Source: a virus
Reading direction: 5' to 3' (one strand)
Length of the DNA: 64,000 nucleotides
IMG/VR virus record: IMGVR_UViG_3300046780_000427
Location: 1 to 64,000 of that record
Shown here: piece by piece, positions 1 through 64,000 of the stretch
How the letters are laid out: the number at the start of each line of letters is the position of its first letter
Position numbering within the stretch: position 1 is the stretch's first letter
Notes under the pieces: generated by a model
What the model saw: only the letters and a program-made list of their open reading frames with translations
What the model was told of the DNA's origin: nothing
Databases searched by the model: none
Program-made: the position numbers and the translations under genes

Positions 1-158
1 GTGCGTCGCCTTTTTTCCCTCCGATAGGTCGCGTTCTAGGCTGGCTACGCTAAGCGACTGCTGGTTACGCTGGGGTTGCGCCTGGTTGACGGGGGGTTGC
101 GGGGGCTCCCGGCGTGCTTGCCGGGGGATTGTCCCAGGTCAGGGATAGGTTACGGGGC

Positions 159-821
159 ATGGATCTGCGGCCCTGCGGGACGAAGGCGGCCTACAACCGG
201 CATCTGATCGCCGGGGAGCGGTGTGGTGTCTGCTCGGCTGCTGCCAGGGCAGGCAGGCGGACCGCCGCGTGCTCACGGTGCGGGGAGCCGGTGATCAGGT
301 CGAAGTCCTCACGGCTGGAGATCCTGTGCCACCAGTGCCGGCGTGAAGGGGCCTATCAGGAGGACCGGGCCTGTGCCTGGCCGGCCTGCTCGGTGGTGTT
401 CAAGGCGCTGCCTGCCTCCCGGAAGCGGTACTGCTCGCGACGGTGCGCGGGGCTCGGGACGGCGCACGCTCACGGGTGGGAGGAGGACCCGGCTGGCCCT
501 CGGCCGCGGAGGTCCTCGGCTTTCCGGGGGTATGGCCCGGAGCACGTGGCGATCCGGGAGAACTGGCGGCTGGCGGTCGAGGCCGGCCACGCAGACTGCT
601 GTGAGCCGGTGTGCGGGATGGCATCCCGGTGGATCGAGCCAGGCACGGCCTGGGACCTGTCCCATGACCGGGCTTCGGGCGGGTGGCTGGGCCCGTCTCA
701 TGCGGCATGTAACCGGGCTGAGGCCGCGCGGTGGCGCAACAGCCGGGCTGCGGGTGACCGGCCGCCGTTCCCGCGTGGGTTCCTGATCGAGCACGGATAC
801 TGGTCACCTCGGGCTGCCTGA
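159..821 (+). CDS. Zn-finger/HNH endonuclease (packaging-associated)
   Basis: Several CxxC pairs, an N-terminal CGTxAAYxRH motif and a C-terminal WDLSHD...GPSHAACN HNH-like motif; lies upstream of the terminase; ATG 159 preferred over GTG 114. Confidence 0.65.
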   Translation: MDLRPCGTKAAYNRHLIAGERCGVCSAAARAGRRTAACSRCGEPVIRSKSSRLEILCHQCRREGAYQEDRACAWPACSVVFKALPASRKRYCSRRCAGLGTAHAHGWEEDPAGPRPRRSSAFRGYGPEHVAIRENWRLAVEAGHADCCEPVCGMASRWIEPGTAWDLSHDRASGGWLGPSHAACNRAEAARWRNSRAAGDRPPFPRGFLIEHGYWSPRAA

Positions 822-845
822 TCGGTTCGGTGCTCCTGTTAGGGC

Positions 846-1388
846 ATGATCTACGTCAGGGGGCTGGTCACTGCCGTGTGGACGGAGGTCCGGGTGCCTG
901 CATCTAGGGCTGATCAGGGACGTGTGGCTGAGCGGAGGCGCAGGCTCCTGGACGCTTTGGCGTCGGGGATGAGCATGGAGCAGGTCGCCGCGCAGGAGTC
1001 TGATGAGTGGTTCGGGGATTATCACGGTTCACCGGGTCAGGTGGCGCAGGACGCTAGGCGGGCGCTGGCGGCGAAAGCAGAGCGGGAGTCCCTGATCTCT
1101 GATCACCTGGTGGAGCTGGAGCTGCTGCGCCTGGGGAGGACGGAGGCCCGGCTGAACGCGGCCCTGTTGTCGGCGGCGCGGCGGGATAACACGCAGCAGG
1201 TCGTGCAGACCGCGCAGGCCCTCGTCGGCCTGTCGAGGCGGCGGGCGTCGTTGCTGGGCCTGGATAAGGACAAGGCGGGTGCCCGGAGGCCACCGGCTCC
1301 GGCGGGGAGGGACGGCGGGGATGAGCTGTCCAAGCGGCGGAAGGACCGGCGGGCCGGTTTGCCGAGAGCGCAGGCCCGCAGTGAGTGA
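846..1388 (+). CDS. putative terminase small subunit
   Basis: HTH-like N-terminus (ASGMSMEQVA) and C-terminal DELSKRR; immediately precedes TerL; the start may be GTG near 923. Confidence 0.55.
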   Translation: MIYVRGLVTAVWTEVRVPASRADQGRVAERRRRLLDALASGMSMEQVAAQESDEWFGDYHGSPGQVAQDARRALAAKAERESLISDHLVELELLRLGRTEARLNAALLSAARRDNTQQVVQTAQALVGLSRRRASLLGLDKDKAGARRPPAPAGRDGGDELSKRRKDRRAGLPRAQARSE

Positions 1389-1400
1389 CCCGGCCGGCCG

Positions 1401-3188
1401 GTGACTGTCCTGCTCGACCGGCAGGAGATCCCGCCCGGGTGGCTGTGTGACCCGTGGGCGGACCTGCCGCCGGAGTTCGCCGCTTACGCGCCCCTGGTCC
1501 CGGCGGGGGTCCCGGTGGACTCGCCGCTGTTCGGCCCGCAACGGCCCAACCTGTTCACCTGCCCCGCGTGGGCTTCCAGCGCGGGGCCGGAGTGCATCGA
1601 CCTGGCCGCCGAGGTTGGCCTGTTCCTGGACCCGTGGGAGGCGTGGTTCCTGATCCACGCGCTCGGGGAGACCGAGGCCGGCAAGTGGGCGTCCTTCGCG
1701 GTCAAGATCCTCGTTTCGAGGCAGAACGGGAAAGGGGCCATCCTGGAGGCGCGGGAGCTGGGCGGCCTGTTCGCCTTCGGCGAGGAGCTGATGATCCACT
1801 CGGCGCACAGGTTCAACACCTGTGACCTGGCTTACAAGCGGCTGCTATCGCGGGTGGAGTCGTGTGACTGGATGCGGCGGCGGATCGCCCGCACCCCGGC
1901 CTCCCACGGAGAGGAGGGCATCGAGCTGTTCGCCACGCCGACGATCATCACCGGGCCCGGCGGCCGCCAGGTCACCCTGTCGCGGACGCCGACACTCAGG
2001 TTCCTGGCTAGGTCGGGGCAGGCCGCCCGGGGGTTCACTGGTGACTACGTGGCCTATGACGAGGACATGTATCTGGACTCCGCGGACGTGGCCGCGTCCC
2101 TGCCGACAACGTCGGCGCGGGTGAATGAGACGGAGGCGGGCCCGCAGGTGTGGTACGCCGGCTCCGGCGGGCTCGGCCGCCCGTCCACGCAGCTGGCCCG
2201 GGTGCGGCGGCGGGGAATCCAGGGCGGCACCTCGCTGTGCTTCGGTGAATGGTCGGTGGTCCTCCATGATGAGTACTGCGTGACCGGGTGCCAGGACCCG
2301 GCCCACAGTTCCCCGGAGGACCCGGAGACGATCGCCGCGGCGAACCCGGGGCTGGGGATCCGGCTCACCCTGGAGCAGTCCTACAAGGAACGGGATGAGC
2401 TGGGTGACAAGTGGCCGCAGGAACGCCTCGGGGTGGGCACCTACCCGGCGCAGGAGGACGGCTGGTCGGTGATCTCCAAACGCCGGTATGAGGAGCAGAT
2501 CGACCCGGAAGCGCGGCGGCCGGGGTCGGTGGTGTTCGGCCTGGACGTGTCACCGCAGCGGGAGACCTGCTCGATCGGGTTGTGCGGGATGCGGCCGGAT
2601 GACCGGCGCGGGGTGGAGGTAGCTGACCGCAGGCGCGGCACCGGGTGGGCCGTTCAGGCCGCTACCCGGCTAGACCGGGAGCACGGCCCGACGAAGTGGG
2701 TCGTGGACCCCAGGACGGACGCGGGGTCTTTGATCACTGACCTGGAGGACGCGGGCCTGGACGTGGAGCAGATCCGCGCCCGTGACGCGGCGCAGGCGTT
2801 CGGGATGATCTACGACGGGTGGCGGGACAACGACCTGGCCTACCTGGATGACCCGGACCTGCGCCGGGCTGTCGCCGGCGCGGACATGCGCAAATTGGCG
2901 GAGGGGTTCGCGTGGGACCGGGTGAATGCGACGGTGGACCTGTCGCCCCTGGTGGCGGTGACCCTGGCCTACTGGGGTCATAAGAAGTTCGGCGGCGGGT
3001 CAGACTATGACGCACGCGACTCGGTGGGGTACGGGCCTGCGGAGGTTGCCCGCCTGTACCATCTGGGGATATACGGGCCGGCCGATCTTCTGCGGCTTGC
3101 GAGCGCCGGGATCATCCGTGCGGCTGACCTGGGACCGATCTCGGCCGCCGGAGTCCCGATCCCTGCTGGGATCGTCGTGAGCGATTAG
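1401..3188 (+). CDS. terL: terminase large subunit
   Basis: Walker A SRQNGKG, Walker B VAYDE, ANPGLG, nuclease motifs FGLDVSP and VDLSPLVAVTLA. Confidence 0.92.
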   Translation: MTVLLDRQEIPPGWLCDPWADLPPEFAAYAPLVPAGVPVDSPLFGPQRPNLFTCPAWASSAGPECIDLAAEVGLFLDPWEAWFLIHALGETEAGKWASFAVKILVSRQNGKGAILEARELGGLFAFGEELMIHSAHRFNTCDLAYKRLLSRVESCDWMRRRIARTPASHGEEGIELFATPTIITGPGGRQVTLSRTPTLRFLARSGQAARGFTGDYVAYDEDMYLDSADVAASLPTTSARVNETEAGPQVWYAGSGGLGRPSTQLARVRRRGIQGGTSLCFGEWSVVLHDEYCVTGCQDPAHSSPEDPETIAAANPGLGIRLTLEQSYKERDELGDKWPQERLGVGTYPAQEDGWSVISKRRYEEQIDPEARRPGSVVFGLDVSPQRETCSIGLCGMRPDDRRGVEVADRRRGTGWAVQAATRLDREHGPTKWVVDPRTDAGSLITDLEDAGLDVEQIRARDAAQAFGMIYDGWRDNDLAYLDDPDLRRAVAGADMRKLAEGFAWDRVNATVDLSPLVAVTLAYWGHKKFGGGSDYDARDSVGYGPAEVARLYHLGIYGPADLLRLASAGIIRAADLGPISAAGVPIPAGIVVSD

Positions 3189-3198
3189 GAGGGCCGTT

Positions 3199-3471
3199 GT
3201 GGCCCTGGACCACCCCGTTGTACCCGTTGCCGGGGATCGCGCCCCGGGTGTCAATCAATGGTTGACAGCTAAGGCCCTGCCTGCGGTGAGGGGCCTGGTG
3301 ACCAAGGCCCGGGGGTGGCGGCTGCACAGGGCTGCTCCTGGGGCCGCGGGTGCCCTGGGCCTGTCCGTCGCTGTTGGGGGATTGGCGGGGCACCTGTGGG
3401 CCGGGACCGGCGCCTGGGTCGCCTTGGGGGCCGGGTCGCTGTTCCTGCTGCGCCTAGATTCTAGGATCTAG
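3199..3471 (+). CDS. small membrane protein
   Basis: Two hydrophobic segments; sits between terL and portal with an RBS. Confidence 0.6.
   Translation: MALDHPVVPVAGDRAPGVNQWLTAKALPAVRGLVTKARGWRLHRAAPGAAGALGLSVAVGGLAGHLWAGTGAWVALGAGSLFLLRLDSRI
3249..3267. promoter_or_regulatory. TGTCAA-N7-TTGACA palindrome, copy 1 (intragenic)
   Basis: tgtcaa tcaatgg ttgaca. Confidence 0.85.
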
Positions 3472-3473
3472 GC

Positions 3474-4886
3474 GTGGGTGTGTTCGCCGGGTCCAGGACG
3501 ATCACCGGCAAGCAGGTGCGGGAGGACTCGACCAGCCTCGGCGGCACCGGCGGGTCAACCGGGATGTGGGGGATCTCCTCCGCACTGGACCTGATCCCGA
3601 CGAGGCCCTTCCAGAAACTCGGGCCCACGGTCACCCAGGACACTGCGATGCGGCACTCCGCGGTGTGGGCGTGCCTGAGGTTGCGGGCGAACCTCCTCTC
3701 GACCCTGCCCCTGGATGCGTTCCGGAACGTCGGCCCCACGCAGGTGATGCTCGGGTACACCCCGCCGATCCTGGACCAGCCCGGCGGGCCGCTGCTGTCC
3801 TACCCCGGCGGGCCGAAGGTCGAGATTGAGGAATACCTGTACTCCTCGCAGGTGGACCTGGACCGGGCCGGGAACCACATCGCGGTGATCGCGGAGGTCA
3901 ACGGGTACGGGCAGCCGTCCTACCTGGAGGCTGCCCCCAGCACGGAATGCTCGGTGCTGGTCCGCGGGGGGAAGCTATGGAAATACCGGATCGCCGGCAA
4001 ACTGTATGACCCGGGGATGATCTGGCACGAACGGCAGTACACCTCCTCCGGCCTGTATGTGGGCCTGTCCCCCGTCGCTTATGCGGCGTGGGCGATCGGC
4101 GAATACTTGAACGTGCAGGAGTTCGCGACGAACTGGTTCGCCCAGGGCGGGGTGCCGAAGGCCCGGTTGAAAAACACGGCCAAGACGTTGAACACGATTG
4201 AGGCAGCGGTGGTCAAGGAGTCCTGGCGGGCCTCCATCTCCGCTGGGGAGCCGTTCGTGCACGGGTCCGATTGGGATTATGAGATGATCCAGGCCGACCA
4301 GGCGTCCCGGGACTGGCTGGACGCCAAAGCCGCCAGCATCCCGGACGTGGCCCGGTTTTTCGATGTGCCGGTGGACATGATCGACGGCACCCCCTCCGGT
4401 GCTAGGACCGGCCGCACTGACATGACGTATGCGAACATCGGCCAGCGGAACGCGCAACTTCTGGTCCTCAACCTGGGCCCGTCGATGGTCCGCCGGGAGA
4501 AAGCATGGTCCAGGCTCCTCCCGCAGCCGCAGTACTGCCAGTTCCGCCCCGATGCCCTGTTCCGCCTGGACCCCCTGGCCAAGGCCACGTTGCACCAGAT
4601 CCGCATCACCTCCCGCACCCTCGCCCCCTCGGAGGCCCGGGCGGACTGGAACCTGCCGCCGTTCACCGACGCGCAGTATGAGGAGTTCGACCACTTCTGG
4701 CCGGCGACGGGGAACATCGCCGGTGAGGGACCCGTCCCCGAGGGCGAGAGTGAGCCCGCGGACCCGACCGCTGACACCACCGACGTAGACCCCGAGCTGG
4801 CCGCTGCCGCTGCTGCCGTGCTCGGCCAGCACCGCCGCCACCTGGCCCTCAACGGGCACCACCTTAGGAAGGAACTGACCCGATGA
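3474..4886 (+). CDS. portal protein (HK97-like)
   Basis: SAVWACLRL, GLSPV, NWFAQGGVP, VARFFDVP, EARADWNLPP motifs and synteny. Confidence 0.92.
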   Translation: MGVFAGSRTITGKQVREDSTSLGGTGGSTGMWGISSALDLIPTRPFQKLGPTVTQDTAMRHSAVWACLRLRANLLSTLPLDAFRNVGPTQVMLGYTPPILDQPGGPLLSYPGGPKVEIEEYLYSSQVDLDRAGNHIAVIAEVNGYGQPSYLEAAPSTECSVLVRGGKLWKYRIAGKLYDPGMIWHERQYTSSGLYVGLSPVAYAAWAIGEYLNVQEFATNWFAQGGVPKARLKNTAKTLNTIEAAVVKESWRASISAGEPFVHGSDWDYEMIQADQASRDWLDAKAASIPDVARFFDVPVDMIDGTPSGARTGRTDMTYANIGQRNAQLLVLNLGPSMVRREKAWSRLLPQPQYCQFRPDALFRLDPLAKATLHQIRITSRTLAPSEARADWNLPPFTDAQYEEFDHFWPATGNIAGEGPVPEGESEPADPTADTTDVDPELAAAAAAVLGQHRRHLALNGHHLRKELTR

Positions 4887-6016
4887 CCATGAGCGCGGAA
4901 GGGACCCGCGCGGAGGCCCTGCACTTCCGCGCCGACGTTGACAACTCACCCTGGGACGCCGCGGCGGCCCTGGCCAAGTGCAAGACCGCGTCGGATTTCC
5001 GGTCGGTGTGCGCTGCGGAGAAGACCAACGACTCTGACCCGGCGACCGCCGCGCACTGGGCGCTGCCGCACCACTCCTCTCCCGGTGGGCCGCCGAACAA
5101 GTCCGGCACGTCCAAAGCCCTCGGCCGGGTGGATCAGACCGATGACATCGACCGGGGCAAGGCCCGGGCGCACCTGGAAGCGCACGCCGCGGCGTGGGGC
5201 GGCGGGCAGTCCTCCCAGCTCGCCCCCGAGCATGTGCGGGGGCTGCGCGCGGAACAGTTCGGCGGGCAGCGCAGGTTCCGCCCCAGCGACGGTGCCCGCC
5301 TGGCCACATTCGGCGGCCAGTTCCGCCATGAACTAGTCGTCGTCAACGGCAAGGAACTGGTGCAGCTCGACGGGTACGCATCAGTGGTTGAGCAGGAATA
5401 CGAGATGTGGGATATGTTCGGCCCCTACGGAGAGACCGTCGCCGGCGAGGCGTTCGACCGGACCCTAGGCTCCGCACCTGACGTGGCGTTCCTGACCAAC
5501 CACAAGGGCGTCACGATGGCCCGCTCCGGCGGGGCGAACCCGACCCTGACCCTAGACTCCGACCCCAGGGGCCTGCACGCGCAGGCACTGGTCAACCCGA
5601 AGCGCAACGACGTGCACGACCTCCTGCTGGCCATTGACGATGAGAACGTAACCGAGATGTCGTTCGCGTTCCGCATCGAGGACTGGGAGTGGGACGAGGA
5701 TTACATGCACGTCCGGATCCTGGAGGTCGATATCGACCGCGGGGACGTGTCGGCGGTGAACTTCGGCGCCAACCCGTACACGTCGATCGCCGCCAGGACG
5801 CAGGAGTTCATGGCGCTGCTGCCGCACCTGACCGAAGGCGCAGGCCGTGCCGCGCTGGACCGGCTCGCTGCCCGGTACGGGGTGCCCGCGGCGACGATCA
5901 CCCGGGCCACCACCGAGGCGGCCGCTGGGCGGCGCACAGGCCAGGACCAGGTGCCGGCGTTGCGCGGCGGCCGGTCGGTCAACCTGGTGGAAAGGTTGCA
6001 AGACCTGAACGGTTAG
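4883..6016 (+). CDS. prohead maturation protease (HK97 family) with extra N-terminal domain
   Basis: GYASV, E...GEAF, FLTNH, EMSFAF, DVSAVNFGANPYT. Confidence 0.88.
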   Translation: MTMSAEGTRAEALHFRADVDNSPWDAAAALAKCKTASDFRSVCAAEKTNDSDPATAAHWALPHHSSPGGPPNKSGTSKALGRVDQTDDIDRGKARAHLEAHAAAWGGGQSSQLAPEHVRGLRAEQFGGQRRFRPSDGARLATFGGQFRHELVVVNGKELVQLDGYASVVEQEYEMWDMFGPYGETVAGEAFDRTLGSAPDVAFLTNHKGVTMARSGGANPTLTLDSDPRGLHAQALVNPKRNDVHDLLLAIDDENVTEMSFAFRIEDWEWDEDYMHVRILEVDIDRGDVSAVNFGANPYTSIAARTQEFMALLPHLTEGAGRAALDRLAARYGVPAATITRATTEAAAGRRTGQDQVPALRGGRSVNLVERLQDLNG

Positions 6017-6019
6017 GCC

Positions 6020-6059
6020 CTCTGCGGCGCGTCCCTGGACGCGGTGGCGCGCCGCAGAG
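6020..6059 (+). terminator. GC-rich hairpin after protease gene
   Basis: ctctgcggcgcg...cgcgccgcagag inverted repeat; no U-tract. Confidence 0.4.
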
Positions 6060-6271
6060 CCGGGCGCGTCCTTGTGACTGTGCTGATCATAGATCGTGGT
6101 ACTGTCCGAACTACCTAGCCCCGTGACCGTGCCGGGGGCTTGGCAGGCGTGGGAGATCAGACCCGTTTAAGCGCCGGGCAATCAGGCCAAATGCATCACG
6201 CCGCCAAGCGGAGATCAGACCGGGACAGCGGCCAGCCAACCAACCGCCACAGGATCGCGGGAGCTGTCCCC

Positions 6272-7735
6272 ATGCCTATTGCCATTGACGACCTGATCAC
6301 TTCGATTGAGGTCGAGTACGAGCAGACCGAACGGGCCATAGCCAAGGCCGCCGCTGAAGTGAAGTACGTCCTCGCCCAGGCCCGCGAGCAGGGCCGGCCG
6401 AACCTCACCGAGGAGGAGGACTCGCACGTAGAGGACCTGTTCGCCGCGCAGGACCGGGGCAAGAAGGCCCTCACCGGGATTGAACGGAAGCTGAACCAGG
6501 CCCGCCGTGCCAAGGCCGACGAGCTGACCGCACGGGAGACCTCGGAGGAGCGCGAAGCGAACCCGCTGGCCTCCAGGGTGATGCCCGCCGACCGGGACAA
6601 GACCCGGCAGGTCGCCTCGGTGGCCGTAGGCCGCAACGAGCGCACCTACCGCCCCGACACCGACAAGCGGGGCATCAGGTTCCTTCAGGACGTGTCCCGG
6701 GCGTTCCTGTTCGGCGACGTGGAGTCCCAGCACCGCCTGTCCTCCCACATGCAGGAGGAGCGGATCGACCGCGGCGCGAAGTACTTCGAGCGGGCCGCCG
6801 GCGACTCCACCACCGCGAACTGGGCCGGCCTCACCGTCCCCCAGTACCTCACCGACATGTACGCACCAGCGGTGGCCGCGCTGCGGCCGTTCGCCGACGT
6901 GTGCAACAAGCACGACCTGCCGCCCAACGGGATGACGGTCAACATTTCGCTGATCACCACCCCGTCGCAGGTCGGTGCCCAGCCCACCGGCGAACTGAAC
7001 GCGGTCCTGGCCCAGTCGATTGACGACACGCTGCTGACCGAGAACGTGCAGACCGCAGCCGGGCAGGTGACCCTGTCCCGGCAGGCGATCGACCGGGGCA
7101 CCGGCATCGAAGAGGTCACGATGCAGGACCTTTTCCGCCGGTACGCCACGAACCTGGACAACACCCTGGTCAACCAGGCCACCACCGGCCTGTCCGCGCT
7201 GGCAGTGGCGAACACCTACAACGGGTCGTTCGCGATCAACACCGCCTACTCCAAGATCATGGGTGCCGCGTCCGGTGTCGAGGCGGCCCTGCTCGCGCAG
7301 GCCACCCCGTCGCACGTGATCATGTACTCCTCCCGGTGGTGGAACCTCGCCGCGCAGGTCGGCACGAACTTCCCGTTCATCAACGTCATGGGCCCGCAGT
7401 ACCCGTGGTCCGGTGGCGTGATGAACCCCGAAGGGTCCTACGCCGGGCCCGTGCGCGGGGTGCTCCCCTCAGGGCTCAAGGTCATCGCGGACAACAACGT
7501 GCCCAACAACCTGGGCGCCTCCACCAACCAGGACGAGATGTACGTCGTCGCCGCCGACGAGTGCCACCTGTGGGAAGATCCAGATGCCCCAGTTTTCATT
7601 CGCGCGGAACAGCCGAAGGCTGCTTCCCTCGGGGTGTTGCTGGTCCTCTACGGGTATTTCGCGTACACCTTCCGGCGCTACGCCAACGCTGTGCAAAAAG
7701 TCAACGGGACCGCGCTGACCACCCCGTCCTTCTGA
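6272..7735 (+). CDS. major capsid protein (HK97 fold, N-terminal delta domain)
   Basis: Coiled-coil N-terminus, GLTVPQYL, AGQVTLSRQAIDR, LYGYFA; ATG 6272 follows GGGAG. Confidence 0.9.
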   Translation: MPIAIDDLITSIEVEYEQTERAIAKAAAEVKYVLAQAREQGRPNLTEEEDSHVEDLFAAQDRGKKALTGIERKLNQARRAKADELTARETSEEREANPLASRVMPADRDKTRQVASVAVGRNERTYRPDTDKRGIRFLQDVSRAFLFGDVESQHRLSSHMQEERIDRGAKYFERAAGDSTTANWAGLTVPQYLTDMYAPAVAALRPFADVCNKHDLPPNGMTVNISLITTPSQVGAQPTGELNAVLAQSIDDTLLTENVQTAAGQVTLSRQAIDRGTGIEEVTMQDLFRRYATNLDNTLVNQATTGLSALAVANTYNGSFAINTAYSKIMGAASGVEAALLAQATPSHVIMYSSRWWNLAAQVGTNFPFINVMGPQYPWSGGVMNPEGSYAGPVRGVLPSGLKVIADNNVPNNLGASTNQDEMYVVAADECHLWEDPDAPVFIRAEQPKAASLGVLLVLYGYFAYTFRRYANAVQKVNGTALTTPSF

Positions 7736-7773
7736 TCCCTGCTGCACCGTCACAAAGCTACGGAGTAGCAGGC

Positions 7774-8307
7774 GTGAGGATCGTCCGCGCGTGGCCGGAG
7801 CACCCGCCGGCTGGCCGTCCGCATGTGGTGGACGGCTGGCCGCGGGTGCCCGTGGACGACTACGACTACCGGGCCCTAGCCGGCCAGGGCGATGTGATCT
7901 GCATGGACTGGGACACCGCCGTGGGCCTGGAGGACCTGACCCGGTTCGCCCGGGAAGCCGCCGCGGCCGGGGGCAACGCCCTGGTCGCGCCGGTCCGCAC
8001 CTACTACGGGCCAAGGCCGGGGCAGTGGAATCTGACCTGGGCTGACGGGCGGATCGTCGGTGAGCATGAGCGGCCGGCGATGGCGTTCGGGTTCGGGTTC
8101 GGCCTGGTGTACCTGCCGCATCACCTGATCGCCTCCTACATCGAGGCGCACCCGGGGGAGCGGCTGACCGACCCGGTGTTTTCAAGCTGGCACTTGGAGG
8201 CCACCGGTAGGGGGGTGCGGGTGTGCTGGTCGGTGCGGCCGGTGCACCTGCACTACCCCGCCGCCATCAGCGGGCACCTACAGGAGGCGCAGTCCGATGC
8301 CGCTTGA
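7774..8307 (+). CDS. GT-A fold glycosyltransferase-like protein
   Basis: VICMDWD (DxD), ALVAP, GFGLVYL, DPVFS, VHLHY; GTG start inferred inside the longer ORF. Confidence 0.55.
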   Translation: MRIVRAWPEHPPAGRPHVVDGWPRVPVDDYDYRALAGQGDVICMDWDTAVGLEDLTRFAREAAAAGGNALVAPVRTYYGPRPGQWNLTWADGRIVGEHERPAMAFGFGFGLVYLPHHLIASYIEAHPGERLTDPVFSSWHLEATGRGVRVCWSVRPVHLHYPAAISGHLQEAQSDAA

Positions 8308-8602
8308 CCGAGACGAGCAGGACAACATCCGGGAGCAGTTCGCCGGGGACCCGAGGGCCGGGCAGGTGGAGCAGGCCGCCGCTGAGCGGGCCGCCCTGGC
8401 CGAGCATGACCAGGACACCGCCGGGCCGGACAAGCGGCTGGAGGGGTTCGGGTACAAGACGCAGGCGCAGCAGGCCGAGGAGCGTAAGGCCGCGGCGGAG
8501 AAGCGCCGGGAGGCCGCCAAGAAGGACGACGGCGGCAAGGACGACAAGGGGCCTGCGCCGGCGAAGACCGGCGCCCGTGACCGTTCCACCCGCGGGAGCT
8601 GA
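8297..8602 (+). CDS. hypothetical charged protein
   Basis: Strong RBS AGGAGG; operonic. Confidence 0.7.
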   Translation: MPLDRDEQDNIREQFAGDPRAGQVEQAAAERAALAEHDQDTAGPDKRLEGFGYKTQAQQAEERKAAAEKRREAAKKDDGGKDDKGPAPAKTGARDRSTRGS

Positions 8603-8608
8603 CCTGCC

Positions 8609-8992
8609 ATGTACACGGTGACTTGCCCGGCCTCCGGGCTGTCGGTGGTGGTGGCGTGCGCCTGCGATCAGGTAGGCCACGACCCGGCCGCAGCCGGCGC
8701 GCATCATGACCGGTGCCAGATGTCGAACCTGACCGCCAACCTGACCTGCCCGCCCTCGGCCGGGTGCTGCGCCGAGGACCATGATCATGAGGCCACGGCG
8801 AACGCCTGCCCCGGCGCCCACGACGGGCAGGAATGCCCGGCCGGGACTGACTGCCTGGTGTTCACCCCGGCCGGGGAGGACTGCCCCGGCGGTCACTGTC
8901 ACAAGGATGTTGACGGGTGCACCGTCTGCCATCCGGTGATCATCACCGCTGGCATGGGTGCCGCGGTGCTGCGGCCGGCGGTGTCGGCATGA
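8609..8992 (+). CDS. Cys/His-rich hypothetical protein
   Basis: 14 Cys and 9 His in 127 aa; ATGA overlap with the next gene. Confidence 0.65.
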   Translation: MYTVTCPASGLSVVVACACDQVGHDPAAAGAHHDRCQMSNLTANLTCPPSAGCCAEDHDHEATANACPGAHDGQECPAGTDCLVFTPAGEDCPGGHCHKDVDGCTVCHPVIITAGMGAAVLRPAVSA

Positions 8993-9474
8993 GGGCGGCG
9001 TGGCGGGCGTACCGGCTGGCCACGTCGGCGACGGTCCTCTGGGCGTTCCTCATGCTCGGTGCCGCGCTCGATCAGGCCATCGCCCAGAAGGTCATGGCGT
9101 CGATCACGTCGGCGACGGCGTTTACGACGCTGACCACCGGGTTTAAGATCCGGCTGGATTCGGGCACGTCGACCGCGGCGGCGGCCGGGACCGAGATCAC
9201 CGGCTCGGGGTACACCGCTGGGGGGCAGACGTCGACAGCGCCGTTCGCGTCGACTGCGACCACGGCCAACCCGTCGATCGTGACGATCCCGCACACGGCG
9301 ATCCTCACCTGGACCAACGCTTCGGGCGGGAACTGGTCTATCCAGTCCCTTGACCTGTCCGACGGGGCGGCGGTGCGGACTATGTTCGGCAACTGGAACG
9401 GTGCCCCCGTGGTCGTGGCGAACGGAAACACGTTCCAAGTGGCGCTAGACGCGATCTCGGCGCAGGGCGGCTGA
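8989..9474 (+). CDS. putative virion structural protein
   Basis: GTEITGSGYTAGGQ-type beta-rich motif common in phage structural genes. Confidence 0.6.
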   Translation: MRAAWRAYRLATSATVLWAFLMLGAALDQAIAQKVMASITSATAFTTLTTGFKIRLDSGTSTAAAAGTEITGSGYTAGGQTSTAPFASTATTANPSIVTIPHTAILTWTNASGGNWSIQSLDLSDGAAVRTMFGNWNGAPVVVANGNTFQVALDAISAQGG

Positions 9475-9475
9475 C

Positions 9476-10045
9476 ATGGCCCAGGTGTGGCGGTTCCCCT
9501 GCACGCCGCTCGTGGACGCGGCAGGTGTCGCGGTCACCGCCGCCGCTTTGACCGGCTCCGGTATCGCGGAACTGCCGCAGGTGCCGTCGTCGGTGCTGGT
9601 CAAAGGCGCTCACCTGTCGCTGCACGCCAACTTTGAGGTCACCTCCACCTCCGCGACCCCGACAGTCGTGATGTCGTTCTACGCCGGCGCGGTCGGGTCG
9701 GTCATCGGGTCGAAGATCCTTATCGCCGCGTCACCCGCCTTGGTGATCAACGTCGCGGCGACATCGTGGCCGGGCATCATGAAATGGGACGGAAGGTTCA
9801 GCACCCTCTCGCCCACGGCTGGGGTGCTCCACGGGTCGGGTGCGGTCAAGTCGGGGTTCTCCGCGGCGGGCGGGCTGGCGGCGCAGTTGCAGGAGTTCCC
9901 CTTGCCGATCACGCTGGCGCTGCGGACCGTCTCGACGTTCAACACGTCGGTCCCGCTGGAGATCGACGTGGGCGTGACCCTGTCGTCGGTCACCGGCACC
10001 CCGTCTGTCCTGATCACGGACCTTTTCGCTGAACTGAGCGGCTGA
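9476..10045 (+). CDS. putative virion structural protein
   Basis: Ser/Thr/Val-rich beta protein within the head cluster. Confidence 0.6.
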   Translation: MAQVWRFPCTPLVDAAGVAVTAAALTGSGIAELPQVPSSVLVKGAHLSLHANFEVTSTSATPTVVMSFYAGAVGSVIGSKILIAASPALVINVAATSWPGIMKWDGRFSTLSPTAGVLHGSGAVKSGFSAAGGLAAQLQEFPLPITLALRTVSTFNTSVPLEIDVGVTLSSVTGTPSVLITDLFAELSG

Positions 10046-10070
10046 CCCGGCCAGGAGGCGGTGAGCCCGC

Positions 10071-12008
10071 ATGGCCGCCAGTGTCCGCAGCACCTCCACC
10101 TACGCCTCGGCGGCCAGTGACACGTCGGTAGCTGCCGTGCTGCCGTCCGGGTGGCAGCCCGGCGACGTCTGCTACGTCTTCGGCGAACTCCGCGCGGCCT
10201 CTGGCACGCTATCCACGTCCACCCCCGGGTGGACGACCCTGGTCGCGTCGTTCGCCTGCGCGGCGTCCACGTCGTCGTCGATGGCCCTGTTCCGCCGGGT
10301 GCTGCAGGCCGGGGACACGGCTGGGCCGACGGTCACCTGCACGTCGGGGCGGCTGTGCCTGGTCTCGGTAGCCGTGCAGGGCGCGGACAACGGCACGCCC
10401 GAGGACGGCGTGACCGTCCTGTCGAACAACGGCGGGGCTGGCGCGCAAACCTCCGTACCAGGGTCGGCGATCACCCCGAACGGGGCCGCGGACCTGCTGC
10501 TGTGCGGGTACGGCTGCGGCGACGCGGTCACCGCGAACACGGGCATCAGCTTCGGCACCCCTTCGGGGATGACGATCGCCGCGCAGACCGCGAGCACCCT
10601 GGCCGCGTCGACCGACGCCGGGCTGATGGTGGCCAGCCAGCAGCTGGCGTCGAGCGCGCAGGTGACGCCGGCGTCCAGCGCGGTGACTACGTCGCCTGCG
10701 AATAATGCGGTAGATGTCCAGTCGGTCACCCTGGTAGTCCTCCCGGCCGCTGCGTCAGCCACAAGCCCTGCGCCGTTGCCGCCGGTGATGTTCCCGCCGC
10801 TGTCGCGGATGTTCGGCCCTAACCCGCCGTTCGCCGTGGCGGCGCAGACGCCTGCCCCGGCCACGGTCAGCACCCAGCAGGGCACCGTCACGCTGGCCGC
10901 CGGCACGTCACTGACCGCGCCCGCCGTCCAGTTGGCGCCGGCGACCCTGCTGCCCGCTGCTGCCCTGTCAGCGCCTGCAGCCGCCGAACTGGCCCCGGCG
11001 ACCCTGGCCGCGCTCGCGTCGGTCACCGCGCCGGTCAGCACCGAACTGGTCACCGCGACGCTCGCCGTCCTGGCATCGCTCACATCCCCCGTGGTCGAGA
11101 TCCCGGCTGCGGTGACGCTGGGCGCCGGGTTCACGGTCACCAGTCCTGGGGGGCTGGCGTCCCCGGCGTCGCTGATCGTCGCGGGTGCTTTGGCCGCGTC
11201 TGGTGGCGGCCCGTCCGGTGCGACCCTGGCCGGCGGGTTCACCCTCACCGACACCGGCATCCTGCTCGCCCCCGCCACCCTGGCCGCTGCCTGGTCACTG
11301 ACCTCCCCCGTGGTGCAACTGGCCCCGGCGGCCCTGGCCGCTGCCTGGTCACTGACCGACACGGCTGTGCTGCTCGCTCCCGCGTCCCTGATCGCTACTG
11401 CGGCCCTTGGGGCACCGGCCGTGATCCAGCAGGCCATCGCGTCCCTGACAGCCGCAGTGTCGCTCACCGCACTGCTGAGCAGGCAACTAGCCCCCGCTAC
11501 CCTGGGCGCCGGGTTCACCGTGACCGACGCAGTAGTGCAGCTCGCCGTCGCGACCTTGACCGCTGCTGCGTCCCTCGCCGGGGGAACCGGGGCGGCGGGT
11601 GCCGCCACCTTGACCGCGGCCTGGACTGTCAACACGCCGTTGACAGTCCAGGCCGCGCCAGCGGTCCTGGCTGCCCTGGCCTCCCTCGGCATCCCCGCGT
11701 CCCGCGTGGCCGCCGTAGCGGTCCTGGCCCCGGCCTGGGCCATGACCGGGCAGGGGAAGCAGATCGCCCCCGCCACGCTGCTGCTCGCAGTGTCGCTCAC
11801 CGCTGCGGCCGGCGGCCCCGTTACAGTGATCTATGGAACCGCGACGATAGGCGCGGGACCGCTTCCCGGCGCAGTGCCAGGCGCCGGGCCAGCCCCCGGG
11901 CAACCAGGGGCCCTGGTCACCGGCGCAGCACCGGGGAGCGGCCGCACCATCGCTGTGACTGCCGGCGCAGGTTCCTCCGATGTGGTTATCCCCGGAGGAC
12001 CGCTGTGA
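10071..12008 (+). CDS. Ala/Thr/Pro-rich repeat protein (possible head fibre or decoration)
   Basis: Globular N-terminal domain followed by many roughly 20-aa repeats such as LAPATLAAAWSLT. Confidence 0.65.
   Translation: MAASVRSTSTYASAASDTSVAAVLPSGWQPGDVCYVFGELRAASGTLSTSTPGWTTLVASFACAASTSSSMALFRRVLQAGDTAGPTVTCTSGRLCLVSVAVQGADNGTPEDGVTVLSNNGGAGAQTSVPGSAITPNGAADLLLCGYGCGDAVTANTGISFGTPSGMTIAAQTASTLAASTDAGLMVASQQLASSAQVTPASSAVTTSPANNAVDVQSVTLVVLPAAASATSPAPLPPVMFPPLSRMFGPNPPFAVAAQTPAPATVSTQQGTVTLAAGTSLTAPAVQLAPATLLPAAALSAPAAAELAPATLAALASVTAPVSTELVTATLAVLASLTSPVVEIPAAVTLGAGFTVTSPGGLASPASLIVAGALAASGGGPSGATLAGGFTLTDTGILLAPATLAAAWSLTSPVVQLAPAALAAAWSLTDTAVLLAPASLIATAALGAPAVIQQAIASLTAAVSLTALLSRQLAPATLGAGFTVTDAVVQLAVATLTAAASLAGGTGAAGAATLTAAWTVNTPLTVQAAPAVLAALASLGIPASRVAAVAVLAPAWAMTGQGKQIAPATLLLAVSLTAAAGGPVTVIYGTATIGAGPLPGAVPGAGPAPGQPGALVTGAAPGSGRTIAVTAGAGSSDVVIPGGPL
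11615..11657. promoter_or_regulatory. TGTCAA-N7-TTGACA palindrome, copy 2, with 18-bp perfect arms (intragenic)
   Basis: cgcggcctggactgtcaa cacgccg ttgacagtccaggccgcg. Confidence 0.88.
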
Positions 12009-12859
12009 GCCTGGACGTTGGCACCGTCTACACCGCCACCCTGGCGCTGACGGACGCGACGACAGGTGCCCCGGTGAACCCGGTCACAGCGGTGCTGACG
12101 GTGACCAACCCGGACCAGACCGTCTACGTGTCCGGGGTCGGCCCGAACCCGCCGGTCACCCTGCCACCCGCGGCGACCGGGCTGCTCATCTACCCGTACA
12201 CGCTGGGGCAGGAGGGGCTGACCAAGTTCGCCTGGTCCGGGACCCTGTCTGGCGGGGCGGCGTTCCCGCCGAAGGTGGACTACATCAATGCCCGGTCGTT
12301 CCGGTCGGCGGTGTCCCTGGCCGAGACCACGGACCACCTCGGGGTCACTGACCCGGCGAGGACTGAGCGGATCCGGTCGCTGATGGGGACCGCCACCGCG
12401 TATGCGGAGCGGATCGTCGGCACCCTGGTCCCGAGGGTGTTCACCAACGACTGGATCCCGGGTGCTTACCGGCCGATCATCCGGCTCCCCCACGGGCCCG
12501 CGCTGAACGACCAGGCGGTGACCGCGATCGCCTCGGTCTATCCCAACGGGCCGTCCTGGTCGCTGGCCAACGGCGACTTCGTGGTCAACCCGTACCCCGG
12601 GACGGTGTACCTCAGGTCGCTCCTCGACTGGTGGTACGGGCCGTGGCACGCCACCTACACCGCCGGTGTGAGCATCGTCCACGAGGACATCGCTGAGGCG
12701 ATCCTGGAGATCATCCGGGACCTGTACACGCCGGCGCGGGGCCTGTCGGTGGACATCGCGGAGCAGGCATCAGAGCAGTTGGCGATGCCGCCGTTCTACC
12801 ACGCACCACCCCGGGCGCAGATGCTCCTGGACCAGCACAAACTGCCCGGGTTCGCCTGA
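12005..12859 (+). CDS. head-to-tail adaptor with N-terminal Ig-like domain
   Basis: VSLAETTDHL...ATAYAERIVG...TYTAG...AEAILEII, a gp6/gp15-like pattern. Confidence 0.7.
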   Translation: MSLDVGTVYTATLALTDATTGAPVNPVTAVLTVTNPDQTVYVSGVGPNPPVTLPPAATGLLIYPYTLGQEGLTKFAWSGTLSGGAAFPPKVDYINARSFRSAVSLAETTDHLGVTDPARTERIRSLMGTATAYAERIVGTLVPRVFTNDWIPGAYRPIIRLPHGPALNDQAVTAIASVYPNGPSWSLANGDFVVNPYPGTVYLRSLLDWWYGPWHATYTAGVSIVHEDIAEAILEIIRDLYTPARGLSVDIAEQASEQLAMPPFYHAPPRAQMLLDQHKLPGFA

Positions 12860-12877
12860 GGAGAGAGGGACCAAGCC

Positions 12878-13435
12878 ATGACGAACACGCAGATCAAGGT
12901 CCTCCCCGGCGGGATCGCACCGCCGACCGGCCTGGCCGTGGGAGCTGCTGTCGGCGGTGGCACGTTCGCCGCCGCGACGTATTTCTGGAAGATCACTTAC
13001 CACGGGGTCAACGGCGAGTCGCAGGGGTCGAATGAGGCTACCGTGGCGATCGCCCTGAACGGGTCCGCGAACCTGACCTGGACCGCGCCGCCGGCGTCGG
13101 CCCGGTGCGTGGGGATCCGCATCTACCGGGGCACCGTCACCAACACTGAGAATGTCCTGGTCGCGGAGGTCCTGCCGAATACGACGGCGTTCACCGACAC
13201 CAACCTGGGCGCGGCCGGGACACCACCGGCGACTACGTCGTTTACCACGATCAACAGTGACTCGGCGGCGCGGACGCTGAAAACGCATGCCGCTATGGCC
13301 GGTTTGACCGGCGGGCAGCTCAACCAGGTCCTCCGCGGGGTCAACTACTGGCACAACCAGCCGGCCAACCCGACCGTTGACGGGCAGGCGGCCAAGATCC
13401 TCGCCGCGGTCGGCCTCGGCATCCAGGAGGTCTAA
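12878..13435 (+). CDS. hypothetical structural protein (paralog A, with FN3-like insert)
   Basis: YFWKITY..NGES..SNE, LTWTAP, IRIYRG; C-terminus shared with the next gene. Confidence 0.7.
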   Translation: MTNTQIKVLPGGIAPPTGLAVGAAVGGGTFAAATYFWKITYHGVNGESQGSNEATVAIALNGSANLTWTAPPASARCVGIRIYRGTVTNTENVLVAEVLPNTTAFTDTNLGAAGTPPATTSFTTINSDSAARTLKTHAAMAGLTGGQLNQVLRGVNYWHNQPANPTVDGQAAKILAAVGLGIQEV

Positions 13436-13439
13436 ACCA

Positions 13440-13676
13440 GTGGCGACACAGATCAAGCCCAAGTCCTCAGGGTCGTTTACGACGATCACCGTGGACACTG
13501 CTAACCGCACGTCGGACGCCTCCACCGGGATGCCCGCCACCGGGCAGGCCAACGGCCTGATCCACGCGGCCCTGCGCGCGTGCAACGAGTGGCACAACCA
13601 GCCGGCCAACACGACCACCACCGCGCGGGCGCAGAAGATCGCCAGCGCCGCCGGCATCACCATCCAGGAGGTCTAA
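13440..13676 (+). CDS. hypothetical protein (paralog B)
   Basis: TQIK...SFTTI...WHNQPAN...IQEV shared with the preceding gene. Confidence 0.7.
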   Translation: MATQIKPKSSGSFTTITVDTANRTSDASTGMPATGQANGLIHAALRACNEWHNQPANTTTTARAQKIASAAGITIQEV

Positions 13677-13680
13677 ACCT

Positions 13681-14151
13681 GTGAAGTCCGCGCTGCCCGC
13701 CGCGATCACCGCCCTGCTGGCACTCCTGCCCGCATGGCAGGACCTCGCGGGTGTGGACATCAGGGACGCACTCCAGGTCCCTGATGAGTCCAAGGGCAGC
13801 GCGATCTTCATCGGGGACACCCAGGCTATTGATGCGAACAACCAGCCGATTGACACCGCCGCCGACTACATAGCGGACCTCGCCGGGCTCGGCGGGCGGG
13901 AGCGGGAAACGTTCTCGATCCACTGCTCCGCAGCCGTGCTGGACACCAACTCCAACTACGCCGCGGCCCGTGCCGCGGTGACCGCACTGCGTGACGCAGT
14001 GGGGTCCTGCCTCGCCGTGCACATGGACCTCGGCGGGGCTATCCAGGGCAAGGCCCGGCTCGGCGCCGGGGGCCTGCGGTATGTCCGCCTCGATGTCGGG
14101 ATCAAGGCGGTCCTCCTGTTCGACGTGGACGTTGACGCGTTCACCACTTAG
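13681..14151 (+). CDS. putative tail terminator / neck protein
   Basis: Position and size; DLGG motif near the C-terminus. Confidence 0.55.
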   Translation: MKSALPAAITALLALLPAWQDLAGVDIRDALQVPDESKGSAIFIGDTQAIDANNQPIDTAADYIADLAGLGGRERETFSIHCSAAVLDTNSNYAAARAAVTALRDAVGSCLAVHMDLGGAIQGKARLGAGGLRYVRLDVGIKAVLLFDVDVDAFTT

Positions 14152-14169
14152 GCCGAAGGAAGGGAACCG

Positions 14170-14514
14170 ATGGCCTCCACCTATGTTGCACAGAGCATCA
14201 CCCACGCGGGCAGCCAGCCCACCTGGACCGCCCCCGCCGCCTCGGGGGACCAGGCCCCCACCGGGGCGTCCCTCTACCTGGTCGTGTTCAACGGCTCGGT
14301 GTCCTCTATCACGGTGACGCTGCCGTTCACCCCGACCTACGACGGGCAGGGTGTGACCTCCCGCACCGTCAGCGTCCCGGCGTCCACCCTGGCCGCGCCG
14401 GCGCCGGTGTTCATCCCGTTGCCGGACGGCGTCTACGGGGTCGGGCTGACCGCGGTCAACTACTCCGCCGTCACCACCGTTTCGGTGTTCGTGCTGCGGG
14501 TGTCCGCATCATGA
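14170..14514 (+). CDS. hypothetical structural protein
   Basis: Beta-rich, with an RBS. Confidence 0.65.
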   Translation: MASTYVAQSITHAGSQPTWTAPAASGDQAPTGASLYLVVFNGSVSSITVTLPFTPTYDGQGVTSRTVSVPASTLAAPAPVFIPLPDGVYGVGLTAVNYSAVTTVSVFVLRVSAS

Positions 14515-14756
14515 GGATCTGGCACCCCGGCCTGGAGGCCGATGGAGGCGAGGCGTTCTCCGATGTGCCGGAGGGCGCGGTCTCGATGATGCGGCAGTCC
14601 GGGTGGCTCCTGGCCACCGAACGCGACGGGCACCTGGAGGCGCTGGCCGCGCACCAGGCCCGCGCCGACGAGGAGTCCAAGCCAGGGCGGTCCCGTGCCC
14701 GCTCCGATCAGGCCGGCGGCGGAAAGGCCGGCGGCGACAACCCAGAGGGGAGCTGA
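14511..14756 (+). CDS. hypothetical protein
   Basis: HPGL...VPEGAV...SGW small actinophage-type protein. Confidence 0.6.
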   Translation: MRIWHPGLEADGGEAFSDVPEGAVSMMRQSGWLLATERDGHLEALAAHQARADEESKPGRSRARSDQAGGGKAGGDNPEGS

Positions 14757-14762
14757 CCACTC

Positions 14763-15242
14763 ATGCCGCCCGCACCACTCACCCCGACGAACAGGTATTT
14801 CCCGCCAGCGAAGCGGAAGATTTACTGGCTGACCACCTGCTCCAACTACAACGCCCCCACCAGGGGTGAGCTGAACGCGGGCACCGACCTGTCCGCGGAG
14901 ATCGCCGCCGTCGCCGGGTTCTCCCTCACGGACAACCCGGTGGACACCCCCGACATGGGGTCCCGGTTCACCTCCCAGGTCCCAGGGCGGCAGACCGCCG
15001 CCGGGTCGTCGCTGACGATCTACTGCGACCAGGTGGGCAACGACGCCCGGGCGCTGCTCCTCAACGGGGTCGCCGGGTTCGTGGTGTGCCTGTGGGAAGG
15101 CGACACCACCGGGTTTTTCATGGACGTGTTCCCTGCCCGCGTCGATTCACAGGCGATGGACACCACGGTGGATGACCCCGGCCAGTGCGTGTTCTCCTTC
15201 ACCTGCTCCCGGGTGCCCGCGATCAGGGTCCTGGTCCCCTAG
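14763..15242 (+). CDS. major tail protein
   Basis: APTRGELNAGTDLS, VDTPDMGSRFTSQVPGR, MDVFP; typical of actinophage tail tube proteins. Confidence 0.8.
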   Translation: MPPAPLTPTNRYFPPAKRKIYWLTTCSNYNAPTRGELNAGTDLSAEIAAVAGFSLTDNPVDTPDMGSRFTSQVPGRQTAAGSSLTIYCDQVGNDARALLLNGVAGFVVCLWEGDTTGFFMDVFPARVDSQAMDTTVDDPGQCVFSFTCSRVPAIRVLVP

Positions 15243-15243
15243 G

Positions 15244-15777
15244 GTGCCCGCACCGTCGCGGACGGCCTCAGCGTTCGGGCTCCACTCCCTGTCGGGGGTG
15301 GAGCTGCGCACGGTCGCGCGGCGGTTGCGGGAGATGGATGAGCCGAGGACGGCGCTGCTGTTCCGCCGGGAGCTGCGGGCGGCCGCGGCACCGATGGTCC
15401 CCGCGGTGCGCAGGTCCATTCAGGCGATCCCGGCGAAGACAGGCTCGGTGCGGCGGCAGGGCGGGTCGCTGCGGGCCTCGATGCAGCGGGCCACCAAGTT
15501 GTACGTCCGCACGTCCGGCCGGCTGACCGGGGTTGTGATCATGGTCAACGGCCAGTTGATGCCCGCGGGGATGCGGTCCCTCCCCGCGTATGAGGAGGGC
15601 ACCAAACCACGGTGGCGGCATCCGGTGTTCGGTCACACCGACAGGTGGGTTGCGCAGGCGCCGCACCCGTATTTCTACAACACGGTACGGCCTATGGGCG
15701 TGGTTGCCCGGGTGGCCGTAGGGCGGGCGATGTCCCGTGTCAGCGAGGACATCACCGGAGGAAGGAGGGCGTTTTAG
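15244..15777 (+). CDS. HK97 gp10-like neck protein
   Basis: Basic protein with WRHPVFG...WVAQ...PYF; start uncertain. Confidence 0.55.
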   Translation: MPAPSRTASAFGLHSLSGVELRTVARRLREMDEPRTALLFRRELRAAAAPMVPAVRRSIQAIPAKTGSVRRQGGSLRASMQRATKLYVRTSGRLTGVVIMVNGQLMPAGMRSLPAYEEGTKPRWRHPVFGHTDRWVAQAPHPYFYNTVRPMGVVARVAVGRAMSRVSEDITGGRRAF

Positions 15778-16248
15778 ATGGGGCTGCTTGGAAGAGATGA
15801 GATCCTGACCCACACCGATCTGCCATTCGAGGACGTGTACGTTCCGGAGTGGTCAGGGTCGGTGCGGGTGCGGGGCCTGTCCGGGAAAGACCGGGACGCC
15901 TACGAGGCATCCACGGTGATCATGCGCACCGGCAAGGGCGGCCGGCTGGAGCAGGGACGGGACCTGGACAACCTGCGGGCGAAACTGATTGTCCGCTGCC
16001 TGGTCGATGACAACGGCGACCGGCTGTTCCACGACGGCGAATACGACACGGTAGGTGCCCTGTCCGGGGCGATCCTGGCCCGCCTGTGGGACACCGCATC
16101 CAAACTGTCCGGCCTCGGGGATGAGGACCTGGAGGAGCTGGTGCGGGATTTCGGGTCAACCCCTGGCGGGGGTTCGTCTACTCCCTCGCCCTCGCCCTCG
16201 GGTGCCCCGTCGCCGAACTCCTCACCCGGATCTCCTCCCGGGAGCTGA
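15778..16248 (+). CDS. tail assembly chaperone (gpG)
   Basis: VPEWSGSVRVRGLSG..RD, LVDDNGDRLF, KLSGL; precedes the tape measure gene. Confidence 0.85.
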   Translation: MGLLGRDEILTHTDLPFEDVYVPEWSGSVRVRGLSGKDRDAYEASTVIMRTGKGGRLEQGRDLDNLRAKLIVRCLVDDNGDRLFHDGEYDTVGALSGAILARLWDTASKLSGLGDEDLEELVRDFGSTPGGGSSTPSPSPSGAPSPNSSPGSPPGS

Positions 16249-16385
16249 CCGGCTGGTACGCCTACCACACCTGGGTCCAGGAGCAGGAAGCCGCCGAGGA
16301 GAAGCAGAAACACCAGGGGTCGGGGGGGCTGGGAGGCCCGCCGGTGGCAGCACCAGTGAACATGCGGGGCGCAGGCCCCGCCTAG
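16146..16385 (+). CDS. tail assembly chaperone -1 frameshift extension (gpGT)
   Basis: G GAT TTC slippery site; the -1 frame reads FVYSLALALGCPVAELLTRISSRELTGWYAY to TAG at 16383. Confidence 0.75.
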   Translation, partial: GFRVNPWRGFVYSLALALGCPVAELLTRISSRELTGWYAYHTWVQEQEAAEEKQKHQGSGGLGGPPVAAPVNMRGAGPA

Positions 16386-16404
16386 AGGACGGAAGGGAGG
16401 CCCG

Positions 16405-19400
16405 GTGACGTTCGCCCGCGTGATCTATGACGTGGTAGCCCGTGACGGGGCTTCCCGGACGTTCCGTCACATGGGTGATGAGGCCGGTTACGCCGAGGGG
16501 AGGGTGGCCCGGTTCGGGCGGGCGTTCGCCGCGGTCGGCATCGGCATCGGGATCGCCGGGGTGGCGATCGCCGCCGAGGCGGTCCGGATGGGGACCACGT
16601 TCCAGGCGGAGATGACCCGCATCCAAACCCAGGCCGGCGCGTCCGCGGGTGCGGTGAAGCAGTTGCAGGGTGAGGTCCTGCGCCTGGCGCAGTCCCACGC
16701 GCAGCAAGGCCCCAACGAGCTGGCCATGGCCCTCTACCACCTCAAATCCGTGGGCCTGGACAACGTTCACGCGATGCGGGCCCTGCGGGTCGCCTCAGAC
16801 CTGGCGGCGGTCGGCGGGTCGAACCTGGAGGATACCACCAGTGCCCTCGCCGGCGCGTGGCGGTCCGGGATCAAGGGCGCCCAGTCGTTCGGCAAGACCG
16901 CGGCGACGGTGAACGCGATCATCGGCGCCGGGAACATGCGCATGACCGACTTCATCGCGTCCCTGTCTTCCGGGATCCTCCCGGCAGCCCGCACGTTCCA
17001 CGTCTCCCTGTCGTCGGTGGGGTCTGCGCTGGCACTGATGACTGACGAGGGCATTCCCGCCGAGGTCGCCGCCACGAGGCTGAGGATGACCCTGTCGCTG
17101 ATAGGTGCCCCGTCCGCTAAGGCCGCCGGGGCGCTGTCCACCATCGGCCTGCGCGCGGACGACCTGGCCAAGAAGCTGATGCAACCGGGGCCGTCCGGCG
17201 GCCTCGTCGGTGCGATCGCACTGCTGAAACAACACCTGGACGCCTCCGGGCAGTCCGCGGTCCAGCAGGCGCAGACGATCGCGCACGCCTTCGGCGGCGG
17301 CCGGTCCTCCTCCGCGATCGAGACCCTGCTGAACAACCTCGGCGTGCTGGAGAAGAAGCAGACACAGATCAACAACACCACCGGCAAATACGGGGCCGCG
17401 GTCGTCGCGCAACGCAAAACCGCTGAGGCACAGTTCCACCGGCTCTCCTCCATCATCGAGGCGGCCGGTGTGCGGATCGGGCTGGCCCTGTTGCCGCCGG
17501 TGACCGCGTTCGTGTCGTTCATCGTCAACCGGGCCCTCCCGGCGGTGGGCACGTTCGGGTCCCGGGTCGGGCAGGTGTTCAACGCGATCATCCCGGTGGG
17601 GGCGATCAAACGGGACTGGCAGGACCTGATGCAGTTCCTGGGCCTGGCCAAGCCCAAGCCCGTGCACCTGGTCACCGGGGACCTGCTGCACCTGCCCCGC
17701 CCCGCGCCGCTGTATGCGGGTGACCTCCTGCACGCCAGGCCGTCACCGATGCTGGACCTGATCCACCCGTTGCCGAAGACAGCCGGGGACCAGCTCGTGG
17801 CCCCGCTGAAGGCGGGCATCATCGCGGCCCTGTCCGGATCCGGGTTCGGGATGGCCCTGGGTCATGCCCTGGGGACGGCATTCGGGTGGCTGGGGCAGCA
17901 TTCGGCCGTGTTCATCGGCGGCCTGGTCAACACCCTGGCGCACCTGGACTGGGTGAGCATCGGCAAAGCGGTCGGCGGGAACGCCCTCGGGTTCGCGATC
18001 GGGTTCATCTCCAACCTGGGCGCGGACCTGTTCTCCCCGTCGTTCTGGGAGCACCACTGGTGGGACCTGATCGTGGCGGTCCTGTCCGTGGGGCTGGTGG
18101 GGAAGTTCATCGGCCCCGTGGAGAAGATCATCAGCCATGTGCCGGTGCTGCGACTGTTCTCCCCGTTTCTCAAGGGCATCCAGAAAGTCGGCACCCCAAT
18201 TTTTGACACCGTCTACTCGGCGGTCAAGGGCATCGGGCGGGCGTTTATCAAGGGGTTCGGGGACGTGTTCCCCGGGACGTTCGCCCGGCTGAGCAAATGG
18301 CTGGACCTCCTGCCGACCCGGATCGGGGTGTGGGCCATCCGGATCTACGACCTCGGCCGGCGGGCCCTGGTCGGGCTGGGGAACGGCATCCTCCGCGGCG
18401 CAGAGGGCCTAGGCAAGATCATCGGGACGATTATCAAGCGGCTAATTGACCCGTTCCGGCCTGCCGGCCTGTGGCTGGTCGAGTCCGGGATCAACCTGGT
18501 CAAGGGGCTCCTCGGCGGGATCCGCAGGTACATGGCCGGGATCGCCTCCTGGGTGAAGGGGAACATCGTTAACCCGATCGTCCACTGGGTCACGCATTTC
18601 TTCGGGATCAGCTCACCGTCTAAGGTCATGTTCGGGCTCGGCGGGCACATCATGACCGGGCTGCTGCACGGGATCATGTCCGGCGGCCGGAACCTCGGCG
18701 GGATGGTCCGCAAGGTGTTCGGGTCGATCCCGTCCGCGCTGGGTCACCTGGTCGAGAAGGGGATGGTCTCGATCTCCTCCCTCCCCGGCCGGGCCCTGCG
18801 CGCCCTCGGCGGGCTCGGGTCGGGGCTGCTCGGCGGCATCGCGAACCTGCTCGGTTTCAGCGGCGGGTCCGGGGTGGCGCAGTGGGGCTCCACCGTGGAG
18901 AAGGTCCTGGGGATGCTCGGCCTCCCTAAGTCCTACACGGGGATGTGGCTGCGGCAGATCGCCACAGAATCCGGCGGCAACAGATTCGCCGTCAACTTGA
19001 CCGACTCAAACGCCGCTGCCGGCCACCCGTCCATGGGCGTCCTTCAGACGATCATGTCCACGTTCCTGGCCTACTCCGGGCCGTTCCGGTCCCTGGGCGT
19101 TTTTAACGGATTGGCCGATATTTTCGCTGGGATCAACTATGCCCTCCACAGGTACGGCAGGGCCGGGATGCTCGGCGTCATCGGGCAGGGGCACGGTTAC
19201 TGGCAGGGCGGGCCGATCACCGAGCCGATCACAGGCATCGGGCGCTCCGGGCGGTCCTACAGCTTCGGGGAGAACGGGTTGCAGGAGTGGGTCACCCGCG
19301 GCCGCCCCGGCGGCCGGGGTGTCAATGGCGGGTTGACAGGCGGGCCGCTGATCCACGCGGACCAACTGGTGGTGCAGGACGCGACGGACGCGGAGCTGGT

Positions 19401-19455
19401 GGCCCGCAAGCTGGCCTTCCGGGTCATGGCCGCGAGCATGGGAGGGAACGGGTAG
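16405..19455 (+). CDS. tape measure protein with C-terminal lytic transglycosylase-like domain
   Basis: TP901-type core, amphipathic repeats, FGISSPSKV, QIATESGGN...GVLQTIMSTF. Confidence 0.9.
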   Translation: MTFARVIYDVVARDGASRTFRHMGDEAGYAEGRVARFGRAFAAVGIGIGIAGVAIAAEAVRMGTTFQAEMTRIQTQAGASAGAVKQLQGEVLRLAQSHAQQGPNELAMALYHLKSVGLDNVHAMRALRVASDLAAVGGSNLEDTTSALAGAWRSGIKGAQSFGKTAATVNAIIGAGNMRMTDFIASLSSGILPAARTFHVSLSSVGSALALMTDEGIPAEVAATRLRMTLSLIGAPSAKAAGALSTIGLRADDLAKKLMQPGPSGGLVGAIALLKQHLDASGQSAVQQAQTIAHAFGGGRSSSAIETLLNNLGVLEKKQTQINNTTGKYGAAVVAQRKTAEAQFHRLSSIIEAAGVRIGLALLPPVTAFVSFIVNRALPAVGTFGSRVGQVFNAIIPVGAIKRDWQDLMQFLGLAKPKPVHLVTGDLLHLPRPAPLYAGDLLHARPSPMLDLIHPLPKTAGDQLVAPLKAGIIAALSGSGFGMALGHALGTAFGWLGQHSAVFIGGLVNTLAHLDWVSIGKAVGGNALGFAIGFISNLGADLFSPSFWEHHWWDLIVAVLSVGLVGKFIGPVEKIISHVPVLRLFSPFLKGIQKVGTPIFDTVYSAVKGIGRAFIKGFGDVFPGTFARLSKWLDLLPTRIGVWAIRIYDLGRRALVGLGNGILRGAEGLGKIIGTIIKRLIDPFRPAGLWLVESGINLVKGLLGGIRRYMAGIASWVKGNIVNPIVHWVTHFFGISSPSKVMFGLGGHIMTGLLHGIMSGGRNLGGMVRKVFGSIPSALGHLVEKGMVSISSLPGRALRALGGLGSGLLGGIANLLGFSGGSGVAQWGSTVEKVLGMLGLPKSYTGMWLRQIATESGGNRFAVNLTDSNAAAGHPSMGVLQTIMSTFLAYSGPFRSLGVFNGLADIFAGINYALHRYGRAGMLGVIGQGHGYWQGGPITEPITGIGRSGRSYSFGENGLQEWVTRGRPGGRGVNGGLTGGPLIHADQLVVQDATDAELVARKLAFRVMAASMGGNG
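19320..19338. promoter_or_regulatory. TGTCAA-N7-TTGACA palindrome, copy 3 (intragenic)
   Basis: tgtcaa tggcggg ttgaca. Confidence 0.85.
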
Positions 19456-20349
19456 ATGGCCCTCACCGGCATGACCCTGACCGACCCGTCCTCCGGGCTG
19501 ACCGTGGTCATCTACCCGCGGGACGGGGTCTCCTCCGCGGGGATTGACGCGTCTGCGCCGGCGCGGGCGCAGGTGGAGCCGAGGGTGGGTGCCCGCGGCG
19601 GGGTTGATACGACTGCCTTCCTGGATGAGGGCGTGCTGTCCCTGTCGCTGCTGCTGTACCCGGGGCAGTTCACGGCGCAGACCCCGGAGGGGTTCCTTGA
19701 TGAGATCGCCCCGCTCCTGGACCCCAGGCTGCGGCCGGTGCTGACCGTCACCAACGATGCCTGGCCGGGGAAGCGGCAGGTGACCCTCCGGTTCGACTCC
19801 ATCGCCAAACCGTGGACGGACCCGACGCAGTGGCCGGTGCAGGTCAACTGGACCGTGCCGGGGGCGTGCTGGGAGGACGCCCTGGTGACCTCGGCGGTGA
19901 TCAACGCGTTCGCCACCGACCAGACCGGCACCGGCCTGGTCTTTGACGTGCCGGGCCTGGCGGTGACCTCCGCGGGGATCACGTTCCCGCCGACGAACAC
20001 CCCCGCCCCATCGCAGGTGATCAACCCGGGCACCGCGGCTGCGCAGTGGACTGGGCTGCTGTACGGGCCGTGCACCGGCCCGAAGCTGGCGAATGACATC
20101 GCCGGCCTGACCTTGGAGTTCACCGATGCGCTGCAACTGGGGCAGGGGTCCTACCTGGCGCTGGATTCCCAGGCGCAGTCGGCCCTGGTGAACGGCGACC
20201 CGCTCTCGGATGTGACCGGGCTGCTGAACTTCGGTTCCTCCTCCTGGTGGCAGATGAACCCGGGCCTCAACGTGATCCGGTACTACCCGACCGACGCGGA
20301 CGACGGGGCGGTTGCCAGCTTGTCGTTCCGCGGCGCCTACCCGCTCTAG
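19456..20349 (+). CDS. distal tail protein (Dit-like)
   Basis: Follows the tape measure gene; INPGT...GP..GP...WWQMNPGLNVIRY. Confidence 0.75.
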   Translation: MALTGMTLTDPSSGLTVVIYPRDGVSSAGIDASAPARAQVEPRVGARGGVDTTAFLDEGVLSLSLLLYPGQFTAQTPEGFLDEIAPLLDPRLRPVLTVTNDAWPGKRQVTLRFDSIAKPWTDPTQWPVQVNWTVPGACWEDALVTSAVINAFATDQTGTGLVFDVPGLAVTSAGITFPPTNTPAPSQVINPGTAAAQWTGLLYGPCTGPKLANDIAGLTLEFTDALQLGQGSYLALDSQAQSALVNGDPLSDVTGLLNFGSSSWWQMNPGLNVIRYYPTDADDGAVASLSFRGAYPL

Positions 20350-20361
20350 GAGGGCCTGGCC

Positions 20362-21327
20362 ATGACGCTGCATGTCCCGGTGTGGTTGCAGCCCGCGGGC
20401 GGCGACTCTGCCATCAACTACTCCGCGCAGGAGGCCCGGCAGTACAACCGGGCGCTGCTGACCAGCTCGACCGGCGTCGGGGGGCAGCAGGGTGTCCTGA
20501 CCTTCTCTAACCTCAACGTCGTCCAACGGGGCGCGGGGGCGAACCTGTCCGTTGATGTGCCGGCCGGGCTGGGGTTCGTTGTCGGGGATGACACCACCAA
20601 CCAGGGCACTTACCAGGTTTGGAACGACGCCACGGTCAACGTGCCGACGCCGAACCCGCCGGGGTCAGGCACCCAGGTTCACCGCCTGGTGTTGCAGGTG
20701 CAGGACAAGCTGAACAACGGTGTCTGGGCCGGCTACCAGGCCGCTTTCACGGTCCTGGCTGACACCGGCAGCGGCACCCCGGCGGAGCCGAACTCCGCGA
20801 TCACCCTCGCGCTGATCTCCATCAGCTCGGTGCAGTCGTCCGTGCAGAACGCGCAGATCACCGACTACCGGCAGCGCGTCGGGCCTATCGGGGTGCTCAA
20901 GTCGTCTGACACCTCGAATGCGGGCACGTCCCTGGCTGATGACCCGCACCTGCAGCTCCTCAACCTCCAGGCCAACACCAAGTACTCCTTCGATGCGCAG
21001 ATCATGTACTCCGGCGGCACCGGCGGCAACGAGTCTGACCTGACGTTCAAGTTCCGCACGGCCGGGATCTCCTACTCCCACCTCAACCGGCTGAACTACA
21101 ACCTGTCCGGGGCGCTGGTGTGGAACACGCAGGCGATCGGGGACACGATCACCAACTGCCAGACGATCGGCACCACTAACCCGGACTCGCCGTTGCTGAT
21201 CGGCGGGGATGTGGAGACCGGCAACGCGCCCTGCTGGGCGATCATGCAATTCGCCCAGACCAACTCCTCCGGGACGTTCACCTGGCTGCGCCAGGGGTCC
21301 CGGATCACGATGCGCCCGATGGGCTAA
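20362..21327 (+). CDS. minor tail protein
   Basis: NLSVDVPAG, RLVLQVQD, LALISI...ITDYR pattern. Confidence 0.7.
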   Translation: MTLHVPVWLQPAGGDSAINYSAQEARQYNRALLTSSTGVGGQQGVLTFSNLNVVQRGAGANLSVDVPAGLGFVVGDDTTNQGTYQVWNDATVNVPTPNPPGSGTQVHRLVLQVQDKLNNGVWAGYQAAFTVLADTGSGTPAEPNSAITLALISISSVQSSVQNAQITDYRQRVGPIGVLKSSDTSNAGTSLADDPHLQLLNLQANTKYSFDAQIMYSGGTGGNESDLTFKFRTAGISYSHLNRLNYNLSGALVWNTQAIGDTITNCQTIGTTNPDSPLLIGGDVETGNAPCWAIMQFAQTNSSGTFTWLRQGSRITMRPMG

Positions 21328-21338
21328 CAGGAGGACCT

Positions 21339-21806
21339 ATGGCTGAGCACCTGTATGAGGTGGCCGTCACCAAGACCACCGCCGGCGCGGCCGCGGGGCC
21401 GATCGCGACGATCGTCCCGGCGACACCGGGGGCGGGGATCCGGCTTCCGGAGATCCGGGAGATCTGGGTGATCAACAACGGCGGCGGGGTGGAGGAGATC
21501 GCCCTGGGCATCCCCGCCGCCGCTGGCACGGGCGCGGTCACCGGGAAGACCGTCCAGCCGTTGAACACCGCTGACCCGGCAGGGCACACCCAGCTCGCCA
21601 CGTCGTTTGCGACGACGCAGCCGACCGCGCCGGCGAACCCGTTCCGGCAGGAGATGATGCAGGCCGTCGCCGGGTACAAGGTGCCGTGGATCTGGGGGAT
21701 GGCCGCGTTCATCCCGGTGGTCGGGGCCACCGTGTCCCAGATTGTGATCTGGCAGCTCACCGCGGTCAACAACGCCTACGACATTTACATCCAGACCGCC
21801 GAATAG
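21339..21806 (+). CDS. putative minor tail protein
   Basis: RBS AGGAGG and synteny. Confidence 0.6.
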   Translation: MAEHLYEVAVTKTTAGAAAGPIATIVPATPGAGIRLPEIREIWVINNGGGVEEIALGIPAAAGTGAVTGKTVQPLNTADPAGHTQLATSFATTQPTAPANPFRQEMMQAVAGYKVPWIWGMAAFIPVVGATVSQIVIWQLTAVNNAYDIYIQTAE

Positions 21807-21823
21807 CCGTTTAGGGAGCCTGG

Positions 21824-24800
21824 GTGTCGTTCGCGCCGGTCCGCCTTGACGGAGGCGGCTGCGGCAACGTCATGGTCTTGTCCCCGGACAGGTCCAAGCT
21901 GCTTGTCGGTTCCGACACGCAGGGGTATTACCTGACGGCGACGGCGACCCTCGGGAACCACTACACGGTGCAGAACACCGGCATCGGGGTCAAGCCGTTC
22001 TGGCGGCAGTGCGCGGCCCTGTGGTGGTCCACCGTCGAGACGAATGTGATCTACTCCCTCACCGGGGAGAACGGCCTCGCCGGCCGCGGCGGCCTCCTGG
22101 CCGGGGTCTACTCACCGGCCACCGGAAACATCAAATGGGGGATCCGGTCGGCGGTGCCGCAAGGGTGCGGGAACCACCGCACGTCTACCCCGGCGGGGCT
22201 GCCGTCCAACGGGTGGCAGCGCTCGACCGGGCTGCTCCTGTTTCAGAACTCCCTCAACCTGTTCGCCGCGACCTACAACCAGGGGGTGCTGCGCAGCAGC
22301 AACACCGGGGGGACCGGGGTCGCGGGCACTGACGACTTCCCGGTTGCGGTGCAGATGGCCGGGGCAGCACCAGGGACGGGGAACTGGTTCGCCACGTCGA
22401 TCTGCGCGGACCTGACCAACGTCCCCGCCGGGACCACGTTCTATGCCTCGTTCTACGACGTGAACGGCAACCCGGCCGGCCTGTACAAGTGCACCAACGC
22501 GAACGCGGCCACCCCGAACCTCACCGCCGTCTCCATGACGAGCGGTCCCACCCAGGGCATCGAGGAGGTCTTCCAGCTAGGCGACTACCTGTACTGCGCC
22601 GCCGGGAACCAGGGCATCTACAGGTACGGGCCCCTGTCCGGCAGTCCGGCCTGGTCGGCTATCAACGGGGCCTCCGTGCCGACCACGGCAACAAACTGGT
22701 GGTGCACGGTCGCCGGGTACATCGACGGGTCCGGCAACCACGTGTTGCTCGTCGGGGACTCCAACCCGACCGCCGGGGTGCTCGGCAAAACCCTCATGTC
22801 CCTGTCCGGTGCACCAGGCGCGGGCACCGGCTCCATCACCTACACCAGCCTTACCGGGGCGGTGCAAATCGCGAACGTCCCCTCGGGGCCGTCGAGTTCT
22901 TACCCGTGGTGGATCCCGGTGTCCGGGCTGCATGTGTTCCTGGGCGGGGTCGGGTACATCTGCCCGTTTGTAGTGGTGGACGGCACCACCCCCGCGTCCC
23001 CGAATGCGTACTGCGCCGGGTCCGGCGGGTCGTACAGGTCGATTGGGAACCTGACCTCCTGGACGGTGGCCGACTCCGGGATGCCCATGTTCCTGGGCCA
23101 CCCGGTCGCGGTGTCTCCGACGCACGCGGATGAGATCGAGTTCGGCGATTCGGACTGGGGGCTGTTCTTCGACCAGGCCGCCAACGGCGGCGAGGACGCC
23201 ACAACCCTGATCCAGGAGGCCCCGCAGCCTTCGACGCAGGGGTTCTCTGTTGCGTTCTCTGAGGACGGCGGCACTGTTTACGCGGGCAACGGTGCTAAGT
23301 ACACCAACGCCTCAGGGAAGGTGTGGTCTAGGCCGCGGGGCTCCCCGAACGGGTGGGTCTCGATGGCCCTGGAATCCCACACCTCCAACAAGGTCGCCAT
23401 CGGCCTGGCCGCGTTCAACGACACCGGCGGCAACCAGATCGTCTGCGCCTCGGTGTGGGGGTCAGGGCTGTGGCGGTGGAACGGCACGGCCTGGTCCAAC
23501 CGGAACGCTTCCATCGGCGCCTCGGGTGCGACCGGCACGGCGATGCACGTCGTCTACTCCGGCGCCGGCCTGGTGTGGGCGTATGACCGGGGCAACGGGA
23601 TCTGGCGGTCCACCGACTACGGGCTGACGTGGACCAACGTGTGGTCCAAGGTTTCCACTGACAGCCTGTCCGGGACCACTGCCTACAACAGGTCCCTGGG
23701 CGGCACCGGCCGCCTGTGGGTGTCCACCGGCGGGCACCTGTACAAGCTCGGCGGCGCGGACTCCGGGACGGTGGCAGGCGGGTCGGTCACCGGCTCCGGC
23801 GCGTCCGTGTTCTGCCCCGGGTCCGGGGTGCCTGGCCCGGTGGCCTACGACCATGCCGGGGGGATCATCCTCGCCACGCAGGACCAGGGCAACGGGTCCG
23901 GGTTGTGGCGGTCGGTGGATGACGGGGTGACGTGGCAGGACATCACCGGCGGCGACGGGTCGTTCGCGAGGGCGAACGCCAACCCCGAATACATGACTGT
24001 CTCGCCGGTCAACGGGCGCGTCTACGTGTCCGGGTCCAACGTGGTTGTCCAGGGCCTCCCCGGCGGTGGTGGCGGGCCGCCGCCGGGGACCTCGCTGCCG
24101 TTCACGTTCGTGCAGACCTCCGCGAACAACGCGGCCGCGTCGGGGGTGCTGGCCCTGTGGTTCGGGGAGACCTCCGGCGGGCCGGGCCCGGGCGGCCTCG
24201 GGCTGCCCTCCCAGGTCGGGTCCCTGCTCGTAGCCAGGTTGCAGAACAACGACGGCACGGCGACGATCACCGCGCCGCCTGGGTGGGTGCTGGTCGCGGA
24301 CCACCCGGCGCAGGCCACCACCGGCACCGCCCGCGCGCTGACGTATGCCTACCTCAATAACCCTGGCGGGCTCGGTTCGGCGGTGACCGCGCCGACCATC
24401 CTCCCGGCCGGGCTGCGCCGGAACCCGCCAGGCAGCGCCGCTGGAGCGTACGCCGCGGCGCTGGCAGTCACAGGCGGGCCGTCCGGTCTCGGGCGCCCGG
24501 CCGCCCCGGTGCCCGCGGGGGGCCCGCTTGTGATCCTGCATGGTGCGAACTCCCAGCCCGGGTCGGGCACCCCGGCGCCGGTGACGGGGGCGGTGGTGTT
24601 CACCAGCTCCAACACTGCCGCGCCGTTCAAGGGCCGCCTGGTGGAGTACTCGACCCCGGCGGGGTCGGTGCAGGCCGTGGACGCCGTGGGTGTTGCGGGG
24701 GCGCAGGCTGCGGCCACGTCGCTGCCGGTCACCGCGTCGGCGGCGAACACGTTCACCGGCGGCCTGGCCGTGGCCAACTTCGCCTCCGGGTGGTCGGTCA

Positions 24801-26956
24801 ACCAGGCCAGCGGCTCCTGGTCCACCCCAGGCGGGTGGACCGCTGAGGGCAGCGTCAACAACACGTCGGTGAACTTCGGCCTGTTCGACCAGACCGGCAT
24901 CGGCGCCGGCCCGGCCACGGTCACTACCACCGAGGCGGCAGGCACCGGAGGGACGGAGAACGGGTGGGCGGCGGTCCTGGCCACGTTCTACGCGACCCCC
25001 GGCACCCCGGTCCAGATCCAGACCACCACCCTGCCCGGTGGCAGCACCGGGGTTCCCTATAACCAGACCATTGCCGGGATCAACGGGGTGCTGCCCTACT
25101 CGTGGGCGGTGACCTCCGGGACCCTCCCCACGAGCGTGTCTTTCTCCAGCGCGGGGGTGCTGTCCGGGACACCCACGGTGGCGGGGTCCTACTCCTTCGG
25201 CGTGACGGTGACCGACTTCGCCGGGCAGACCGCGACCGCGACATTCACCATCGTGATCGCCGCTGCCGTGGTCATCACCACCACCAGCCCGCTGCCAGGC
25301 GGCACAACCGGAGTGGCCTACTCAGTGCAGTTCCTCCGCACCGGGGGAACCGGGCCGTTCACCTGGGCGGTCGTCGCCGGCACGCTGCCACCGGGGCTGG
25401 CGCTCGGCACCGCCCACGGGTTCCTGAACGGCACACCCGTCCTGGCCGGGACCTACACGTTCACCGTCCAGGTCACCGACGCCAACGGGCTCACCGCGAC
25501 CCTGGCCTGCTCGCTGACCATCGTCTCCGGTGTTCTGACGATCGCCACGCAGGTCCTCTCCTTCGCAGCGCTCGGCCAGCCCTACACCGCGGTCCTCCAG
25601 GCGATCCTGGGGACGCCGCCTTACACCTGGTCGCTGCTCACCGGCTCCCTGCCACCGGGCCTGGCCCTGGACACTGCCGGGAACCTGACCGGCACCGCGA
25701 ACACCCGAGGGTCCTACACATTCACCGTCAAAGTCACTGATGCGGTTGCGGCGACGGCGACCGCGTCGTTCACGATCACGGTCTACCTGCTGATCCCGGC
25801 GCCGGTGATCCCCGGGCCGTGGCGGATCATGTTCGGCCCCGCCCAGCCGGCCACCGGGATTAACGGGATCATCGGCCAGGCGCAAACCCGGAACGTCACC
25901 CTCCGCACCGAACCTGATCAGGCCGACCAGGTGGACATCGACATTGACGGCAGGTCCGCGCCGGCGCTGGGGATCACCGAGCTGCAAACCGACTTCATGG
26001 TGCTATTCGGTGACCGGCCGGTGTTCATCGGCCGGGTCGGGGCCACCTCCGACACCCTGGACTCGGGGGCGCACCGGGCCACGTTCACCGCCCTGGACTA
26101 CAGGTCGGTGCTGCGCCGCCGGGCGATCCTCCCAGCCGGCGCCGGCAGTCCCGGGTCGCAGTTGTCGTGGACCAGCATCGAGCAGGCCACGATCGTGTGG
26201 AACATGCTCCAGGACGTGCAGGCGAAAGTCGCCGGGGACCTCGGCATCGCCCGGGGCATCGGGCAGTCCACCGGCACCGTGCGGACCTATACCGCGACGT
26301 ATGGTGACATGGCCGGTGATGACATCACGACCCTGGCGCAGATGGTCAACGGTTTCGAGTGGGCGGTCAACCCGCGGAACGCGCAGTTCACCGACCTGCG
26401 GCTGGACCTGTTCTCCCCGGTCCAGGGCTCCGATAACGGGGTGGTGCTGCGGTACGGCGACGGGCTGGTCGCCAACATCAGCCGGGTGGTGGACCCGTCC
26501 ACCTACGGCAACGCGGGATATTTCACCGGGAACTCCTCTAAATCCCTCAACGCGGTGCAGCTGGCCTCGGGGCTGGTGCTGCCGCCGAACGGGCCGGGCC
26601 GGTGGGATGTGGTGGTCGGCACCCAGGACAACACCCAGTCGTCCCTCAACGACGATGCGGCCGGGCAGTTCGGCCAGGCGCAGGTCGTCACCCCGGCCTA
26701 CACGATCGTCCTGTACCCGGGGGCGTGGGGTGCCGCGGGCGGGCCGGACTGGCTGTGGAAGGGCGACTTTGTCACGGTGCAGATTGATGACGGCCGCCTG
26801 GAGGTCAACGACCGGCTGCGGGTGGTTGAGATGTCGTTCGACATCGGCAACGACAATGTGGAGACCCTGACCCTGACCGTGGGGCTGATCCCGTTCCGGG
26901 TTGACAAGAAGATCCCGGTGATCTTCCGCCGGCTCCGGTACCTGGAAACTAGGTAG
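21824..26956 (+). CDS. large minor tail protein: beta-propeller (Asp-box) + Ig-like repeats + C-terminal hub-like domain
   Basis: WRSTDYG and WRSVDDG Asp-boxes; three repeats of PY(S/T)W...G.LP.GL...G.L.GTP...G.Y.F.V.VTD; C-terminal GRVG...DYRSVLRRR...GDFVTVQID. Confidence 0.8.
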   Translation: MSFAPVRLDGGGCGNVMVLSPDRSKLLVGSDTQGYYLTATATLGNHYTVQNTGIGVKPFWRQCAALWWSTVETNVIYSLTGENGLAGRGGLLAGVYSPATGNIKWGIRSAVPQGCGNHRTSTPAGLPSNGWQRSTGLLLFQNSLNLFAATYNQGVLRSSNTGGTGVAGTDDFPVAVQMAGAAPGTGNWFATSICADLTNVPAGTTFYASFYDVNGNPAGLYKCTNANAATPNLTAVSMTSGPTQGIEEVFQLGDYLYCAAGNQGIYRYGPLSGSPAWSAINGASVPTTATNWWCTVAGYIDGSGNHVLLVGDSNPTAGVLGKTLMSLSGAPGAGTGSITYTSLTGAVQIANVPSGPSSSYPWWIPVSGLHVFLGGVGYICPFVVVDGTTPASPNAYCAGSGGSYRSIGNLTSWTVADSGMPMFLGHPVAVSPTHADEIEFGDSDWGLFFDQAANGGEDATTLIQEAPQPSTQGFSVAFSEDGGTVYAGNGAKYTNASGKVWSRPRGSPNGWVSMALESHTSNKVAIGLAAFNDTGGNQIVCASVWGSGLWRWNGTAWSNRNASIGASGATGTAMHVVYSGAGLVWAYDRGNGIWRSTDYGLTWTNVWSKVSTDSLSGTTAYNRSLGGTGRLWVSTGGHLYKLGGADSGTVAGGSVTGSGASVFCPGSGVPGPVAYDHAGGIILATQDQGNGSGLWRSVDDGVTWQDITGGDGSFARANANPEYMTVSPVNGRVYVSGSNVVVQGLPGGGGGPPPGTSLPFTFVQTSANNAAASGVLALWFGETSGGPGPGGLGLPSQVGSLLVARLQNNDGTATITAPPGWVLVADHPAQATTGTARALTYAYLNNPGGLGSAVTAPTILPAGLRRNPPGSAAGAYAAALAVTGGPSGLGRPAAPVPAGGPLVILHGANSQPGSGTPAPVTGAVVFTSSNTAAPFKGRLVEYSTPAGSVQAVDAVGVAGAQAAATSLPVTASAANTFTGGLAVANFASGWSVNQASGSWSTPGGWTAEGSVNNTSVNFGLFDQTGIGAGPATVTTTEAAGTGGTENGWAAVLATFYATPGTPVQIQTTTLPGGSTGVPYNQTIAGINGVLPYSWAVTSGTLPTSVSFSSAGVLSGTPTVAGSYSFGVTVTDFAGQTATATFTIVIAAAVVITTTSPLPGGTTGVAYSVQFLRTGGTGPFTWAVVAGTLPPGLALGTAHGFLNGTPVLAGTYTFTVQVTDANGLTATLACSLTIVSGVLTIATQVLSFAALGQPYTAVLQAILGTPPYTWSLLTGSLPPGLALDTAGNLTGTANTRGSYTFTVKVTDAVAATATASFTITVYLLIPAPVIPGPWRIMFGPAQPATGINGIIGQAQTRNVTLRTEPDQADQVDIDIDGRSAPALGITELQTDFMVLFGDRPVFIGRVGATSDTLDSGAHRATFTALDYRSVLRRRAILPAGAGSPGSQLSWTSIEQATIVWNMLQDVQAKVAGDLGIARGIGQSTGTVRTYTATYGDMAGDDITTLAQMVNGFEWAVNPRNAQFTDLRLDLFSPVQGSDNGVVLRYGDGLVANISRVVDPSTYGNAGYFTGNSSKSLNAVQLASGLVLPPNGPGRWDVVVGTQDNTQSSLNDDAAGQFGQAQVVTPAYTIVLYPGAWGAAGGPDWLWKGDFVTVQIDDGRLEVNDRLRVVEMSFDIGNDNVETLTLTVGLIPFRVDKKIPVIFRRLRYLETR

Positions 26957-26980
26957 GGCCTAGGTTCTAGAGAGGACGGA

Positions 26981-27337
26981 TTGATGACCATCCCGCCTGA
27001 CCCGTCGCAGGTGCCGCTGTCAGCGGCGACCGGGATCATGCTCGGTGACCTGGTGTGGCACCCGCTGTCCAACAGTCTCGGCGCGGTGATCGACCCGGCG
27101 TTCATCGACCCGTTGCAAACCAGCCAGGACGGGTCCCCGATGCTGATCACCCCGGGGGAGTCCTGGGTGCAGTTCGTGGACACCTCGACGGGGCAGGCGT
27201 TCGCCGCGCCGTTCCGGTCGATTGTGGCGGTCGAGCTGGGCGCGCCAGTGGCGCTGTTGTCGATGCCCGCTTTGGTGTCTCATGCGATCCAGGCGAACCC
27301 GCGGAAACTCGGCCGGGTGTTCCGCGACACGACCTGA
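26981..27337 (+). CDS. hypothetical protein
   Basis: ORF with RBS. Confidence 0.55.
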   Translation: MMTIPPDPSQVPLSAATGIMLGDLVWHPLSNSLGAVIDPAFIDPLQTSQDGSPMLITPGESWVQFVDTSTGQAFAAPFRSIVAVELGAPVALLSMPALVSHAIQANPRKLGRVFRDTT

Positions 27338-27343
27338 CCTGGG

Positions 27344-27361
27344 ACTACAAATATTTGTAGT
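27344..27361. promoter_or_regulatory. perfect 18-bp AT-rich palindrome upstream of lysin
   Basis: actacaaatatttgtagt. Confidence 0.6.
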
Positions 27362-27383
27362 TCTTGTGTGGCAGGGTGAGCGC

Positions 27384-28337
27384 ATGACCGTGCAGACCCT
27401 CCGCTCCCCGCTCCCTGTCCGCCCCGGCCTCGTAGGCACTGCCACCGAGCAGGCCCTGCTTGCCTCCTGGGCCGTCCACCACCAGCCGCACTGGTACGGC
27501 GGCCGCCGCGGCGTCCCGGGCGTGGACTACGCCTGGACGAAGCCCAGCATCAGCTCCCTGGAGGGCGCGGGGGACGTGTTCGTGGCGCAGTACTTCTCCC
27601 CCGATGAGACCAAGGACCTGACCCCCGCGAGGGCGGCACAGTTGCAGGCCGCCGGGATCAACATCGTGGTGATCTACGAGTACGGTGCCACCGACGCCAA
27701 GCGGGGGAAGGCAGGCGGGCAGCAGGACGCTTCTAACGCGGAGGTCCAGGCGAGGGCCTGCGGGGTGGACGGGTGCGTGTTCTACTGGGCGGTTGACTAC
27801 GACGCCCCGCCCGGTGACCAGGCCGCGATCGACGCCTACTCAGACGGGTGGGCCTCGGTGGTCGGGGATGACCGGGGCCGCAACCCCTACGGCGGGTTCT
27901 GGCCGCTGTCCCGGCTGAAGGCAGCGGGGAAGGCTCGCCGCCTGTGGGGGACCCCGGCGTGGTCGGGGTCTGAGTGGGCGACCGCGGGGCTGGTGCCGGA
28001 CATCATGCAAGGCGGCATCGTCACCGTAGGCGGGGTGCAGTGCGACCTGGACGCGGCCCTGTCGGTGGATTACGGGCAGTGGCCGCGGCCGCCCGCGTCG
28101 GACACCCGGGCCTGGCAGTGGCACACCTGCACGGGGACGGAGTCGTTCGCGGCGGTGGCCCGGAACCTCCCCGCCCCGGGGATGTCCGTGGCGCACATTC
28201 TCCGGGCGACCTGCACGAAGAACTCCGGTCACTGGGACGGCGGGACGTTCGACGGGCTCAACTACGACCTGGGCGACCCGCCGGAGAACCCGCATCATCC
28301 CCTCGAGGCGGGGACGCGGCTGTGGGTGCTGGCATGA
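27384..28337 (+). CDS. endolysin, DUF1906/GH25-like glycoside hydrolase
   Basis: GVDY, FVAQY, KDLT, VVIYE, FYWAVDYD, YGG, QCDLD. Confidence 0.8.
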   Translation: MTVQTLRSPLPVRPGLVGTATEQALLASWAVHHQPHWYGGRRGVPGVDYAWTKPSISSLEGAGDVFVAQYFSPDETKDLTPARAAQLQAAGINIVVIYEYGATDAKRGKAGGQQDASNAEVQARACGVDGCVFYWAVDYDAPPGDQAAIDAYSDGWASVVGDDRGRNPYGGFWPLSRLKAAGKARRLWGTPAWSGSEWATAGLVPDIMQGGIVTVGGVQCDLDAALSVDYGQWPRPPASDTRAWQWHTCTGTESFAAVARNLPAPGMSVAHILRATCTKNSGHWDGGTFDGLNYDLGDPPENPHHPLEAGTRLWVLA

Positions 28338-28921
28338 CTGCGCCGTTCACGGTGAACGTGGCCGCTTTGACCCCGGCGCCGGGTGACTACGGGGTGTCTC
28401 ACGGGTCCGGGGCGGTGGGGCTGATGATCCGCACCGCGACCCAGTCCTGGGCGGGGCACGCGTTCGTCTACATCGGTAACGGGCTGATCATCGAGGCCGC
28501 CCCGCCGGCCACGCGGATCTCCCCGGTGGCGTCGCACCCGGATGCGGTGTGGAACGCAGAGGAGCCCAAGACCAGCGAGCAGCGGCAGGTGATCATCGCG
28601 AGGGCTCATGCGACGATCGGCACCGCCTACGACTACCCGGCCTATGTGGCGTTCGCGATGATGTGCCTGCACCTGCGCACCGAGGCCCAGCTGGATCCGC
28701 TGTTCCTGCACGATGACTGGCGGGTCTGCTCCGCGGACGTGGCCGACGACTACGCTCATGCGGGGATCGACGTGCGGGCGGGGATGGGCGGGCACCCGCT
28801 GGTCCAGGCCGCGAAGGCGGCGGTGGCCGCAGGCAGGGCACCGGCGTCCCTGGTGCCGAACCTGATCGCCCCCGCCCTATTGTATGACCGGATCGCGCAA
28901 CGGCCCTGGGAGCACAAGTGA
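28334..28921 (+). CDS. permuted papain-like amidase (NlpC/P60 superfamily)
   Basis: HAFVYIGNGLIIEA, GTAYDY, VCSADVADDY, IAP. Confidence 0.75.
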   Translation: MTAPFTVNVAALTPAPGDYGVSHGSGAVGLMIRTATQSWAGHAFVYIGNGLIIEAAPPATRISPVASHPDAVWNAEEPKTSEQRQVIIARAHATIGTAYDYPAYVAFAMMCLHLRTEAQLDPLFLHDDWRVCSADVADDYAHAGIDVRAGMGGHPLVQAAKAAVAAGRAPASLVPNLIAPALLYDRIAQRPWEHK

Positions 28922-29301
28922 CCGGGACGGCCGCACGGGTCCTGTGGGCGGCCCTGGCGATCGGCGGGGCATGGTTCGCCTGGTCGCTGTTCCTGACCTG
29001 GGTCCGGGGCCTCGGTGACCCGTGGGCTGGTGGCCCGTGGGTGCAGGTGAAGACCCTGGCTTCCGGGGCGACGGAGCGGTGCGTGTCCTGCGGCCCTGGC
29101 GGGTTCACCCAGCGGGGGATCCTGGACTGGACACGGGTGCCCGGGTTGCGCGCGTTGCGCGGCCAGGCCCTCCTGGACGCGCACGATGACACACTGGCCG
29201 GACTACAACAGGAGCGGCAAGCATGGGCAGATTTGCGCCGTGGATCGCAGCGCACCGGAAAGCCATCGCAGGGGCGGTCGGGTTCGCTGGCGCGGTCCTG
29301 A
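28918..29301 (+). CDS. possible membrane protein
   Basis: N-terminal TM segment; overlaps the next gene by about 80 nt. Confidence 0.35.
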   Translation: MTGTAARVLWAALAIGGAWFAWSLFLTWVRGLGDPWAGGPWVQVKTLASGATERCVSCGPGGFTQRGILDWTRVPGLRALRGQALLDAHDDTLAGLQQERQAWADLRRGSQRTGKPSQGRSGSLARS

Positions 29302-29459
29302 CTTTCCTGGCCGCGCAGCAGACCCTCGGGGACGTGGCGAAGTACGCGGGGATCGTCCTGGCTGTGCTCGGCGCGGCCGGGGTGTACCGGGTGCCGAATG
29401 CGCACCCGGTTGTTACCGCCGTGCCGGTGGCGCCTGTGCCACCGCAGCCTCACCCGTAG
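29223..29459 (+). CDS. putative holin
   Basis: Two TM segments, RKAIAG...GVYRVPN. Confidence 0.65.
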   Translation: MGRFAPWIAAHRKAIAGAVGFAGAVLTFLAAQQTLGDVAKYAGIVLAVLGAAGVYRVPNAHPVVTAVPVAPVPPQPHP

Positions 29460-29473
29460 GCGATCATTAGGGC

Positions 29474-29989
29474 ATGACCGCGGCCGCTTTCGCTACCGTG
29501 CTGGCGACCGGGAACCTGGGCACCGTTCTGACCATAGGCACCACTGTCCTGGTCGCGCTGCTCGCCGCCGGGTCCGCCATGGGCGGGTTCGCCGCGTTCA
29601 AGACCGGCCGCACCAACGCCATCGCCGCCTCCGCTGTTGCCAGGGCCAGCGAAGCTGAGGCGACGGCGAACACCTGGAAGGGGCGCCTGGAATCGGTACA
29701 GGCCGAGTTCGACGCCTACCGCACCAGCGCCGACCATGACCGGATGCGAGCTACCGAGGCACAGGCGATCTCTGATCATGAGATCGGCAAGCTGCGGGAC
29801 AAGGTGTCTACCCTGGAGGGCGTGGTGACCGCCCGGCATGAGCTGGCCGAGCTGGTGGGTGTGGTCTCCTCGATCGGTCAGACAGTCGCGTCGATGCTCA
29901 CCCAGATCCAGGCCGACCACAAGCAGCAGCACGACCAGCATCGGGAGATACTGGTCGCGCTAGGCGGGAGGCGTAACGGTGACGGATGA
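29474..29989 (+). CDS. membrane-anchored coiled-coil protein (lysis cassette)
   Basis: N-terminal TM segment followed by heptad repeats. Confidence 0.65.
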   Translation: MTAAAFATVLATGNLGTVLTIGTTVLVALLAAGSAMGGFAAFKTGRTNAIAASAVARASEAEATANTWKGRLESVQAEFDAYRTSADHDRMRATEAQAISDHEIGKLRDKVSTLEGVVTARHELAELVGVVSSIGQTVASMLTQIQADHKQQHDQHREILVALGGRRNGDG

Positions 29990-30380
29990 GTCGCTGACCG
30001 GCAGCCTCGCGGATCCGGAGCTGGCCAAGGCGCTGGCGTTGATGGTGGCCAGGTCCAGGCGGGTGCTGTTCGTGATCGTCGCCACCCAGGGGGTCCTGCT
30101 GATCCTGGCCCTGATCGGCCTAGGTGTGCTGGGGTCGGCGCTGATCCGGGCGGAGCACCGGATCGCTTTCGATGAGGCCACCACGGCCTCCGCGTTGTGC
30201 GACAGCCAGTTCACCATTGCCACGGCACCGTTGCCGCCGGGGGTGTCGAAGTTCGCCCTGGAGTTCGTGGAGGCGTCCCGGAAGGGGTTCGTGGTGCTGG
30301 ACTGCCCGGGGCAGATCGGCCCGCCGGGCAAAGCGCTCCAGGAGGCCGCGACCAAGTACGGGATCACCCTGCGGTACTGA
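29979..30380 (+). CDS. membrane protein (lysis cassette)
   Basis: One TM segment, two Cys. Confidence 0.6.
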   Translation: MTDESLTGSLADPELAKALALMVARSRRVLFVIVATQGVLLILALIGLGVLGSALIRAEHRIAFDEATTASALCDSQFTIATAPLPPGVSKFALEFVEASRKGFVVLDCPGQIGPPGKALQEAATKYGITLRY

Positions 30381-30649
30381 GGGGGAGGCCGCCAGGTCCG
30401 CTGACCAGGCGGAGATCATGCCGCCCCTTGCGGCCCATAGGCTGGCCGGTGCTCGGGGGATCTGCCTGGCGGCCTCCACGCCTGATGGTAACCCGGCGCG
30501 GCGGGACGTGGCTGCAGGCGGGCCTGTGCGGGCCTGTGCGCGATCGTAAAGCCGGGCCCATGCCCTGACTAGGGGCCGGTGATCCGCGGGGCGGTGGTGC
30601 AAGGGTGTGTTGACACGCGGGTGCCCTGGGAGGCCGCTAGGGTGTGGCA

Positions 30650-30737
30650 GTGCCCCAGGAGGCGCACGGACCTCCTGGGGCACGCTCAGACCCGCGTGGC
30701 CCCGGTGTCAGGTTCGACCCCGCCGGGGTCCACGCGG
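30650..30737. terminator. two tandem hairpins between convergent arms
   Basis: gtgccccaggagg/cctcctggggcac and ccgcgtgg-ccccgg/ccgggg-t-ccacgcgg. Confidence 0.5.
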
Positions 30738-30743
30738 AACCAC

Positions 30744-31313
30744 CTAGTAGTGCAGGCCGATCACTACGGCTGAGATGATCAGGGCGGCGCGCCAGGCCAG
30801 CTCCCCGAGGCCGCCGACCCGGCACCGCAACAGGCAGGGGAGGCCGTGGAACAGCCGCGGCCACGGCCACAGCAGCATCACCGGGTCCTCGTTGGCGAGG
30901 TCCAGGGCCAGGTGTGACCACCACCCGCACAGGACCGCACCGGCGGCCCAGAGCGGCCAGGCGGGCCACCAGGCCAGCGGGAGCACGGCGAGTGAGGCGA
31001 ACAGGGCACCGCCGGCGAGGGAGTGGCAGGGGCCCCTGCGGTGGGTGCCCCACCGGGACACCACCCACGCGACCCGGAACTTGACCGGGTGGGCTTTCCT
31101 GTTGGGCATGACCCGGACGGAGTACCAGGCGGCTTTGCGGCGGCGGGCCTTCTTGCGGCGGGACCAGGTGCCGAGGTTGTCGATGTCGGGGAGCGGGCCG
31201 GCCCAGGCGGCGATCGCCGCACCAGCGAACAGGACCACCGCAGCGGGCTGGGTGAGGGCGCACAGGGCGCCCCAGGCTGCTATGCCGCCGGCCATGTGGG
31301 TGGTGTGCTTCAT
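30744..31313 (-). CDS. membrane-bound metal-dependent hydrolase (YdjM/LexA-binding family)
   Basis: TH, LPDID, HRRGPCHSL, GWWSHLALD. Confidence 0.8.
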   Translation of the reverse strand: MKHTTHMAGGIAAWGALCALTQPAAVVLFAGAAIAAWAGPLPDIDNLGTWSRRKKARRRKAAWYSVRVMPNRKAHPVKFRVAWVVSRWGTHRRGPCHSLAGGALFASLAVLPLAWWPAWPLWAAGAVLCGWWSHLALDLANEDPVMLLWPWPRLFHGLPCLLRCRVGGLGELAWRAALIISAVVIGLHY

Positions 31314-31999
31314 GGCGCGGTCTCGATCCACCGGAACCACGGCGACCCGATCGCTGGTGCCGGGGTGTCCAGGAGCCCCTGGGTGAGGCGCAGGTTGCCG
31401 GCCTCCACCGAGTCGGCCCAGTCGTGCCGGTACTGGTAGAGGGGGCGGGGGATGCGGGCCTGCGTCCAGTCCTGCGGGTGGGCTTCGAGGACCTGCTTGC
31501 GCCAGGCCCGGTCCTCAGGCCACCCGCCGTCCAGGCGGCCGAGCCGGGCCACGTCGGCGCGGAGCGGCTGGACGACGGTGAGGTCCCGGTGCATCACCGC
31601 GCCGGTCTCATGCCACCCGCCGGTGATATCCAGGACGCACCCTTCCCACATGGTCGGCTTGCCGGCCTCGGTGTAGGTCACGTCGAAGGAGACGATCTCC
31701 GGCCGCTGGCTGATCATGGCCAGGGCTGCGGAGTACACGAACTCCGGTGCGGGCCAGTCGTCGTCGTCAAAGAACGACAGGTAGTCCCCGGTGGCCGCGT
31801 CCTGGAGGTCTTGGCGGTACTCCCCGAGGGGGAGGCCGCCCCAGTTGTAGAGGCCGACCAGCTCGACCGGCGGGGCATCCGGTGGTGTCACATCGTGCCA
31901 GTTCTGCACCTGGACGGTCAGCTCCCGGATCAGGGCAGTGAACCTGGACGCGCGGGAGGCGTGGGTGGCGATGAGGATCGACCACAGCGGCCGGGTCAC
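31310..31999 (-). CDS. glycosyltransferase family 2-like
   Basis: WSILIATH, ATGDYLSFFDDDD, PEDRAW, LYQYR. Confidence 0.8.
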   Translation of the reverse strand: MTRPLWSILIATHASRASRFTALIRELTVQVQNWHDVTPPDAPPVELVGLYNWGGLPLGEYRQDLQDAATGDYLSFFDDDDWPAPEFVYSAALAMISQRPEIVSFDVTYTEAGKPTMWEGCVLDITGGWHETGAVMHRDLTVVQPLRADVARLGRLDGGWPEDRAWRKQVLEAHPQDWTQARIPRPLYQYRHDWADSVEAGNLRLTQGLLDTPAPAIGSPWFRWIETAP

Positions 32000-32202
32000 T
32001 GGCCGTCCTGGCGGAACTCGAAGGACAGGCCCCCGACGGTCTCGCTGACGCCGATGACATGGATGGCATCGATCACCCTCGGCGGCGGGTCTAGCCGGTC
32101 AGCGAGTTTGCGAAGCGCGGCCGCAGTCCCCCACCTGGCAACCCGGCAGGTGTCGGTGAGGGTCTGCCAGCAGGCGGCGGCGAGGGCGGTGATCAGGTCC
32201 AT
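31996..32202 (-). CDS. hypothetical protein
   Basis: Operonic overlaps on both sides. Confidence 0.55.
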   Translation of the reverse strand: MDLITALAAACWQTLTDTCRVARWGTAAALRKLADRLDPPPRVIDAIHVIGVSETVGGLSFEFRQDGQ

Positions 32203-32774
32203 ATGATCCCCAGGCCATAGAACCCGGGCCCGGACTGCCGGTTGCGCCAGGCGTGCCCGGTGCGCTCACAGTAGGTGTCCAGGGCCTCAGCGACCGGCCC
32301 GCCCGGCGCGGGCAGGGACACGTCGCCTTCGTCCCACTGGGTGTCGTGGCAGGCGATCAGCCCGCCACGACGCATCCTCGGCCCGTAGCAGGCCAGCTCT
32401 TTGAGGGTCTGTTCGTAGGCATGGCTGGTGTCGATGAACAACAGGTCGATGGACGGTGGCACGAACGCCTGCGCCTGGGCGGACACCGAGTCGCATTGGG
32501 CGAACGACCAGGCGGGATCGGAATGCCAGGCCAGCGGCACGTCGGGCGGGTTGGTGTCCACCGACCACAGGTGCCCGTGGGAGAGGCCCGCGCCGGCGAG
32601 CAGCGCGGCGGTGCTGTTCCCGGCGCGCACCCCCAGCTCGACCAGGAACCTGCGGCGGGTTGCCTGGGTGAGGAGGTAGGGCAGGTGGTCCTGGATGTCA
32701 GACCATTCGGCGAGGCGGGCCAGGTAGGCGTGCTCGCGGCCGCGTTGCAGGTCGGTGCAGGCGTGGGCGGTCAT
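32193..32774 (-). CDS. class I SAM methyltransferase (Methyltransf_24-like)
   Basis: VELGVRAGNST, WSVD, IDLLFIDTSHAYE, GGLIACHD. Confidence 0.85.
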   Translation of the reverse strand: MTAHACTDLQRGREHAYLARLAEWSDIQDHLPYLLTQATRRRFLVELGVRAGNSTAALLAGAGLSHGHLWSVDTNPPDVPLAWHSDPAWSFAQCDSVSAQAQAFVPPSIDLLFIDTSHAYEQTLKELACYGPRMRRGGLIACHDTQWDEGDVSLPAPGGPVAEALDTYCERTGHAWRNRQSGPGFYGLGIIWT

Positions 32775-33541
32775 CGGATCTCCTTGATTTTGTTCGCTGC
32801 GTGGGCGGGGCCGCCGGAGTCGGCCCAGTCCCGGTAGCGGTAGAACTCGGCGCCGGTCAGGCCGGCGTGTGCCGCGTCGTCATAGGTGGCGTCCCGTTCG
32901 ACGCCGAGGCCGGCGGCCCAGTGCAGGTGCTCGACGGTGACTTCCGGCCGGTAGTGCAGGCAGGCGGCGGCGGTGCCGATGTCGGCCCACACGTTGTCGA
33001 TCCAGTAATGGTCTAGACCGGGCAGGGCCATCCACCCGAGAGCGGCGGGGATAGACGCGGACATGACCGGGGCGGTGGGCAGGTTCTCACCCTGCACGCG
33101 GTCATCGCCGTAGGCGATCCCCGGCCGGCCGGTGGCCTCAATCGCGGCGATCAACTGCGTGTCCCAGCCGGCGGTGACGGGCAGGTGGTCATCCCCGAGG
33201 GACGCCAGGTACCGGGCCTGGAAACGGTAGATCCCGTCGCCTTCGGCCAGCTCGGCGGCGATGGTGTTGGTCCACCAGCCCAGCCCCCGGCGGACAGGGG
33301 AGACCTGCCTGAGGACCCGTTCGGCCAGGAACGGCATCATGGCCGCATCCTGGTCAGTGAACGGCGGGTCGAGCAGCGTCAGGTAGTCACCTAGGGCAGG
33401 GTCATCGGCATCCAGGCCGACGACCAGGCAGGTGTTCCCGGCGCAGGTTGCCTGGAGGGCGGTGATGAGCCGGGCCAGGCTGGCGGGGCGGCCACGGGTC
33501 GGGGTGATGATGGCAAGGTCCCATGGGTCGGGGCTGGTCAC
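32771..33541 (-). CDS. glycosyltransferase family 2-like
   Basis: IITPTRGRP, LDADDP, LGDDHLP, HYWIDN, VEHLH. Confidence 0.85.
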   Translation of the reverse strand: MTSPDPWDLAIITPTRGRPASLARLITALQATCAGNTCLVVGLDADDPALGDYLTLLDPPFTDQDAAMMPFLAERVLRQVSPVRRGLGWWTNTIAAELAEGDGIYRFQARYLASLGDDHLPVTAGWDTQLIAAIEATGRPGIAYGDDRVQGENLPTAPVMSASIPAALGWMALPGLDHYWIDNVWADIGTAAACLHYRPEVTVEHLHWAAGLGVERDATYDDAAHAGLTGAEFYRYRDWADSGGPAHAANKIKEIR

Positions 33542-33563
33542 TGGTGCTCCTCAGGGTTGGTGT

Positions 33564-33598
33564 GGTGGTCCCCTGCCGCTGCCCGGCAGGGGACCACC
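33564..33598. terminator. 15-bp stem hairpin
   Basis: ggtggtcccctgccg ctgcc cggcaggggaccacc. Confidence 0.55.
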
Positions 33599-33604
33599 GG
33601 CCTG

Positions 33605-34120
33605 TCACTCCTCCGCAGTAGCGGAGCCGGGGACGGTGACAGGTTCACCCACCGGCACAGGCGGGGGCAGTTGCTCCCGCCAGTCCGGGCCCAGGATGGC
33701 TTCAAGGATGCCGGCGGCGACGGCGGCTGAGGCGTGGCAGGCATCGGTGAACCCGCCTGCGCTGGCCACGGTCCCGGAGGCGGGGTTCTCCGCGAACCCC
33801 GGGTTGGCGGGGTTGCCCGAGGGGAGGATGACCGCCCGCGCGGCCCAGGCGGCATCCATGCCGGTGTCGGCGGTGATGTCCCACCGCCACCCGCGCTGGA
33901 CGCAGACCCGGTCCAGGGCATCGATCGCGGTGCCCTCATCAGGGTCGGTGGGGTGGAGCAGGCCGGCGACGTAGGCGACGGCCAGGGAATGCCACACCCC
34001 CAGCGCGGCCGCTTCGGCGTCGGTGAGGACCCGGCCGGCCAGGGGCCGGGTGCCTCCGGGTTCCAGGGTCACCCCGGCACGGGCGACCTCCTCACAGGTC
34101 GGCGGGACCGGCGTGGTCAC
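33605..34120 (-). CDS. hypothetical protein
   Basis: GTG start overlapping the parB stop. Confidence 0.55.
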   Translation of the reverse strand: MTTPVPPTCEEVARAGVTLEPGGTRPLAGRVLTDAEAAALGVWHSLAVAYVAGLLHPTDPDEGTAIDALDRVCVQRGWRWDITADTGMDAAWAARAVILPSGNPANPGFAENPASGTVASAGGFTDACHASAAVAAGILEAILGPDWREQLPPPVPVGEPVTVPGSATAEE

Positions 34121-35577
34121 TTCTCCTCCGGCTGCACGGACGCGGCGATCATGCCCTGCTCCGCTTCGGACAGGACATACCCCAGTGACCCGAGCCAGGA
34201 CAGGTAGGCCCCCGTCGCCTTGTAACCCCGGGGCTTGCGCCACGCCTCGTCGTCGCAGGCCAGCTCCGCTGCGCCGAGGATCAGGCCGACGAACACGACC
34301 TGCGCCCGTTTCGGGCTGGCCTTGCCCATCACCGCCTCGACCAGGTTCGCCTGCCCGGCCAGGCGGCCGTTGTAGTCGGGCTCCTCACCCTTGATGCCGA
34401 GGAGCAGTTTCCCGGTGGCGTGGTTGCGCTCCAGCTCCCGGCGCAGACCGTGGAATCCCGCCATCACGAACATCGACAGGGCGGCGTGGAGCACGTCCGC
34501 GGGGACTGACCCGCGGGTGAGCCAGTCGGTGAGCCACTTGCGGCGCACCTCCCGCGCGGCCCGCCAGGCCCGGTTGCCGTCGATGACCTTCTTCCGCTCG
34601 GCCATCTCCCCGTCTGACATCGGCCCCGGCTGACGGGCGGTGGACCCGCCGTACCGGGACTTGTGCCCGCGCTTCTCCGGGTCGGTGCAGTAGGCCATCG
34701 CCTCCGCCTCACCTGAGGAGCGGTAGGACTCATGCACCCACGCGGCCCTGCCGGGGCAGCCGCCCTTGTCCTCCGGGGCCTGGTGGGCCTCCTCGGCCAG
34801 GGCGGTGCCGCCAGCGTCCATGAGACCGTGCAACCAGTTGCGGTGGCCGGGGTGCTCATCGGGGACGTCGATGCCCTCAGCGCGCAGCTTGGCGGTGAGT
34901 TTGGCCGCGGCACGCAGGTAGGCCATCTGCTGCTGCTGCTCGGCCAGGGCATGGTCGAACTGTTCCGGCTCCTCAGCCAGGACCTCCTCCAAGACGGCCA
35001 GGGCCTCCGGGAACTCCTCCACTGAGGCGAGGCCGGCGGCCTGGAGGAGTGTCAAGCCGTGGTTGACAGTCGCGGCCTGCGCCCGGTCGGACTTGACCAC
35101 GACACCCGCCGCCCGGACGATCGCCCTATCGACGCCGAGGGCCTTCGCGGTGGTGGCCTCGGTCATGTCGGGGAGGTCCAGGGTCGCCTGGATGGCGACG
35201 GCCCGGTCCCGTGCGGTCAGGCCCGCGCGGTGCTCGTTCTCATCCCACCTGCGGAGCACGTCATCCAGCTCCTCCGGTGTGGCGTCCTGTTCACGGGCGA
35301 CGATGAATACCGGCACCGCGTAGGCCGCCTTGGCGGCGGCGGCGCGGCGGCGGAACCCGATCCGCAACCGGACCTGCCCGTCTGGGGTGATGGTGCCGAT
35401 GCACGGGGTGGAGATCCCGTCCCGTTTCACCGAGGCCAGGAACCCGGGGGTCAGGTGCAGGGACGTGCGGTGGTTCGGCCCGTCGAGCAGGAGCGCGGGG
35501 TCTACCCACACCAGGTCCCCCGCGCCGGCGGCGGCGGCATCCTGGGTGCCGGTGGCCTGGTCGATTGTGCGGATCAT
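34117..35577 (-). CDS. parB: ParB/RepB/Spo0J family protein
   Basis: VDPALL..NHR, SVKRDGISTP, IGFRR (GxRR), ENEHRAGLT, HTH TAKALGVDRAIV; long C-terminal region of ICE/plasmid type. Confidence 0.8.
   Translation of the reverse strand: MIRTIDQATGTQDAAAAGAGDLVWVDPALLLDGPNHRTSLHLTPGFLASVKRDGISTPCIGTITPDGQVRLRIGFRRRAAAAKAAYAVPVFIVAREQDATPEELDDVLRRWDENEHRAGLTARDRAVAIQATLDLPDMTEATTAKALGVDRAIVRAAGVVVKSDRAQAATVNHGLTLLQAAGLASVEEFPEALAVLEEVLAEEPEQFDHALAEQQQQMAYLRAAAKLTAKLRAEGIDVPDEHPGHRNWLHGLMDAGGTALAEEAHQAPEDKGGCPGRAAWVHESYRSSGEAEAMAYCTDPEKRGHKSRYGGSTARQPGPMSDGEMAERKKVIDGNRAWRAAREVRRKWLTDWLTRGSVPADVLHAALSMFVMAGFHGLRRELERNHATGKLLLGIKGEEPDYNGRLAGQANLVEAVMGKASPKRAQVVFVGLILGAAELACDDEAWRKPRGYKATGAYLSWLGSLGYVLSEAEQGMIAASVQPEEK
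35050..35068. promoter_or_regulatory. TGTCAA-N7-TTGACA palindrome, copy 4 (inside parB)
   Basis: tgtcaa gccgtgg ttgaca. Confidence 0.85.
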
Positions 35578-35861
35578 GAGTGCTCCCCTTTCGCGTGATG
35601 CTTGCCGGGTGGGGAGGCCAGCACGGCGGCGGCCTGCTGCACGGACTGGCAGGCGCCTATAAGCATCGCCTTGCCGAATGATGCGTTGCCCGGCGGGATC
35701 CAGCCGACCACGGAGCCGATGATCCGGCCCTCCGCGCTGTCGCCGGCAGCTTCGGTGCGGGCGGTGACTTCTACGACGATGAGGGTCTGCGGCAGCAGGC
35801 CCGCCTCATCACCGGGGCTGAGCGCGTCCCCATCGGGGCGGCGCAGGTACATGGGTGTCAT
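35574..35861 (-). CDS. hypothetical protein
   Basis: GGAGAGAGAG RBS; operonic. Confidence 0.6.
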   Translation of the reverse strand: MTPMYLRRPDGDALSPGDEAGLLPQTLIVVEVTARTEAAGDSAEGRIIGSVVGWIPPGNASFGKAMLIGACQSVQQAAAVLASPPGKHHAKGEHS

Positions 35862-36115
35862 GTTCTCTCTCTCCGTCGTGTGGTGACTGGGCCTCCTCGG
35901 GCCCGGGTGGCTGGGATGTACTTGGTAGCGACCTCCTCGCGGTAGCGTTCACGTTCACCGGGCAGCCGTAGCGGGTCGCACCAGGCGGCCATCGCGGCGA
36001 TGTACTCGGCGCGGTCAGTGACCCCGGCCTCAGTGGCGAGGGCCTGCACAGCGGTCTTGACCTCCTCAGGCAGGCCGATGATCGTCTGCACTACACCGGG
36101 GCGGGGCTTACCCAC
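35858..36115 (-). CDS. putative ribbon-helix-helix DNA-binding protein
   Basis: VQTIIGLPEEVKTAVQALATEAGVTDRAEYI fits a strand-helix-Gly-helix pattern. Confidence 0.5.
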   Translation of the reverse strand: MGKPRPGVVQTIIGLPEEVKTAVQALATEAGVTDRAEYIAAMAAWCDPLRLPGERERYREEVATKYIPATRARGGPVTTRRRERT

Positions 36116-36662
36116 GGGGGATCACTGGCACAGGTGCCTGCGCGATGTCCTCCCGGACCCCGGCGATCACCTGGGCGACGGTCTCGGCGGCCAGGTCCCG
36201 GAACTGCTGGGTCACGGCGGTGGCGATCACCGCGGCGACCACACTGGACGGGGCGCCGCGGGTCATGGCTATCCCGGTGGTGTGGTGGAGCTGCCGGGTG
36301 ATCTCCTGATCGATCAGCTCGGCCAAGGTCAGCTCCTTCCCGGTTGCCAGGCCGGCCGGGTGGCAGCCGAGGGCGGCGATCTTGTCCCGGACGTGGTGCC
36401 GGATCTCCTCCTCAGTGATCTGCGAGGCGCGGGCAGACAGCTCGGCCTCGATGGCGGGCATCGCCCGGTCCAGCAGGGTGGACACGATCAGGTCCGCCAG
36501 GGTGACCGGCAGGCCCCGGCAGGAGGAGTCGTGGTCTTCGGCGTCCACATGGTCCAGGTCAATGCACGCCTCCCCGAGGTGGTAGACGGGTGTGGCGAGG
36601 GTCAGGTCCTCGGCGGTGATGGTGGCTTTCACGGTCATGGGAGGTCCTTCCGGGTTGGTCAT
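36108..36662 (-). CDS. hypothetical protein
   Basis: Operonic ORF. Confidence 0.6.
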   Translation of the reverse strand: MTNPEGPPMTVKATITAEDLTLATPVYHLGEACIDLDHVDAEDHDSSCRGLPVTLADLIVSTLLDRAMPAIEAELSARASQITEEEIRHHVRDKIAALGCHPAGLATGKELTLAELIDQEITRQLHHTTGIAMTRGAPSSVVAAVIATAVTQQFRDLAAETVAQVIAGVREDIAQAPVPVIPRG

Positions 36663-37039
36663 TCGGGATTCAGCCCCTCGGGGGGCACGGTCAGGCCGGT
36701 CACAGGTGACAGGCGCCCGTCATCATCAGGCAGGAACCAGCCGATGCGGGCCGGCAGCGGGCCGAGGGCAGGCTGCCAGTACAGCACCGGCACGGACAGG
36801 GTGGCGGCCCTGGTGCCGTGCCGGGTGACGATGTATCCGAGGTCCCGGGCCAGGCGGGCGAACTGGTGGGTGAGGCCGTGGCAACCCGGCGGAACGTTCC
36901 CGGTGCCGCAGAACAGCAGCCGGTTCGACAGCCGGTTGTCAGCCCGGTTGCCGAGGATGCGATGATGCCCGGCGAACGGCCCTGCCATGGTTCCGCAGGC
37001 AACGCACCGCCTGTCGCGGGCGATCAGATCACCGTCCAC
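36659..37039 (-). CDS. HNH endonuclease-like protein
   Basis: RDRRCVACG, HHR, N.LLFCG, GCHGLTH. Confidence 0.75.
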   Translation of the reverse strand: MDGDLIARDRRCVACGTMAGPFAGHHRILGNRADNRLSNRLLFCGTGNVPPGCHGLTHQFARLARDLGYIVTRHGTRAATLSVPVLYWQPALGPLPARIGWFLPDDDGRLSPVTGLTVPPEGLNPE

Positions 37040-37307
37040 CGGGGGCCTCCGGGGTCGCGTCGATGATCAGGTCACGGAAGGCGTTGAGGTCGGCCAGCCT
37101 GTCGGCGGGGATAATCAGCCGGATCACGTCCGGAGAGCCGACCCCGGCGAGGTACTGCATGATCATGCCGTCATCCCCGACGACGGTCGCGGCCAGGGAC
37201 GTGACCCGGCCATCGGGGATGGCCTGGCGGATCATGTCCGCGAGCATCCCGAGGGCCACGGTCCTAGCTACCTCAGCCTTCGCCTTGGTGATCGGTTGGT
37301 CTACCAC
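37029..37307 (-). CDS. hypothetical protein
   Basis: GTG after GAGGGG. Confidence 0.55.
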   Translation of the reverse strand: MVDQPITKAKAEVARTVALGMLADMIRQAIPDGRVTSLAATVVGDDGMIMQYLAGVGSPDVIRLIIPADRLADLNAFRDLIIDATPEAPGGR

Positions 37308-37317
37308 AGGTGTCCCC

Positions 37318-38001
37318 TCAGAACTTCTGGCAGGTGCCGGTGTGCTCGGCATGGCGGGCCCGGCCGGGACCGGGGTCCTCACCTTCGGTGAGTTCCCGGG
37401 AGTGCCAGGTCCCGTCCGGGGCGGCCCAGACCTCGACCAGGCCGGCCGGGTCGGGGGCAGGGAGGACCGGGACCTCTATCCCGGCACCGCCGGTGATCCC
37501 GTTCGCGGCCTTGAATGCTTCTGCCTGGGCGGGGTCCAGGTCGGTGGCCAGGACCGGGGTGCCGCATTTACACACCCGCCGGGGGCACGGGCACGTCGGC
37601 CTGGTACCGCAGACAATCCCGCTGGTCCCGTCGCCGGTGGTGAACGGGACACACCCGGAGGGTCCTTTGGCCCGGCACCGGCCTTTGTGGGCCCGGTGCC
37701 TGCAGGAGCACTTGGCAGCAGGGGCCTTGCGGGCCCGGAACGCATCAGCGTCGGGGCAGTCCGCGAAGTGGGACTTGCCGCGGTGCTCGGCCGGGCGCAG
37801 GGCCTCCAGCGGGCCGAGGACCCGGTAACGCAGGTTCGACAGCCCGTCATACCAGACGGCCAGGTTCCCCTCATGCGTGCACGCATCCCCGGCGCCGGGG
37901 CACGGTGCGGGCCTGGTGACCGGCATGGCCGTCCCGCCGCTCACGGGGCGGGCGTCGTCAATCCATGCCCGACACCTGGGACCCGAGCACCGTCTAGGCA
38001 T
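37318..38001 (-). CDS. Cys/His-rich hypothetical protein
   Basis: SHFADCPDA, CSCRH, CPC, EHTGTC. Confidence 0.6.
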   Translation of the reverse strand: MPRRCSGPRCRAWIDDARPVSGGTAMPVTRPAPCPGAGDACTHEGNLAVWYDGLSNLRYRVLGPLEALRPAEHRGKSHFADCPDADAFRARKAPAAKCSCRHRAHKGRCRAKGPSGCVPFTTGDGTSGIVCGTRPTCPCPRRVCKCGTPVLATDLDPAQAEAFKAANGITGGAGIEVPVLPAPDPAGLVEVWAAPDGTWHSRELTEGEDPGPGRARHAEHTGTCQKF

Positions 38002-38257
38002 GGCCGTCCCCGGGCTGGTCGAGTTCGCCAGCCTTGATCGCTCCTGTCAGCGCCGCCCAGTCCTGCACTGAGCAGGCCAGGCCCCGGATCCACCCGTGGT
38101 CGGTGTTGACCTGGATCATGGAGGTCTCGCCGCCGTGCGGGCCGGGGATGCCGATGATGACCGCCTGGTGCTCATGCCCAGGGTGCGGGGTTTCGGTGGG
38201 CAGGAGGACCAGGAACGGCCCCGCCATCACCTGCCGCACCGGGCGGCCGTCAGCCAT
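37994..38257 (-). CDS. hypothetical protein with DUF397-like C-terminus
   Basis: DWAALTGAIKAGELD. Confidence 0.45.
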   Translation of the reverse strand: MADGRPVRQVMAGPFLVLLPTETPHPGHEHQAVIIGIPGPHGGETSMIQVNTDHGWIRGLACSVQDWAALTGAIKAGELDQPGDGHA

Positions 38258-38603
38258 GGCCGGCGGGGATCAGGGTGTCATCGGTGACAGGCCACGGTCC
38301 CGGTTTGGCCCCGTGGCCCCAGGCCAGGACCTCCGGCAGGGACCAGGACCCGGGCAGGGACGTGGACTCGACGTGGTCACAGTTCGTGCACCGCCACAGG
38401 ATCTCCGTCGCCTTCGGCACCGCCCCCATGGCGGTGGCGAACGAGTCCGCCTTGGACACTGCGACGGCCATCAGGTCGTCGTGGCCGCAGTCAGCGGGAT
38501 GCCACCTGTTGAACGCCCAGATGACGCCCATGAGGCCGGCGCACGCTACGAGCTGCGCGGCGAGGAGCCAGGCGAGCAGCCCGGTCACAGGGTCATGAAG
38601 CAT
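38250..38603 (-). CDS. membrane-anchored Zn-ribbon hypothetical protein
   Basis: TM segment followed by CGHD...RCTNCDH. Confidence 0.55.
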   Translation of the reverse strand: MLHDPVTGLLAWLLAAQLVACAGLMGVIWAFNRWHPADCGHDDLMAVAVSKADSFATAMGAVPKATEILWRCTNCDHVESTSLPGSWSLPEVLAWGHGAKPGPWPVTDDTLIPAGHG

Positions 38604-39858
38604 TGGCGTCTGCCCCCCTGTCCTGGTCGCTGCCGGGCTCGATGAACCACGGCGGCGGCGGCACCAGGTCCCGGTCCCACGCGCCGATGTCCTCAGCCCA
38701 CCACAGCAGGGCCAGCCCGGCGGGGGTGGAACCAGCCATGCCAAGCAGGGCCTCGATCCGCTCGACGGCAAGGCGGGCCTCGGTGGCGGTCAGGTCAGAC
38801 AGGCCGGTGATCTCCTGGGCCTCGGTGCCCTCGGGGGCGGCGGCGGCCGCAGCCAGGGTCTTGCGCACCCCGGCCCACTGCGGGCCGTGGAGGTTCGCGG
38901 CCTTGAAGATCACGCCGAGCCGGTTGAGGCAGTCACCTTTCGTCGCCGGCCTGGCGTCCCGGCGGCCCTCAACGCGGGCGGTGATCGCACCGGCCTGGAC
39001 GGTGCCGCCGCCGGACAGGAGCGCGGGCACCGCGTCAGGGTCGGGGGCGTCGATCTCCTCCCCGACCGGCTGGGCCACGTCCAGGCCCGCAGGCGGGTCG
39101 GAAGCCATCGCGGCCGCGCGGGTCACCGACACCCGGTACTCGGGGGACGTGGGGGTGGATCCGCGGTGCTTCTTGGCAGCGGTTTTCTTCCACATGTCCT
39201 CCGTCCAGTCACCCTCATTCGGCCAGGTGCCCCAGAAGGAGGCCCCGGCGCGGGACTTGTCGTAATGCTTCTTGACCTCACGCGGGGTCATCACGGTGGG
39301 GAAGGTGGTCCCGCCGGACAGCAGACGGACGTAGCAGTAGACCCCGGTGAGTTTCCCCCGGTCCTGCGGGTCGGCCAGCCCCGGTTGCCCGGAGTCGTTG
39401 GCGGCGATGTGGTGCTCGGGGACCCGCATCGTGGACGGGTCCCAGGCGAACTGGTCGCCGGCGCGGACGGCCTCGATCACCACGGCCTCGGCCTCCCCGG
39501 AGCGGTACATCAGCTCCACCTCGCCGGTCCAGTGCTTGACGAACACGATCGACCAGCCGTGATTCTCCGGGTTCTTGGTGTCGGCGAACGGGATGTAGAA
39601 CCCGGTATCGCCGGGCATGAGGCCGAACCGTGCACACTCGGCCATCGCGGACAGGAACGCCCGCGGGTTCGCGTCGGCGGCTTCTTTCAGGTGCTTGACC
39701 TTGCCGAGCTGGGCGAGGGAGAGCTGCACGAACGCATCAGCGTTGACGTGGGAGGCAGCGATCCGGCCGAACCATTCCCGGGCTTCGCGGGCCTGGGCCT
39801 CGACGGGTTTGGTTTGGCGCTCGACCGCGCCGGCGACGGTGCCTGCCGCGTGGTTCAT
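38593..39858 (-). CDS. recT: RecT-family single-strand annealing protein
   Basis: CARFGLMPG..FYIPF, GEVELMYRSG, VRAGDQF, GVYCYVRL, EDMWKKT; adjacent to YqaJ. Confidence 0.85.
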   Translation of the reverse strand: MNHAAGTVAGAVERQTKPVEAQAREAREWFGRIAASHVNADAFVQLSLAQLGKVKHLKEAADANPRAFLSAMAECARFGLMPGDTGFYIPFADTKNPENHGWSIVFVKHWTGEVELMYRSGEAEAVVIEAVRAGDQFAWDPSTMRVPEHHIAANDSGQPGLADPQDRGKLTGVYCYVRLLSGGTTFPTVMTPREVKKHYDKSRAGASFWGTWPNEGDWTEDMWKKTAAKKHRGSTPTSPEYRVSVTRAAAMASDPPAGLDVAQPVGEEIDAPDPDAVPALLSGGGTVQAGAITARVEGRRDARPATKGDCLNRLGVIFKAANLHGPQWAGVRKTLAAAAAAPEGTEAQEITGLSDLTATEARLAVERIEALLGMAGSTPAGLALLWWAEDIGAWDRDLVPPPPWFIEPGSDQDRGADANAS

Positions 39859-40874
39859 GGGGTGGTCCTTCCTGGGGTGAGTTTGTCGACGTGCCGGGTG
39901 TGAGCCTGGACGGGTGTGTCGCTGATGGACCGGGAGCACACCCGAATGGTCCGCTCCCGGCCGTCCTCGGGGATGACGACGACCGCGCGGGCGGCATCAC
40001 CCATCCGGTAGAGGAGCCGGTTCTGCGCCTTGGTCACCTTGGCCTTGGCGCGGGCCTGCGCGGCGCGGGCCCGGTGGTAGGAACGCCACAGGGACAGCGG
40101 CACCCGGACCTCGGTGTCGGTGAGGGACGGGTGCAGTTTGCGCAGGGTCATGGTGGTGGCGGGCTGGTCGTCTACGTCGGGTTCGTCGCGCTGGTGGAGG
40201 CGGCGCAGGAACTTCCCGGCCTCGGCGCGCATCAGGCACAGGTCTGCGTGCACGCCGGCGTCAGCGGCGGTGATCCGGTAGACGCCGATCTGCCAGGGCA
40301 TCATCCACAGGACCACGACCAGGATTGACTCGGCGCCGGCGACGTGCATGTTCCATATCGCCTGGCACCGCACGCTGACGGGCATGGCCCTGGGCTGGTT
40401 GCCGTCGCCGATGACCCCGCGGCCGGGGTCGGCCCACCCGTCCTTGGTGGCCCAGGTCTTGTACTCGGCCGGGACTACGCCGGGGATCGAGTGCGGGGGC
40501 CGGTAGCGGAACAGGTCCGCCGCGACGGCGGAGGCGGCCTCGGTGTCGAGGAGCCACCTGTCCAGGGTGGCCATCTGCCACGGCTGCCCAGCATGGGCGT
40601 AGAGGCCGGCGCGGGCGGTGGCCAGGTGCGGGTGCTCCTCCCGGAGCATCGAGTCCACTTCGGCCTCCAGGAGCCTGCCCCGCCTGAGCACGGGCTTGTC
40701 CTCGGATTCGATGCCGGACAGTTTCGCGTGGTAGAGGCCGAACGGGGTCAGGTGAACCGACAGGCCCAGGAGGGATGCCACGTCGGTGCCGGTGATGCCG
40801 CCCTTGCGCCGGTCCAGCCACCCGGCCCGGTCAGCGTCGATGGCGTCCTGGGGCATCACCAGGACCGTGGTCAC
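39855..40874 (-). CDS. YqaJ-like viral recombinase exonuclease
   Basis: WLDRRKGGITGTD, GRLLE, ATLDR, AEYKT, QAIWNMHV. Confidence 0.88.
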   Translation of the reverse strand: MTTVLVMPQDAIDADRAGWLDRRKGGITGTDVASLLGLSVHLTPFGLYHAKLSGIESEDKPVLRRGRLLEAEVDSMLREEHPHLATARAGLYAHAGQPWQMATLDRWLLDTEAASAVAADLFRYRPPHSIPGVVPAEYKTWATKDGWADPGRGVIGDGNQPRAMPVSVRCQAIWNMHVAGAESILVVVLWMMPWQIGVYRITAADAGVHADLCLMRAEAGKFLRRLHQRDEPDVDDQPATTMTLRKLHPSLTDTEVRVPLSLWRSYHRARAAQARAKAKVTKAQNRLLYRMGDAARAVVVIPEDGRERTIRVCSRSISDTPVQAHTRHVDKLTPGRTTP

Positions 40875-41233
40875 CGGGTCTCCTGGTCGATGCGGACCCC
40901 GGCGGCGGACAGGACGGCAAACACGGTAGGCCCGTTGAACTCGGCGAACCTGTCATCCAGGAGGCCGAGGGCGGCCAGGCCCCGGAGCATCCCGGCGACC
41001 CGGACCAGGAACCCGCCGATCACCTCCGGTGGCAGGCCCGGGTAACGGCGGCGCAGGTCCTCGGCGAAGTTCTCCCCGAGGGACAGGACCTCCGGCCTGT
41101 TCTCCTCGGCCTCGTCGGTGGCGAGGAGTTCCGCGTCGGGCAGGTCATCGCCGCCGGGGTACTTGACACCCTCGGCGCGCATCCGGGCGTAAACCTCCCG
41201 GTGCCAGTCGGTGGGCCCATCAGGGCGGGTCAT
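40871..41233 (-). CDS. hypothetical protein
   Basis: Operonic ORF. Confidence 0.55.
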   Translation of the reverse strand: MTRPDGPTDWHREVYARMRAEGVKYPGGDDLPDAELLATDEAEENRPEVLSLGENFAEDLRRRYPGLPPEVIGGFLVRVAGMLRGLAALGLLDDRFAEFNGPTVFAVLSAAGVRIDQETR

Positions 41234-41733
41234 GGGCGGGCCCCCGGCCAGTTGTGCGCGGCGCACCAGTGCTGGTAGTCAGTGCGGGTCAGGGCCCGGG
41301 CGAGGAGGTCCAGGATCGCCGGGTCCTGCGGGCGGGCGGCGAGGAGGTCCAGGGCGCAGGCGATCCGGGACCTCGCATCGGCGGCGGCCGCAGCGTCGAT
41401 AGCGGCCTGGGCCTGGGGCAGTGAGGAGCCAGGCGCATGGATGCACCAGCCGACCGGCTCATGCGGTTTGGGGGTGGCCGGGCACTCGGTGTCTGAGCAC
41501 CACAGGGCAGGCTCGGGGGCCAGGTGGTGCCTGCGGATGGGCGGGTCGGCGCCGAGGTGGGCATCGATGCCGGCGACCAGGCCGCCGGCGAGCGCGCACA
41601 GCCGCTCCTCCGTGGCTGCTGTCGCGTCCCCGAGGGTGTGTGCGCCTTCGTAGGTGAAGGTGATCTGCACGTCTACGTGGGTGCGCCGGGTCATCCCCTC
41701 GCGGGTGACCAGGGTCTCCGGGTCTGCTCTCAT
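41230..41733 (-). CDS. hypothetical protein
   Basis: ATG after AGGAG. Confidence 0.55.
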   Translation of the reverse strand: MRADPETLVTREGMTRRTHVDVQITFTYEGAHTLGDATAATEERLCALAGGLVAGIDAHLGADPPIRRHHLAPEPALWCSDTECPATPKPHEPVGWCIHAPGSSLPQAQAAIDAAAAADARSRIACALDLLAARPQDPAILDLLARALTRTDYQHWCAAHNWPGARP

Positions 41734-41951
41734 CGTTCGCTCCTGGGCCGGACCACGCCGGCGGTTGTGCGGCGGCGGCCGGTGATCCCGCCGGGCATCG
41801 GCAGGACCGGCTCGGTGAACCTGCCAGGGTCGGTCTGCCGGGCCCGCAGGGTCTCCACATCCTCCATGACCGGGGACTTGCGGCCCTGCGCGGCCAGTTT
41901 CCGGGCGTACTTGGACTGCCTGCCCTGCACTGCGGGGCGGGGCCGGGTCAC
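41730..41951 (-). CDS. hypothetical basic protein
   Basis: Operonic ORF. Confidence 0.5.
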   Translation of the reverse strand: MTRPRPAVQGRQSKYARKLAAQGRKSPVMEDVETLRARQTDPGRFTEPVLPMPGGITGRRRTTAGVVRPRSER

Positions 41952-42202
41952 CGGGCACCTGCGTGCACGGACGGGTCCGCGGCCTCAGCGGCGTCGCGGG
42001 CCTTAGACCGGGCCAGGGTCTCCGCGTAGATGGTTTCGGCGCGGGAGTAGGTGGACGGCGCGGCGGTGGCGAGGGTCGCGTGGATCCGCGCCTGGGCACG
42101 GAACCCGACAGCCTCGCTGGTGTCGGTGGTGGTCGCGGCCAGCTCCAGGAGCAGGCACGCCTGCCGGTAGTGCTCGGCAGGGGACGGCAAAGATTCGAGC
42201 AT
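41948..42202 (-). CDS. hypothetical protein, first gene of leftward arm
   Basis: Preceded by GGAGAGAGGGAACCCG; EHYRQA...AQARIHATLA. Confidence 0.65.
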   Translation of the reverse strand: MLESLPSPAEHYRQACLLLELAATTTDTSEAVGFRAQARIHATLATAAPSTYSRAETIYAETLARSKARDAAEAADPSVHAGAR

Positions 42203-42240
42203 CGGGTTCCCTCTCTCCGGTAGGTCTTCCCTCACAACCT

Positions 42241-42269
42241 ACGGTATAGGCCGACGGGGGTTCATGCAA
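42241..42269 (-). promoter_or_regulatory. putative sigma-A-type leftward promoter
   Basis: Minus strand reads TTGCAT-17 nt-TACCGT upstream of the first leftward gene. Confidence 0.5.
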
Positions 42270-42668
42270 TCACCTACGTCTGACAGAACCGTGTGACCTG
42301 CCGGTACTTCCCCCTCCGGGGGTCCTCGGGTAGCATGTGGCGTGAAGGGTGTTCCTTCCAAGGATGGGTAGCGAGACCTCCCCGGAACTGGTGGTGTTCC
42401 CCCCTCTCTCCAGCGGGCCGCCCGGTCCCGGGGGTACTCAGCCCCCCGGCACCGAGGCGGCCCGCACAGTTTCCCGCCCTGGGCAGCCCGGTCTAACAGG
42501 TCTAAACTCGGCCTCACCCTGTAACGACATAGGCACGCGTTACGGTGGGCTTGGAGAGAGCATTACCCGTGGTTAGGGGACTGGCCACGTCTTGACCGAC
42601 CACAGGACCTTGGAGGGCTGAGTATGCGTCACCTGCCGCATCCACCAAGGACCAGCCCGGCACCTGCC

Positions 42669-42693
42669 GCCTGTCAACCGAGTATTGACAGGC
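42669..42693. promoter_or_regulatory. TGTCAA-N7-TTGACA palindrome, copy 5 (9-bp arms), before rightward arm
   Basis: gcctgtcaa ccgagta ttgacaggc. Confidence 0.88.
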
Positions 42694-42718
42694 ACCCGCA
42701 GCAGCCGGGCTGTCCAGC

Positions 42719-43198
42719 ATGACCACCACCACAACCCGCCCCGGGCCCGCAGGATCGCTCCCGGGCCCGCGGGGACTACCAGCCAGCCAGGCTGAGGCCA
42801 TCACGATCATCCTCGGCCTGTCCGACTCCCTCGATCAGATGCGCGCCTACGCCGGCGCGCTCTACCGCGCCGGCGTGCTCGAGGGGAGACGCCAGGCAGC
42901 CGGGTACTGCCCCGGCCACCGGGAACAGATCGCCGAAGCGTTCCTCGCGGGTGAACGCCAGGCCCGCGCCGATGACCTGCCCGCGTTTGATGCCGGGTTC
43001 GCCGCATGCTGGCAGCGGTTCGCGGTGGAGATCGCCACCAGGTCAGCGCCGCCGCGCTCCGGCAGGTGGCGGCGCCCGGTGTGCGGGGACCTGACCTGCG
43101 GCCGGGAAGCATGCCAGCCGAGACCCCGGCGGAAACGGGAACCGCACGACCAGGCAGCCATGATCACCCGTGCCCGCGAGTCCTGGGGGCTGACATGA
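42719..43198 (+). CDS. hypothetical protein
   Basis: First rightward ORF; ATGA overlap with the helicase. Confidence 0.6.
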   Translation: MTTTTTRPGPAGSLPGPRGLPASQAEAITIILGLSDSLDQMRAYAGALYRAGVLEGRRQAAGYCPGHREQIAEAFLAGERQARADDLPAFDAGFAACWQRFAVEIATRSAPPRSGRWRRPVCGDLTCGREACQPRPRRKREPHDQAAMITRARESWGLT

Positions 43199-44313
43199 CC
43201 GCACAGGACTGGTCAGACTCCATCAGCCCCGAGGAGTACGCGGCCGAGCGGATCACCGCCCTGCGCGCCTGCCTCTACCCGGTGGAGGACCTGGGGAAAA
43301 TCCCGGCCCCGGTCAGCCTGGTGGACCACTGGCTCACGATGACGTCCCTCAACTGGCTGTTCGGCGACCGGGGGTCGTTCAAGTCGTTCGTGGCGATCGA
43401 CTTCGCCGGGTGTGTCGGCACCGGCAAGTCATGGCACGGGCATGAGACCCGGCAGTCCCCCGTCCTGTACTGCGCGCTAGAAGGCGCACCCGGCCTCTAC
43501 CAGCGGGTAAGGGCCTGGGAGGACCATGCCGGTGAGGAGATGACCGGCGTCCACTTCCTGGTCCCCAGATCCCTCCAGGTCGTGGATGACGGGGCCGTGC
43601 TCGCCGGCCTGGCTGCCGAGCTGGGCGCGGGCCTGGTCATCATCGACACGCAGAACCGTGCGACGGTCGGACTGGAGGAGAACTCCTCTATCGACATGGG
43701 CCGGATGATCGCTGCGATGGACCGGATCCAGCACGCCACCGGCGGGTGCGTCCTGACCATCCACCACACCGCCGCCGGCTCCCACCGGCCCCGAGGCCAC
43801 ACGTCCATTGACGCGGCCGCTGCGGCGATGATCCGGGTGTCCTGCGACGGGGGCCTGGTCAAGGTCACCAACGAGAAGCAAAAGGACGGCCCCCGCGCGG
43901 GGATGATGCTGCTCAACGCGACCCCCCGCCTGGACTCGGTGGTCCTCACCGCGGACTCCGGGGTCGTCCTGACCGACTCGATGCGCACCGTCCTGGCCGC
44001 GTTGCGGAACCTGAATGAGACCGAAGGACCCGTGACCAACGCGCAGGTCAAACGGGCATGCACCTCCCAGGGGATGCCGGAGGCAACGTTCAACTGGGCG
44101 CTGCGGGAGCTGAAGAACCGCGGGCAGGTCGAGCGGATCGGCCCGAAGACCGCGCCGAAGTGGCAACTGGTCGACAAACGTCAGGCCACCCTGGACGGCC
44201 CGGGGGAGACCCCGCCTGAGGCCCCGCCCGCATCCAACGGGCACCGGGAAACAGCCGACGTGCCCGAAAGCCCGTGGGGAGCAGGGACCGCCGGTGAAGC
44301 AGCCCAGGTGTAA
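43195..44313 (+). CDS. RecA-fold AAA helicase (RepA/AAA_25-like) with C-terminal wHTH
   Basis: Walker A FGDRGSFKS, VLYCALEG, Walker B LVIIDT, IHHT, RGHTS, KQKD. Confidence 0.85.
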   Translation: MTAQDWSDSISPEEYAAERITALRACLYPVEDLGKIPAPVSLVDHWLTMTSLNWLFGDRGSFKSFVAIDFAGCVGTGKSWHGHETRQSPVLYCALEGAPGLYQRVRAWEDHAGEEMTGVHFLVPRSLQVVDDGAVLAGLAAELGAGLVIIDTQNRATVGLEENSSIDMGRMIAAMDRIQHATGGCVLTIHHTAAGSHRPRGHTSIDAAAAAMIRVSCDGGLVKVTNEKQKDGPRAGMMLLNATPRLDSVVLTADSGVVLTDSMRTVLAALRNLNETEGPVTNAQVKRACTSQGMPEATFNWALRELKNRGQVERIGPKTAPKWQLVDKRQATLDGPGETPPEAPPASNGHRETADVPESPWGAGTAGEAAQV

Positions 44314-44658
44314 CACGGCTGTAGGAACGGGCGGTTACACCCGTTCCCACCTGCGGCAGAACCGCTCCTGTCGGTGCCGCTCTTTCCAGCTGTCACAGCA
44401 CGGTCACAGGCATAGTTACAGCAACCGCGCGAATGCGGTTGCCGCTCTTAGGTTTGTGACTACGGATCCGTCTAAATCTCTGACGGTGAGAGGTTGTCTC
44501 CAGGACAGGGGGGTGGCCGCTCCGCGACCCCCCCTCGGGCACCCGCAGGGCACCCTAAACCAGGACCTGGGGTCAATCCTAGTCCCCCCTGTCAACCCCC
44601 AGATGTTTGTAGGAACCCTACAAACTAGCGTTCCTACCTGCGGAAACGGGAGGAACAG

Positions 44659-44811
44659 ATGAGGACAGGCCAGCGGTCAGCGGTCCAGCGTGCGCAGCGC
44701 GACGGGACCTGCCCGCAGTGCCACCGCCCGATCCGGCGGGGAAACTGGATCCACCCGCTCGGGGACCTATGGCTGTGCATCCGGTGCTGGCCGAGGAGGG
44801 AGACCCCATGA
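44659..44811 (+). CDS. small Zn-finger protein (not in ORF track)
   Basis: GGGAGG RBS; MRTGQRSAVQRAQRDGTCPQCHRPIRRGNWIHPLGDLWLCIRCWPRRETP. Confidence 0.6.
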   Translation: MRTGQRSAVQRAQRDGTCPQCHRPIRRGNWIHPLGDLWLCIRCWPRRETP

Positions 44812-45257
44812 CGTGCTCGACCAGGCCGGTGGTGCAGTGCACGCCGGACAGCCGCCACCACCGCCGCCAGTTCGCCCGGATGACCGCGCAGGACTCGGCG
44901 CTGATCGCCATCACCGACCACGGGGCAGGGCCACGGAACGTGGCGAATCTCAAAAGGCTGGTGCCGATCACCCCGCCAGGCGGGGCTCCCGCCGAGGATG
45001 GCCGGTGTGAGGCGTGCTACCACAACCCGGCGTACTCCTGGGCGCAGGACCTCATCCTGCATCAGCTCCTCGCCGGGCAACCAGCCCCGGTGCGGATCCT
45101 CACCCGGCTGCCGCCGTGGCGGGCGGTGATGCTGGCCCGCGCTGCGGTGGCCCTGGGCCCGGGGATCTCGGTCGGCACCGTGGACCGGCTCCTGGCCGAG
45201 GCCCGCAGGGTCGGCGGGGCCGGGGTCCTTACCGAGGGCTGGTGGAACGGTGCCTAG
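44808..45257 (+). CDS. hypothetical protein
   Basis: ATGA overlap with the preceding gene. Confidence 0.5.
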   Translation: MTCSTRPVVQCTPDSRHHRRQFARMTAQDSALIAITDHGAGPRNVANLKRLVPITPPGGAPAEDGRCEACYHNPAYSWAQDLILHQLLAGQPAPVRILTRLPPWRAVMLARAAVALGPGISVGTVDRLLAEARRVGGAGVLTEGWWNGA

Positions 45258-45425
45258 CGGTGAGGAGTTCCGCCGCAAGGTCCGGGAGGCCCAGGCCGCG
45301 CAGGCTCACGTGGCGAGGACCGCACGGGGCAGGCCCCGCCGGCGTGCCGGGGTCGCCGCCGTGTCGGGCCCCGGTATGGTTCGCAAGCTTCCGCCGCCAC
45401 CTGAGCGGCGTGAGGAGAAGGAGGA

Positions 45426-45779
45426 ATGATGGCTCAATCCGTGAACCTGGCAGGCACCATGCCAGGGGAGTCCGTCAACGGCCTGTACGCGATCGTGGAG
45501 GACCTGATCAAGGACGGCCGCAGGCTCCGCCTGGTCGTCGGCCTGGTCGACACCGACACGATCAAGGTCAAGGTCGCCACCGGCGACCAGATACCCGTGA
45601 TCCAGTTCCGGCACCTGGAGGTCGCAGACCGCACCCCGCAGGCGGAGGCCGCCGGGGAGATCCTGCACGAACTCCTCACCGCCCGCACCGGGCAGGCTGA
45701 GCTGATGCTGCCGTTCACCCCGGGGTCGTTCGCCCCGCCACCGCAACCGAAGGCCGGCCGCGCCGGCGAGGAGGACTGA
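45426..45779 (+). CDS. hypothetical protein
   Basis: Strong RBS AAGGAGG. Confidence 0.7.
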   Translation: MMAQSVNLAGTMPGESVNGLYAIVEDLIKDGRRLRLVVGLVDTDTIKVKVATGDQIPVIQFRHLEVADRTPQAEAAGEILHELLTARTGQAELMLPFTPGSFAPPPQPKAGRAGEED

Positions 45780-46624
45780 TGACCGCAACCGGCATCCACC
45801 ATGACCCGGCCCGCAAGCTCGGCTACATCCCGTCCACCCTGGCCGCGAGGGAGCGGCTGATCCGCCTCCCCCTGGGCGCGGTCCTCCCGGACGTGCCTGC
45901 CCTGGCGGACAACCTGGAGGCCCCGCAGTTCATCCTCGGGAGCAACGACAAGTTCGGCACCTGCTGGCCGACATCGGTCGCGAACCATGCGATCCTCACC
46001 TGGTACTACGTGAAGGGGGAGCAGGTCACCGTCACCGATGAGGACGTGTTCGACCTCTACCGGCGGTCAGGCAACCCGAACTTCGACCCCGCGTCCGGCA
46101 CCGATGACAACGGCGTGGACCCGCTTAGCGCCGGGTTCCCCGCACTCATGTCCGGTGGCATCGGCGTGACCCTGGTCGATGAGCACGGCAACCCCGACCC
46201 CGCGTCCCGGCAGGTGATCAAACCGGTGTGCTACGGGTCGTTCGACCACACGTCCCTCCCGGACCTGCACGCGGCCACCTGGGCGACCGGCGCGGCGATG
46301 CTCGGGGTGAACCTGGAGATCGCGCAGCAGTCCCAGCCGGCCCTGTGGGACTACAAGCCCTCGGGTGAGTGGGGCGGGCACGCGATCATCGGCGGCGCCT
46401 ACGCCCCCGCCGCCTCGGTCGCGGTCCTGGATGAGACGTGCATCTCCTGGCAGCAGAAGATCGGCATGACCGGCAGGTTCCTGGGCCACCAGCTCGACAT
46501 GGGTGTCGGCCTGGTGTGGGAGCCGACATGGCGCGATGACACGTTCGCCGCCGGCGTGGACCGGGCCGCGCTCGCCGCCCTGTACCTGGCGGCCACCGGG
46601 CAGCCCATTGGGCAGCCGGGGTGA
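45779..46624 (+). CDS. papain-like (C1) cysteine peptidase
   Basis: NDKFGTCW (catalytic Cys), GGHAII (catalytic His), ISW. Confidence 0.7.
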   Translation: MTATGIHHDPARKLGYIPSTLAARERLIRLPLGAVLPDVPALADNLEAPQFILGSNDKFGTCWPTSVANHAILTWYYVKGEQVTVTDEDVFDLYRRSGNPNFDPASGTDDNGVDPLSAGFPALMSGGIGVTLVDEHGNPDPASRQVIKPVCYGSFDHTSLPDLHAATWATGAAMLGVNLEIAQQSQPALWDYKPSGEWGGHAIIGGAYAPAASVAVLDETCISWQQKIGMTGRFLGHQLDMGVGLVWEPTWRDDTFAAGVDRAALAALYLAATGQPIGQPG

Positions 46625-46839
46625 AGACCTGCTCGGCGCTGCGTGCCCGCGACTCCGGGGAAGTCCCTACCGGACACTTCCATGTCCTGGACGTGACCGA
46701 GGTCGCTTACGTCCACCTGGTCGAGGACGATCACCCGTTCGGCTGGCACCCCGGTGAGGGGCTGCTGCACATGGAGGGGTCCTGGTCGATCCAGGGCGGG
46801 GAGCTGCTACCACCACAGGAGGACACCGATGCACCCTAA
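46621..46839 (+). CDS. hypothetical protein
   Basis: Operonic ORF. Confidence 0.5.
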   Translation: MKTCSALRARDSGEVPTGHFHVLDVTEVAYVHLVEDDHPFGWHPGEGLLHMEGSWSIQGGELLPPQEDTDAP

Positions 46840-47026
46840 CCAGGTCCACCCGCGGCGTGCCCAGGTCTCCGCGGCTGCCCGCAAACCCGCACCCCGGTAC
46901 TACGCCCGTGCTGAGGGCCGGGCCTTGCACCGGGCCCGCCGGTGGCGCACCGGCCCCGGCCCGTCCTGGCACACCCCGGTCCGCGGGGCCAGGACCGCCC
47001 GGGGTGCCGTGTACGACGAAGCGTGA
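46829..47026 (+). CDS. hypothetical basic protein
   Basis: AGGAGG RBS. Confidence 0.45.
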   Translation: MHPNQVHPRRAQVSAAARKPAPRYYARAEGRALHRARRWRTGPGPSWHTPVRGARTARGAVYDEA

Positions 47027-47060
47027 CCACCGGCCAGCCCTCCCGGGCAGCCCGCGGTCA

Positions 47061-47083
47061 CCTGTCAACACCGTGTTGACAGG
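47061..47083. promoter_or_regulatory. TGTCAA-N7-TTGACA palindrome, copy 6
   Basis: cctgtcaa caccgtg ttgacagg, just upstream of the 47106 gene. Confidence 0.88.
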
Positions 47084-47105
47084 AGCAAGGGGAAGGAAAC
47101 ACCCG

Positions 47106-47972
47106 ATGCGATTCCGTGCAACCATCACCGCCGCGGCCGCCGTGCTGGCCGTGGCCATCACCGGCGCCGGGTATGCCTCCGGGCACGCCCAGCCTGGCCC
47201 GTCCCGGGTCACCTGCACCAGCGCCGGTGGGATCACCACCGGTGGCAAGGCTAGCGCACCCGGCAACGGGTATGCCGTCTGGACGGCGCTGCCTGCGCCG
47301 CTGCCCGCGTGCCAGGAGCAGGCGTGGGTCAAGGTGTTCGCTGCCAACGGGCTGTCCGCATCCAGTGGAATGCTCAAGTCCACCTCGGCGAACCTGGGCA
47401 GGGTCACTGAGGCGCAGGTCCCGCAGGGCCTCCCGCTGGCCCGGGCGAGGCTGGAGGTCCAGTTCACCGGCAACCCGGGCAGCCGCCTGTGCAAGGTGTT
47501 CTTCCCGGCCGGGGATGGCACCTACCACCCGTGCACGAACACCAAGACCGCGGAGCTGACCGTCAAGCGGGTCGCGGTGACCTGGTTCCACATCTGCCTC
47601 GCCCTGAATCACAGCCTGTGCGCTACGGCTAACGGCGTCGGCCATAACCTGTCGGTAGTGTCCTCCGGTTACAACAAGTGGCAGGCCATCCCGGACGGGT
47701 CCGGCGGGAAGATCATGTGGCAGAACGGCTCCGGCAACTGCATGGAGGTCACATCCTCCGAGGCCGTGACGAACACGCTCGGCGGCTGCGGCGGTGCCGC
47801 TTCTGAGGACTGGACGGTCGGCGGGTCCGGCAACGTGACATTCAACAACTCCGGCACGGACCTTTACATGGGCACCAACGGCGCGCAGGCCGGCAAGCTG
47901 GTCTACGCCCACCCGCCGCACACCGGGTTTGACCGGGGGTGGGTCACGTTCTCCTGCTGCGCGAAGGGCTAA
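47106..47972 (+). CDS. secreted protein with ricin-B-lectin-like C-terminal domain
   Basis: Signal peptide MRFRATITAAAAVLAVA; SLCATA...NKW, NGSGNCMEV...C...EDW, NNSGTDLYM repeats. Confidence 0.6.
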   Translation: MRFRATITAAAAVLAVAITGAGYASGHAQPGPSRVTCTSAGGITTGGKASAPGNGYAVWTALPAPLPACQEQAWVKVFAANGLSASSGMLKSTSANLGRVTEAQVPQGLPLARARLEVQFTGNPGSRLCKVFFPAGDGTYHPCTNTKTAELTVKRVAVTWFHICLALNHSLCATANGVGHNLSVVSSGYNKWQAIPDGSGGKIMWQNGSGNCMEVTSSEAVTNTLGGCGGAASEDWTVGGSGNVTFNNSGTDLYMGTNGAQAGKLVYAHPPHTGFDRGWVTFSCCAKG

Positions 47973-48191
47973 CCTGCTGGACGTGACTGGCCCGGCTGCG
48001 ACGGTGGAAGCGCAGCCGGGCCAGTCCTATCCCGGGTGCCTGGTCTGCGGGGCTACTGACCGGCCGTTGCGGGGGTTGCGGCAGGAGCCGGGGGAGGCAC
48101 CGTGGCGGGTCTGCGCGGATCCTGGGCCGTGCCGGGACGCGGCCGGGCTGCCCCCGATCTAGTTCTGCCGGCGTGGACAGAATGTCACAGG

Positions 48192-48241
48192 CCCATGCTA
48201 CGGTTAACACGTAAGCAATCGACCCCCTGGAGAGAGGGAAC
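48192..48241 (+). promoter_or_regulatory. conserved cassette leader copy 1
   Basis: cccatgcTACGGTtaacacgtaagc...ggagagagggaac. Confidence 0.8.
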
Positions 48242-48245
48242 CAAG

Positions 48246-49502
48246 ATGTCAACCATCACCAACGAGGTCAACGCCCAGTTCGACACCCAGCGCGCCTCAC
48301 AGATCGCCGCCTACGTCAACAACCAGGCCACCCAGGCTGACCGGATCGCCGCCGCAGAACGCAGGGTCGCCTCCGGTGAACTGTCCGACATGGGCGGCGG
48401 GGCCTTCCGGGTCATGACCGGATGGGACCGCGGGGAAGTGTTCAACTTCGGCGCCAACGGGCTCCTCATGCCGCAGGCCAATCTGGACCTCGCCGAGGAC
48501 GGCAAGGCCCTCGGGTATTTCGCCGAGCCGGAGTGGCACGGTCTCGGCACCGTCATCCTCGGCGGCACCACCGACATCCCGCAGATCCTCCAGGTGTCCG
48601 GCGGGGACTACTACGTGGACAAGCGGATCTCCCGTGCGTTCGATGACCAGGGCAACCTGCTGGAGAACTCCGAGGGGTTCCAGACCGTCCGGCACGGCGG
48701 CGACCGGCCGGCGGCGATCCTCGGGCAGGTCGGTTCCCGGTGGACCCCGATTCAGAATGAGGACGGGTTCGGGTTCCTGGCCGAGCTGATCGGCCGCAAG
48801 GAGATCCTGCCCGTGTCCGCGTTCCCGCTGTGGAACGGGCGGGTCTACGTGATGGCGCTGCGCCTCCCGGAGGACATCGTCCTAGACGCGCAGGGTGTCG
48901 GGGACATCATCCGGCCCTACATCATGGCCCGCAACTCCTTCGACGGGCGGACCCCGTTCCAGTGTGTCGTGACCCCGTGGCGGCCCCGCTGCTCCAACAC
49001 TGAGCGGCTGGCCCTCCGGGATGCGATCACCACGTGGAAGGTCCCGCACACCACCAACGCGCTCAAGCGCATCGATGAGGCCCGGCAGACCCTCGGCCTG
49101 ACCCTCAACTATTACTCGGAGTTCGCCGCCGAGGAGGAGGCCCTGATCCACACCGACCTGACCACCCGTCAGATCGACACCCTGCTCTCGGAACTGGACG
49201 CCGAGCTGTGGCCGGAGACGACCAAGAAGGACGGCAAGGCCGAGCCGACGAAGCGGACCGAGAAGATCCGCACGCTCCGGTCTGAGGGCCTGCGTGAGAC
49301 CATCACCGAGGAGGGCGGCCAGGTCGGCCGGAACGCCTACGCGGTCGAGCGGGCCTACACCTCCTGGCTGGACCACTCCGCTCCCCGCCGCATGGCTGGC
49401 CTGCCCGATGGTGCCGCGAGGGCAACGGCGATCCTGGAGGGCTTCGAGGACGGTCGTAAGGACACCGTCCACAAGCGGCTGATGACCCTGGTCACCCGCT
49501 AA
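48246..49502 (+). CDS. DUF932 family phage/plasmid protein
   Basis: WHGLGT, LGQVGSRWTPIQN, NSFDG, TPWRPRCSNT, PHT. Confidence 0.85.
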   Translation: MSTITNEVNAQFDTQRASQIAAYVNNQATQADRIAAAERRVASGELSDMGGGAFRVMTGWDRGEVFNFGANGLLMPQANLDLAEDGKALGYFAEPEWHGLGTVILGGTTDIPQILQVSGGDYYVDKRISRAFDDQGNLLENSEGFQTVRHGGDRPAAILGQVGSRWTPIQNEDGFGFLAELIGRKEILPVSAFPLWNGRVYVMALRLPEDIVLDAQGVGDIIRPYIMARNSFDGRTPFQCVVTPWRPRCSNTERLALRDAITTWKVPHTTNALKRIDEARQTLGLTLNYYSEFAAEEEALIHTDLTTRQIDTLLSELDAELWPETTKKDGKAEPTKRTEKIRTLRSEGLRETITEEGGQVGRNAYAVERAYTSWLDHSAPRRMAGLPDGAARATAILEGFEDGRKDTVHKRLMTLVTR

Positions 49503-49510
49503 CCGCACCA

Positions 49511-49541
49511 GGCCCGGCCTCCCTGGCAGGGAGGCCGGGCC
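49511..49541 (+). terminator. hairpin terminator candidate
   Basis: ggcccggcctccct ggc agggaggccgggcc. Confidence 0.6.
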
Positions 49542-49585
49542 CCTGCTATCGTTCACAGGTATAATACCCTTTGGAGAGAGGGAAC
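49540..49585 (+). promoter_or_regulatory. conserved cassette leader copy 2
   Basis: cccctgcTATCGTtcacaggtataat...ggagagagggaac. Confidence 0.8.
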
Positions 49586-49588
49586 ACG

Positions 49589-49981
49589 ATGAAGATCACG
49601 CAGGCAGACCGGGAGGCGGCCCTGGCCGAACTCGCCGGCATGAAAGCCACCGGCACCACGGCCCGGATCGTCGCTGACGCGTTCGCCGCCGAACTGCGCC
49701 CGCACCTGGCCAAGGAACACCGCGCCCGGACCCGCGGCCTCTACCGGGTGTGGGTGGGTGCGCAGGGACCTGAGGGCCTGTTCGGCGCCATCGACGTGTC
49801 CGTGACCTCGGGGAAGATCACCCGCGCGTACCTGACCCATGGCAACCACGGCACGGAGCGTGTCTACACCCGGGTTGCGGAGATCCGCACGGTCATCCGT
49901 TCCTGGGCGGCAGCGCGAGCGGCTGAGGCATCCCTGGATGCCCTGCTAACCGGCAAGCCCTACCCGCAGGCGGGGTCATGA
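49589..49981 (+). CDS. hypothetical protein
   Basis: ATG after the leader motif. Confidence 0.7.
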   Translation: MKITQADREAALAELAGMKATGTTARIVADAFAAELRPHLAKEHRARTRGLYRVWVGAQGPEGLFGAIDVSVTSGKITRAYLTHGNHGTERVYTRVAEIRTVIRSWAAARAAEASLDALLTGKPYPQAGS

Positions 49982-50232
49982 GGCCGCAGGTCGCCGCCGG
50001 CGGCCGCACCGTCACCGTCACCTTCTACCTGCCCTCGGGGGTGATCATCGCAGAGGAGGACGTGCCGATGGTCACCGAGGCCCTGACGGAGTACTCCCGC
50101 CGGCGGGAGGGCCGGACTTCGATGCTCCGCGGGCCGGAGCACGCGCAGGCCAGGGCGGAGCTGCGGGTGCAGGCCCGCCGTGCCGCCCGCCTGGTCCAGA
50201 CGATCACCACCGCGAGCAGGGGGCAGTCATGA
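49978..50232 (+). CDS. hypothetical protein
   Basis: ATGA coupling. Confidence 0.55.
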   Translation: MRPQVAAGGRTVTVTFYLPSGVIIAEEDVPMVTEALTEYSRRREGRTSMLRGPEHAQARAELRVQARRAARLVQTITTASRGQS

Positions 50233-50756
50233 CCGAGGACGGCAGGCAGGAGCAGGAATGGGTCGCCACCGGCACCCGGGTCCTGTCCAGTGACCGGCGC
50301 GGGCAGGAGTTCCTGACCGAGACCGGGGAGCTGAAGGTGTATGCGGAGCGGGTGTCCTACGTCATCGGCGGGATCTACACCGTCCAGACCAGTACTAAGG
50401 GCGGCTGCACCATCCGGCACGGTGAGCCTGTTTACACCGGCCGACGCCGCCCGGCGGAGGAGCGGGCCCTGTGGGAGGCTGAGGACCAGGCTGCTGAGGT
50501 CGCCTTGGACCGGGCCGCTCTAGAACGCAAGCACCGCAAGGGCGGGGCGCTGGATGAGGCCCTGGCCCCGCTGCTGGAGATCATGGCCGGGACCCGCACC
50601 GGCACCCAGCGGCAAGCGCTGATCGGCTACGTGTCTGACCGGCTCGGCGCGGCCTACCACGAGGCGATGATTGACCGCCTCCGCAGCGAGGCCCAGGAGG
50701 CTGGCCGGGACGCGGCCAGGGCGATCAAGGCAGCCCGGAAAGCAGGAGGCAAGTGA
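50229..50756 (+). CDS. hypothetical protein
   Basis: ATGA coupling. Confidence 0.65.
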   Translation: MTEDGRQEQEWVATGTRVLSSDRRGQEFLTETGELKVYAERVSYVIGGIYTVQTSTKGGCTIRHGEPVYTGRRRPAEERALWEAEDQAAEVALDRAALERKHRKGGALDEALAPLLEIMAGTRTGTQRQALIGYVSDRLGAAYHEAMIDRLRSEAQEAGRDAARAIKAARKAGGK

Positions 50757-51067
50757 TGAGCGGCGCATGGATAGGCACGTTCCCCTGCTGGACCCACCAG
50801 GACCGCACCGGGGAACCCGGCCAGCACTATTTCGAGGCCGACCCCGGCACGGTCATGTCCGTCCTGATAGACCCGGACACCGGCCGGCCACCAGACATCG
50901 GGGAGGACGGTGCCCCGGTGCCGATCGACCCGGACGCAGTGGCCCGGTGCATCCAGGCGTTCATCTGCCCGGACTGCCTGGCCGCGGTGAACGAGGAACG
51001 CCGGGCCCGCCCGGATCTCCCGCCCCCGGTCAAGCCCGGCGGCATCCCCTGGACGGAGCAGCCATGA
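50753..51067 (+). CDS. hypothetical protein
   Basis: RBS; ICPDC motif. Confidence 0.6.
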   Translation: MMSGAWIGTFPCWTHQDRTGEPGQHYFEADPGTVMSVLIDPDTGRPPDIGEDGAPVPIDPDAVARCIQAFICPDCLAAVNEERRARPDLPPPVKPGGIPWTEQP

Positions 51068-51243
51068 CCGCTCACATCGCAAAGATCACCCCGCTGCAAG
51101 ACGGGTTCAAAGTCACCTGCCCGGAGGGCTGCAACCTGGGCACGTCCGCCTGGCAGGACACCCAGCAGGACGCGGAACGGCGCGCCGAGCTGCACTCGGT
51201 AGCTACGGCTCCCCTGGGCCTGCTGCACCGGGAGGCACGATGA
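51064..51243 (+). CDS. hypothetical protein
   Basis: ATGA coupling; CPEGC...H. Confidence 0.55.
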   Translation: MTAHIAKITPLQDGFKVTCPEGCNLGTSAWQDTQQDAERRAELHSVATAPLGLLHREAR

Positions 51244-51527
51244 GCGGCATCGTGTGGCCCTCGGAGGTGTACCGGGCAGTCATCGCAGACGCCCGGGATG
51301 CGCTCCGTGACGCGGAGGAGGACCGGGACAGGTGGCAGGTGCACGCCCAGGCTGACCACGCCGCCTTGGGCCGCGCCTGGTCCTGCATCGGCTCCTGGAT
51401 GGAGGTCGCCGGCAGGTGGCCTGATGACCTCGGCCTCACCGCCACCGGGCTGCACCCGCCGACCCTGCGGGCCTGCACGGCCGCGCTACAGGCCCGCATC
51501 ATCGAGCAGGAGGAGTCCGATGACTAA
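51240..51527 (+). CDS. hypothetical protein
   Basis: ATGA coupling. Confidence 0.55.
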   Translation: MSGIVWPSEVYRAVIADARDALRDAEEDRDRWQVHAQADHAALGRAWSCIGSWMEVAGRWPDDLGLTATGLHPPTLRACTAALQARIIEQEESDD

Positions 51528-51924
51528 CCCCGCAGACCTGGCAGAGATCACCCGCCGCCACGGCCGCCAGCACACCACGAACCCGCGTCAGGACTACTGC
51601 CCTGCTGACAACCAGGACTGGCCCTGCGACGTGGCCCGCCTCCTGGAGGCACTGGAGTCCTCCCGCGGGGACGGCGCGGCGCTGGCAGCGGCCACGTGGT
51701 CAGGGATCGAAGCCGCTGAGGCCGCGCTGGCCGTGGCCGCTGATGTCCTCAACCGGGTCAAACTGGCAGCAGGGCCGACGATGGAACTGGACCCCGAGGG
51801 CAAGACCCTCGGCTTGCACAACGCCGGGGCCTGCTCGACGTGCCGCCTGACCCACACCCTGACCGGAGCCGGGGAGCTGAACATGGCGATCCTGGCCGCC
51901 CGAGCACAAGGAGGAGATCACTGA
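51520..51924 (+). CDS. hypothetical protein
   Basis: YCPADNQDWPCD motif; RBS. Confidence 0.6.
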   Translation: MTNPADLAEITRRHGRQHTTNPRQDYCPADNQDWPCDVARLLEALESSRGDGAALAAATWSGIEAAEAALAVAADVLNRVKLAAGPTMELDPEGKTLGLHNAGACSTCRLTHTLTGAGELNMAILAARAQGGDH

Positions 51925-52250
51925 TGCCCGCTGAGGATGGCCTGCTGTGGCCTGAGGAGGTCGCCGCGAAGGCCGGATGGACCGCGAAGACGCTCCGCGC
52001 GCAGGTCGCCGCGTCCAAGAAACTCCAGGAGGCCGGCACCCTGGGCCCCCATCACCTGCCGATGCCCGCCGACCGCAGGCTCCGCCCCCATGACCGGACC
52101 CCGGCGAACCCGACCGGGAAGGGCGCCAAGTGGCAGAACCTATGGCGGCCCGGGGACATCGAGGCGTGGCTGCCGAACCGCCGCAGGCCGGGGAACCCGG
52201 ACGGGTTCGCCGCCTCACACGCTGCCGCCCGGGCCCGCCGTGGCAGCTAA
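51924..52250 (+). CDS. AlpA/excisionase-like HTH DNA-binding protein
   Basis: LLWPEEVAAKAGWTAKTLR...LPMP...LWRPGDIEAW. Confidence 0.65.
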   Translation: MPAEDGLLWPEEVAAKAGWTAKTLRAQVAASKKLQEAGTLGPHHLPMPADRRLRPHDRTPANPTGKGAKWQNLWRPGDIEAWLPNRRRPGNPDGFAASHAAARARRGS

Positions 52251-52383
52251 CCTGGCCTGCGCGCATCTGCACTGCACCTACTGTGAGGCGCCGCTGCGGC
52301 GGGATGGGTCCTGCTGCGGCGAACCCCATGACCTGCCCTACCGTGAACGGGTAACAGCGCCCAGGTCAGGCACAATAGGCGCC

Positions 52384-52632
52384 ATGACAACTTCCCCCGC
52401 ACCGATGACCGCCCCGGCCGGGCCGGCCTCCCAGCGGCATGTCGAAACGTCGATCACCCTCGCCAAGGGTGAGACCCTGACCGTCGCCCACCTGATCCAG
52501 CTCACCACCGACGCCGCCGCCGTGGGCCTGCCCGTGGAGGCGACTGTGCGGGTCGAGAACCGCATCAGCGGCAAACCTATGCGGCTCACCGTGGCAGGCG
52601 AGGCGCCGGTCACAGTGTCAAGGCATGATTGA
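52384..52632 (+). CDS. hypothetical protein
   Basis: Short ORF whose stop codon lies within palindrome copy 7. Confidence 0.5.
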   Translation: MTTSPAPMTAPAGPASQRHVETSITLAKGETLTVAHLIQLTTDAAAVGLPVEATVRVENRISGKPMRLTVAGEAPVTVSRHD

Positions 52633-52634
52633 CA
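52616..52634. promoter_or_regulatory. TGTCAA-N7-TTGACA palindrome, copy 7, abutting start of the DNA-modification operon
   Basis: tgtcaa ggcatga ttgaca g gtg. Confidence 0.88.
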
Positions 52635-52635
52635 G

Positions 52636-53205
52636 GTGACCGACACCCAGCCTGAGGCAGCGTTCCGGCTAGGCCCCCAGCAGTTCGACCCCGCTATACC
52701 TGTTGAGTCGATCAGCGAGCACCCCCGCAACCCGAACGAGGGCGACATCGGGGCCATCCATGAGTCGATGGGGCAGCACGGGTTCGTCGGGGCGATCATG
52801 GTTCAGCGGTCCACCGGGTATGTCCTGGACGGCAACCACACCTACCGGACTGCTGTCGCGAAGGGTGCCCTGACCCTGCCCGGGTTCTGGCTTGACGTGG
52901 ATGATGATGAGGCCCTGCGGATCCTCATGGATATCAACCACACCGCCCGCCTCGGCCGCGACGACCTGGCCCTGGCCTCCGCGCTCCTGCTGGATTTGCG
53001 CGGCCGCGGGGACCTGCCCGCGTCCTACTCCGATGACGACCTGCAGCAGATGCTTGATGACCTGTCCGGGCCGGCGGCGCCGGATGAGTTCCCCGAGTAC
53101 GGCGACGACATCAGCACCGAGCACGAATGCCCCCGCTGCGGGTACGCCTTTAGCGGTGGCACTAAGCGGCCTGTGGGCGCTGAGGACGCCGGCGCGGGCC
53201 CATGA
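52636..53205 (+). CDS. ParB/Srx N-terminal-like domain protein with C-terminal CPxCG Zn ribbon
   Basis: HPRNPN.GD, SMGQHGF, VLDGNH, HECPRCGY. Confidence 0.8.
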   Translation: MTDTQPEAAFRLGPQQFDPAIPVESISEHPRNPNEGDIGAIHESMGQHGFVGAIMVQRSTGYVLDGNHTYRTAVAKGALTLPGFWLDVDDDEALRILMDINHTARLGRDDLALASALLLDLRGRGDLPASYSDDDLQQMLDDLSGPAAPDEFPEYGDDISTEHECPRCGYAFSGGTKRPVGAEDAGAGP

Positions 53206-54698
53206 CCCGGGTGCTCCTGCGCCTGCACCACCACGGCCAGGATTACCGTTGGGCTGATGTGACCGACCGGCCGATGCCGACGATCAACACTATCGGGATC
53301 AGCGACCTCGGCAGCACAGGCCCGGATGGCATCATGATCGCGCCCACCCTGGGAGGCCCCGTGCCCGTAGTCGACAAACCGCCGTACCGGGTCCCGGGCA
53401 TGGGAGAGATCCGGGCCCTGGAGTGGAACGGGTTTACCGCCGCGTCCACGTTCTCGGGGTGCGGCGGCGGGTGCCTGGGCCTGGAGATGGCCGGCTACCG
53501 GATCGGGTGGGCAAGCGAGTTCATCCCCGCCGCCGCTGACACCTACGCCGCGAACCACCCTGGCGTGCACCTGGACACCAGGGACATCCGGCAGGTTGAC
53601 CCGCAGGAGGTCCTGGACATCATGGGCCTGAAGGTGGGGGAGCTGGCCCTGCTCGAGGGGTCGCCGCCGTGCGCCGCGTTCTCCACCGCCGGGGTCAGGT
53701 CGGCGGGGTGGAATCAGCCGCGGAAATATTCGGACACGGTGCAGCGCACTGATGACCTGTTCGGGGAGTACTGCCGGATGATTGAGGGCCTGCGCCCGGC
53801 CGTGTTCACCGCCGAGAACGTCTCCGGCTTGGTCAAGGGTGTGGCGAAGGGGTATTTCAAGGAGATCCTGGCCCGGATGAAAGCCGCCGGCTACCAGGTG
53901 CAGGCCCGACTGTTGGACGCTTCGTGGCTGGGGGTGCCGCAGGCGAGGCAGCGGATCTTTTTCGTCGGCGTCCGCGAGGACCTGGGTATGGCCCCGGCCT
54001 ACCCCAAGCCGCTCCCCTACCGGTATTCGGTGCGGGATGCGTTGCCGCACATCCTCGCCCAGGGCGCCAATACCGAGTTCGGTCAGGCAGCCTGGGAGGA
54101 CGGGTCCCGGCCCTCGGGGAGCCTGGGCGCGGACCCGTCCACCGGTAATGGGCTGTCGCCGCCTGGGCATGTGCTCGAAGTCGCGGAGATCATCACCCAG
54201 CGGGGGCCCAAGGAAGAGCCGCAGTACTCCGCTGGGGACATCACTGACCGGCCCGCGCCGGCGGTCTTGGAGCGGAACGGGAACTATCAGGTCGCCGGCC
54301 CGACTGGGGTCACGCATGACCCGGAGACCGGCGCGGACATCACCATCGGCCGGTATGCCATCGGGAAGGAATGGCTGCGCCTGGCCGAGGGGCAGAAGTC
54401 GGGCCGTTACCAGCAGCTATGGCGTCCCGATGATGGCCGGCCCGTGCCGACGCTGACCGCCCGCGCCGGCGCCGAGGGCGTCGCCGGGGTGATGCACTGG
54501 GCGGAATGCCGCAAGCTCACGTTGGGGGAGCTGCGGGCCCTGTGCGGGTTCCCCCCGGACTTTGTCCTCACCGGGTCCTATAAGCAACGGTGGGAACGGC
54601 TCGGCCGGGCGGTGCCGCCGGTGATGATGGCGCACCTGGCCGCAGCGATCCGGGACCAGATCCTGGTCCCGCTCCGCGCGGATGGGAGGATCGGGTAA
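53202..54698 (+). CDS. C5 cytosine DNA methyltransferase homolog, predicted carboxymethyltransferase
   Basis: Motif I FSGCGG, IV GSPPC, VI ENV, VIII QARQRIF, IX ELRALCGFP, X LGRAVPP (canonical GNAV). Confidence 0.9.
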   Translation: MTRVLLRLHHHGQDYRWADVTDRPMPTINTIGISDLGSTGPDGIMIAPTLGGPVPVVDKPPYRVPGMGEIRALEWNGFTAASTFSGCGGGCLGLEMAGYRIGWASEFIPAAADTYAANHPGVHLDTRDIRQVDPQEVLDIMGLKVGELALLEGSPPCAAFSTAGVRSAGWNQPRKYSDTVQRTDDLFGEYCRMIEGLRPAVFTAENVSGLVKGVAKGYFKEILARMKAAGYQVQARLLDASWLGVPQARQRIFFVGVREDLGMAPAYPKPLPYRYSVRDALPHILAQGANTEFGQAAWEDGSRPSGSLGADPSTGNGLSPPGHVLEVAEIITQRGPKEEPQYSAGDITDRPAPAVLERNGNYQVAGPTGVTHDPETGADITIGRYAIGKEWLRLAEGQKSGRYQQLWRPDDGRPVPTLTARAGAEGVAGVMHWAECRKLTLGELRALCGFPPDFVLTGSYKQRWERLGRAVPPVMMAHLAAAIRDQILVPLRADGRIG

Positions 54699-56099
54699 GT
54701 GTGCGGCATCCTCGCCGCGGCCGCCCAGGTGGACCTGTGGCTGGCCCTCGGCAGCCTGGAGCACCGCGGCCCCGACGCGCAGGCGTGGCAGGAGCATGCC
54801 GGGGTCTCACTCGGGCAGACCCGGCTGGCTATCCAGGACCTCGCCCCGGCCGGCGGCGGCCTGTTCACGGCGGGCCCGGTGGTCTGCGCCTACAACGGGG
54901 AGCTGTTCAACGGCCCGGAGGTCCGGAGCCTGGTCGAGGCTGCCCGCCCGGGCTACGTGTGGCACACCCACGGGGACACGGAGACCGTCACCGCCGCCCT
55001 CGGCGTCCTGCACCCGCAGGACGCCCTCGCCGCCTTCGACGGCATGTTCGCCGTCGCCTGGGCTGACACCCGGCACCCGGGGGTCCTGTTCTGCGCGAGG
55101 GACAGGTTCGGGGAGATCCCCCTGCACATCCACCGGCACATCCCGGCGCTGGTCGCCTCAGAGATCAAAGCGTTCGCCGCGCTTGGCCGCAGGTGCGGCG
55201 ACGCGGTGATGGAGATCCCCCCGGCGTCGGTGTGCTCGATCCGGCATGCCGGCGCGCAGGTCACCGTCTCCCGGTACCTCCCTGCCCTGCCACCGGTCCC
55301 CGCACCTCCCACGGACCCGCCCGCGGAACTGCGCCGCCGGATCCGCGCCGGGGTGACCGCCCGGCTGATCAGCGACGCCCCGATATGCACGCTGCTGTCC
55401 GGTGGGCTGGACTCCGCGGTGATCGCCTACGAGCTGGGCCTCCTGGTCCCGGGCCTGGTGGCCTACACCGCGGTCATGGACAAGCACTCCCCCGACCTCC
55501 GCGCCGCTAGGGTCTGCGCGGAGCATCTTGGGGTGGAGCTGCGTGAGGTCACCATCGACCCGCCGTCCGCCGATGACCTGGCGAACGTGGTGCGGCAGAT
55601 CGAGCAGCCGCACAAGGCGCAGGTGGAGATCGGGTGGCCGTGCCTGGCACTGGCCAGGCAGATCCGTGAGGACGGGTTCAAGGTCACCTACTCCGGGGAA
55701 GGCGCCGATGAACTGTGGGCCTCCTACGGGTTCGCCTACCACGGCGTCAAGCAGCACGGCTGGTTTGGGTACCGGTTGCGGTTGATCACCGAGCAGCACC
55801 GGAAGAATTTCCCGAGGGTCAATAAGGCGTTCATGGCCCACGCGGTGGAGGCACGGTTGCCGTGGCTGGACCCCGGTGTCGTCGGCGTGGCCCTCGCCCT
55901 CCCGGTGGGCCTGGTCCGCACCCGTGGCCGGCTCAAAGGCATCGTGGAGGACGCCTACCACGACGTACTGCCGGGCAAGATCCTGGCCCGGTCCAAACTG
56001 GCATTCCAGGACGGCCTGGGGATGAAGGAAGCCGCCGCCTCGGTGGCGGTCAAACCAAGGGAGTTCTACGGTGTCGAGTACCGCCGGGCATATAGCTGA
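54699..56099 (+). CDS. asparagine synthetase B-like amidotransferase
   Basis: N-terminal MCGI, HRGPD, YNGELFN, DGMFA, ARDRFG, LLSGGLDS, SGEGADELW, VEARLPWLD. Confidence 0.9.
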   Translation: MCGILAAAAQVDLWLALGSLEHRGPDAQAWQEHAGVSLGQTRLAIQDLAPAGGGLFTAGPVVCAYNGELFNGPEVRSLVEAARPGYVWHTHGDTETVTAALGVLHPQDALAAFDGMFAVAWADTRHPGVLFCARDRFGEIPLHIHRHIPALVASEIKAFAALGRRCGDAVMEIPPASVCSIRHAGAQVTVSRYLPALPPVPAPPTDPPAELRRRIRAGVTARLISDAPICTLLSGGLDSAVIAYELGLLVPGLVAYTAVMDKHSPDLRAARVCAEHLGVELREVTIDPPSADDLANVVRQIEQPHKAQVEIGWPCLALARQIREDGFKVTYSGEGADELWASYGFAYHGVKQHGWFGYRLRLITEQHRKNFPRVNKAFMAHAVEARLPWLDPGVVGVALALPVGLVRTRGRLKGIVEDAYHDVLPGKILARSKLAFQDGLGMKEAAASVAVKPREFYGVEYRRAYS

Positions 56100-56865
56100 A
56101 CCTGCCAGGGTCGAGGGACTGCGGGACCTGGCCCCCGATCCCAGGTCGGACCTGGCTGGCCGGTTCCCCGGCGGCGGGTGGCAGTTCACCTCCGAAGTCG
56201 CAGCGGTGTTCGATGATCATGTGCGCGCGTCGGTGCCGTTCTACGATGCGATCCAGTCGCTGATCGCGGAGCTGGCGGACTGGCTCCTCCCCGCGGGGGG
56301 CCTCCTGGCCGACCTGGGTTGCTCGACGGGGAACACTGCCGCGGCGATCCTCATGCGGCAGCCCGACCGGGGCCTGCGCGTGCACCTGTACGACGAGTCG
56401 GTGCCGATGCTGGCCAAGGCCCGGCCCATGCTCGAGGGGCTGGCACCGGGCCGCGTGGCAGCGACGATCGGCCGGCTCCCCGGTGAGGGACTGGAACACG
56501 CCGGCGCGGACCTGACGGTGGCCGCGTTCCTGCTCCAGTTCCTGCCCTGGGCGGACAGGTTCCGGCTGCTGTGCATGGCCCGGGCGGCGGCTGCGGAGAC
56601 GGGTGCGCTGATCCTCGCGGAGAAGACCCGCCCCGCTGACTCCCGGTGGGCGGAGATCGCCGCTGAGGTCTCCCACGATGTGAAGGAATCCAACGGGATC
56701 ACCGCCGGGGAGATCCGGGCCAAGGCCCGGTCGCTGCGCGGCGTCCTGCTCCCCGGCCGCCTGGACTATGTGATGGCACAGGCCGAGGAGGCCGGGTGGT
56801 GTTCCCCGGAGGTCCTGTTCCGGTGGCATTCGTGGGCAGTGATCGGCGCGTTCGCTACGCCCTGA
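56071..56865 (+). CDS. cmoA: CmoA-like carboxy-S-adenosyl-L-methionine synthase
   Basis: WQF..VAAVFDDHVRASVPFY, DLGCSTG, FLLQFL, GALILAEK, HDVKESNG...EI.AK..SL.GV follow the E. coli CmoA pattern. Confidence 0.85.
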   Translation: MSSTAGHIAEPARVEGLRDLAPDPRSDLAGRFPGGGWQFTSEVAAVFDDHVRASVPFYDAIQSLIAELADWLLPAGGLLADLGCSTGNTAAAILMRQPDRGLRVHLYDESVPMLAKARPMLEGLAPGRVAATIGRLPGEGLEHAGADLTVAAFLLQFLPWADRFRLLCMARAAAAETGALILAEKTRPADSRWAEIAAEVSHDVKESNGITAGEIRAKARSLRGVLLPGRLDYVMAQAEEAGWCSPEVLFRWHSWAVIGAFATP

Positions 56866-56886
56866 GGCTGGACACCCTCCCGCTAA

Positions 56887-56931
56887 CCCCTGCTACTGTT
56901 CACAGGTAAGCATTCCCCTGGAGAGAGGGAC
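56887..56931 (+). promoter_or_regulatory. conserved cassette leader copy 3
   Basis: cccctgcTACTGTtcacaggtaagc...ggagagagggac. Confidence 0.8.
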
Positions 56932-56938
56932 ACCTGAA

Positions 56939-57379
56939 ATGGCTGCAACCGCCACCACCACCCGCAAGGCCGGCGACGTGATCGGCGTAGACCACCCGGA
57001 CTACGACGGCCAGCGCTGGGTGATCAGCAAGGCCGGCCCCGCCAACTACTCCTGCCGCCCCGAGGGCGACCCGCAGGCCCGCGGCCTCCGGGTCCCGCAC
57101 TACATGGCCACCGACCCGCCCGAGGCCGGCACCGTGTCCCGCCGGACCAACCGCCCCGCCGGCCTGCGCGTCGGCGCGTTCGTCACCGGCGCCCGTGCCC
57201 GTGGCCTCACCCCCGAGACTGTCCTGTTCGTCACCAAGGACGGCCCGGACAAGGTGACCGTGACCCTCCCCGGCGGCGACGACCTGTGCCGGCACTGGAA
57301 CCTCCCGGTCCGTGGCCTGACCGTGGTCCCGCTCAGCGTCGCCGCCGAGATGCTGTACCGGGAGCACTGCTCCGCGTGA
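56939..57379 (+). CDS. hypothetical protein (two SH3-like halves)
   Basis: Leader-driven ORF. Confidence 0.7.
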   Translation: MAATATTTRKAGDVIGVDHPDYDGQRWVISKAGPANYSCRPEGDPQARGLRVPHYMATDPPEAGTVSRRTNRPAGLRVGAFVTGARARGLTPETVLFVTKDGPDKVTVTLPGGDDLCRHWNLPVRGLTVVPLSVAAEMLYREHCSA

Positions 57380-57454
57380 CCCTGTGACTGCCCGCCCGAG
57401 CCGGCCTGCCCCGGTCCGGGCGGGTTCATGTTCCCTATGGGCAACTGTCCCTAA

Positions 57455-57497
57455 CCCCTGCTACTGTTGACACGTAAGCAACCCGGAGAGAGGGAAC
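57455..57497 (+). promoter_or_regulatory. conserved cassette leader copy 4
   Basis: cccctgcTACTGTtgacacgtaagcaacccggagagagggaac. Confidence 0.8.
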
Positions 57498-57500
57498 CCG

Positions 57501-57716
57501 ATGACTGACATGACCGAATGGAACAGGGCCTACACCGAGGCCAACACCGCCGCCCTGACCAGCTACAAGGCATATTCGCTGCCTGACCTCGCCGCCGCGA
57601 AGCGGGCCCTGTGCGACACCTCCCAGCTGGTCAACTACCCGGACCTGCCCTCACAGGGACGCCTCGACGGCACCATCGCCGCCGTTGACACCCTGATGGA
57701 GAGGATCGCCCGATGA
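57501..57716 (+). CDS. hypothetical protein
   Basis: Leader-driven ORF. Confidence 0.7.
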   Translation: MTDMTEWNRAYTEANTAALTSYKAYSLPDLAAAKRALCDTSQLVNYPDLPSQGRLDGTIAAVDTLMERIAR

Positions 57717-58030
57717 GCACGTTCACTACTGCCCCGGCGTCGAACACCCGCGTCGTCGTTGACCACGACACCTACGGCCAGTACATCGGCCAGACCGGCA
57801 CCGTTGTTGAGATCACCCCCGCGCTGGCCGCGATCAAGTCCGTTGACCTGACCGGGACCGTGTGGGTGTACCTGGACGGGCAGCGGGACTATGATGCGAC
57901 CTCCGGTTATGCCAGGTCTGAGCCGGTCGGGTTCGACCCGTCTGAGCTGGCCCCCGCCGTGACCGTTGGCACCCCGGACCTGACTACTGACACGGACCTG
58001 ATCGAGCACGCCGCCAAGACGGCCTCATGA
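57713..58030 (+). CDS. hypothetical protein
   Basis: ATGA coupling. Confidence 0.65.
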   Translation: MSTFTTAPASNTRVVVDHDTYGQYIGQTGTVVEITPALAAIKSVDLTGTVWVYLDGQRDYDATSGYARSEPVGFDPSELAPAVTVGTPDLTTDTDLIEHAAKTAS

Positions 58031-58042
58031 CCCCGAGGCCCT

Positions 58043-58085
58043 AACAGTCCTCCTGCCCCGGCATCAAGGCCGGGGCAGGGCTGTT
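58043..58085 (+). terminator. hairpin terminator candidate
   Basis: cctgccccggc atcaag gccggggcagg with flanking aacag/ctgtt. Confidence 0.55.
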
Positions 58086-58241
58086 CTGGGTAGTCGATAC
58101 CTGGCGTGCCCTTCCCGGGCCGCCATGGTGCCGCGTGGCGCTGCTGGCGCTATGCCTGGCGATACCGGGGCCGCAAGATGAGCTACTACTCATCGCCATC
58201 ACTGCTCTACTCCGCGCACGGAAGGCAAGGAAGGAAGCGGC

Positions 58242-58400
58242 ATGACGCCATATGCCAAAGCGAGGGCATTCATGCTAGGCGTGATTGAGTTTCGCCGCAC
58301 CTGGACTACGCACATTTCCGACGATTGTATTAATGCCTATGACCGCGGGCGGGAGATTGCTCATCGTCTCACGCTGCGTAGATGGGAAGACGAGTCATGA
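58242..58400 (+). CDS. small hypothetical protein (not in ORF track)
   Basis: AAGGAAGGAAG RBS; MTPYAKARAFMLGVIEFRRTWTTHISDDCINAYDRGREIAHRLTLRRWEDES. Confidence 0.6.
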   Translation: MTPYAKARAFMLGVIEFRRTWTTHISDDCINAYDRGREIAHRLTLRRWEDES

Positions 58401-58501
58401 CTCAGGAACAGATACAGGCCATTGCGGATGCCTGCCACCAACACGGCTACAACTTCGAGCTAGCACTGCGCACGGCGCAGCGTGACGGCGTACCGCTCTA
58501 A
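58397..58501 (+). CDS. 34-aa hypothetical protein
   Basis: ATGA coupling; MTQEQIQAIADACHQHGYNFELALRTAQRDGVPL. Confidence 0.45.
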   Translation: MTQEQIQAIADACHQHGYNFELALRTAQRDGVPL

Positions 58502-58557
58502 TGTCCGGGTGAGCGTGACCCTGGCCTGACCCAGGGCCTAGGACGGGCGCGGCGGGC

Positions 58558-58576
58558 TGTCAACAAACTGTTGACA
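58558..58576. promoter_or_regulatory. TGTCAA-N7-TTGACA palindrome, copy 8
   Basis: tgtcaa caaactg ttgaca. Confidence 0.88.
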
Positions 58577-58600
58577 GGAGGGATGGTCTCCCCCGCCGCG

Positions 58601-58644
58601 CCCCTGCTATTCTGAACACGTAAGCAGGACCCGGAGAGAGGGAC
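58601..58644 (+). promoter_or_regulatory. conserved cassette leader copy 5
   Basis: cccctgcTATTCTgaacacgtaagc...ggagagagggac. Confidence 0.8.
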
Positions 58645-58648
58645 CCAG

Positions 58649-58945
58649 ATGATCGACTACAGCACCACCGCAGAGATCGAATTCGGCGACCCTGAGACCA
58701 TCGAGGTCGGCCAGCTCCAGGTAGGCGACTACGTGGTGAGCATCCCGGCGCAGGGCAGGACCCGAGGCACCAACGTCCGGTCAGCGGTCAAGCAGATCAC
58801 CGAACGGCCGACCGGCTGGTACACCCAGTCCAGGCCCCGCGGCCCGAAGTTCCCGATCCCCTCGCGGGTGCTGGCGTTCCTGTCCACCGAGGACAGGTTC
58901 GACGTGGCCTGCTCCTACCAGGTGATCGTCCGCCGCCCGATCTGA
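58649..58945 (+). CDS. hypothetical protein
   Basis: Leader-driven ORF. Confidence 0.7.
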   Translation: MIDYSTTAEIEFGDPETIEVGQLQVGDYVVSIPAQGRTRGTNVRSAVKQITERPTGWYTQSRPRGPKFPIPSRVLAFLSTEDRFDVACSYQVIVRRPI

Positions 58946-58984
58946 CCCTGACCGGCCCGGCCCTTTGGAGAGAGGGAACTGACA

Positions 58985-59224
58985 ATGAACACTGACACCC
59001 AGGCCCGCCCGAATGAGCATGGCGTCACCTGGTCTCCGTCCAAGTCCGGCCGGATCCAGATCGCGGTTGGCCCCGATGAGCCCGGCGTCGGCCGCCACGT
59101 CGTCCGGGTGTGGCTGATCAGGACCGGCACCCACGACCTGGCCAACGGCTCCCGCACGTTCACTGGCCCGGACCGGGTCACTGAGGCCCGCGAGTACGCC
59201 AACGAGCTGTGGAGGACCCGGTGA
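58985..59224 (+). CDS. hypothetical protein
   Basis: Preceded by ccctttggagagagggaac (RBS half of the leader). Confidence 0.7.
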   Translation: MNTDTQARPNEHGVTWSPSKSGRIQIAVGPDEPGVGRHVVRVWLIRTGTHDLANGSRTFTGPDRVTEAREYANELWRTR

Positions 59225-59589
59225 TACTGACCTGGCGCAGGCTCGCCTCCGGGAACTACGCGGCATTCGGTGAGGGCGGGTGGTTCTACCTCGCCGGTCG
59301 GCTCGACTCCGGGTGGTTCCTGGAGGAGGGACCCGCCGACGACGCAGGCACCTGTGAGACCGTCTACCGGCTCCGCACGCTGGGCGCGGCGCAGGCCGAG
59401 GCTGAGGAGCAAGAGGAGACCTCCGGGCTCCTGTGCGGCCGCTACAACATCACCCGGCCCCACGCAGCGGAGCTGATGGCAGCCGCCCGGAAACACCCCG
59501 ACCGGGCCTGCTTCCGCACCCGTTACCAGACCGTCCAGCTTGGCACCGACGCGGGCGGGTACACGGTGGAGGTCCTTGACGCCGTGTAG
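59221..59589 (+). CDS. hypothetical protein
   Basis: GTGA coupling. Confidence 0.6.
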   Translation: MILTWRRLASGNYAAFGEGGWFYLAGRLDSGWFLEEGPADDAGTCETVYRLRTLGAAQAEAEEQEETSGLLCGRYNITRPHAAELMAAARKHPDRACFRTRYQTVQLGTDAGGYTVEVLDAV

Positions 59590-59610
59590 AAACGTGTTAC
59601 CGTCAGGACT

Positions 59611-59639
59611 GGCCCCCGCCCTCCCCCCCGGCGGGGGCC
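59611..59639 (+). terminator. hairpin terminator candidate
   Basis: ggcccccgcc...ggcgggggcc. Confidence 0.5.
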
Positions 59640-59741
59640 GATCCCTGTCAGGAGGGAAGTGATGCCCCTGGCCAGCCCTGACGCCTTTGATCTCATCCTG
59701 TGCCCCGGTCCTCGGATCTCCTCCAGGCCGGGGCACAGGCG

Positions 59742-59760
59742 TGTCAATGGGATGTTGACA
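59742..59760. promoter_or_regulatory. TGTCAA-N7-TTGACA palindrome, copy 9
   Basis: tgtcaa tgggatg ttgaca. Confidence 0.88.
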
Positions 59761-59783
59761 ACCCGGCTGGTCCTCCCGCCTAA

Positions 59784-59828
59784 CCCCTGCAATGATTGAC
59801 ATGTAAACAGCACCCTGGAGAGAGGGAC
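59784..59828 (+). promoter_or_regulatory. conserved cassette leader copy 6
   Basis: cccctgcAATGATtgacatgtaaac...ggagagagggac. Confidence 0.8.
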
Positions 59829-59830
59829 CC

Positions 59831-60064
59831 ATGTTCACTAGCGCTGACGGGACATGGCGGGTGCGGCCCGTCGAGCTGGACCAGCCGCTCCGCCCCTGTG
59901 CGATGGCGTCCCTGCCCGGTGCCCCCGCCGAGCACCTGTGCGTCACCCGGCACGGGTTCGTCGTCGCGAACGTTCCGGCCCCGCGGCTGCCCTCGGGGCT
60001 CCTGGACCTGGCGGCCCTTGCCGCCGTGCTCCCGTTCCCCCTGGCTGAGCTGAGGCCCGCATGA
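59831..60064 (+). CDS. hypothetical protein
   Basis: Leader-driven ORF. Confidence 0.65.
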   Translation: MFTSADGTWRVRPVELDQPLRPCAMASLPGAPAEHLCVTRHGFVVANVPAPRLPSGLLDLAALAAVLPFPLAELRPA

Positions 60065-60387
60065 AAGGCAACGTCTGGGACGACGGGCTCGGCGGGGTCC
60101 GGCTCCTGTCCGGGCAGTGCGCGACGTGCATCTACCGGCCTGGCAACCCGATGCGCCTGGAGCCCGGCCGCCTTCAGGACATCACCGCCTCGGCCCGCGA
60201 AGCGGACGGGTATGTGATCTGCCACGACACCCTGTCCTATGGGGAGCACCCGGAGACCGGGGAGGCCCTGTGCCGGGGGTTCTACGACGCCTATCAAACC
60301 CGGTTCACCCAAGTAGGTGACCGGCTGTCCTGGTGGCGGGAGATCCCGCCTCCGGGCCTTACCCAAGGGGAAGAGTCCCGTGACTAG
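60061..60387 (+). CDS. Cys-containing hypothetical protein
   Basis: QCATCIYRP...ICHDT...ALCRGF. Confidence 0.7.
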   Translation: MKGNVWDDGLGGVRLLSGQCATCIYRPGNPMRLEPGRLQDITASAREADGYVICHDTLSYGEHPETGEALCRGFYDAYQTRFTQVGDRLSWWREIPPPGLTQGEESRD

Positions 60388-60535
60388 ATCAACTGCCCGC
60401 CGCGTCCGCCGCAACCTGTACCTGGCACAGCGGACCCTCGGTGACCTGGACGCGGCCTCCCGCGGCCGGCTCCCCCGCCGCCTGGTGCGCCGGCGGCTGA
60501 CACGGTCGCTCATGCGGGCCTTGTCCGGGCGCTAG
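60380..60535 (+). CDS. small Arg-rich protein
   Basis: LYLAQRTLGD..A...GRL.RRL.RR. Confidence 0.55.
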   Translation: MTRSTARRVRRNLYLAQRTLGDLDAASRGRLPRRLVRRRLTRSLMRALSGR

Positions 60536-60572
60536 GCCCTGTCCCTGGGACCTGGCAGGCTAGGCGGTTAGG

Positions 60573-60591
60573 TGTCAAGGATTCATTGACA
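60573..60591. promoter_or_regulatory. TGTCAA-N7-TTGACA palindrome, copy 10
   Basis: tgtcaa ggattca ttgaca. Confidence 0.88.
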
Positions 60592-60625
60592 TCCGGTGCG
60601 GTAAATGCTGGTTACCCTCCCGGCA

Positions 60626-60671
60626 CCCCTGCAATAATGGACACGTAAGCAACCCTTTGGAGAGAGGGAAC
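60626..60671 (+). promoter_or_regulatory. conserved cassette leader copy 7
   Basis: cccctgcAATAATggacacgtaagc...ggagagagggaac. Confidence 0.8.
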
Positions 60672-60672
60672 C

Positions 60673-61140
60673 ATGAACATCACGCAGACTGCCGGCACCG
60701 AGATCGCCGCCTACGCCCCCTCGGGTGTCCTGGCCCTGGTCCCCGACCTGACCCCGGTCCGGGTTGCCCCGGCCAAACCGGTCAAGCACTGCCAGGCCCC
60801 CGCCTGCGAGACGGTCATCGGCTCCCACGGTGACACCCCGAGGGCCAGGCTGGGCCGGCGGTTCTGCTCCGACACCTGCCAGCGCGCCGGCCGCCGCCAC
60901 GAGCGCCACACTGAGACCGCCGACTACACCCGGATGGCTACCAGGGTGATCCGGAAGCTGGGGCAGCGGGTCGGCACCGACTTCGACCAGCTCGGGGAGC
61001 TGGCCGAGATCGCCGCCGCCGCCGACCAGGCGATGAGGGTTGCCGTCTCTGTGATGCGCGAGCGGGGCCTGTCCTGGGCTCTGATCGGGGACCAGCTCGG
61101 CATCACCCGGCAGGCCGCGCAGCAGCGCTTCGGCCGGTAA
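60673..61140 (+). CDS. Zn-finger + HTH DNA-binding protein
   Basis: CQAPAC...FCSDTC; GLSWALIGDQLGITRQAAQQRFG. Confidence 0.75.
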   Translation: MNITQTAGTEIAAYAPSGVLALVPDLTPVRVAPAKPVKHCQAPACETVIGSHGDTPRARLGRRFCSDTCQRAGRRHERHTETADYTRMATRVIRKLGQRVGTDFDQLGELAEIAAAADQAMRVAVSVMRERGLSWALIGDQLGITRQAAQQRFGR

Positions 61141-61187
61141 AAAACAATCTGAGGGCGGGGCCGGGAACGCTGGCGCTGCCCTCCACT

Positions 61188-61230
61188 CCCCTGCAATAAT
61201 GGACACGTAAGCTACTGGAGGAGAGGGAAC
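61188..61230 (+). promoter_or_regulatory. conserved cassette leader copy 8
   Basis: cccctgcAATAATggacacgtaagctactggaggagagggaac. Confidence 0.8.
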
Positions 61231-61233
61231 CCG

Positions 61234-61893
61234 ATGGCGCACCCGATAAGAGCCACCGTTCTGCACCCGAGCACCACCCAGCAGGGATACAAGTACCGGG
61301 GCGCGCTGCGCGATGCCCAGGGCCGGGTCGAGTGGACCTGTGAGCACCTGCACGCCAACCGGGACATGAGCCCTGGTATCCGCCAGTCCGCGCGGGACTG
61401 CGCCGCCGCTGAGCTGGCCCGGCGCACCACGGAGGCAGCACCCAAACCGGGCCCGGTCACCTGCCGGACTGTCGTACCGCACAGCGACCAGGGAGAAGCC
61501 ATGAGCGGTGACCTGACTGCCTTCCTGCGGGCGCGGCTCGATGAAGATGAGGCCGAAGCAAAGGCGACGGCAGACGCCGACGCGGAGTTCTGGGCCGACG
61601 TCAAGGGAGACGGCACCCACTTCGGCCTCCACGACCCGGCCCGCGTGCTCCGCGAGGTCGCGGCCGGGCGGGCGATCCTGGGTCTGCATCACCCCACGCA
61701 ACCGCATCCAGAGTTTGGCTTCACCTATCCAGGGGCGGCGAAGTTCTGCGGCTACGACGGACCCGGGGACAACTGGCAGGCCGAGCATGAACCGGATCAC
61801 TTCCCAGATGCCCTGTGGCCCTGCTGGACCGTGCGCCTGCTCGCCGCCGTGTACAGCGACCACCCGGGCTACCGGCCGGAGTGGAAGCCCTAG
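61234..61893 (+). CDS. hypothetical N-terminal domain in frame with a DUF6221-like domain (own start at 61501)
   Basis: LTAFLRARLDEDE...HDPARVLREV...WPC.TVRLLAAVYSDHPGYRPEW. Confidence 0.7.
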   Translation: MAHPIRATVLHPSTTQQGYKYRGALRDAQGRVEWTCEHLHANRDMSPGIRQSARDCAAAELARRTTEAAPKPGPVTCRTVVPHSDQGEAMSGDLTAFLRARLDEDEAEAKATADADAEFWADVKGDGTHFGLHDPARVLREVAAGRAILGLHHPTQPHPEFGFTYPGAAKFCGYDGPGDNWQAEHEPDHFPDALWPCWTVRLLAAVYSDHPGYRPEWKP

Positions 61894-62006
61894 TTCACCC
61901 GAGCGCACCGCCCTCCCGGCCGCGCCCGATTCCCCCGGATGGCTGCCATGACCGAGCACGGCCCATTCCTGGAGGTCACCCGCCGCCCCTAGCCGGCTGT
62001 CACCCG

Positions 62007-62052
62007 CCCCTGCTACTGTTTACACGTAAAGCACCCTTTGGAGAGAGGGAAC
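62007..62052 (+). promoter_or_regulatory. conserved cassette leader copy 9
   Basis: cccctgcTACTGTttacacgtaaagc...ggagagagggaac. Confidence 0.8.
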
Positions 62053-62057
62053 CTGAC

Positions 62058-62354
62058 ATGACACTGACCGCCGCCGACGTGGCCGCCACCCTCGACAACC
62101 CGGAGCACCTGGGGTTCGGGTACGCCCGCACCCGCGCCGATGGGCTGCCGGAGGCCACGGTCACGGCCCTGGACGCCGCTGTCGCCGCCGTCGCCAACGA
62201 GCTGGGCCTGACCGCCGGGCAGTTGTTCCACTGGTCGAACTCCAAGCACGGCCGGTGGCTGACCGACGCCGTGTGGGGCCGCGGCGAGCCCGCCACCCCG
62301 GCCACCGTCCGCGAGTACCTGACCGCGCGCACCGTCGCGCAGGCGCAAGCATGA
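62058..62354 (+). CDS. hypothetical protein
   Basis: Leader-driven ORF. Confidence 0.7.
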   Translation: MTLTAADVAATLDNPEHLGFGYARTRADGLPEATVTALDAAVAAVANELGLTAGQLFHWSNSKHGRWLTDAVWGRGEPATPATVREYLTARTVAQAQA

Positions 62355-62704
62355 GCCGGTACACGGTCTGGGCCGGCAAGCCCCTGGCCGACCAGCCCGC
62401 CACCCCCACCCGGCCAGCCTCAACAGGCCGGCATGCGCAAACCTACCGGCGCACCGTCACCGGCACCCGGGCCCAGGCGATGGCCGTCGCTGTCGCCGTC
62501 CCCGACGATGACCTGCATTCGCTGGTCACCGTGGACAGGTACGACGGATGGGACCGGCTCCTCCGGCACCACAAGACGACCCGTGTGGCGAAGCGGATCC
62601 ACGGGGCCTGGCTGACCGGCCAGATGCTCGCCGACCACGACGAGGCCGCCCGGATCGACCGGGCTAGCAAAGCACTGGCCGCCGCAACAGCGGCAGCAAA
62701 CTGA
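62351..62704 (+). CDS. hypothetical protein
   Basis: ATGA coupling. Confidence 0.6.
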   Translation: MSRYTVWAGKPLADQPATPTRPASTGRHAQTYRRTVTGTRAQAMAVAVAVPDDDLHSLVTVDRYDGWDRLLRHHKTTRVAKRIHGAWLTGQMLADHDEAARIDRASKALAAATAAAN

Positions 62705-62719
62705 GAGAGGGAACCTGTC

Positions 62720-63211
62720 ATGAGAAAGCGCACTATCGTTTTCGGGACCGCCGCTGTCGGCGTGGCCGCGCTCATCGTTATCGGTGCCGTCACGGCATCA
62801 CCGCCCCCGGCCAGCCACCGGGCACCTGCCACGCAGGCCGCCACCTCGGCTCCTGCCGCCGCCACGGTCCCGGCCGCGCCTGCCCCGCCGCAGTTCACCC
62901 CGGCGCAGCAGCAGGTCCTCGACTCCGCCGAGTCCTACCTGACGGACGGGCAAGGGTTCTCCAAGGCCAGGCTGATGGACCAGCTCACGTCCTCCTCCGG
63001 TGAGGGGTTCTCCCACCGGCTGGCCAGGTTCGCGCTCGCCCACCTTCAGGTCAACTGGAATCAGCAGGCCGTCCTGTCCGCCAAGGGATACCTGACCGAT
63101 GGGCAGGGGTTCTCCCGCTCGGGGCTGGTGCAGCAACTCGAATCGGCCTTCGGGGAGCAGTTCACCCCGGCGCAGGCCCGCCACGGTGCCGCCGTGGCGA
63201 TGCGAGGCTGA
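62720..63211 (+). CDS. Ltp-family surface protein (superinfection exclusion candidate)
   Basis: N-terminal anchor, Pro/Ala linker and two repeats: SAESYL...FSKARLMDQL...EGFS and SAKGYL...FSRSGLVQQL...EQFT. Confidence 0.8.
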   Translation: MRKRTIVFGTAAVGVAALIVIGAVTASPPPASHRAPATQAATSAPAAATVPAAPAPPQFTPAQQQVLDSAESYLTDGQGFSKARLMDQLTSSSGEGFSHRLARFALAHLQVNWNQQAVLSAKGYLTDGQGFSRSGLVQQLESAFGEQFTPAQARHGAAVAMRG

Positions 63212-63237
63212 TCCTGGTGTCTGACAAAGGAGGCGTG

Positions 63238-64000
63238 ATGTGGCACCGCAGGAGGACCTGCCCGGACTGCGGGCTCCGGCATGACATGAGGGCCTGTCAG
63301 GAGGGCGGGTTCACCTGCTCCTGCTGTGAGGCTATCGAAGCCATTACACCCGAGCAGGCGTTCGCGATCAGCCCGATCAACAGGTGGTGGCCGGCTGACC
63401 GGCCACGCCAGGCTGGTGTCGTTGCCGGCCTCGGCACCACTGCTGCCGTGTGGTGGGCGTTCGGCCCGGTGGCGGCGGGGGTGTCGATGTTCACCCTGTC
63501 CGGGGTGGCCTACGTGATCGCCCGCCTGACCGGGGAGGAGATCTCGGGCCGCATGGCCCTCGCCCGGGACATGGCGGCCGAGTCGATGCTGCACCTCCTG
63601 CACGACCCGGCCGGGGTGTCGTCGGTGGCGATCGTCGGCCCCGCCCGTGGCCCCTACAGGTGGCTGGTCTGCTACCGGGACGGCAGGACCGCAGGAGGCT
63701 GGGGACCCACTGAGCGGCTGGCCCGCAGGTGGGCGTTGGCCTGCGCCAGGTGGCCGAAACGGCGGAGGATGCTGAACATGACCTACCGGACTTTGCGGAT
63801 CAACCCGGCGACCGGCGGGATCATCCTGGACCCCCCGGGCACGCTGCCCACCCAGGCTGAGGGTGACCTGATCATCCGGCCCCGGTGCCCTCGGTGTAAG
63901 CGGTCGGTGGCGGTCGAGTTCGGCGACGTGTCCCTGCCTGGTGAGCCCGAGGCGTGGCTGCCCGTCGTGGCGTCCTGCCGGACACCGGACTGCACCAGGC
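63238..64000 (+). CDS. hypothetical membrane/Zn-binding protein, truncated by window end
   Basis: AAGGAGG RBS; MWHRRRTCPDCG... stays open to the end of the window. Confidence 0.6.
   Translation, partial: MWHRRRTCPDCGLRHDMRACQEGGFTCSCCEAIEAITPEQAFAISPINRWWPADRPRQAGVVAGLGTTAAVWWAFGPVAAGVSMFTLSGVAYVIARLTGEEISGRMALARDMAAESMLHLLHDPAGVSSVAIVGPARGPYRWLVCYRDGRTAGGWGPTERLARRWALACARWPKRRRMLNMTYRTLRINPATGGIILDPPGTLPTQAEGDLIIRPRCPRCKRSVAVEFGDVSLPGEPEAWLPVVASCRTPDCTR

Follow-up and report, generated by a model that had tools for sequence, protein, structure and literature searches.

Ten dispersed TGTCAA-N7-TTGACA palindromes in a soil phage genome as candidate operators of a phage-encoded ClpC2/RelI-type HTH protein

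The palindromes and their genomic settings

The DNA analysed here (the window) is a 64,000-nt stretch of a soil phage record of 72,058 bases that is estimated to be 79% complete. An exact motif scan of the window found the palindrome TGTCAA-N7-TTGACA 10 times, with invariant hexamers and a spacer of 7 nt in 10/10 copies, at exactly the ten coordinates given in an earlier note on this DNA, while 100 dinucleotide-preserving shuffles produced 0 matches. That note described the copies as spread over the whole genome; they are indeed dispersed, but the window covers only part of the genome. In the 64-72 kb part of the record there is no exact copy, and a single site, at 64146, matches with 1 mismatch.

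Four copies are intragenic, and all four encode V-N-x-x-L-T. Site 1 (3249..3267; V-N-Q-W-L-T) falls within a small gene (3199-3471) flanked by TerL and portal, site 2 (11627..11645; V-N-T-P-L-T) is inside a repeat-protein gene (10071-12008) and has flanks that prolong the palindrome by 10/10 pairs, site 3 (19320..19338; V-N-G-G-L-T) sits late in the tape-measure gene (16405-19455), close to its 3' end, and site 4 (35050..35068; V-N-H-G-L-T) is inside a large ParB-like gene on the minus strand (34117..35577; 486 aa). The codons used at these places are TTG, which accounts for 5.1% of Leu codons, ACA, which accounts for 4.7% of Thr codons, and, in two of the copies, AAT, which accounts for 7.2% of Asn codons; the shared peptide and the use of TTG and ACA are as stated in the earlier note.

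Other copies occupy control regions. Site 5 (42672..42690) belongs to a divergent control region; it stands 28 nt ahead of the ATG of the gene at 42719 and falls within a 32-codon upstream ORF (42624-42722). Site 6 (47063..47081) is probably intergenic, since it precedes by 24 nt an ATG at 47106 that has its own RBS. A single nucleotide separates site 7 (52616..52634) from the GTG of a small ParB-like gene (52636-53205), and the TGA of the site doubles as the stop codon of a small gene. Sites 8 (58558..58576), 9 (59742..59760) and 10 (60573..60591) are placed 26, 25 and 36 nt, respectively, upstream of three promoter-like cassettes. The first cassette (58603..58648, plus strand) combines CCCTGC and a -10-like hexamer with a conserved leader and a GGAGAGAGG RBS. 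It recurs from 59786, 60628 and 61190, and the copy at 61190 lacks an upstream palindrome. Site 10 also lies ahead of a plus-strand gene for a 155-aa HTH protein (60673..61140), ending 81 nt before its ATG with the promoter cassette and RBS between them, and so does not abut it.

Chance does not account for this set. GTCAA/TTGAC pairs occur 10 times at spacer 7 and 0 times at every other spacer tested (3-12), against an expectation from the arm counts (13 and 21) of 0.004 copies of GTCAA-N7-TTGAC (Poisson P 1.7e-31), and allowing 2 mismatches adds one extra site only (8897). The two strands together carry 31 TGTCAA hexamers (10.86 expected), 20 of them within palindromes; the only unpartnered plus-strand TGTCAA are those at 44590 and 48247, as had been noticed before, and the plus strand has nine solitary TTGACA as well. 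The codon-shuffle control that the earlier note had proposed (1000 rounds of synonymous shuffling across 90 gene models, with intergenic sequence left unshuffled) gave 4 sites in 982 shuffles and 5 in 18. The 4 sites per shuffle are the unshuffled intergenic ones, and the 6 genic sites were therefore regenerated 0.018 times on average, far below the observed count. The palindromes are thus non-random and maintained at the DNA level.

Conservation in a relative and co-occurrence with an HTH family

Conservation in related phages, a check suggested with the original observation, was found in a relative, G001 (58,733 bases examined, 85% complete, ending 1 kb past its last site), whose identity to the window phage is 62% for TerL, 72% for portal and 71% for capsid. 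G001 has 10 sites with up to 1 mismatch (0 for a reversed-pattern control), and GTCAA-N7-TTGAC is found at 10 places, 7 of them syntenic with window sites: 2848 (site 1, reading V-K-N-W-L-T), 11100 (site 2), 18727 (site 3), 42213 (site 5, with the same geometry), 47148 (site 6, roughly syntenic and upstream of a DUF932 gene), 52798 (site 7) and 57762 (site 8). Site 4 and its host gene are both missing from the 58.7 kb of G001. The intragenic sites of G001 use both open reading frames. The G, C, A and A at half-site positions 2, 4, 5 and 6 are invariant in 40/40 half-sites, and 10/10 variant positions in G001 break the dyad with 0 compensated, showing that the sequence itself is read and not base pairing.

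These variants bear directly on whether the palindromes are hairpins of RNA or single-strand DNA (terminators, processing sites or cruciforms). The flanks do show raised complementarity, with 4.45 of 10 positions pairing compared to a background of 2.90 (0 of 20,000 resamples reached 4.45) and two sites having 9-10 extra flank pairs, but this effect is explained by a common ggc|TGTCAA preference. The stem is invariant in sequence while the loop is free, and no T-tract terminator was called at any of the 7 sites in 42-62 kb. Given the uncompensated variants, the shared flank preference and the lack of T-tract terminators at these 7 sites we rejected the RNA hairpin, and regard hairpins in general as highly improbable. 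TTGACA is also the consensus -35 hexamer, and its two halves could in principle form back-to-back promoters of sigma-70 type; some members of the HTH family described below have sub-threshold Sigma70_r4 matches, a hint that their HTH resembles a -35-reading domain. However, a -10 hexamer (nAnnnT) 16-19 nt downstream of a half-site is found in 0/20 orientations in G000 and 1/20 in G001, against a background of 8.4%, and scanning 42-62 kb for consensus promoters gave no call at any of the sites. The promoter explanation was likewise rejected, and its probability is slighter still than that of hairpins.

The dyad was then sought beside homologues of the 60673-61140 protein in 65 viral loci, which were retrieved solely via the recognition-helix peptide of the family, [TS]RQ[AG]AQQR. 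GTCAA-N7-TTGAC occurs 66 times in these loci, and every other spacer from 0 to 12 gives 0-9 each. After dereplication to 50 lineages the site is present in 36, and in 31 it falls between -200 and +60 nt relative to the HTH stretch; sites near the HTH stretch numbered 33 of 50 and were found within 3.7% of the sequence of these lineages. The remaining 14/50 lineages share the recognition helix and have no site within the examined locus. Loci of the L201 group have the site ending 1 nt ahead of the start codon of the homologous gene, and the L234, L245 and L246 loci have two consecutive sites. Two further genomes (G005 and G006) encode HTH homologues with altered recognition helices, and both have 0 sites. 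The dyad therefore co-occurs with the HTH protein family of 60673-61140.

Among 10 other virus records checked, 9 carry 1-3 sites and one has 6, which makes the ten dispersed copies, several of them intragenic, the unusual part of the present genome. Most viruses that carry this HTH regulator have one to three sites at the regulator's own gene, suggesting autoregulation. HTH homologues occur in provirus-classed records and one adjoins an integrase; Pfam scans of the present record found no integrase, and the phage has an Ltp-like superinfection-exclusion gene.

The candidate binder and its relatives

Homology and predicted structure single out the 60673-61140 protein as the proposed binder. 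Its N-terminal part is rich in Cys; residues 81-102 and 104-130 form two long helices, and the C-terminus holds a helix-turn-helix. A profile of 17 homologues matches RelI (PDB 9sdc) at E 1e-10 and, weakly, residues 4-72 of ClpC2 (8ada, the N-terminal dimer domain; E 0.0033), and at the sequence level the family is related to both. The matched ClpC2 crystal fragment stops inside the HTH. No Clp_N domain was matched at E up to 1 in the 155-aa protein, and scans of 12 family members gave no such match either. The AF2 model reaches pLDDT 82-95 in 10-residue blocks covering residues 81-155; its resemblance to known folds is weak (Fis Z 5.6, HetR 5.2, NtrC DNA-binding domain 4.1), and Foldseek returned no row at E 0.001 or better, its weak HTH matches including a Cluster A2 repressor:DNA complex (7r6r, E 3.0). 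A homodimer prediction with two copies of the protein scored 0.67 against 0.01 for the best control, with at least 94% of contacts agreeing between runs, partner pLDDT of at least 83 and an interface spanning residues 75-143. The score mark used was reached by 20/30 proteins solved as one-chain pairs and 1/23 solved as single chains, counts that calibrate the prediction only roughly because a custom alignment was used for it. The earlier note had named four candidate binders, and the dyad co-occurrence, the family profile and the predicted homodimer together indicate the HTH protein at 60673, whereas the 'RHH' protein at 35858 is without support.

The relationship to ClpC2 extends to the DNA site. 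As described for ClpC2, of the Rv2667 family (Taylor et al. 2023, Commun Biol 6:301; PMC10030653), the protein is a dimeric autorepressor. EMSA verified CGTCAAC-n5-GTTGACG as its operator, which stands 1-2 nt ahead of the protein's own leaderless ORF, and the dimerisation mutant R57A is impaired in operator binding; operators are reported in several actinobacterial genera, and some genomes have two consecutive ones. The operator equals nGTCAA-N7-TTGACn, so that core and spacing are those of the phage dyad, and this core is present in 10/10 sites. The phage candidate is predicted to be dimeric too, site 7 and the L201-type viral loci abut an ORF start as the clpC2 operator does, and the L234, L245 and L246 loci resemble the double operators. 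There are also differences. The outer base is C in the ClpC2 operator and T in 20/20 window half-sites, and the inner C/G of the ClpC2 form is found at 4/10 left and 7/10 right positions in the window. ClpC2 has a Clp_N-like (ClpC1-NTD-like) ligand-binding C-terminal domain, and its authors assign DNA contact to a C-terminal helix of that domain (R185/R189), which the phage protein lacks (PMC10030653). Finally, ClpC2 has one or two operators at a promoter, compared to ten dispersed and partly intragenic copies in the phage.

Among proteins of solved structure the best match to the phage family is RelI (Rv2664; E 1e-10), the HTH antitoxin that pairs with RelS. The account of the RelS-RelI pair (PMC13284704) links RelI by HHpred to the ClpC2 HTH region, and its authors found no inverted repeats upstream; RelI is not known to have a DNA site. 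RelI has the toxin partner RelS, whereas none is evident adjoining the phage gene.

The operator reading and its alternatives

The palindromes share the shape of the site of ClpC2, a stress regulator of bacteria, and the phage encodes a small relative of ClpC2, which makes them most likely the docking sites of that relative. By sequence, structural model and analogy, we consider it likely that the ten palindromes are operators of a ClpC2/RelI-type HTH family, of which the phage encodes its own member (60673-61140). The two long helices of this protein would form a symmetric dimer, each HTH reading one (T/C)GTCAA half-site and leaving the 7-nt spacer unread. In the lineage of the window phage the operator would have spread to about ten scattered places: three ahead of putative tandem early promoter cassettes, one directly before the small ParB-like/methylase operon, one in the leader of the replication operon, and several within late and other genes. 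We infer that the phage protein, not host ClpC2, is the binder and that binding would repress or insulate transcription, acting as a roadblock at intragenic sites; 'stoperator-like' or 'genome-organising', terms used when the sites were first described, are possible descriptions of its effect away from promoters.

Two other binders have to be weighed against the phage HTH protein. The host's own ClpC2 could occupy the sites, either in place of the phage protein or alongside it. A stress- and antibiotic-responsive host repressor would in that case serve the phage as a silencing or induction switch, or else be titrated by the phage. The published operator has the same core and spacing and is reported in several actinobacterial genera (PMC10030653), the outer C is frequent elsewhere (20/66 half-sites in the set of other viruses, 6/20 in G001), and the 58,733 bases of G001 contain no HTH homologue, a result that neither confirms nor refutes the operator reading because that record, 85% complete, stops 1 kb past its last site. 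Nevertheless, all 20 window half-sites have outer T, bacterial genomes yielded no prophage relative, and the position of the dyad beside the virus's own HTH gene in 31/50 lineages argues for a cognate viral binder; host ClpC2 seems to us rather unlikely. Appreciably less likely is a role as parS-like centromeres or KorB-like loading sites scattered over the genome, with the 486-aa protein (34117-35577) as their binder. This protein is a ParB-family member by sequence, matching phrog_6218 'ParB-like partition protein' (E 1.9e-38) and aligning with Noc over residues 49-202, its GFRRRAA opposite the GERRWRA of Noc (ParB box); moreover, one palindrome lies inside its own gene and the sites are dispersed, evenly so in G001. 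Against this, no ParA-type family was found among 77 Pfam and 42 PHROG window queries or in Pfam and PHROG scans of the 14 gene models of 63-72 kb (record 79% complete), the 58.7 kb of G001 (record 85% complete) keep 10 sites without a homologue of the gene, only 3 homologues of the protein reach E 1e-3 and no related viral locus was found, and the dyad co-occurs with another protein family. Known ParB-family sites are contiguous palindromes with no free 7-nt spacer. The earlier proposal of sites for a dimeric protein under selection at the DNA level thus stands, in view of the uncompensated variants, the use of both frames and the synteny, but its example of parS-like centromeres bound by ParB is not supported, since ParA is not found, the gene is missing from the 58.7 kb of G001 and the dyad fits the other family.

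Dispersed sites as such have precedents in mycobacteriophages. Cluster A stoperators are many repressor sites spread over the genome, late genes included, and resemble the phage palindromes in dispersal, but they are asymmetric and oriented with transcription (PMC4351075), whereas the window sites are perfect dyads, and in G001 the imperfect half has no consistent orientation, 5 sites having it upstream and the other 5 downstream. Operator sites of AotM, a TetR-type regulator of M. bovis, have the same TGTCAA/TTGACA half-sites with a 2-nt spacer instead of 7 (PMC11351531); the protein family is unrelated, and the likeness is probably coincidental. Cluster O phages, described as having a ParB-like domain protein and neither integrase nor parAB, carry 17-bp dyad repeats (TGTTCGG-N3-CCGAACA; 34 copies, denser at the right end), about a third of them intragenic, for which the authors inferred a dimeric binder and a non-initiation role (PMC4351075). 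Invariant inverted arms, a variable centre and genome-wide copies are common to both sets, which differ in sequence, geometry (7-3-7 compared to 6-7-6 here) and number (34 compared to 10); that report identifies no binder for the Cluster O repeats, whereas here a candidate family is linked to the dyad by co-occurrence.

Ten dispersed palindromes and their conservation

The window comprises the initial 64,000 bases of a 72,058-base IMG/VR record with an estimated completeness of 79%, has a G+C content of 70% and, judged from its gene families, belongs to a siphovirus of an actinobacterium-like host. Pfam and PHROG families were assigned to late genes (portal, S78 protease, tail tube, tape measure and an Rv2525c-like lysin), to a leftward block (RecT, YqaJ, HNH, glycosyl- and methyltransferases and a 486-aa ParB-like protein) and to a rightward block (AAA_25 helicase-like, DUF932, small ParB-like, C5 methylase, HTH, DUF6221 and an Ltp-like exclusion protein). 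Past the window, the whole record (G000) encodes a 646-aa FtsK/SpoIIIE-like protein (65492-67432, or L030:3493-5433; phrog_24831 and phrog_1358), and gene-family scans of the window and the 8 kb beyond it found neither an integrase nor a ParA. No close phage relative was found by nucleotide search of the phage collection, where all portal tblastn matches were at most 27% identical, and portal or capsid alignments revealed no prophage relatives in bacterial genomes. A metagenome scan returned a single 6-kb contig with a 51% identical portal and no site, and the phage-derived contigs in 4 sequencing runs were identical to the window.

All ten copies of TGTCAA-N7-TTGACA described in an earlier note (starting at 3249, 11627, 19320, 35050, 42672, 47063, 52616, 58558, 59742 and 60573) were confirmed, and none appeared in 100 dinucleotide-preserving shuffles. 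The expectation from arm counts is 0.004 copies (P 1.7e-31), GTCAA/TTGAC pairs number 10 at spacer 7 vs 0 at spacers 3-6 and 8-12, and the TGTCAA hexamer is itself enriched (31 vs 10.9 expected), with 20 of the 31 contained in the palindromes. The codon-shuffle check that the note had proposed agreed with this excess, since 1000 synonymous shuffles of 90 gene models regenerated the six genic sites only 0.018 times on average. The four clearly intragenic copies do read V-N-x-x-L-T, as had been noticed, using TTG (5.1% of Leu codons) and ACA (4.7% of Thr codons), and the 8 kb past the window hold one single-mismatch copy (64146) reading V-K-x-x-L-T. We conclude that the palindromes are real and functional.

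A single viral lineage, G001, was near enough for comparison (58,733 bases, 85% complete; identity 62% for TerL, 72% for portal and 71% for capsid). At up to one mismatch it carries ten sites and no copy of the reversed control pattern. Conservation, which the note had put forward as a check, was found at seven places common to both genomes but in none of five more distant records (G004-G008, 56-79 kb, capsid 50-65% identical), which have 0 sites, no comparable dyad and too few genes in common for a subtractive search for the binder. Both genomes have a site in the small gene that follows TerL, in the repeat protein, at the end of the tape measure and in the leader of the first rightward gene (28 nt ahead of the ATG in each); the other three shared places are the stretch preceding DUF932, the junction ahead of the small ParB-like gene and a stretch on the upstream side of a conserved promoter-like cassette. 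Three places per genome are lineage-specific, and position 37956 of G000 looks like a decayed remnant of the G001 site at 37293. The sites are thus shown to be non-random, conserved at the DNA level and partly syntenic. A viral contig scan with the 14-base pattern gave a single match per contig among the matches listed.

The intragenic sites of G001 also occur in a second open frame, reading (C/R)-Q-x-x-(L/I)-D, and the TGA within TTGAC serves twice as a stop codon; because both open frames and TGA stops are used, it is the DNA rather than the peptide that is conserved, which supports the earlier proposal of selection at the DNA level. Every G001 site combines one perfect half with one half carrying a single change, which affects position 1 in eight cases and position 3 in the other two; none of these changes is compensated, and all 40 half-sites keep G, C, A and A at positions 2, 4, 5 and 6. 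Single uncompensated changes together with invariant positions imply two independently read half-sites on duplex DNA and argue against a hairpin, a reading that we rejected also because the raised complementarity of the flanks comes from a common ggc|TGTCAA preference.

The G001 sites, from 2848 to 57762, are strikingly regular in their spacing: the gaps between them are 8252, 7627, 9539, 4630, 4397, 4920, 4935, 5650 and 4964 nt, and a smallest gap of 4397 or larger in 58.7 kb is improbable by chance (P 5e-6). These gaps form two classes, near 8 kb within the late genes and near 5 kb in the rest of the genome. Overall spacing in G000 is not even (P 0.34) because its last three sites lie 1184 and 831 nt apart. 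Turnover at non-homologous places with dispersal kept suggests that what is selected is coverage of the genome, rather than any single promoter.

The HTH family and its relation to ClpC2 and RelI

Among the candidate binders named in the earlier note, the HTH protein (60673-61140, +, 155 aa) is the likely one, judged from the co-occurrence of the dyad with its family in viral loci. It has eight full-length homologues and many more for its C-terminal 75 residues, and the family comprises 10,213 representative clusters at E 0.001 or better, some members giving sub-threshold matches to sigma-70 region 4. We scanned viral contigs with the HTH alignment and selected loci solely by the peptide [TS]RQ[AG]AQQR, obtaining 65 loci (865 kb in total) with 66 copies of GTCAA-N7-TTGAC vs 0-9 at each other spacer from 0 to 12. 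After dereplication, 36 of 50 lineages have a site, in 31 of the 50 it is found between -200 and +60 nt of the HTH stretch, and 3.7% of the DNA accounts for 33 of the 50 sites. The dyad thus co-occurs with the HTH family, often right at the start codon or the 3' end of the HTH gene, and is doubled in loci L234, L245 and L246. The family-wide half-site has T (44), C (20) or A (2 of 66) and then GTCAA, with A never next. Ten other virus records with an HTH homologue were compared, nine with 1-3 sites in 17.7-62 kb and one with 6 in 97 kb; the G000 and G001 lineages are unusual in having ten sites each, some deep within late genes.

Two observations count against this protein as the binder: 14 lineages with the same recognition helix have no site in the locus examined, and no HTH homologue was found within the 58,733 bases of G001, which end 1 kb past its last site. 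The homologues in the distant relatives G005 and G006 have altered recognition helices and both genomes are without the site; no altered dyads were found beside these homologues, and the aromatic residue after QQR did not covary with the outer base.

By profile comparison, the HTH family is related to the actinobacterial regulators ClpC2 and RelI: a profile of 17 homologues matched RelI (9sdc, E 1e-10) and, at E 0.0033, the N-terminal dimerisation domain of ClpC2/Rv2667 (8ada). RelI has itself been linked by HHpred to the HTH region of ClpC2 (PMC13284704). ClpC2 is described as a dimeric autorepressor with the operator CGTCAAC-n5-GTTGACG, established by EMSA and competition, which sits 1-2 nt ahead of an ORF that is probably leaderless and in some cases occurs in duplicate; R57A, a dimerisation mutant, is impaired in operator binding (PMC10030653). 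Core and spacing of this operator are the same as in the phage sites, and its abutting geometry recurs in phages at 52616, 1 nt before the small ParB-like gene (52636-53205), and in the L201-type elements. Unlike ClpC2, the phage HTH protein has no Clp_N-like ligand domain and the site at its gene does not abut the gene; a Clp_N fusion was also absent in 12 members scanned, taken from the best 150 of the 10,213 family representatives. The DNA specificity of ClpC2 itself may reside in its N-terminal HTH region.

A model of the C-terminal 75 residues has two long helices and a terminal HTH (pLDDT 82-95), with weak best fold matches (Fis Z 5.6, HetR 5.2, NtrC DNA-binding domain 4.1) and no Foldseek match below E 0.001. 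Two copies were predicted to form a homodimer via the long helices with a score of 0.67 vs 0.01 for the best control, contact agreement of at least 94% and pLDDT of at least 83 across runs. This mark was reached by 20 of 30 proteins solved as same-chain pairs and by 1 of 23 solved as single chains, counts that are approximate because an alignment of our own served as input.

The L201-type elements are small, prophage-like viral records of about 20 kb, nine of them near-identical, that encode TerL, portal, a fused protease and capsid, lysin and HNH. Their HTH gene (79 aa) runs divergently from the packaging operon, the dyad ending 1 nt ahead of its start codon. In locus L192, an integrase gene is directly followed by the HTH gene.

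Regulatory context and candidate binders

Downstream of sites 58558, 59742 and 60573, at a distance of 25-36 nt, is a repeated cassette about 45 nt long, present in four copies (58603-58648, 59786-59830, 60628-60672 and 61190-61233), each before one of four successive gene groups. The cassette consists of CCCTGC, a -10-like hexamer with a TGn-like prefix, a leader with the consensus (G/T)(A/G)ACA(C/T)GTAA(G/A)C, a GGAGAGAGG RBS and ATG. Its fourth copy, at 61190, is without a palindrome, and G001 has a matching copy past its site 57762. The TTGACA half was considered as a -35 box and rejected: nAnnnT occurs 16-19 nt past it in 0 of 20 orientations in G000 and 1 of 20 in G001 (background 8.4%), and a consensus scan of 42-62 kb made no promoter calls at the sites. 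Site 42672 is spanned by a 32-codon upstream ORF (42624-42722) with a GGAGGG RBS, which overlaps the start of gene 42719 by ATGA, as does its 29-codon equivalent in G001; the overlap suggests translational coupling.

The sites are best explained as ClpC2/RelI-type HTH operators multiplied across the phage genome, the phage's own family member being their probable binder, and we infer that it binds them as a dimer. Acting by either repression or activation, this dimer would autoregulate cassette 3 and co-regulate cassettes 1 and 2, could control the small-ParB/methylase operon through promoter occlusion at 52616, and, at sites in the leader or within genes, might serve as a roadblock or insulator. 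ClpC2 is the closest system in mechanism, and the closest in genome pattern is the set of 34 TGTTCGG-N3-CCGAACA repeats of Cluster O mycobacteriophages, which, like the sequence scanned here, are without integrase and parAB and have a ParB-like domain protein (PMC4351075). Cluster A stoperators, a further comparison, are asymmetric and oriented, unlike the sites here. The proposed binder would be a concrete candidate for dyad repeats dispersed in actinophage genomes, hitherto unexplained as in Cluster O. The results also tie small viral HTH proteins, which make up a very large family, to ClpC2/RelI regulators of actinobacteria and a defined operator.

Other proteins were weighed as binders. 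The earlier idea of ParB bound to parS-like sites is not supported: no ParA partner was found, and in the sequence compared ParB is not conserved along with the sites. The 486-aa ParB-like protein (34117-35577, -) has three relatives at E 1e-3 or better, of which two are Nocardia ParB/RepB/Spo0J proteins, no ParA was seen beside its gene, and searches with it or the FtsK-like protein found no related viral loci. The 'RHH' label given to the gene at 35858 found no support, and the protein atlas gave only low-confidence models with no usable match for the proteins of 35574-35861 and 42719-43198. Host ClpC2, alone or together with the phage protein, is a serious alternative candidate for binding the sites, its operator having the core and spacing of the phage sites. 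A reading that joins both proteins, to which we give little credence, is that the phage made a host stress-sensor circuit its genome-wide switch, with evenly spread ClpC2-type operators read by a minimal phage ClpC2-like dimer and by host ClpC2. Host ClpC2 releases DNA upon binding ClpC1-targeting natural products. Were the joint reading true, soil antibiotic or proteotoxic stress would derepress the whole phage genome at once and, in the opposite direction, the phage protein would switch off or hijack the clpC2 response of the host; as a corollary, the operator specificity of ClpC2 would lie in its overlooked N-terminal HTH and not in its C-terminal domain. Regulatory cross-talk between phages and a host antibiotic-response gene is possible. 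In the open-access literature searched we found no paper tying a ClpC2-type operator to phages; in its accessible text, the ClpC2 paper refers to phages only in another context and does not mention an HTH (PMC10030653). Literature on phiC31 conserved inverted repeats and on the hexamers in phages gave nothing relevant beyond AotM, a TetR-type regulator of M. bovis with identical half-sites.

Other dyads and gene-level observations

The distant relative G008 (L187-L190) has another dyad, CCGTCC-N5-GGACGG, in 5-8 copies (14759-21984 and 74748), which cluster in a late-region stretch of about 7 kb (P 6e-10 when arm counts are taken into account). In G006 (L179-L182), CGCAGCTGCG occurs 13 times dispersed over 64 kb vs 1.8 expected from arm counts, an excess that could be compositional.

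The 486-aa ParB-like protein has GFRRRAA at its CTP-binding box, and site 35050 falls within the stretch aligned just past the HTH of Noc. The right arm of G000 carries two DUF6221 genes and a weak FHA-like ORF just after the FtsK/SpoIIIE-like gene. Amid the head-tail genes, an opposite-strand ORF (9072-9431, -) has a coding-like GC-frame pattern and shares 69% identity with its G001 counterpart; the simple gene caller used may have called it in error. Finally, 47190-47860, within gene 47106-47972, is about 88% identical to a stretch of a 63-kb soil-run contig at depth 52, the phage's own contigs in soil runs having depth 4-6, and this gene may be shared with the host or with another abundant element.

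Follow-up and report, generated by a model that had tools for sequence, protein, structure and literature searches.

Gene content of the module

The window, meaning the whole stretch of 64,000 nucleotides that was analysed (positions 1 to 64,000 of the IMG/VR virus record IMGVR_UViG_3300046780_000427), contains four genes of one orientation at positions 52636-56865, and the features discussed here are the following:

52636..53205, plus strand: protein with a ParB-like N-terminal domain, 189 aa (phrog_723)
53202..54698, plus strand: homologue of CmoX-type DNA cytosine C5-carboxymethyltransferases, 498 aa (PF00145, 8yf3_A, Foldseek)
53658..53684, plus strand: motif IV of this protein, G153-S-P-P-C157-A158-A-F-S, with the catalytic Cys as 'SPPC' and the usual Gln after the Cys missing
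53727..53735, plus strand: Y176-S177-D178, in the loop 3' of motif IV, kept in Arg-type enzymes
54600..54620, plus strand: motif X, L467-G468-R469-A470-V471-P472-P473 (CTC GGC CGG GCG GTG CCG CCG), with R469 encoded by CGG at 54606-54608
54699..56099, plus strand: glutamine-hydrolysing amide ligase resembling CmoY, 466 aa (PF13537, PF00733, 1ct9)
56071..56865, plus strand: CmoA-like carboxy-SAM synthase, 264 aa (TIGR00740, 4gek, phrog_4752)

The genes are tightly coupled at their junctions: the stop codon of the ParB-like gene overlaps the start of the gene for the CmoX homologue in an ATGA at 53202-53205, the GTG start of the CmoY-like gene directly follows the stop codon of the CmoX homologue, and the GTG start of the CmoA homologue lies 8 nt 3' of an AAGGGAG and overlaps the end of the CmoY-like gene by 29 nt. 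All four ORFs are open, their GC3 values (0.84-0.91) are those usual for coding sequences of the genome, and the catalytic residues are conserved. Since the genome is a metagenome assembly with an estimated completeness of 79%, the genes might be regarded as relics that are unexpressed or inactive in this uncultivated virus, but the open frames with their GC3, the tight coupling and the conserved catalytic residues all speak against this, and we consider it extremely improbable. A scan of 51500-58700 for promoters and terminators returned a single promoter-like site and two sites resembling terminators, numbers that shuffled sequences reached as well. The first protein of the module matched phrog_723 (ParB-like, E 1.1e-20), had no match in Pfam or NCBIfam, and shows 28% identity to gp122 of Streptomyces phage TurkishDelight.

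The protein encoded at 53202-54698 resembles CmoX

The 498-aa protein matched PF00145 in Pfam with an E-value of 1.4e-49 and scored 153.7 bits against TIGR00675, above the cut-off of 100.65. Its top PDB match by sequence (HMMER, E 8.9e-56) was 8YF3, the structure of CmoX from Synechococcus phage S-B43 (SpCmoX; Yang et al., Nat Commun 2025, PMC12783734), which is described as putting a carboxymethyl, and not a methyl, group on DNA. When an AF2 model of the protein was compared with known structures using Foldseek, 8YF3 was again the top match (E 6.1e-23, TM-score 0.72 over the target), and the fold also matched those of HaeIII and HhaI. The pLDDT of the model was 70.6, with blocks of 82-98 in residues 451-498, and residues 1-16 and 21-53 stayed under 50. 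Conservation starts at about residue 58, and because residues 1-53 are unconserved and were modelled with low confidence, the start codon at 53202 is uncertain. In the record, estimated to be 79% complete, no second PF00145 gene was found, and 53202-54698 is the sole one.

SpCmoX and the protein studied here have in common the C5-methyltransferase fold, the SPPC sequence, the Arg of motif X (R469 corresponding to R350), a catalytic Cys that is not followed by Gln, and a loop with Y-S-D (Y125-S126-D127 in SpCmoX), and SpCmoX, too, is genetically linked to a CmoA and an AsnB-like ligase. However, the identity of about 41-44% is confined to two conserved blocks, and the protein has 498 aa, SpCmoX 372 aa. 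It contains a large unrelated middle region (about residues 290-440), which was poorly modelled and has no counterpart in SpCmoX, and it therefore cannot be taken to share the GC target of SpCmoX. Judged by its sequence, the protein is a member of the published, and thus already known, CmoX kind, and by analogy it probably does the same chemistry as SpCmoX.

An arginine replaces the asparagine of motif X

In the usual numbering of the C5-methyltransferase motifs (I-X), motif I of the protein reads F84-S-G-C-G-G-G, motifs II and III are represented by E106 and D128, and motifs VI, VIII and IX read A-E205-N-V, Q247-A-R-Q-R251 and R437...E443. A sequence-only reading of this DNA had noticed LGRAVPP at 54600-54620 with the Arg codon CGG at 54606-54608, which is confirmed by the reading frame of the ORF, and had held all other C5-methyltransferase motifs to be intact; motifs I-IV, VI, VIII and IX are indeed present, but motif IV deviates in that PPC-A158 takes the place of PC-Q. 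In HMMER alignments, R469 falls on R350 of 8YF3 (vGRMVPP) and on the motif X Asn in M.HaeIII (iGNAVP) and DNMT1 (vGNAVPP). Among the best 120 homologues of the protein, 119 read G-R and 1 reads G-N, and the Arg is therefore a family trait and no chance substitution. M.HhaI, M.HaeIII and DNMT1 have the same fold and share motifs I, IV (Cys), VI (ENV) and VIII (QxRxR) with the protein, which differs from them by the change of Asn to Arg in motif X, by PPC-A for PC-Q in motif IV, and by a longer loop 3' of motif IV that contains Y-S-D. Thus, the signature of ordinary 5-methylcytosine methyltransferases (GN[AS]V together with PC-Q) is replaced by G-R469 and PPC-A158, while S154-P155-P156-C157 corresponds to the SPPC (S95-P-P-C98 of SpCmoX) that served as one of two search criteria for CmoX (PMC12783734). 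A gene for a CmoA homologue is also nearby, two genes downstream.

For SpCmoX it is reported that the Cx-SAM carboxylate is bound by Arg-350, the residue corresponding to Asn-304 of M.HhaI (PMC12783734). The alignment of R469 with Arg-350 supports the proposal of the sequence-only reading that R469 pairs with this carboxylate. That reading had reasoned from the engineered N374K exchange in M.MpeI, and the same analogy is drawn by the CmoX authors, who state that Arg-350 'mirrors' N374K (PMC12783734). The presumed correspondence of R469 to N374 rests on this statement: M.MpeI gave no alignment with the whole protein at E ≤ 0.001 or with its C-terminal 69 residues at E ≤ 1, and it was not among the best 50 Foldseek matches of the model, so that of the two alignments that had been suggested, a fold match was obtained for HhaI and none at these thresholds for M.MpeI. 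M.MpeI N374K and M.MedI N377K are like the protein studied here in carrying a positively charged residue in place of the motif X Asn, which lets these C5 methyltransferases use carboxy-SAM, and differ from it in being CG-specific laboratory mutants that carry Lys, not Arg, and retain methylation with SAM (PMC12015181, PMC12783734). The reverse exchange in a natural enzyme, which had been proposed as a check, is already published for SpCmoX: R350N is reported to be inactive with SAM and with Cx-SAM (PMC12783734), which means that the Arg is necessary, though it is not a simple switch. The reading of this residue as the mark of a natural carboxymethyltransferase is supported, but the idea has been in print since December 2025. 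The reasoning from this residue was sound and reproduced a published result independently, which makes it a calibration case and not a discovery.

The downstream genes encode a glutamine-type CmoY-like ligase and a CmoA homologue

The protein encoded at 54699-56099 matched PF13537 (E 6.7e-20) and PF00733 (E 1.2e-39) as well as GATase_7 and GATase_6 domains in Pfam, and aligned with asparagine synthetase AsnB from E. coli (1ct9) with an E-value of 1.8e-34. Its N-terminal part is an Ntn glutaminase domain (Cys2), and this is followed by an asparagine-synthetase domain with an SGGLDS loop at residue 234. Its residues R42, N66-G67-E68 and D93 stand opposite R49, N74-G75-E76 and D98 of AsnB, which we take to be residues of the glutamine site. 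The two-domain layout and the glutaminase residues are thus common to both enzymes, but the acyl substrate, aspartate in AsnB, would here be a DNA base, and the protein remains below the equivalog cut-offs of TIGR01536 (222.8 vs 267.1) and NF006949 (202.1 vs 499).

SpCmoY, the only characterised CmoY according to PMC12783734, ligates glycine. It has 271 aa and no glutaminase domain, whereas the ligase studied here possesses an extra N-terminal domain of 200 residues, and as the two are only 24% identical over 173 residues (E 2.6e-5), the latter is no orthologue of the glycine ligase. Instead, its identity of 54.7% over 466 aa to A0A7T0Q3R0 and its glutaminase domain place it in the glutamine-type CmoY cluster; A0A7T0Q3R0 is the uncharacterised representative of this cluster, which is predicted to use glutamine-derived ammonia, and soluble glutamine-type CmoY is stated to have been unobtainable (PMC12783734). 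A0A7T0Q3R0 (UniRef100_A0A7T0Q3R0) is gp124 of TurkishDelight (NC_073473), a phage for which no paper was found in a literature search. Its gp122-gp125 correspond to the module gene by gene and in unchanged order, gp123, gp124 and gp125 being 52.8%, 54.7% and 59.7% identical to the CmoX, CmoY and CmoA homologues, and the two modules show 67% DNA identity over 75%; the module is all that the two phages share. In S-B43, the gene order is A-Y-X, in contrast to X-Y-A with a ParB-like gene upstream in the window.

The nature of the amine may nevertheless be different: 5-carboxymethylcytosine might be made and then joined by the AsnB-like enzyme to an amino acid, a polyamine or some other amine, or the glutaminase domain of this enzyme might be vestigial, so that the final base would not be a simple amide. 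The glycine ligation by SpCmoY, the existence of several clusters of ligases that differ in their active sites and whose amines are not known, the as yet predicted activity of glutamine-type CmoY (PMC12783734) and the score under the asparagine-synthase cut-off are consistent with this, but the ligase retains its N-terminal Cys and every residue that aligns with the AsnB glutamine site, which would be surprising in an idle domain, and with the low identity to SpCmoY and the authors' own prediction of ammonia for this cluster (PMC12783734) such a different end product appears unlikely. Taken by itself, the proposal that the amine is ammonia has a somewhat better than even chance.

The protein encoded at 56071-56865 had TIGR00740 as its best family by far (E 1.5e-30), although its 106.7 bits are below the equivalog cut-off of 193.3, and it matched E. 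coli CmoA (4gek) with an E-value of 1.1e-21 and phrog_4752 with 5.7e-48. In BLASTP it was nearer to E. coli CmoA (29.8% identity, E 1e-27) than to SpCmoA (22.9%, E 1.6e-15). Among 143 rows of CmoX-linked CmoAs from phages and prophages, 22 columns were conserved to at least 90%, and 19 of them are identical in E. coli CmoA; these include W18, Y39, D62, R143, K165, K185 and K198 (E. coli numbering), and all are present in the protein. Arg199 of E. coli CmoA, presumably a key residue, aligns with Ala in this protein and is unconserved in CmoX-linked CmoAs (Glu in 62%). No CmoB was found in the record (estimated 79% complete), one difference from the bacterial CmoA/CmoB pathway to cmo5U in tRNA; another would be the acceptor, a DNA cytosine.

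Arg-type relatives are linked to cmoA and to further residues

Relatives of the CmoX homologue in viral contigs were gathered by an alignment-based scan, and CmoY was sought in them with the two domains of the CmoY-like ligase as separate local queries. The expectation of the sequence-only reading that Arg-type methyltransferases co-occur with cmoA was borne out: among unique enzymes, CmoA was encoded in the fetched flank of 120 of 122 Arg-type and 0 of 12 Asn-type relatives in viral contigs and near 65 of 66 Arg-type and 0 of 8 Asn-type relatives in bacterial genome contigs. Though large, these counts are not independent, as all Asn-type loci fall into a single clade and the contrast between the loci comes down to one evolutionary event. 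On the tree, a single change suffices for them. As for Arg-type loci scored as lacking cmoA, L137 is an artefact of the flank limit (it lies on the same contig as L030, with cmoA farther off), and the downstream flank is short at L125 (1261 bases) and at L282 (1902 bases, with an AsnB-like match). In viral contigs, 115 of the 122 unique enzymes of the Arg type have a ParB-like ORF next to them.

The two types also differ within the protein. A Gln follows the catalytic Cys in 0 of 72 Arg-type and 40 of 57 Asn-type cluster representatives. In an alignment of 190 rows (171 Arg-type and 19 Asn-type), all Arg-type rows (100%) carry S at the position of S177 and 91% of them carry D at that of D178; E and H stand at these positions in the Asn clade. 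The residue evidence had been thought to be independent of the gene neighbourhood, a view that no longer holds, since the Arg co-varies with cmoA and with at least two other sites of the protein. With independent contrasts, the link of the Arg to the lack of the motif IV Gln is suggestive only: well-supported branches gave no more than 4 independent pairs, with p at least 0.125. The missing Gln and the Y-S-D loop of Arg-type enzymes are new here, although both may already be contained in the supplements of PMC12783734. Together with the cmoA-less Asn clade, they suggest why R350N alone killed SpCmoX.

These results also bear on the possibility of an ordinary 5-methylcytosine methyltransferase with a tolerated Arg in motif X, next to a CmoA that serves SAM depletion or tRNA modification. 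All catalytic C5 motifs are intact, M.MedI-N377K still methylates with SAM (PMC12015181), and SAM depletion by CmoA is raised as an open question in PMC12783734; on the other side, wild-type SpCmoX is reported not to accept SAM (PMC12783734), the Arg tracks cmoA almost perfectly with an Asn clade devoid of it, the record has no CmoB, and the PC-Q Gln is missing in Arg-type enzymes, so that we regard this explanation as very unlikely.

Other residue pairs occur at the same sites in the family, PPC-E with G-D and PPC-D with G-L or G-M, and they hint at more cofactor classes. For the Asp-type enzymes, a single-protein scan revealed no partner gene, and none of the ORFs in their four pattern loci had a Pfam or PHROG family. 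A 510-aa ORF 3' of the L299 methyltransferase was considered as a partner gene and rejected, as it looks like a non-coding frame of high G+C.

Proposed pathway

For the module at 52636-56865 we favour, with a probability of about 0.8, the reading from sequence that it is a translationally coupled DNA-hypermodification module of the CmoA/CmoX/CmoY kind, making first 5-carboxymethylcytosine and then 5-carbamoylmethylcytosine. The first two reactions have precedents, as SpCmoA was shown to make Cx-SAM and SpCmoX to carboxymethylate cytosine (PMC12783734). The CmoA homologue would convert SAM and host prephenate to carboxy-SAM. In the CmoX homologue, Cys157 would attack C6 of cytosine and the carboxymethyl group of Cx-SAM would be transferred to C5, giving 5-carboxymethylcytosine, with R469 pairing with the Cx-SAM carboxylate where methyltransferases have Asn. 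The AsnB-like enzyme would then adenylate the carboxylate and amidate it, using ammonia that its N-terminal glutaminase domain sets free from glutamine; by analogy, 5-carbamoylmethylcytosine is the predicted end product, and DNA modified in this way would be expected to resist host restriction. This is the base that has been predicted for the ligase cluster. With its ligase, the locus falls into the glutamine-type branch of CmoY, and together with the TurkishDelight module it offers concrete genes for expression.

A broader proposal, which we advance tentatively and rate somewhat below even odds, combines three parts: the source phage, TurkishDelight and actinobacterial prophages with the same module would carry 5-carbamoylmethylcytosine; the choice of cofactor would be governed by a small code comprising three sites or more, among them the residue in motif X, the one that follows the catalytic Cys, and the loop with Y-S-D; and the settings PPC-E/G-D and PPC-D with G-L or G-M would point to new alkyl donors. 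The sites of this code are a short list for engineering the cofactor choice of carboxymethyltransferases for methylome sequencing.

The source genome is that of a tailed phage of 72 kb and 70% G+C from soil or rhizosphere metagenomes. Its terminase is nearest to those of Rhodococcus phages (38% identity). This high-G+C, actinophage-like virus differs in host lineage from the cyanophage S-B43. The module is present in 24 public runs, all of them available as contigs.

Genome and gene module

The window covers the opening 64 kb of a linear IMG/VR virus record, 72,058 bp long, 69.8% G+C and an estimated 79% complete. Genes of the record include those for the terminase, the portal, the major head protein and the tape measure; its terminase shares no more than 38% identity with the enzymes of Rhodococcus and other actinophages. 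Four tightly coupled genes form the module considered here:

52636-53205, + strand: ParB-like gene (phrog_723, E 1.1e-20), its stop overlapping the methyltransferase start (ATGA)
53202-54698, + strand: methyltransferase homologue resembling CmoX, a DNA cytosine C5-carboxymethyltransferase (PF00145, TIGR00675)
54699-56099, + strand: AsnB-like ligase, its first base directly following the methyltransferase stop codon
56071-56865, + strand: gene resembling that of the carboxy-SAM (Cx-SAM) synthase CmoA, with a GTG start after AAGGGAG

Streptomyces phage TurkishDelight carries counterparts of all four genes in identical order (gp122-125), and module DNA is present in contigs of 24 metagenome runs from soil or rhizosphere. 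The record contains one PF00145 gene, and CmoB was not found in it.

The motif X arginine and its counterpart in SpCmoX

The 498-residue product of the methyltransferase ORF matches C5 DNA methyltransferases (PF00145, E 1.4e-49; TIGR00675, 153.7 bits, above the cut-off). Bases 54600-54620 read CTC GGC CGG GCG GTG CCG CCG and encode L467-G-R469-A-V-P-P473, with CGG at 54606-54608 as the R469 codon, exactly as the sequence-only reading had it. That reading also held all other motifs to be intact, which is true of the catalytic motifs (F84-x-G-x-G; E106; D128; S-P-P-C157; E205-N-V; Q247-x-R-x-R251; R437/E443) but needs qualifying at motif IV, which is PPC-A and not PC-Q. Residues 1 to about 53 (window 53202-53360) are not conserved among homologues and have pLDDT below 50 in the structural model, and conservation begins at K-P-P-Y-R-V-P (about residue 58), M67 being invariant; the true start may therefore lie downstream of 53202.

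When the enzyme is aligned by HMMER with proteins of solved structure, R469 falls opposite the Asn of motif X in both M.HaeIII and DNMT1. The top Protein Data Bank match of the enzyme is 8yf3_A (E 8.9e-56), whose R350 aligns with R469 (VGRMVPP and LGRAVPP, respectively). According to the paper describing it (Yang et al., Nat Commun 2025, PMC12783734), 8YF3 is SpCmoX, a natural DNA cytosine C5-carboxymethyltransferase from Synechococcus phage S-B43, in which Arg-350 takes the place that Asn-304 has in M.HhaI and touches the carboxymethyl group of the cofactor, Cx-SAM. Wild-type SpCmoX uses only Cx-SAM, which is supplied by a phage CmoA, the R350N variant accepts neither Cx-SAM nor SAM, and CmoY, a homologue of asparagine synthetase, joins glycine to the carboxylate so formed; in the authors' words, the Arg 'mirrors' the N374K change engineered into M.MpeI. 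The proposal that R469 marks a natural carboxymethyltransferase and pairs with the Cx-SAM carboxylate is thus correct, and it had already been published for SpCmoX. As M.MpeI was absent from the matches listed in the HMMER structure-sequence searches and from the first 50 Foldseek matches, the link from R469 to that enzyme rests on PMC12783734. An AlphaFold2 model built with 29 homologues (mean pLDDT 70.6; 82-98 in the blocks spanning residues 451-498) retrieved 8YF3 as best Foldseek match (E 6.1e-23, TM 0.72 over the target), with M.HaeIII and M.HhaI ranking next. The middle region differs from SpCmoX and is poorly modelled, so that the DNA target may not be that of SpCmoX.

Co-occurrence of the arginine with cmoA

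Motif X is G-R in 119 of the 120 best homologues and G-N in one. Three sets of loci were collected: 80 loci on viral contigs, retrieved by searching with aligned homologues (set 1), from which the CmoA detection profile was built; 15 loci matching ER.GN[AS]VPPVMM (set 2); and 120 loci matching the corresponding Arg pattern (set 3), of which the first 80, with full flanks, were used and 40 with too little DNA were dropped. Set 1 had CmoA at 78/78 Arg-type and 0/2 Asn-type loci. Within 2-kb flanks in sets 2 and 3, CmoA was detected at 77/80 Arg and 0/15 Asn loci, or 76/79 and 0/14 when a whole methyltransferase ORF was required; one Arg-type miss (L137) is the contig of another locus, L030, whose cmoA sits farther downstream, and another (L125) has a short flank. 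The association of GR-type enzymes with cmoA persists when each distinct methyltransferase ORF is counted once, both on viral contigs (120/122 Arg-type against 0/12 Asn-type) and among unique enzymes of bacterial genomes and MAGs (65/66 against 0/8). The latter derive from 80 loci, with CmoA at 66/67 Arg-type and 0/8 Asn-type and five loci lacking a readable motif.

These counts are not independent, because all 11 Asn rows group together (SH-aLRT 98) in an unrooted tree of 115 non-redundant enzymes and require only one change, so that the contrast is one natural experiment, clean but single. This clade within the CmoX-like family, with motif X Asn and PPC-Q, comprises loci on viral contigs (L058, L079, L082-L096) and others mostly from Acidobacteriota/Terriglobia MAGs (L265, L269, L271, L277, L278, L281, L283, L287). 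Most members retain the ParB-like gene, and cmoA was found in the fetched flanks of none. As the tree is unrooted, the clade may have reverted naturally to methylation or may preserve the ancestral condition.

In several Verrucomicrobiota MAGs, a single genome holds many distinct ParB-like/CmoX/CmoA loci (genome contigs L219-L263; for example, seven in JAKQDD01, five in JAOSKK01, four in JACKPW01), all of them lacking the AsnB-like ligase. They could be prophages or another mobile element.

Residues that accompany the arginine

Only seven columns cleanly separate 19 Asn-type from 171 Arg-type enzymes: R469, A158, S177, D178, T179, T183 and D184. A158 (window 53673-53675) is Gln in the Asn clade, and the Y176-S177-D178 loop (window 53727-53735), kept in Arg-type enzymes, is Y-E-H there. 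SpCmoX, with PPC-S, Y-S-D and G-R, agrees with the Arg type.

A whole-library search gave 1004 cluster representatives at E <= 1e-30. Among the 149 listed, the window's own fragment aside, Gln follows the catalytic Cys in 0/72 Arg-type (A 47, S 19, F 2, C 2, T 1, V 1) and 40/57 Asn-type representatives, and motif X was unreadable in nine. The same 149 include seven with PPC-E and G-D (P0214, P0221, P0239, P0246, P0251, P0256, P0257), a small clade of close relatives with motif X G-D-[ACS]-VPP (loci L299, L302-L304), three with PPC-D and G-L or G-M (P0209, P0255, P0254), and one with PPC-A and G-Q (P0159); neither cmoA nor a recognisable partner gene lies within 2 kb of such relatives. A poorly resolved FastTree tree of 136 rows requires 7 or more switches between Arg and Asn. 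Only 4 independent contrasts lie on branches with good support; an average of 3.4 of these set Gln against Arg, and none pairs the two (p >= 0.125). The missing Gln and the Y-S-D loop may explain why SpCmoX R350N is dead with both cofactors; the main text of PMC12783734 names no Gln or Tyr residue.

CmoA homologue, ligase and predicted product

The window CmoA homologue matches TIGR00740 with E 1.5e-30, but its 106.7 bits fall below the cut-off of 193.3. Among solved structures it matches those of E. coli CmoA (4gek, E 1.1e-21), and its BLASTP identity is 29.8% to E. coli CmoA, 22.9% to S-B43 CmoA and 59.7% to TurkishDelight gp125. An alignment of 143 CmoX-linked CmoA rows has 19 columns with 90% conservation or more in which E. 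coli CmoA carries the same residue, and the window protein retains every one.

The ligase has only 24% identity, over 173 residues, to S-B43 CmoY, and is 54.7% identical to TurkishDelight gp124 (UniRef100_A0A7T0Q3R0). PMC12783734 gives A0A7T0Q3R0 as representative of the 'second largest' ligase cluster, predicted to use glutamine-derived ammonia, for which soluble protein was not obtained. Both Cys2 and SGGLDS are present in the window ligase, and R42, N66-G67-E68 and D93 align opposite R49, N74-G75-E76 and D98 of AsnB.

In the proposed pathway, the CmoA homologue would make Cx-SAM and the CmoX homologue would carboxymethylate cytosine at C5, R469 holding the cofactor carboxylate; we put the probability of these two steps, predicted from sequence, at about 0.82. 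The glutamine-type ligase would then convert the carboxylate to a primary amide, giving 5-carbamoylmethylcytosine, a prediction that we favour by a small measure. A literature search returned no paper naming 5-carbamoylmethylcytosine in DNA, the matches being tRNA uridine work or irrelevant. The module is of modest interest, chiefly for the amide it is predicted to make, for the putative cofactor signature spread over several sites and for the further residue classes in the family.

Other genes in the window

A cluster at 30744-33541 (- strand) encodes a YdjM-like membrane protein, two glycosyltransferase-like proteins and a Methyltransf_24 protein; it resembles the virion-glycosylation clusters of actinophages, and no link to the DNA modification module was seen. 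Far from the CmoX module, the window encodes another ParB-like protein of much greater size (34117-35577, - strand; 486 aa; phrog_6218, E 1.9e-38; no Pfam match). At 62720-63211 (+ strand) lies a gene whose product contains a pair of Ltp-type lipoprotein repeats (PF07553, E 1.1e-25), a family known from superinfection-exclusion proteins in phages of Gram-positive hosts.
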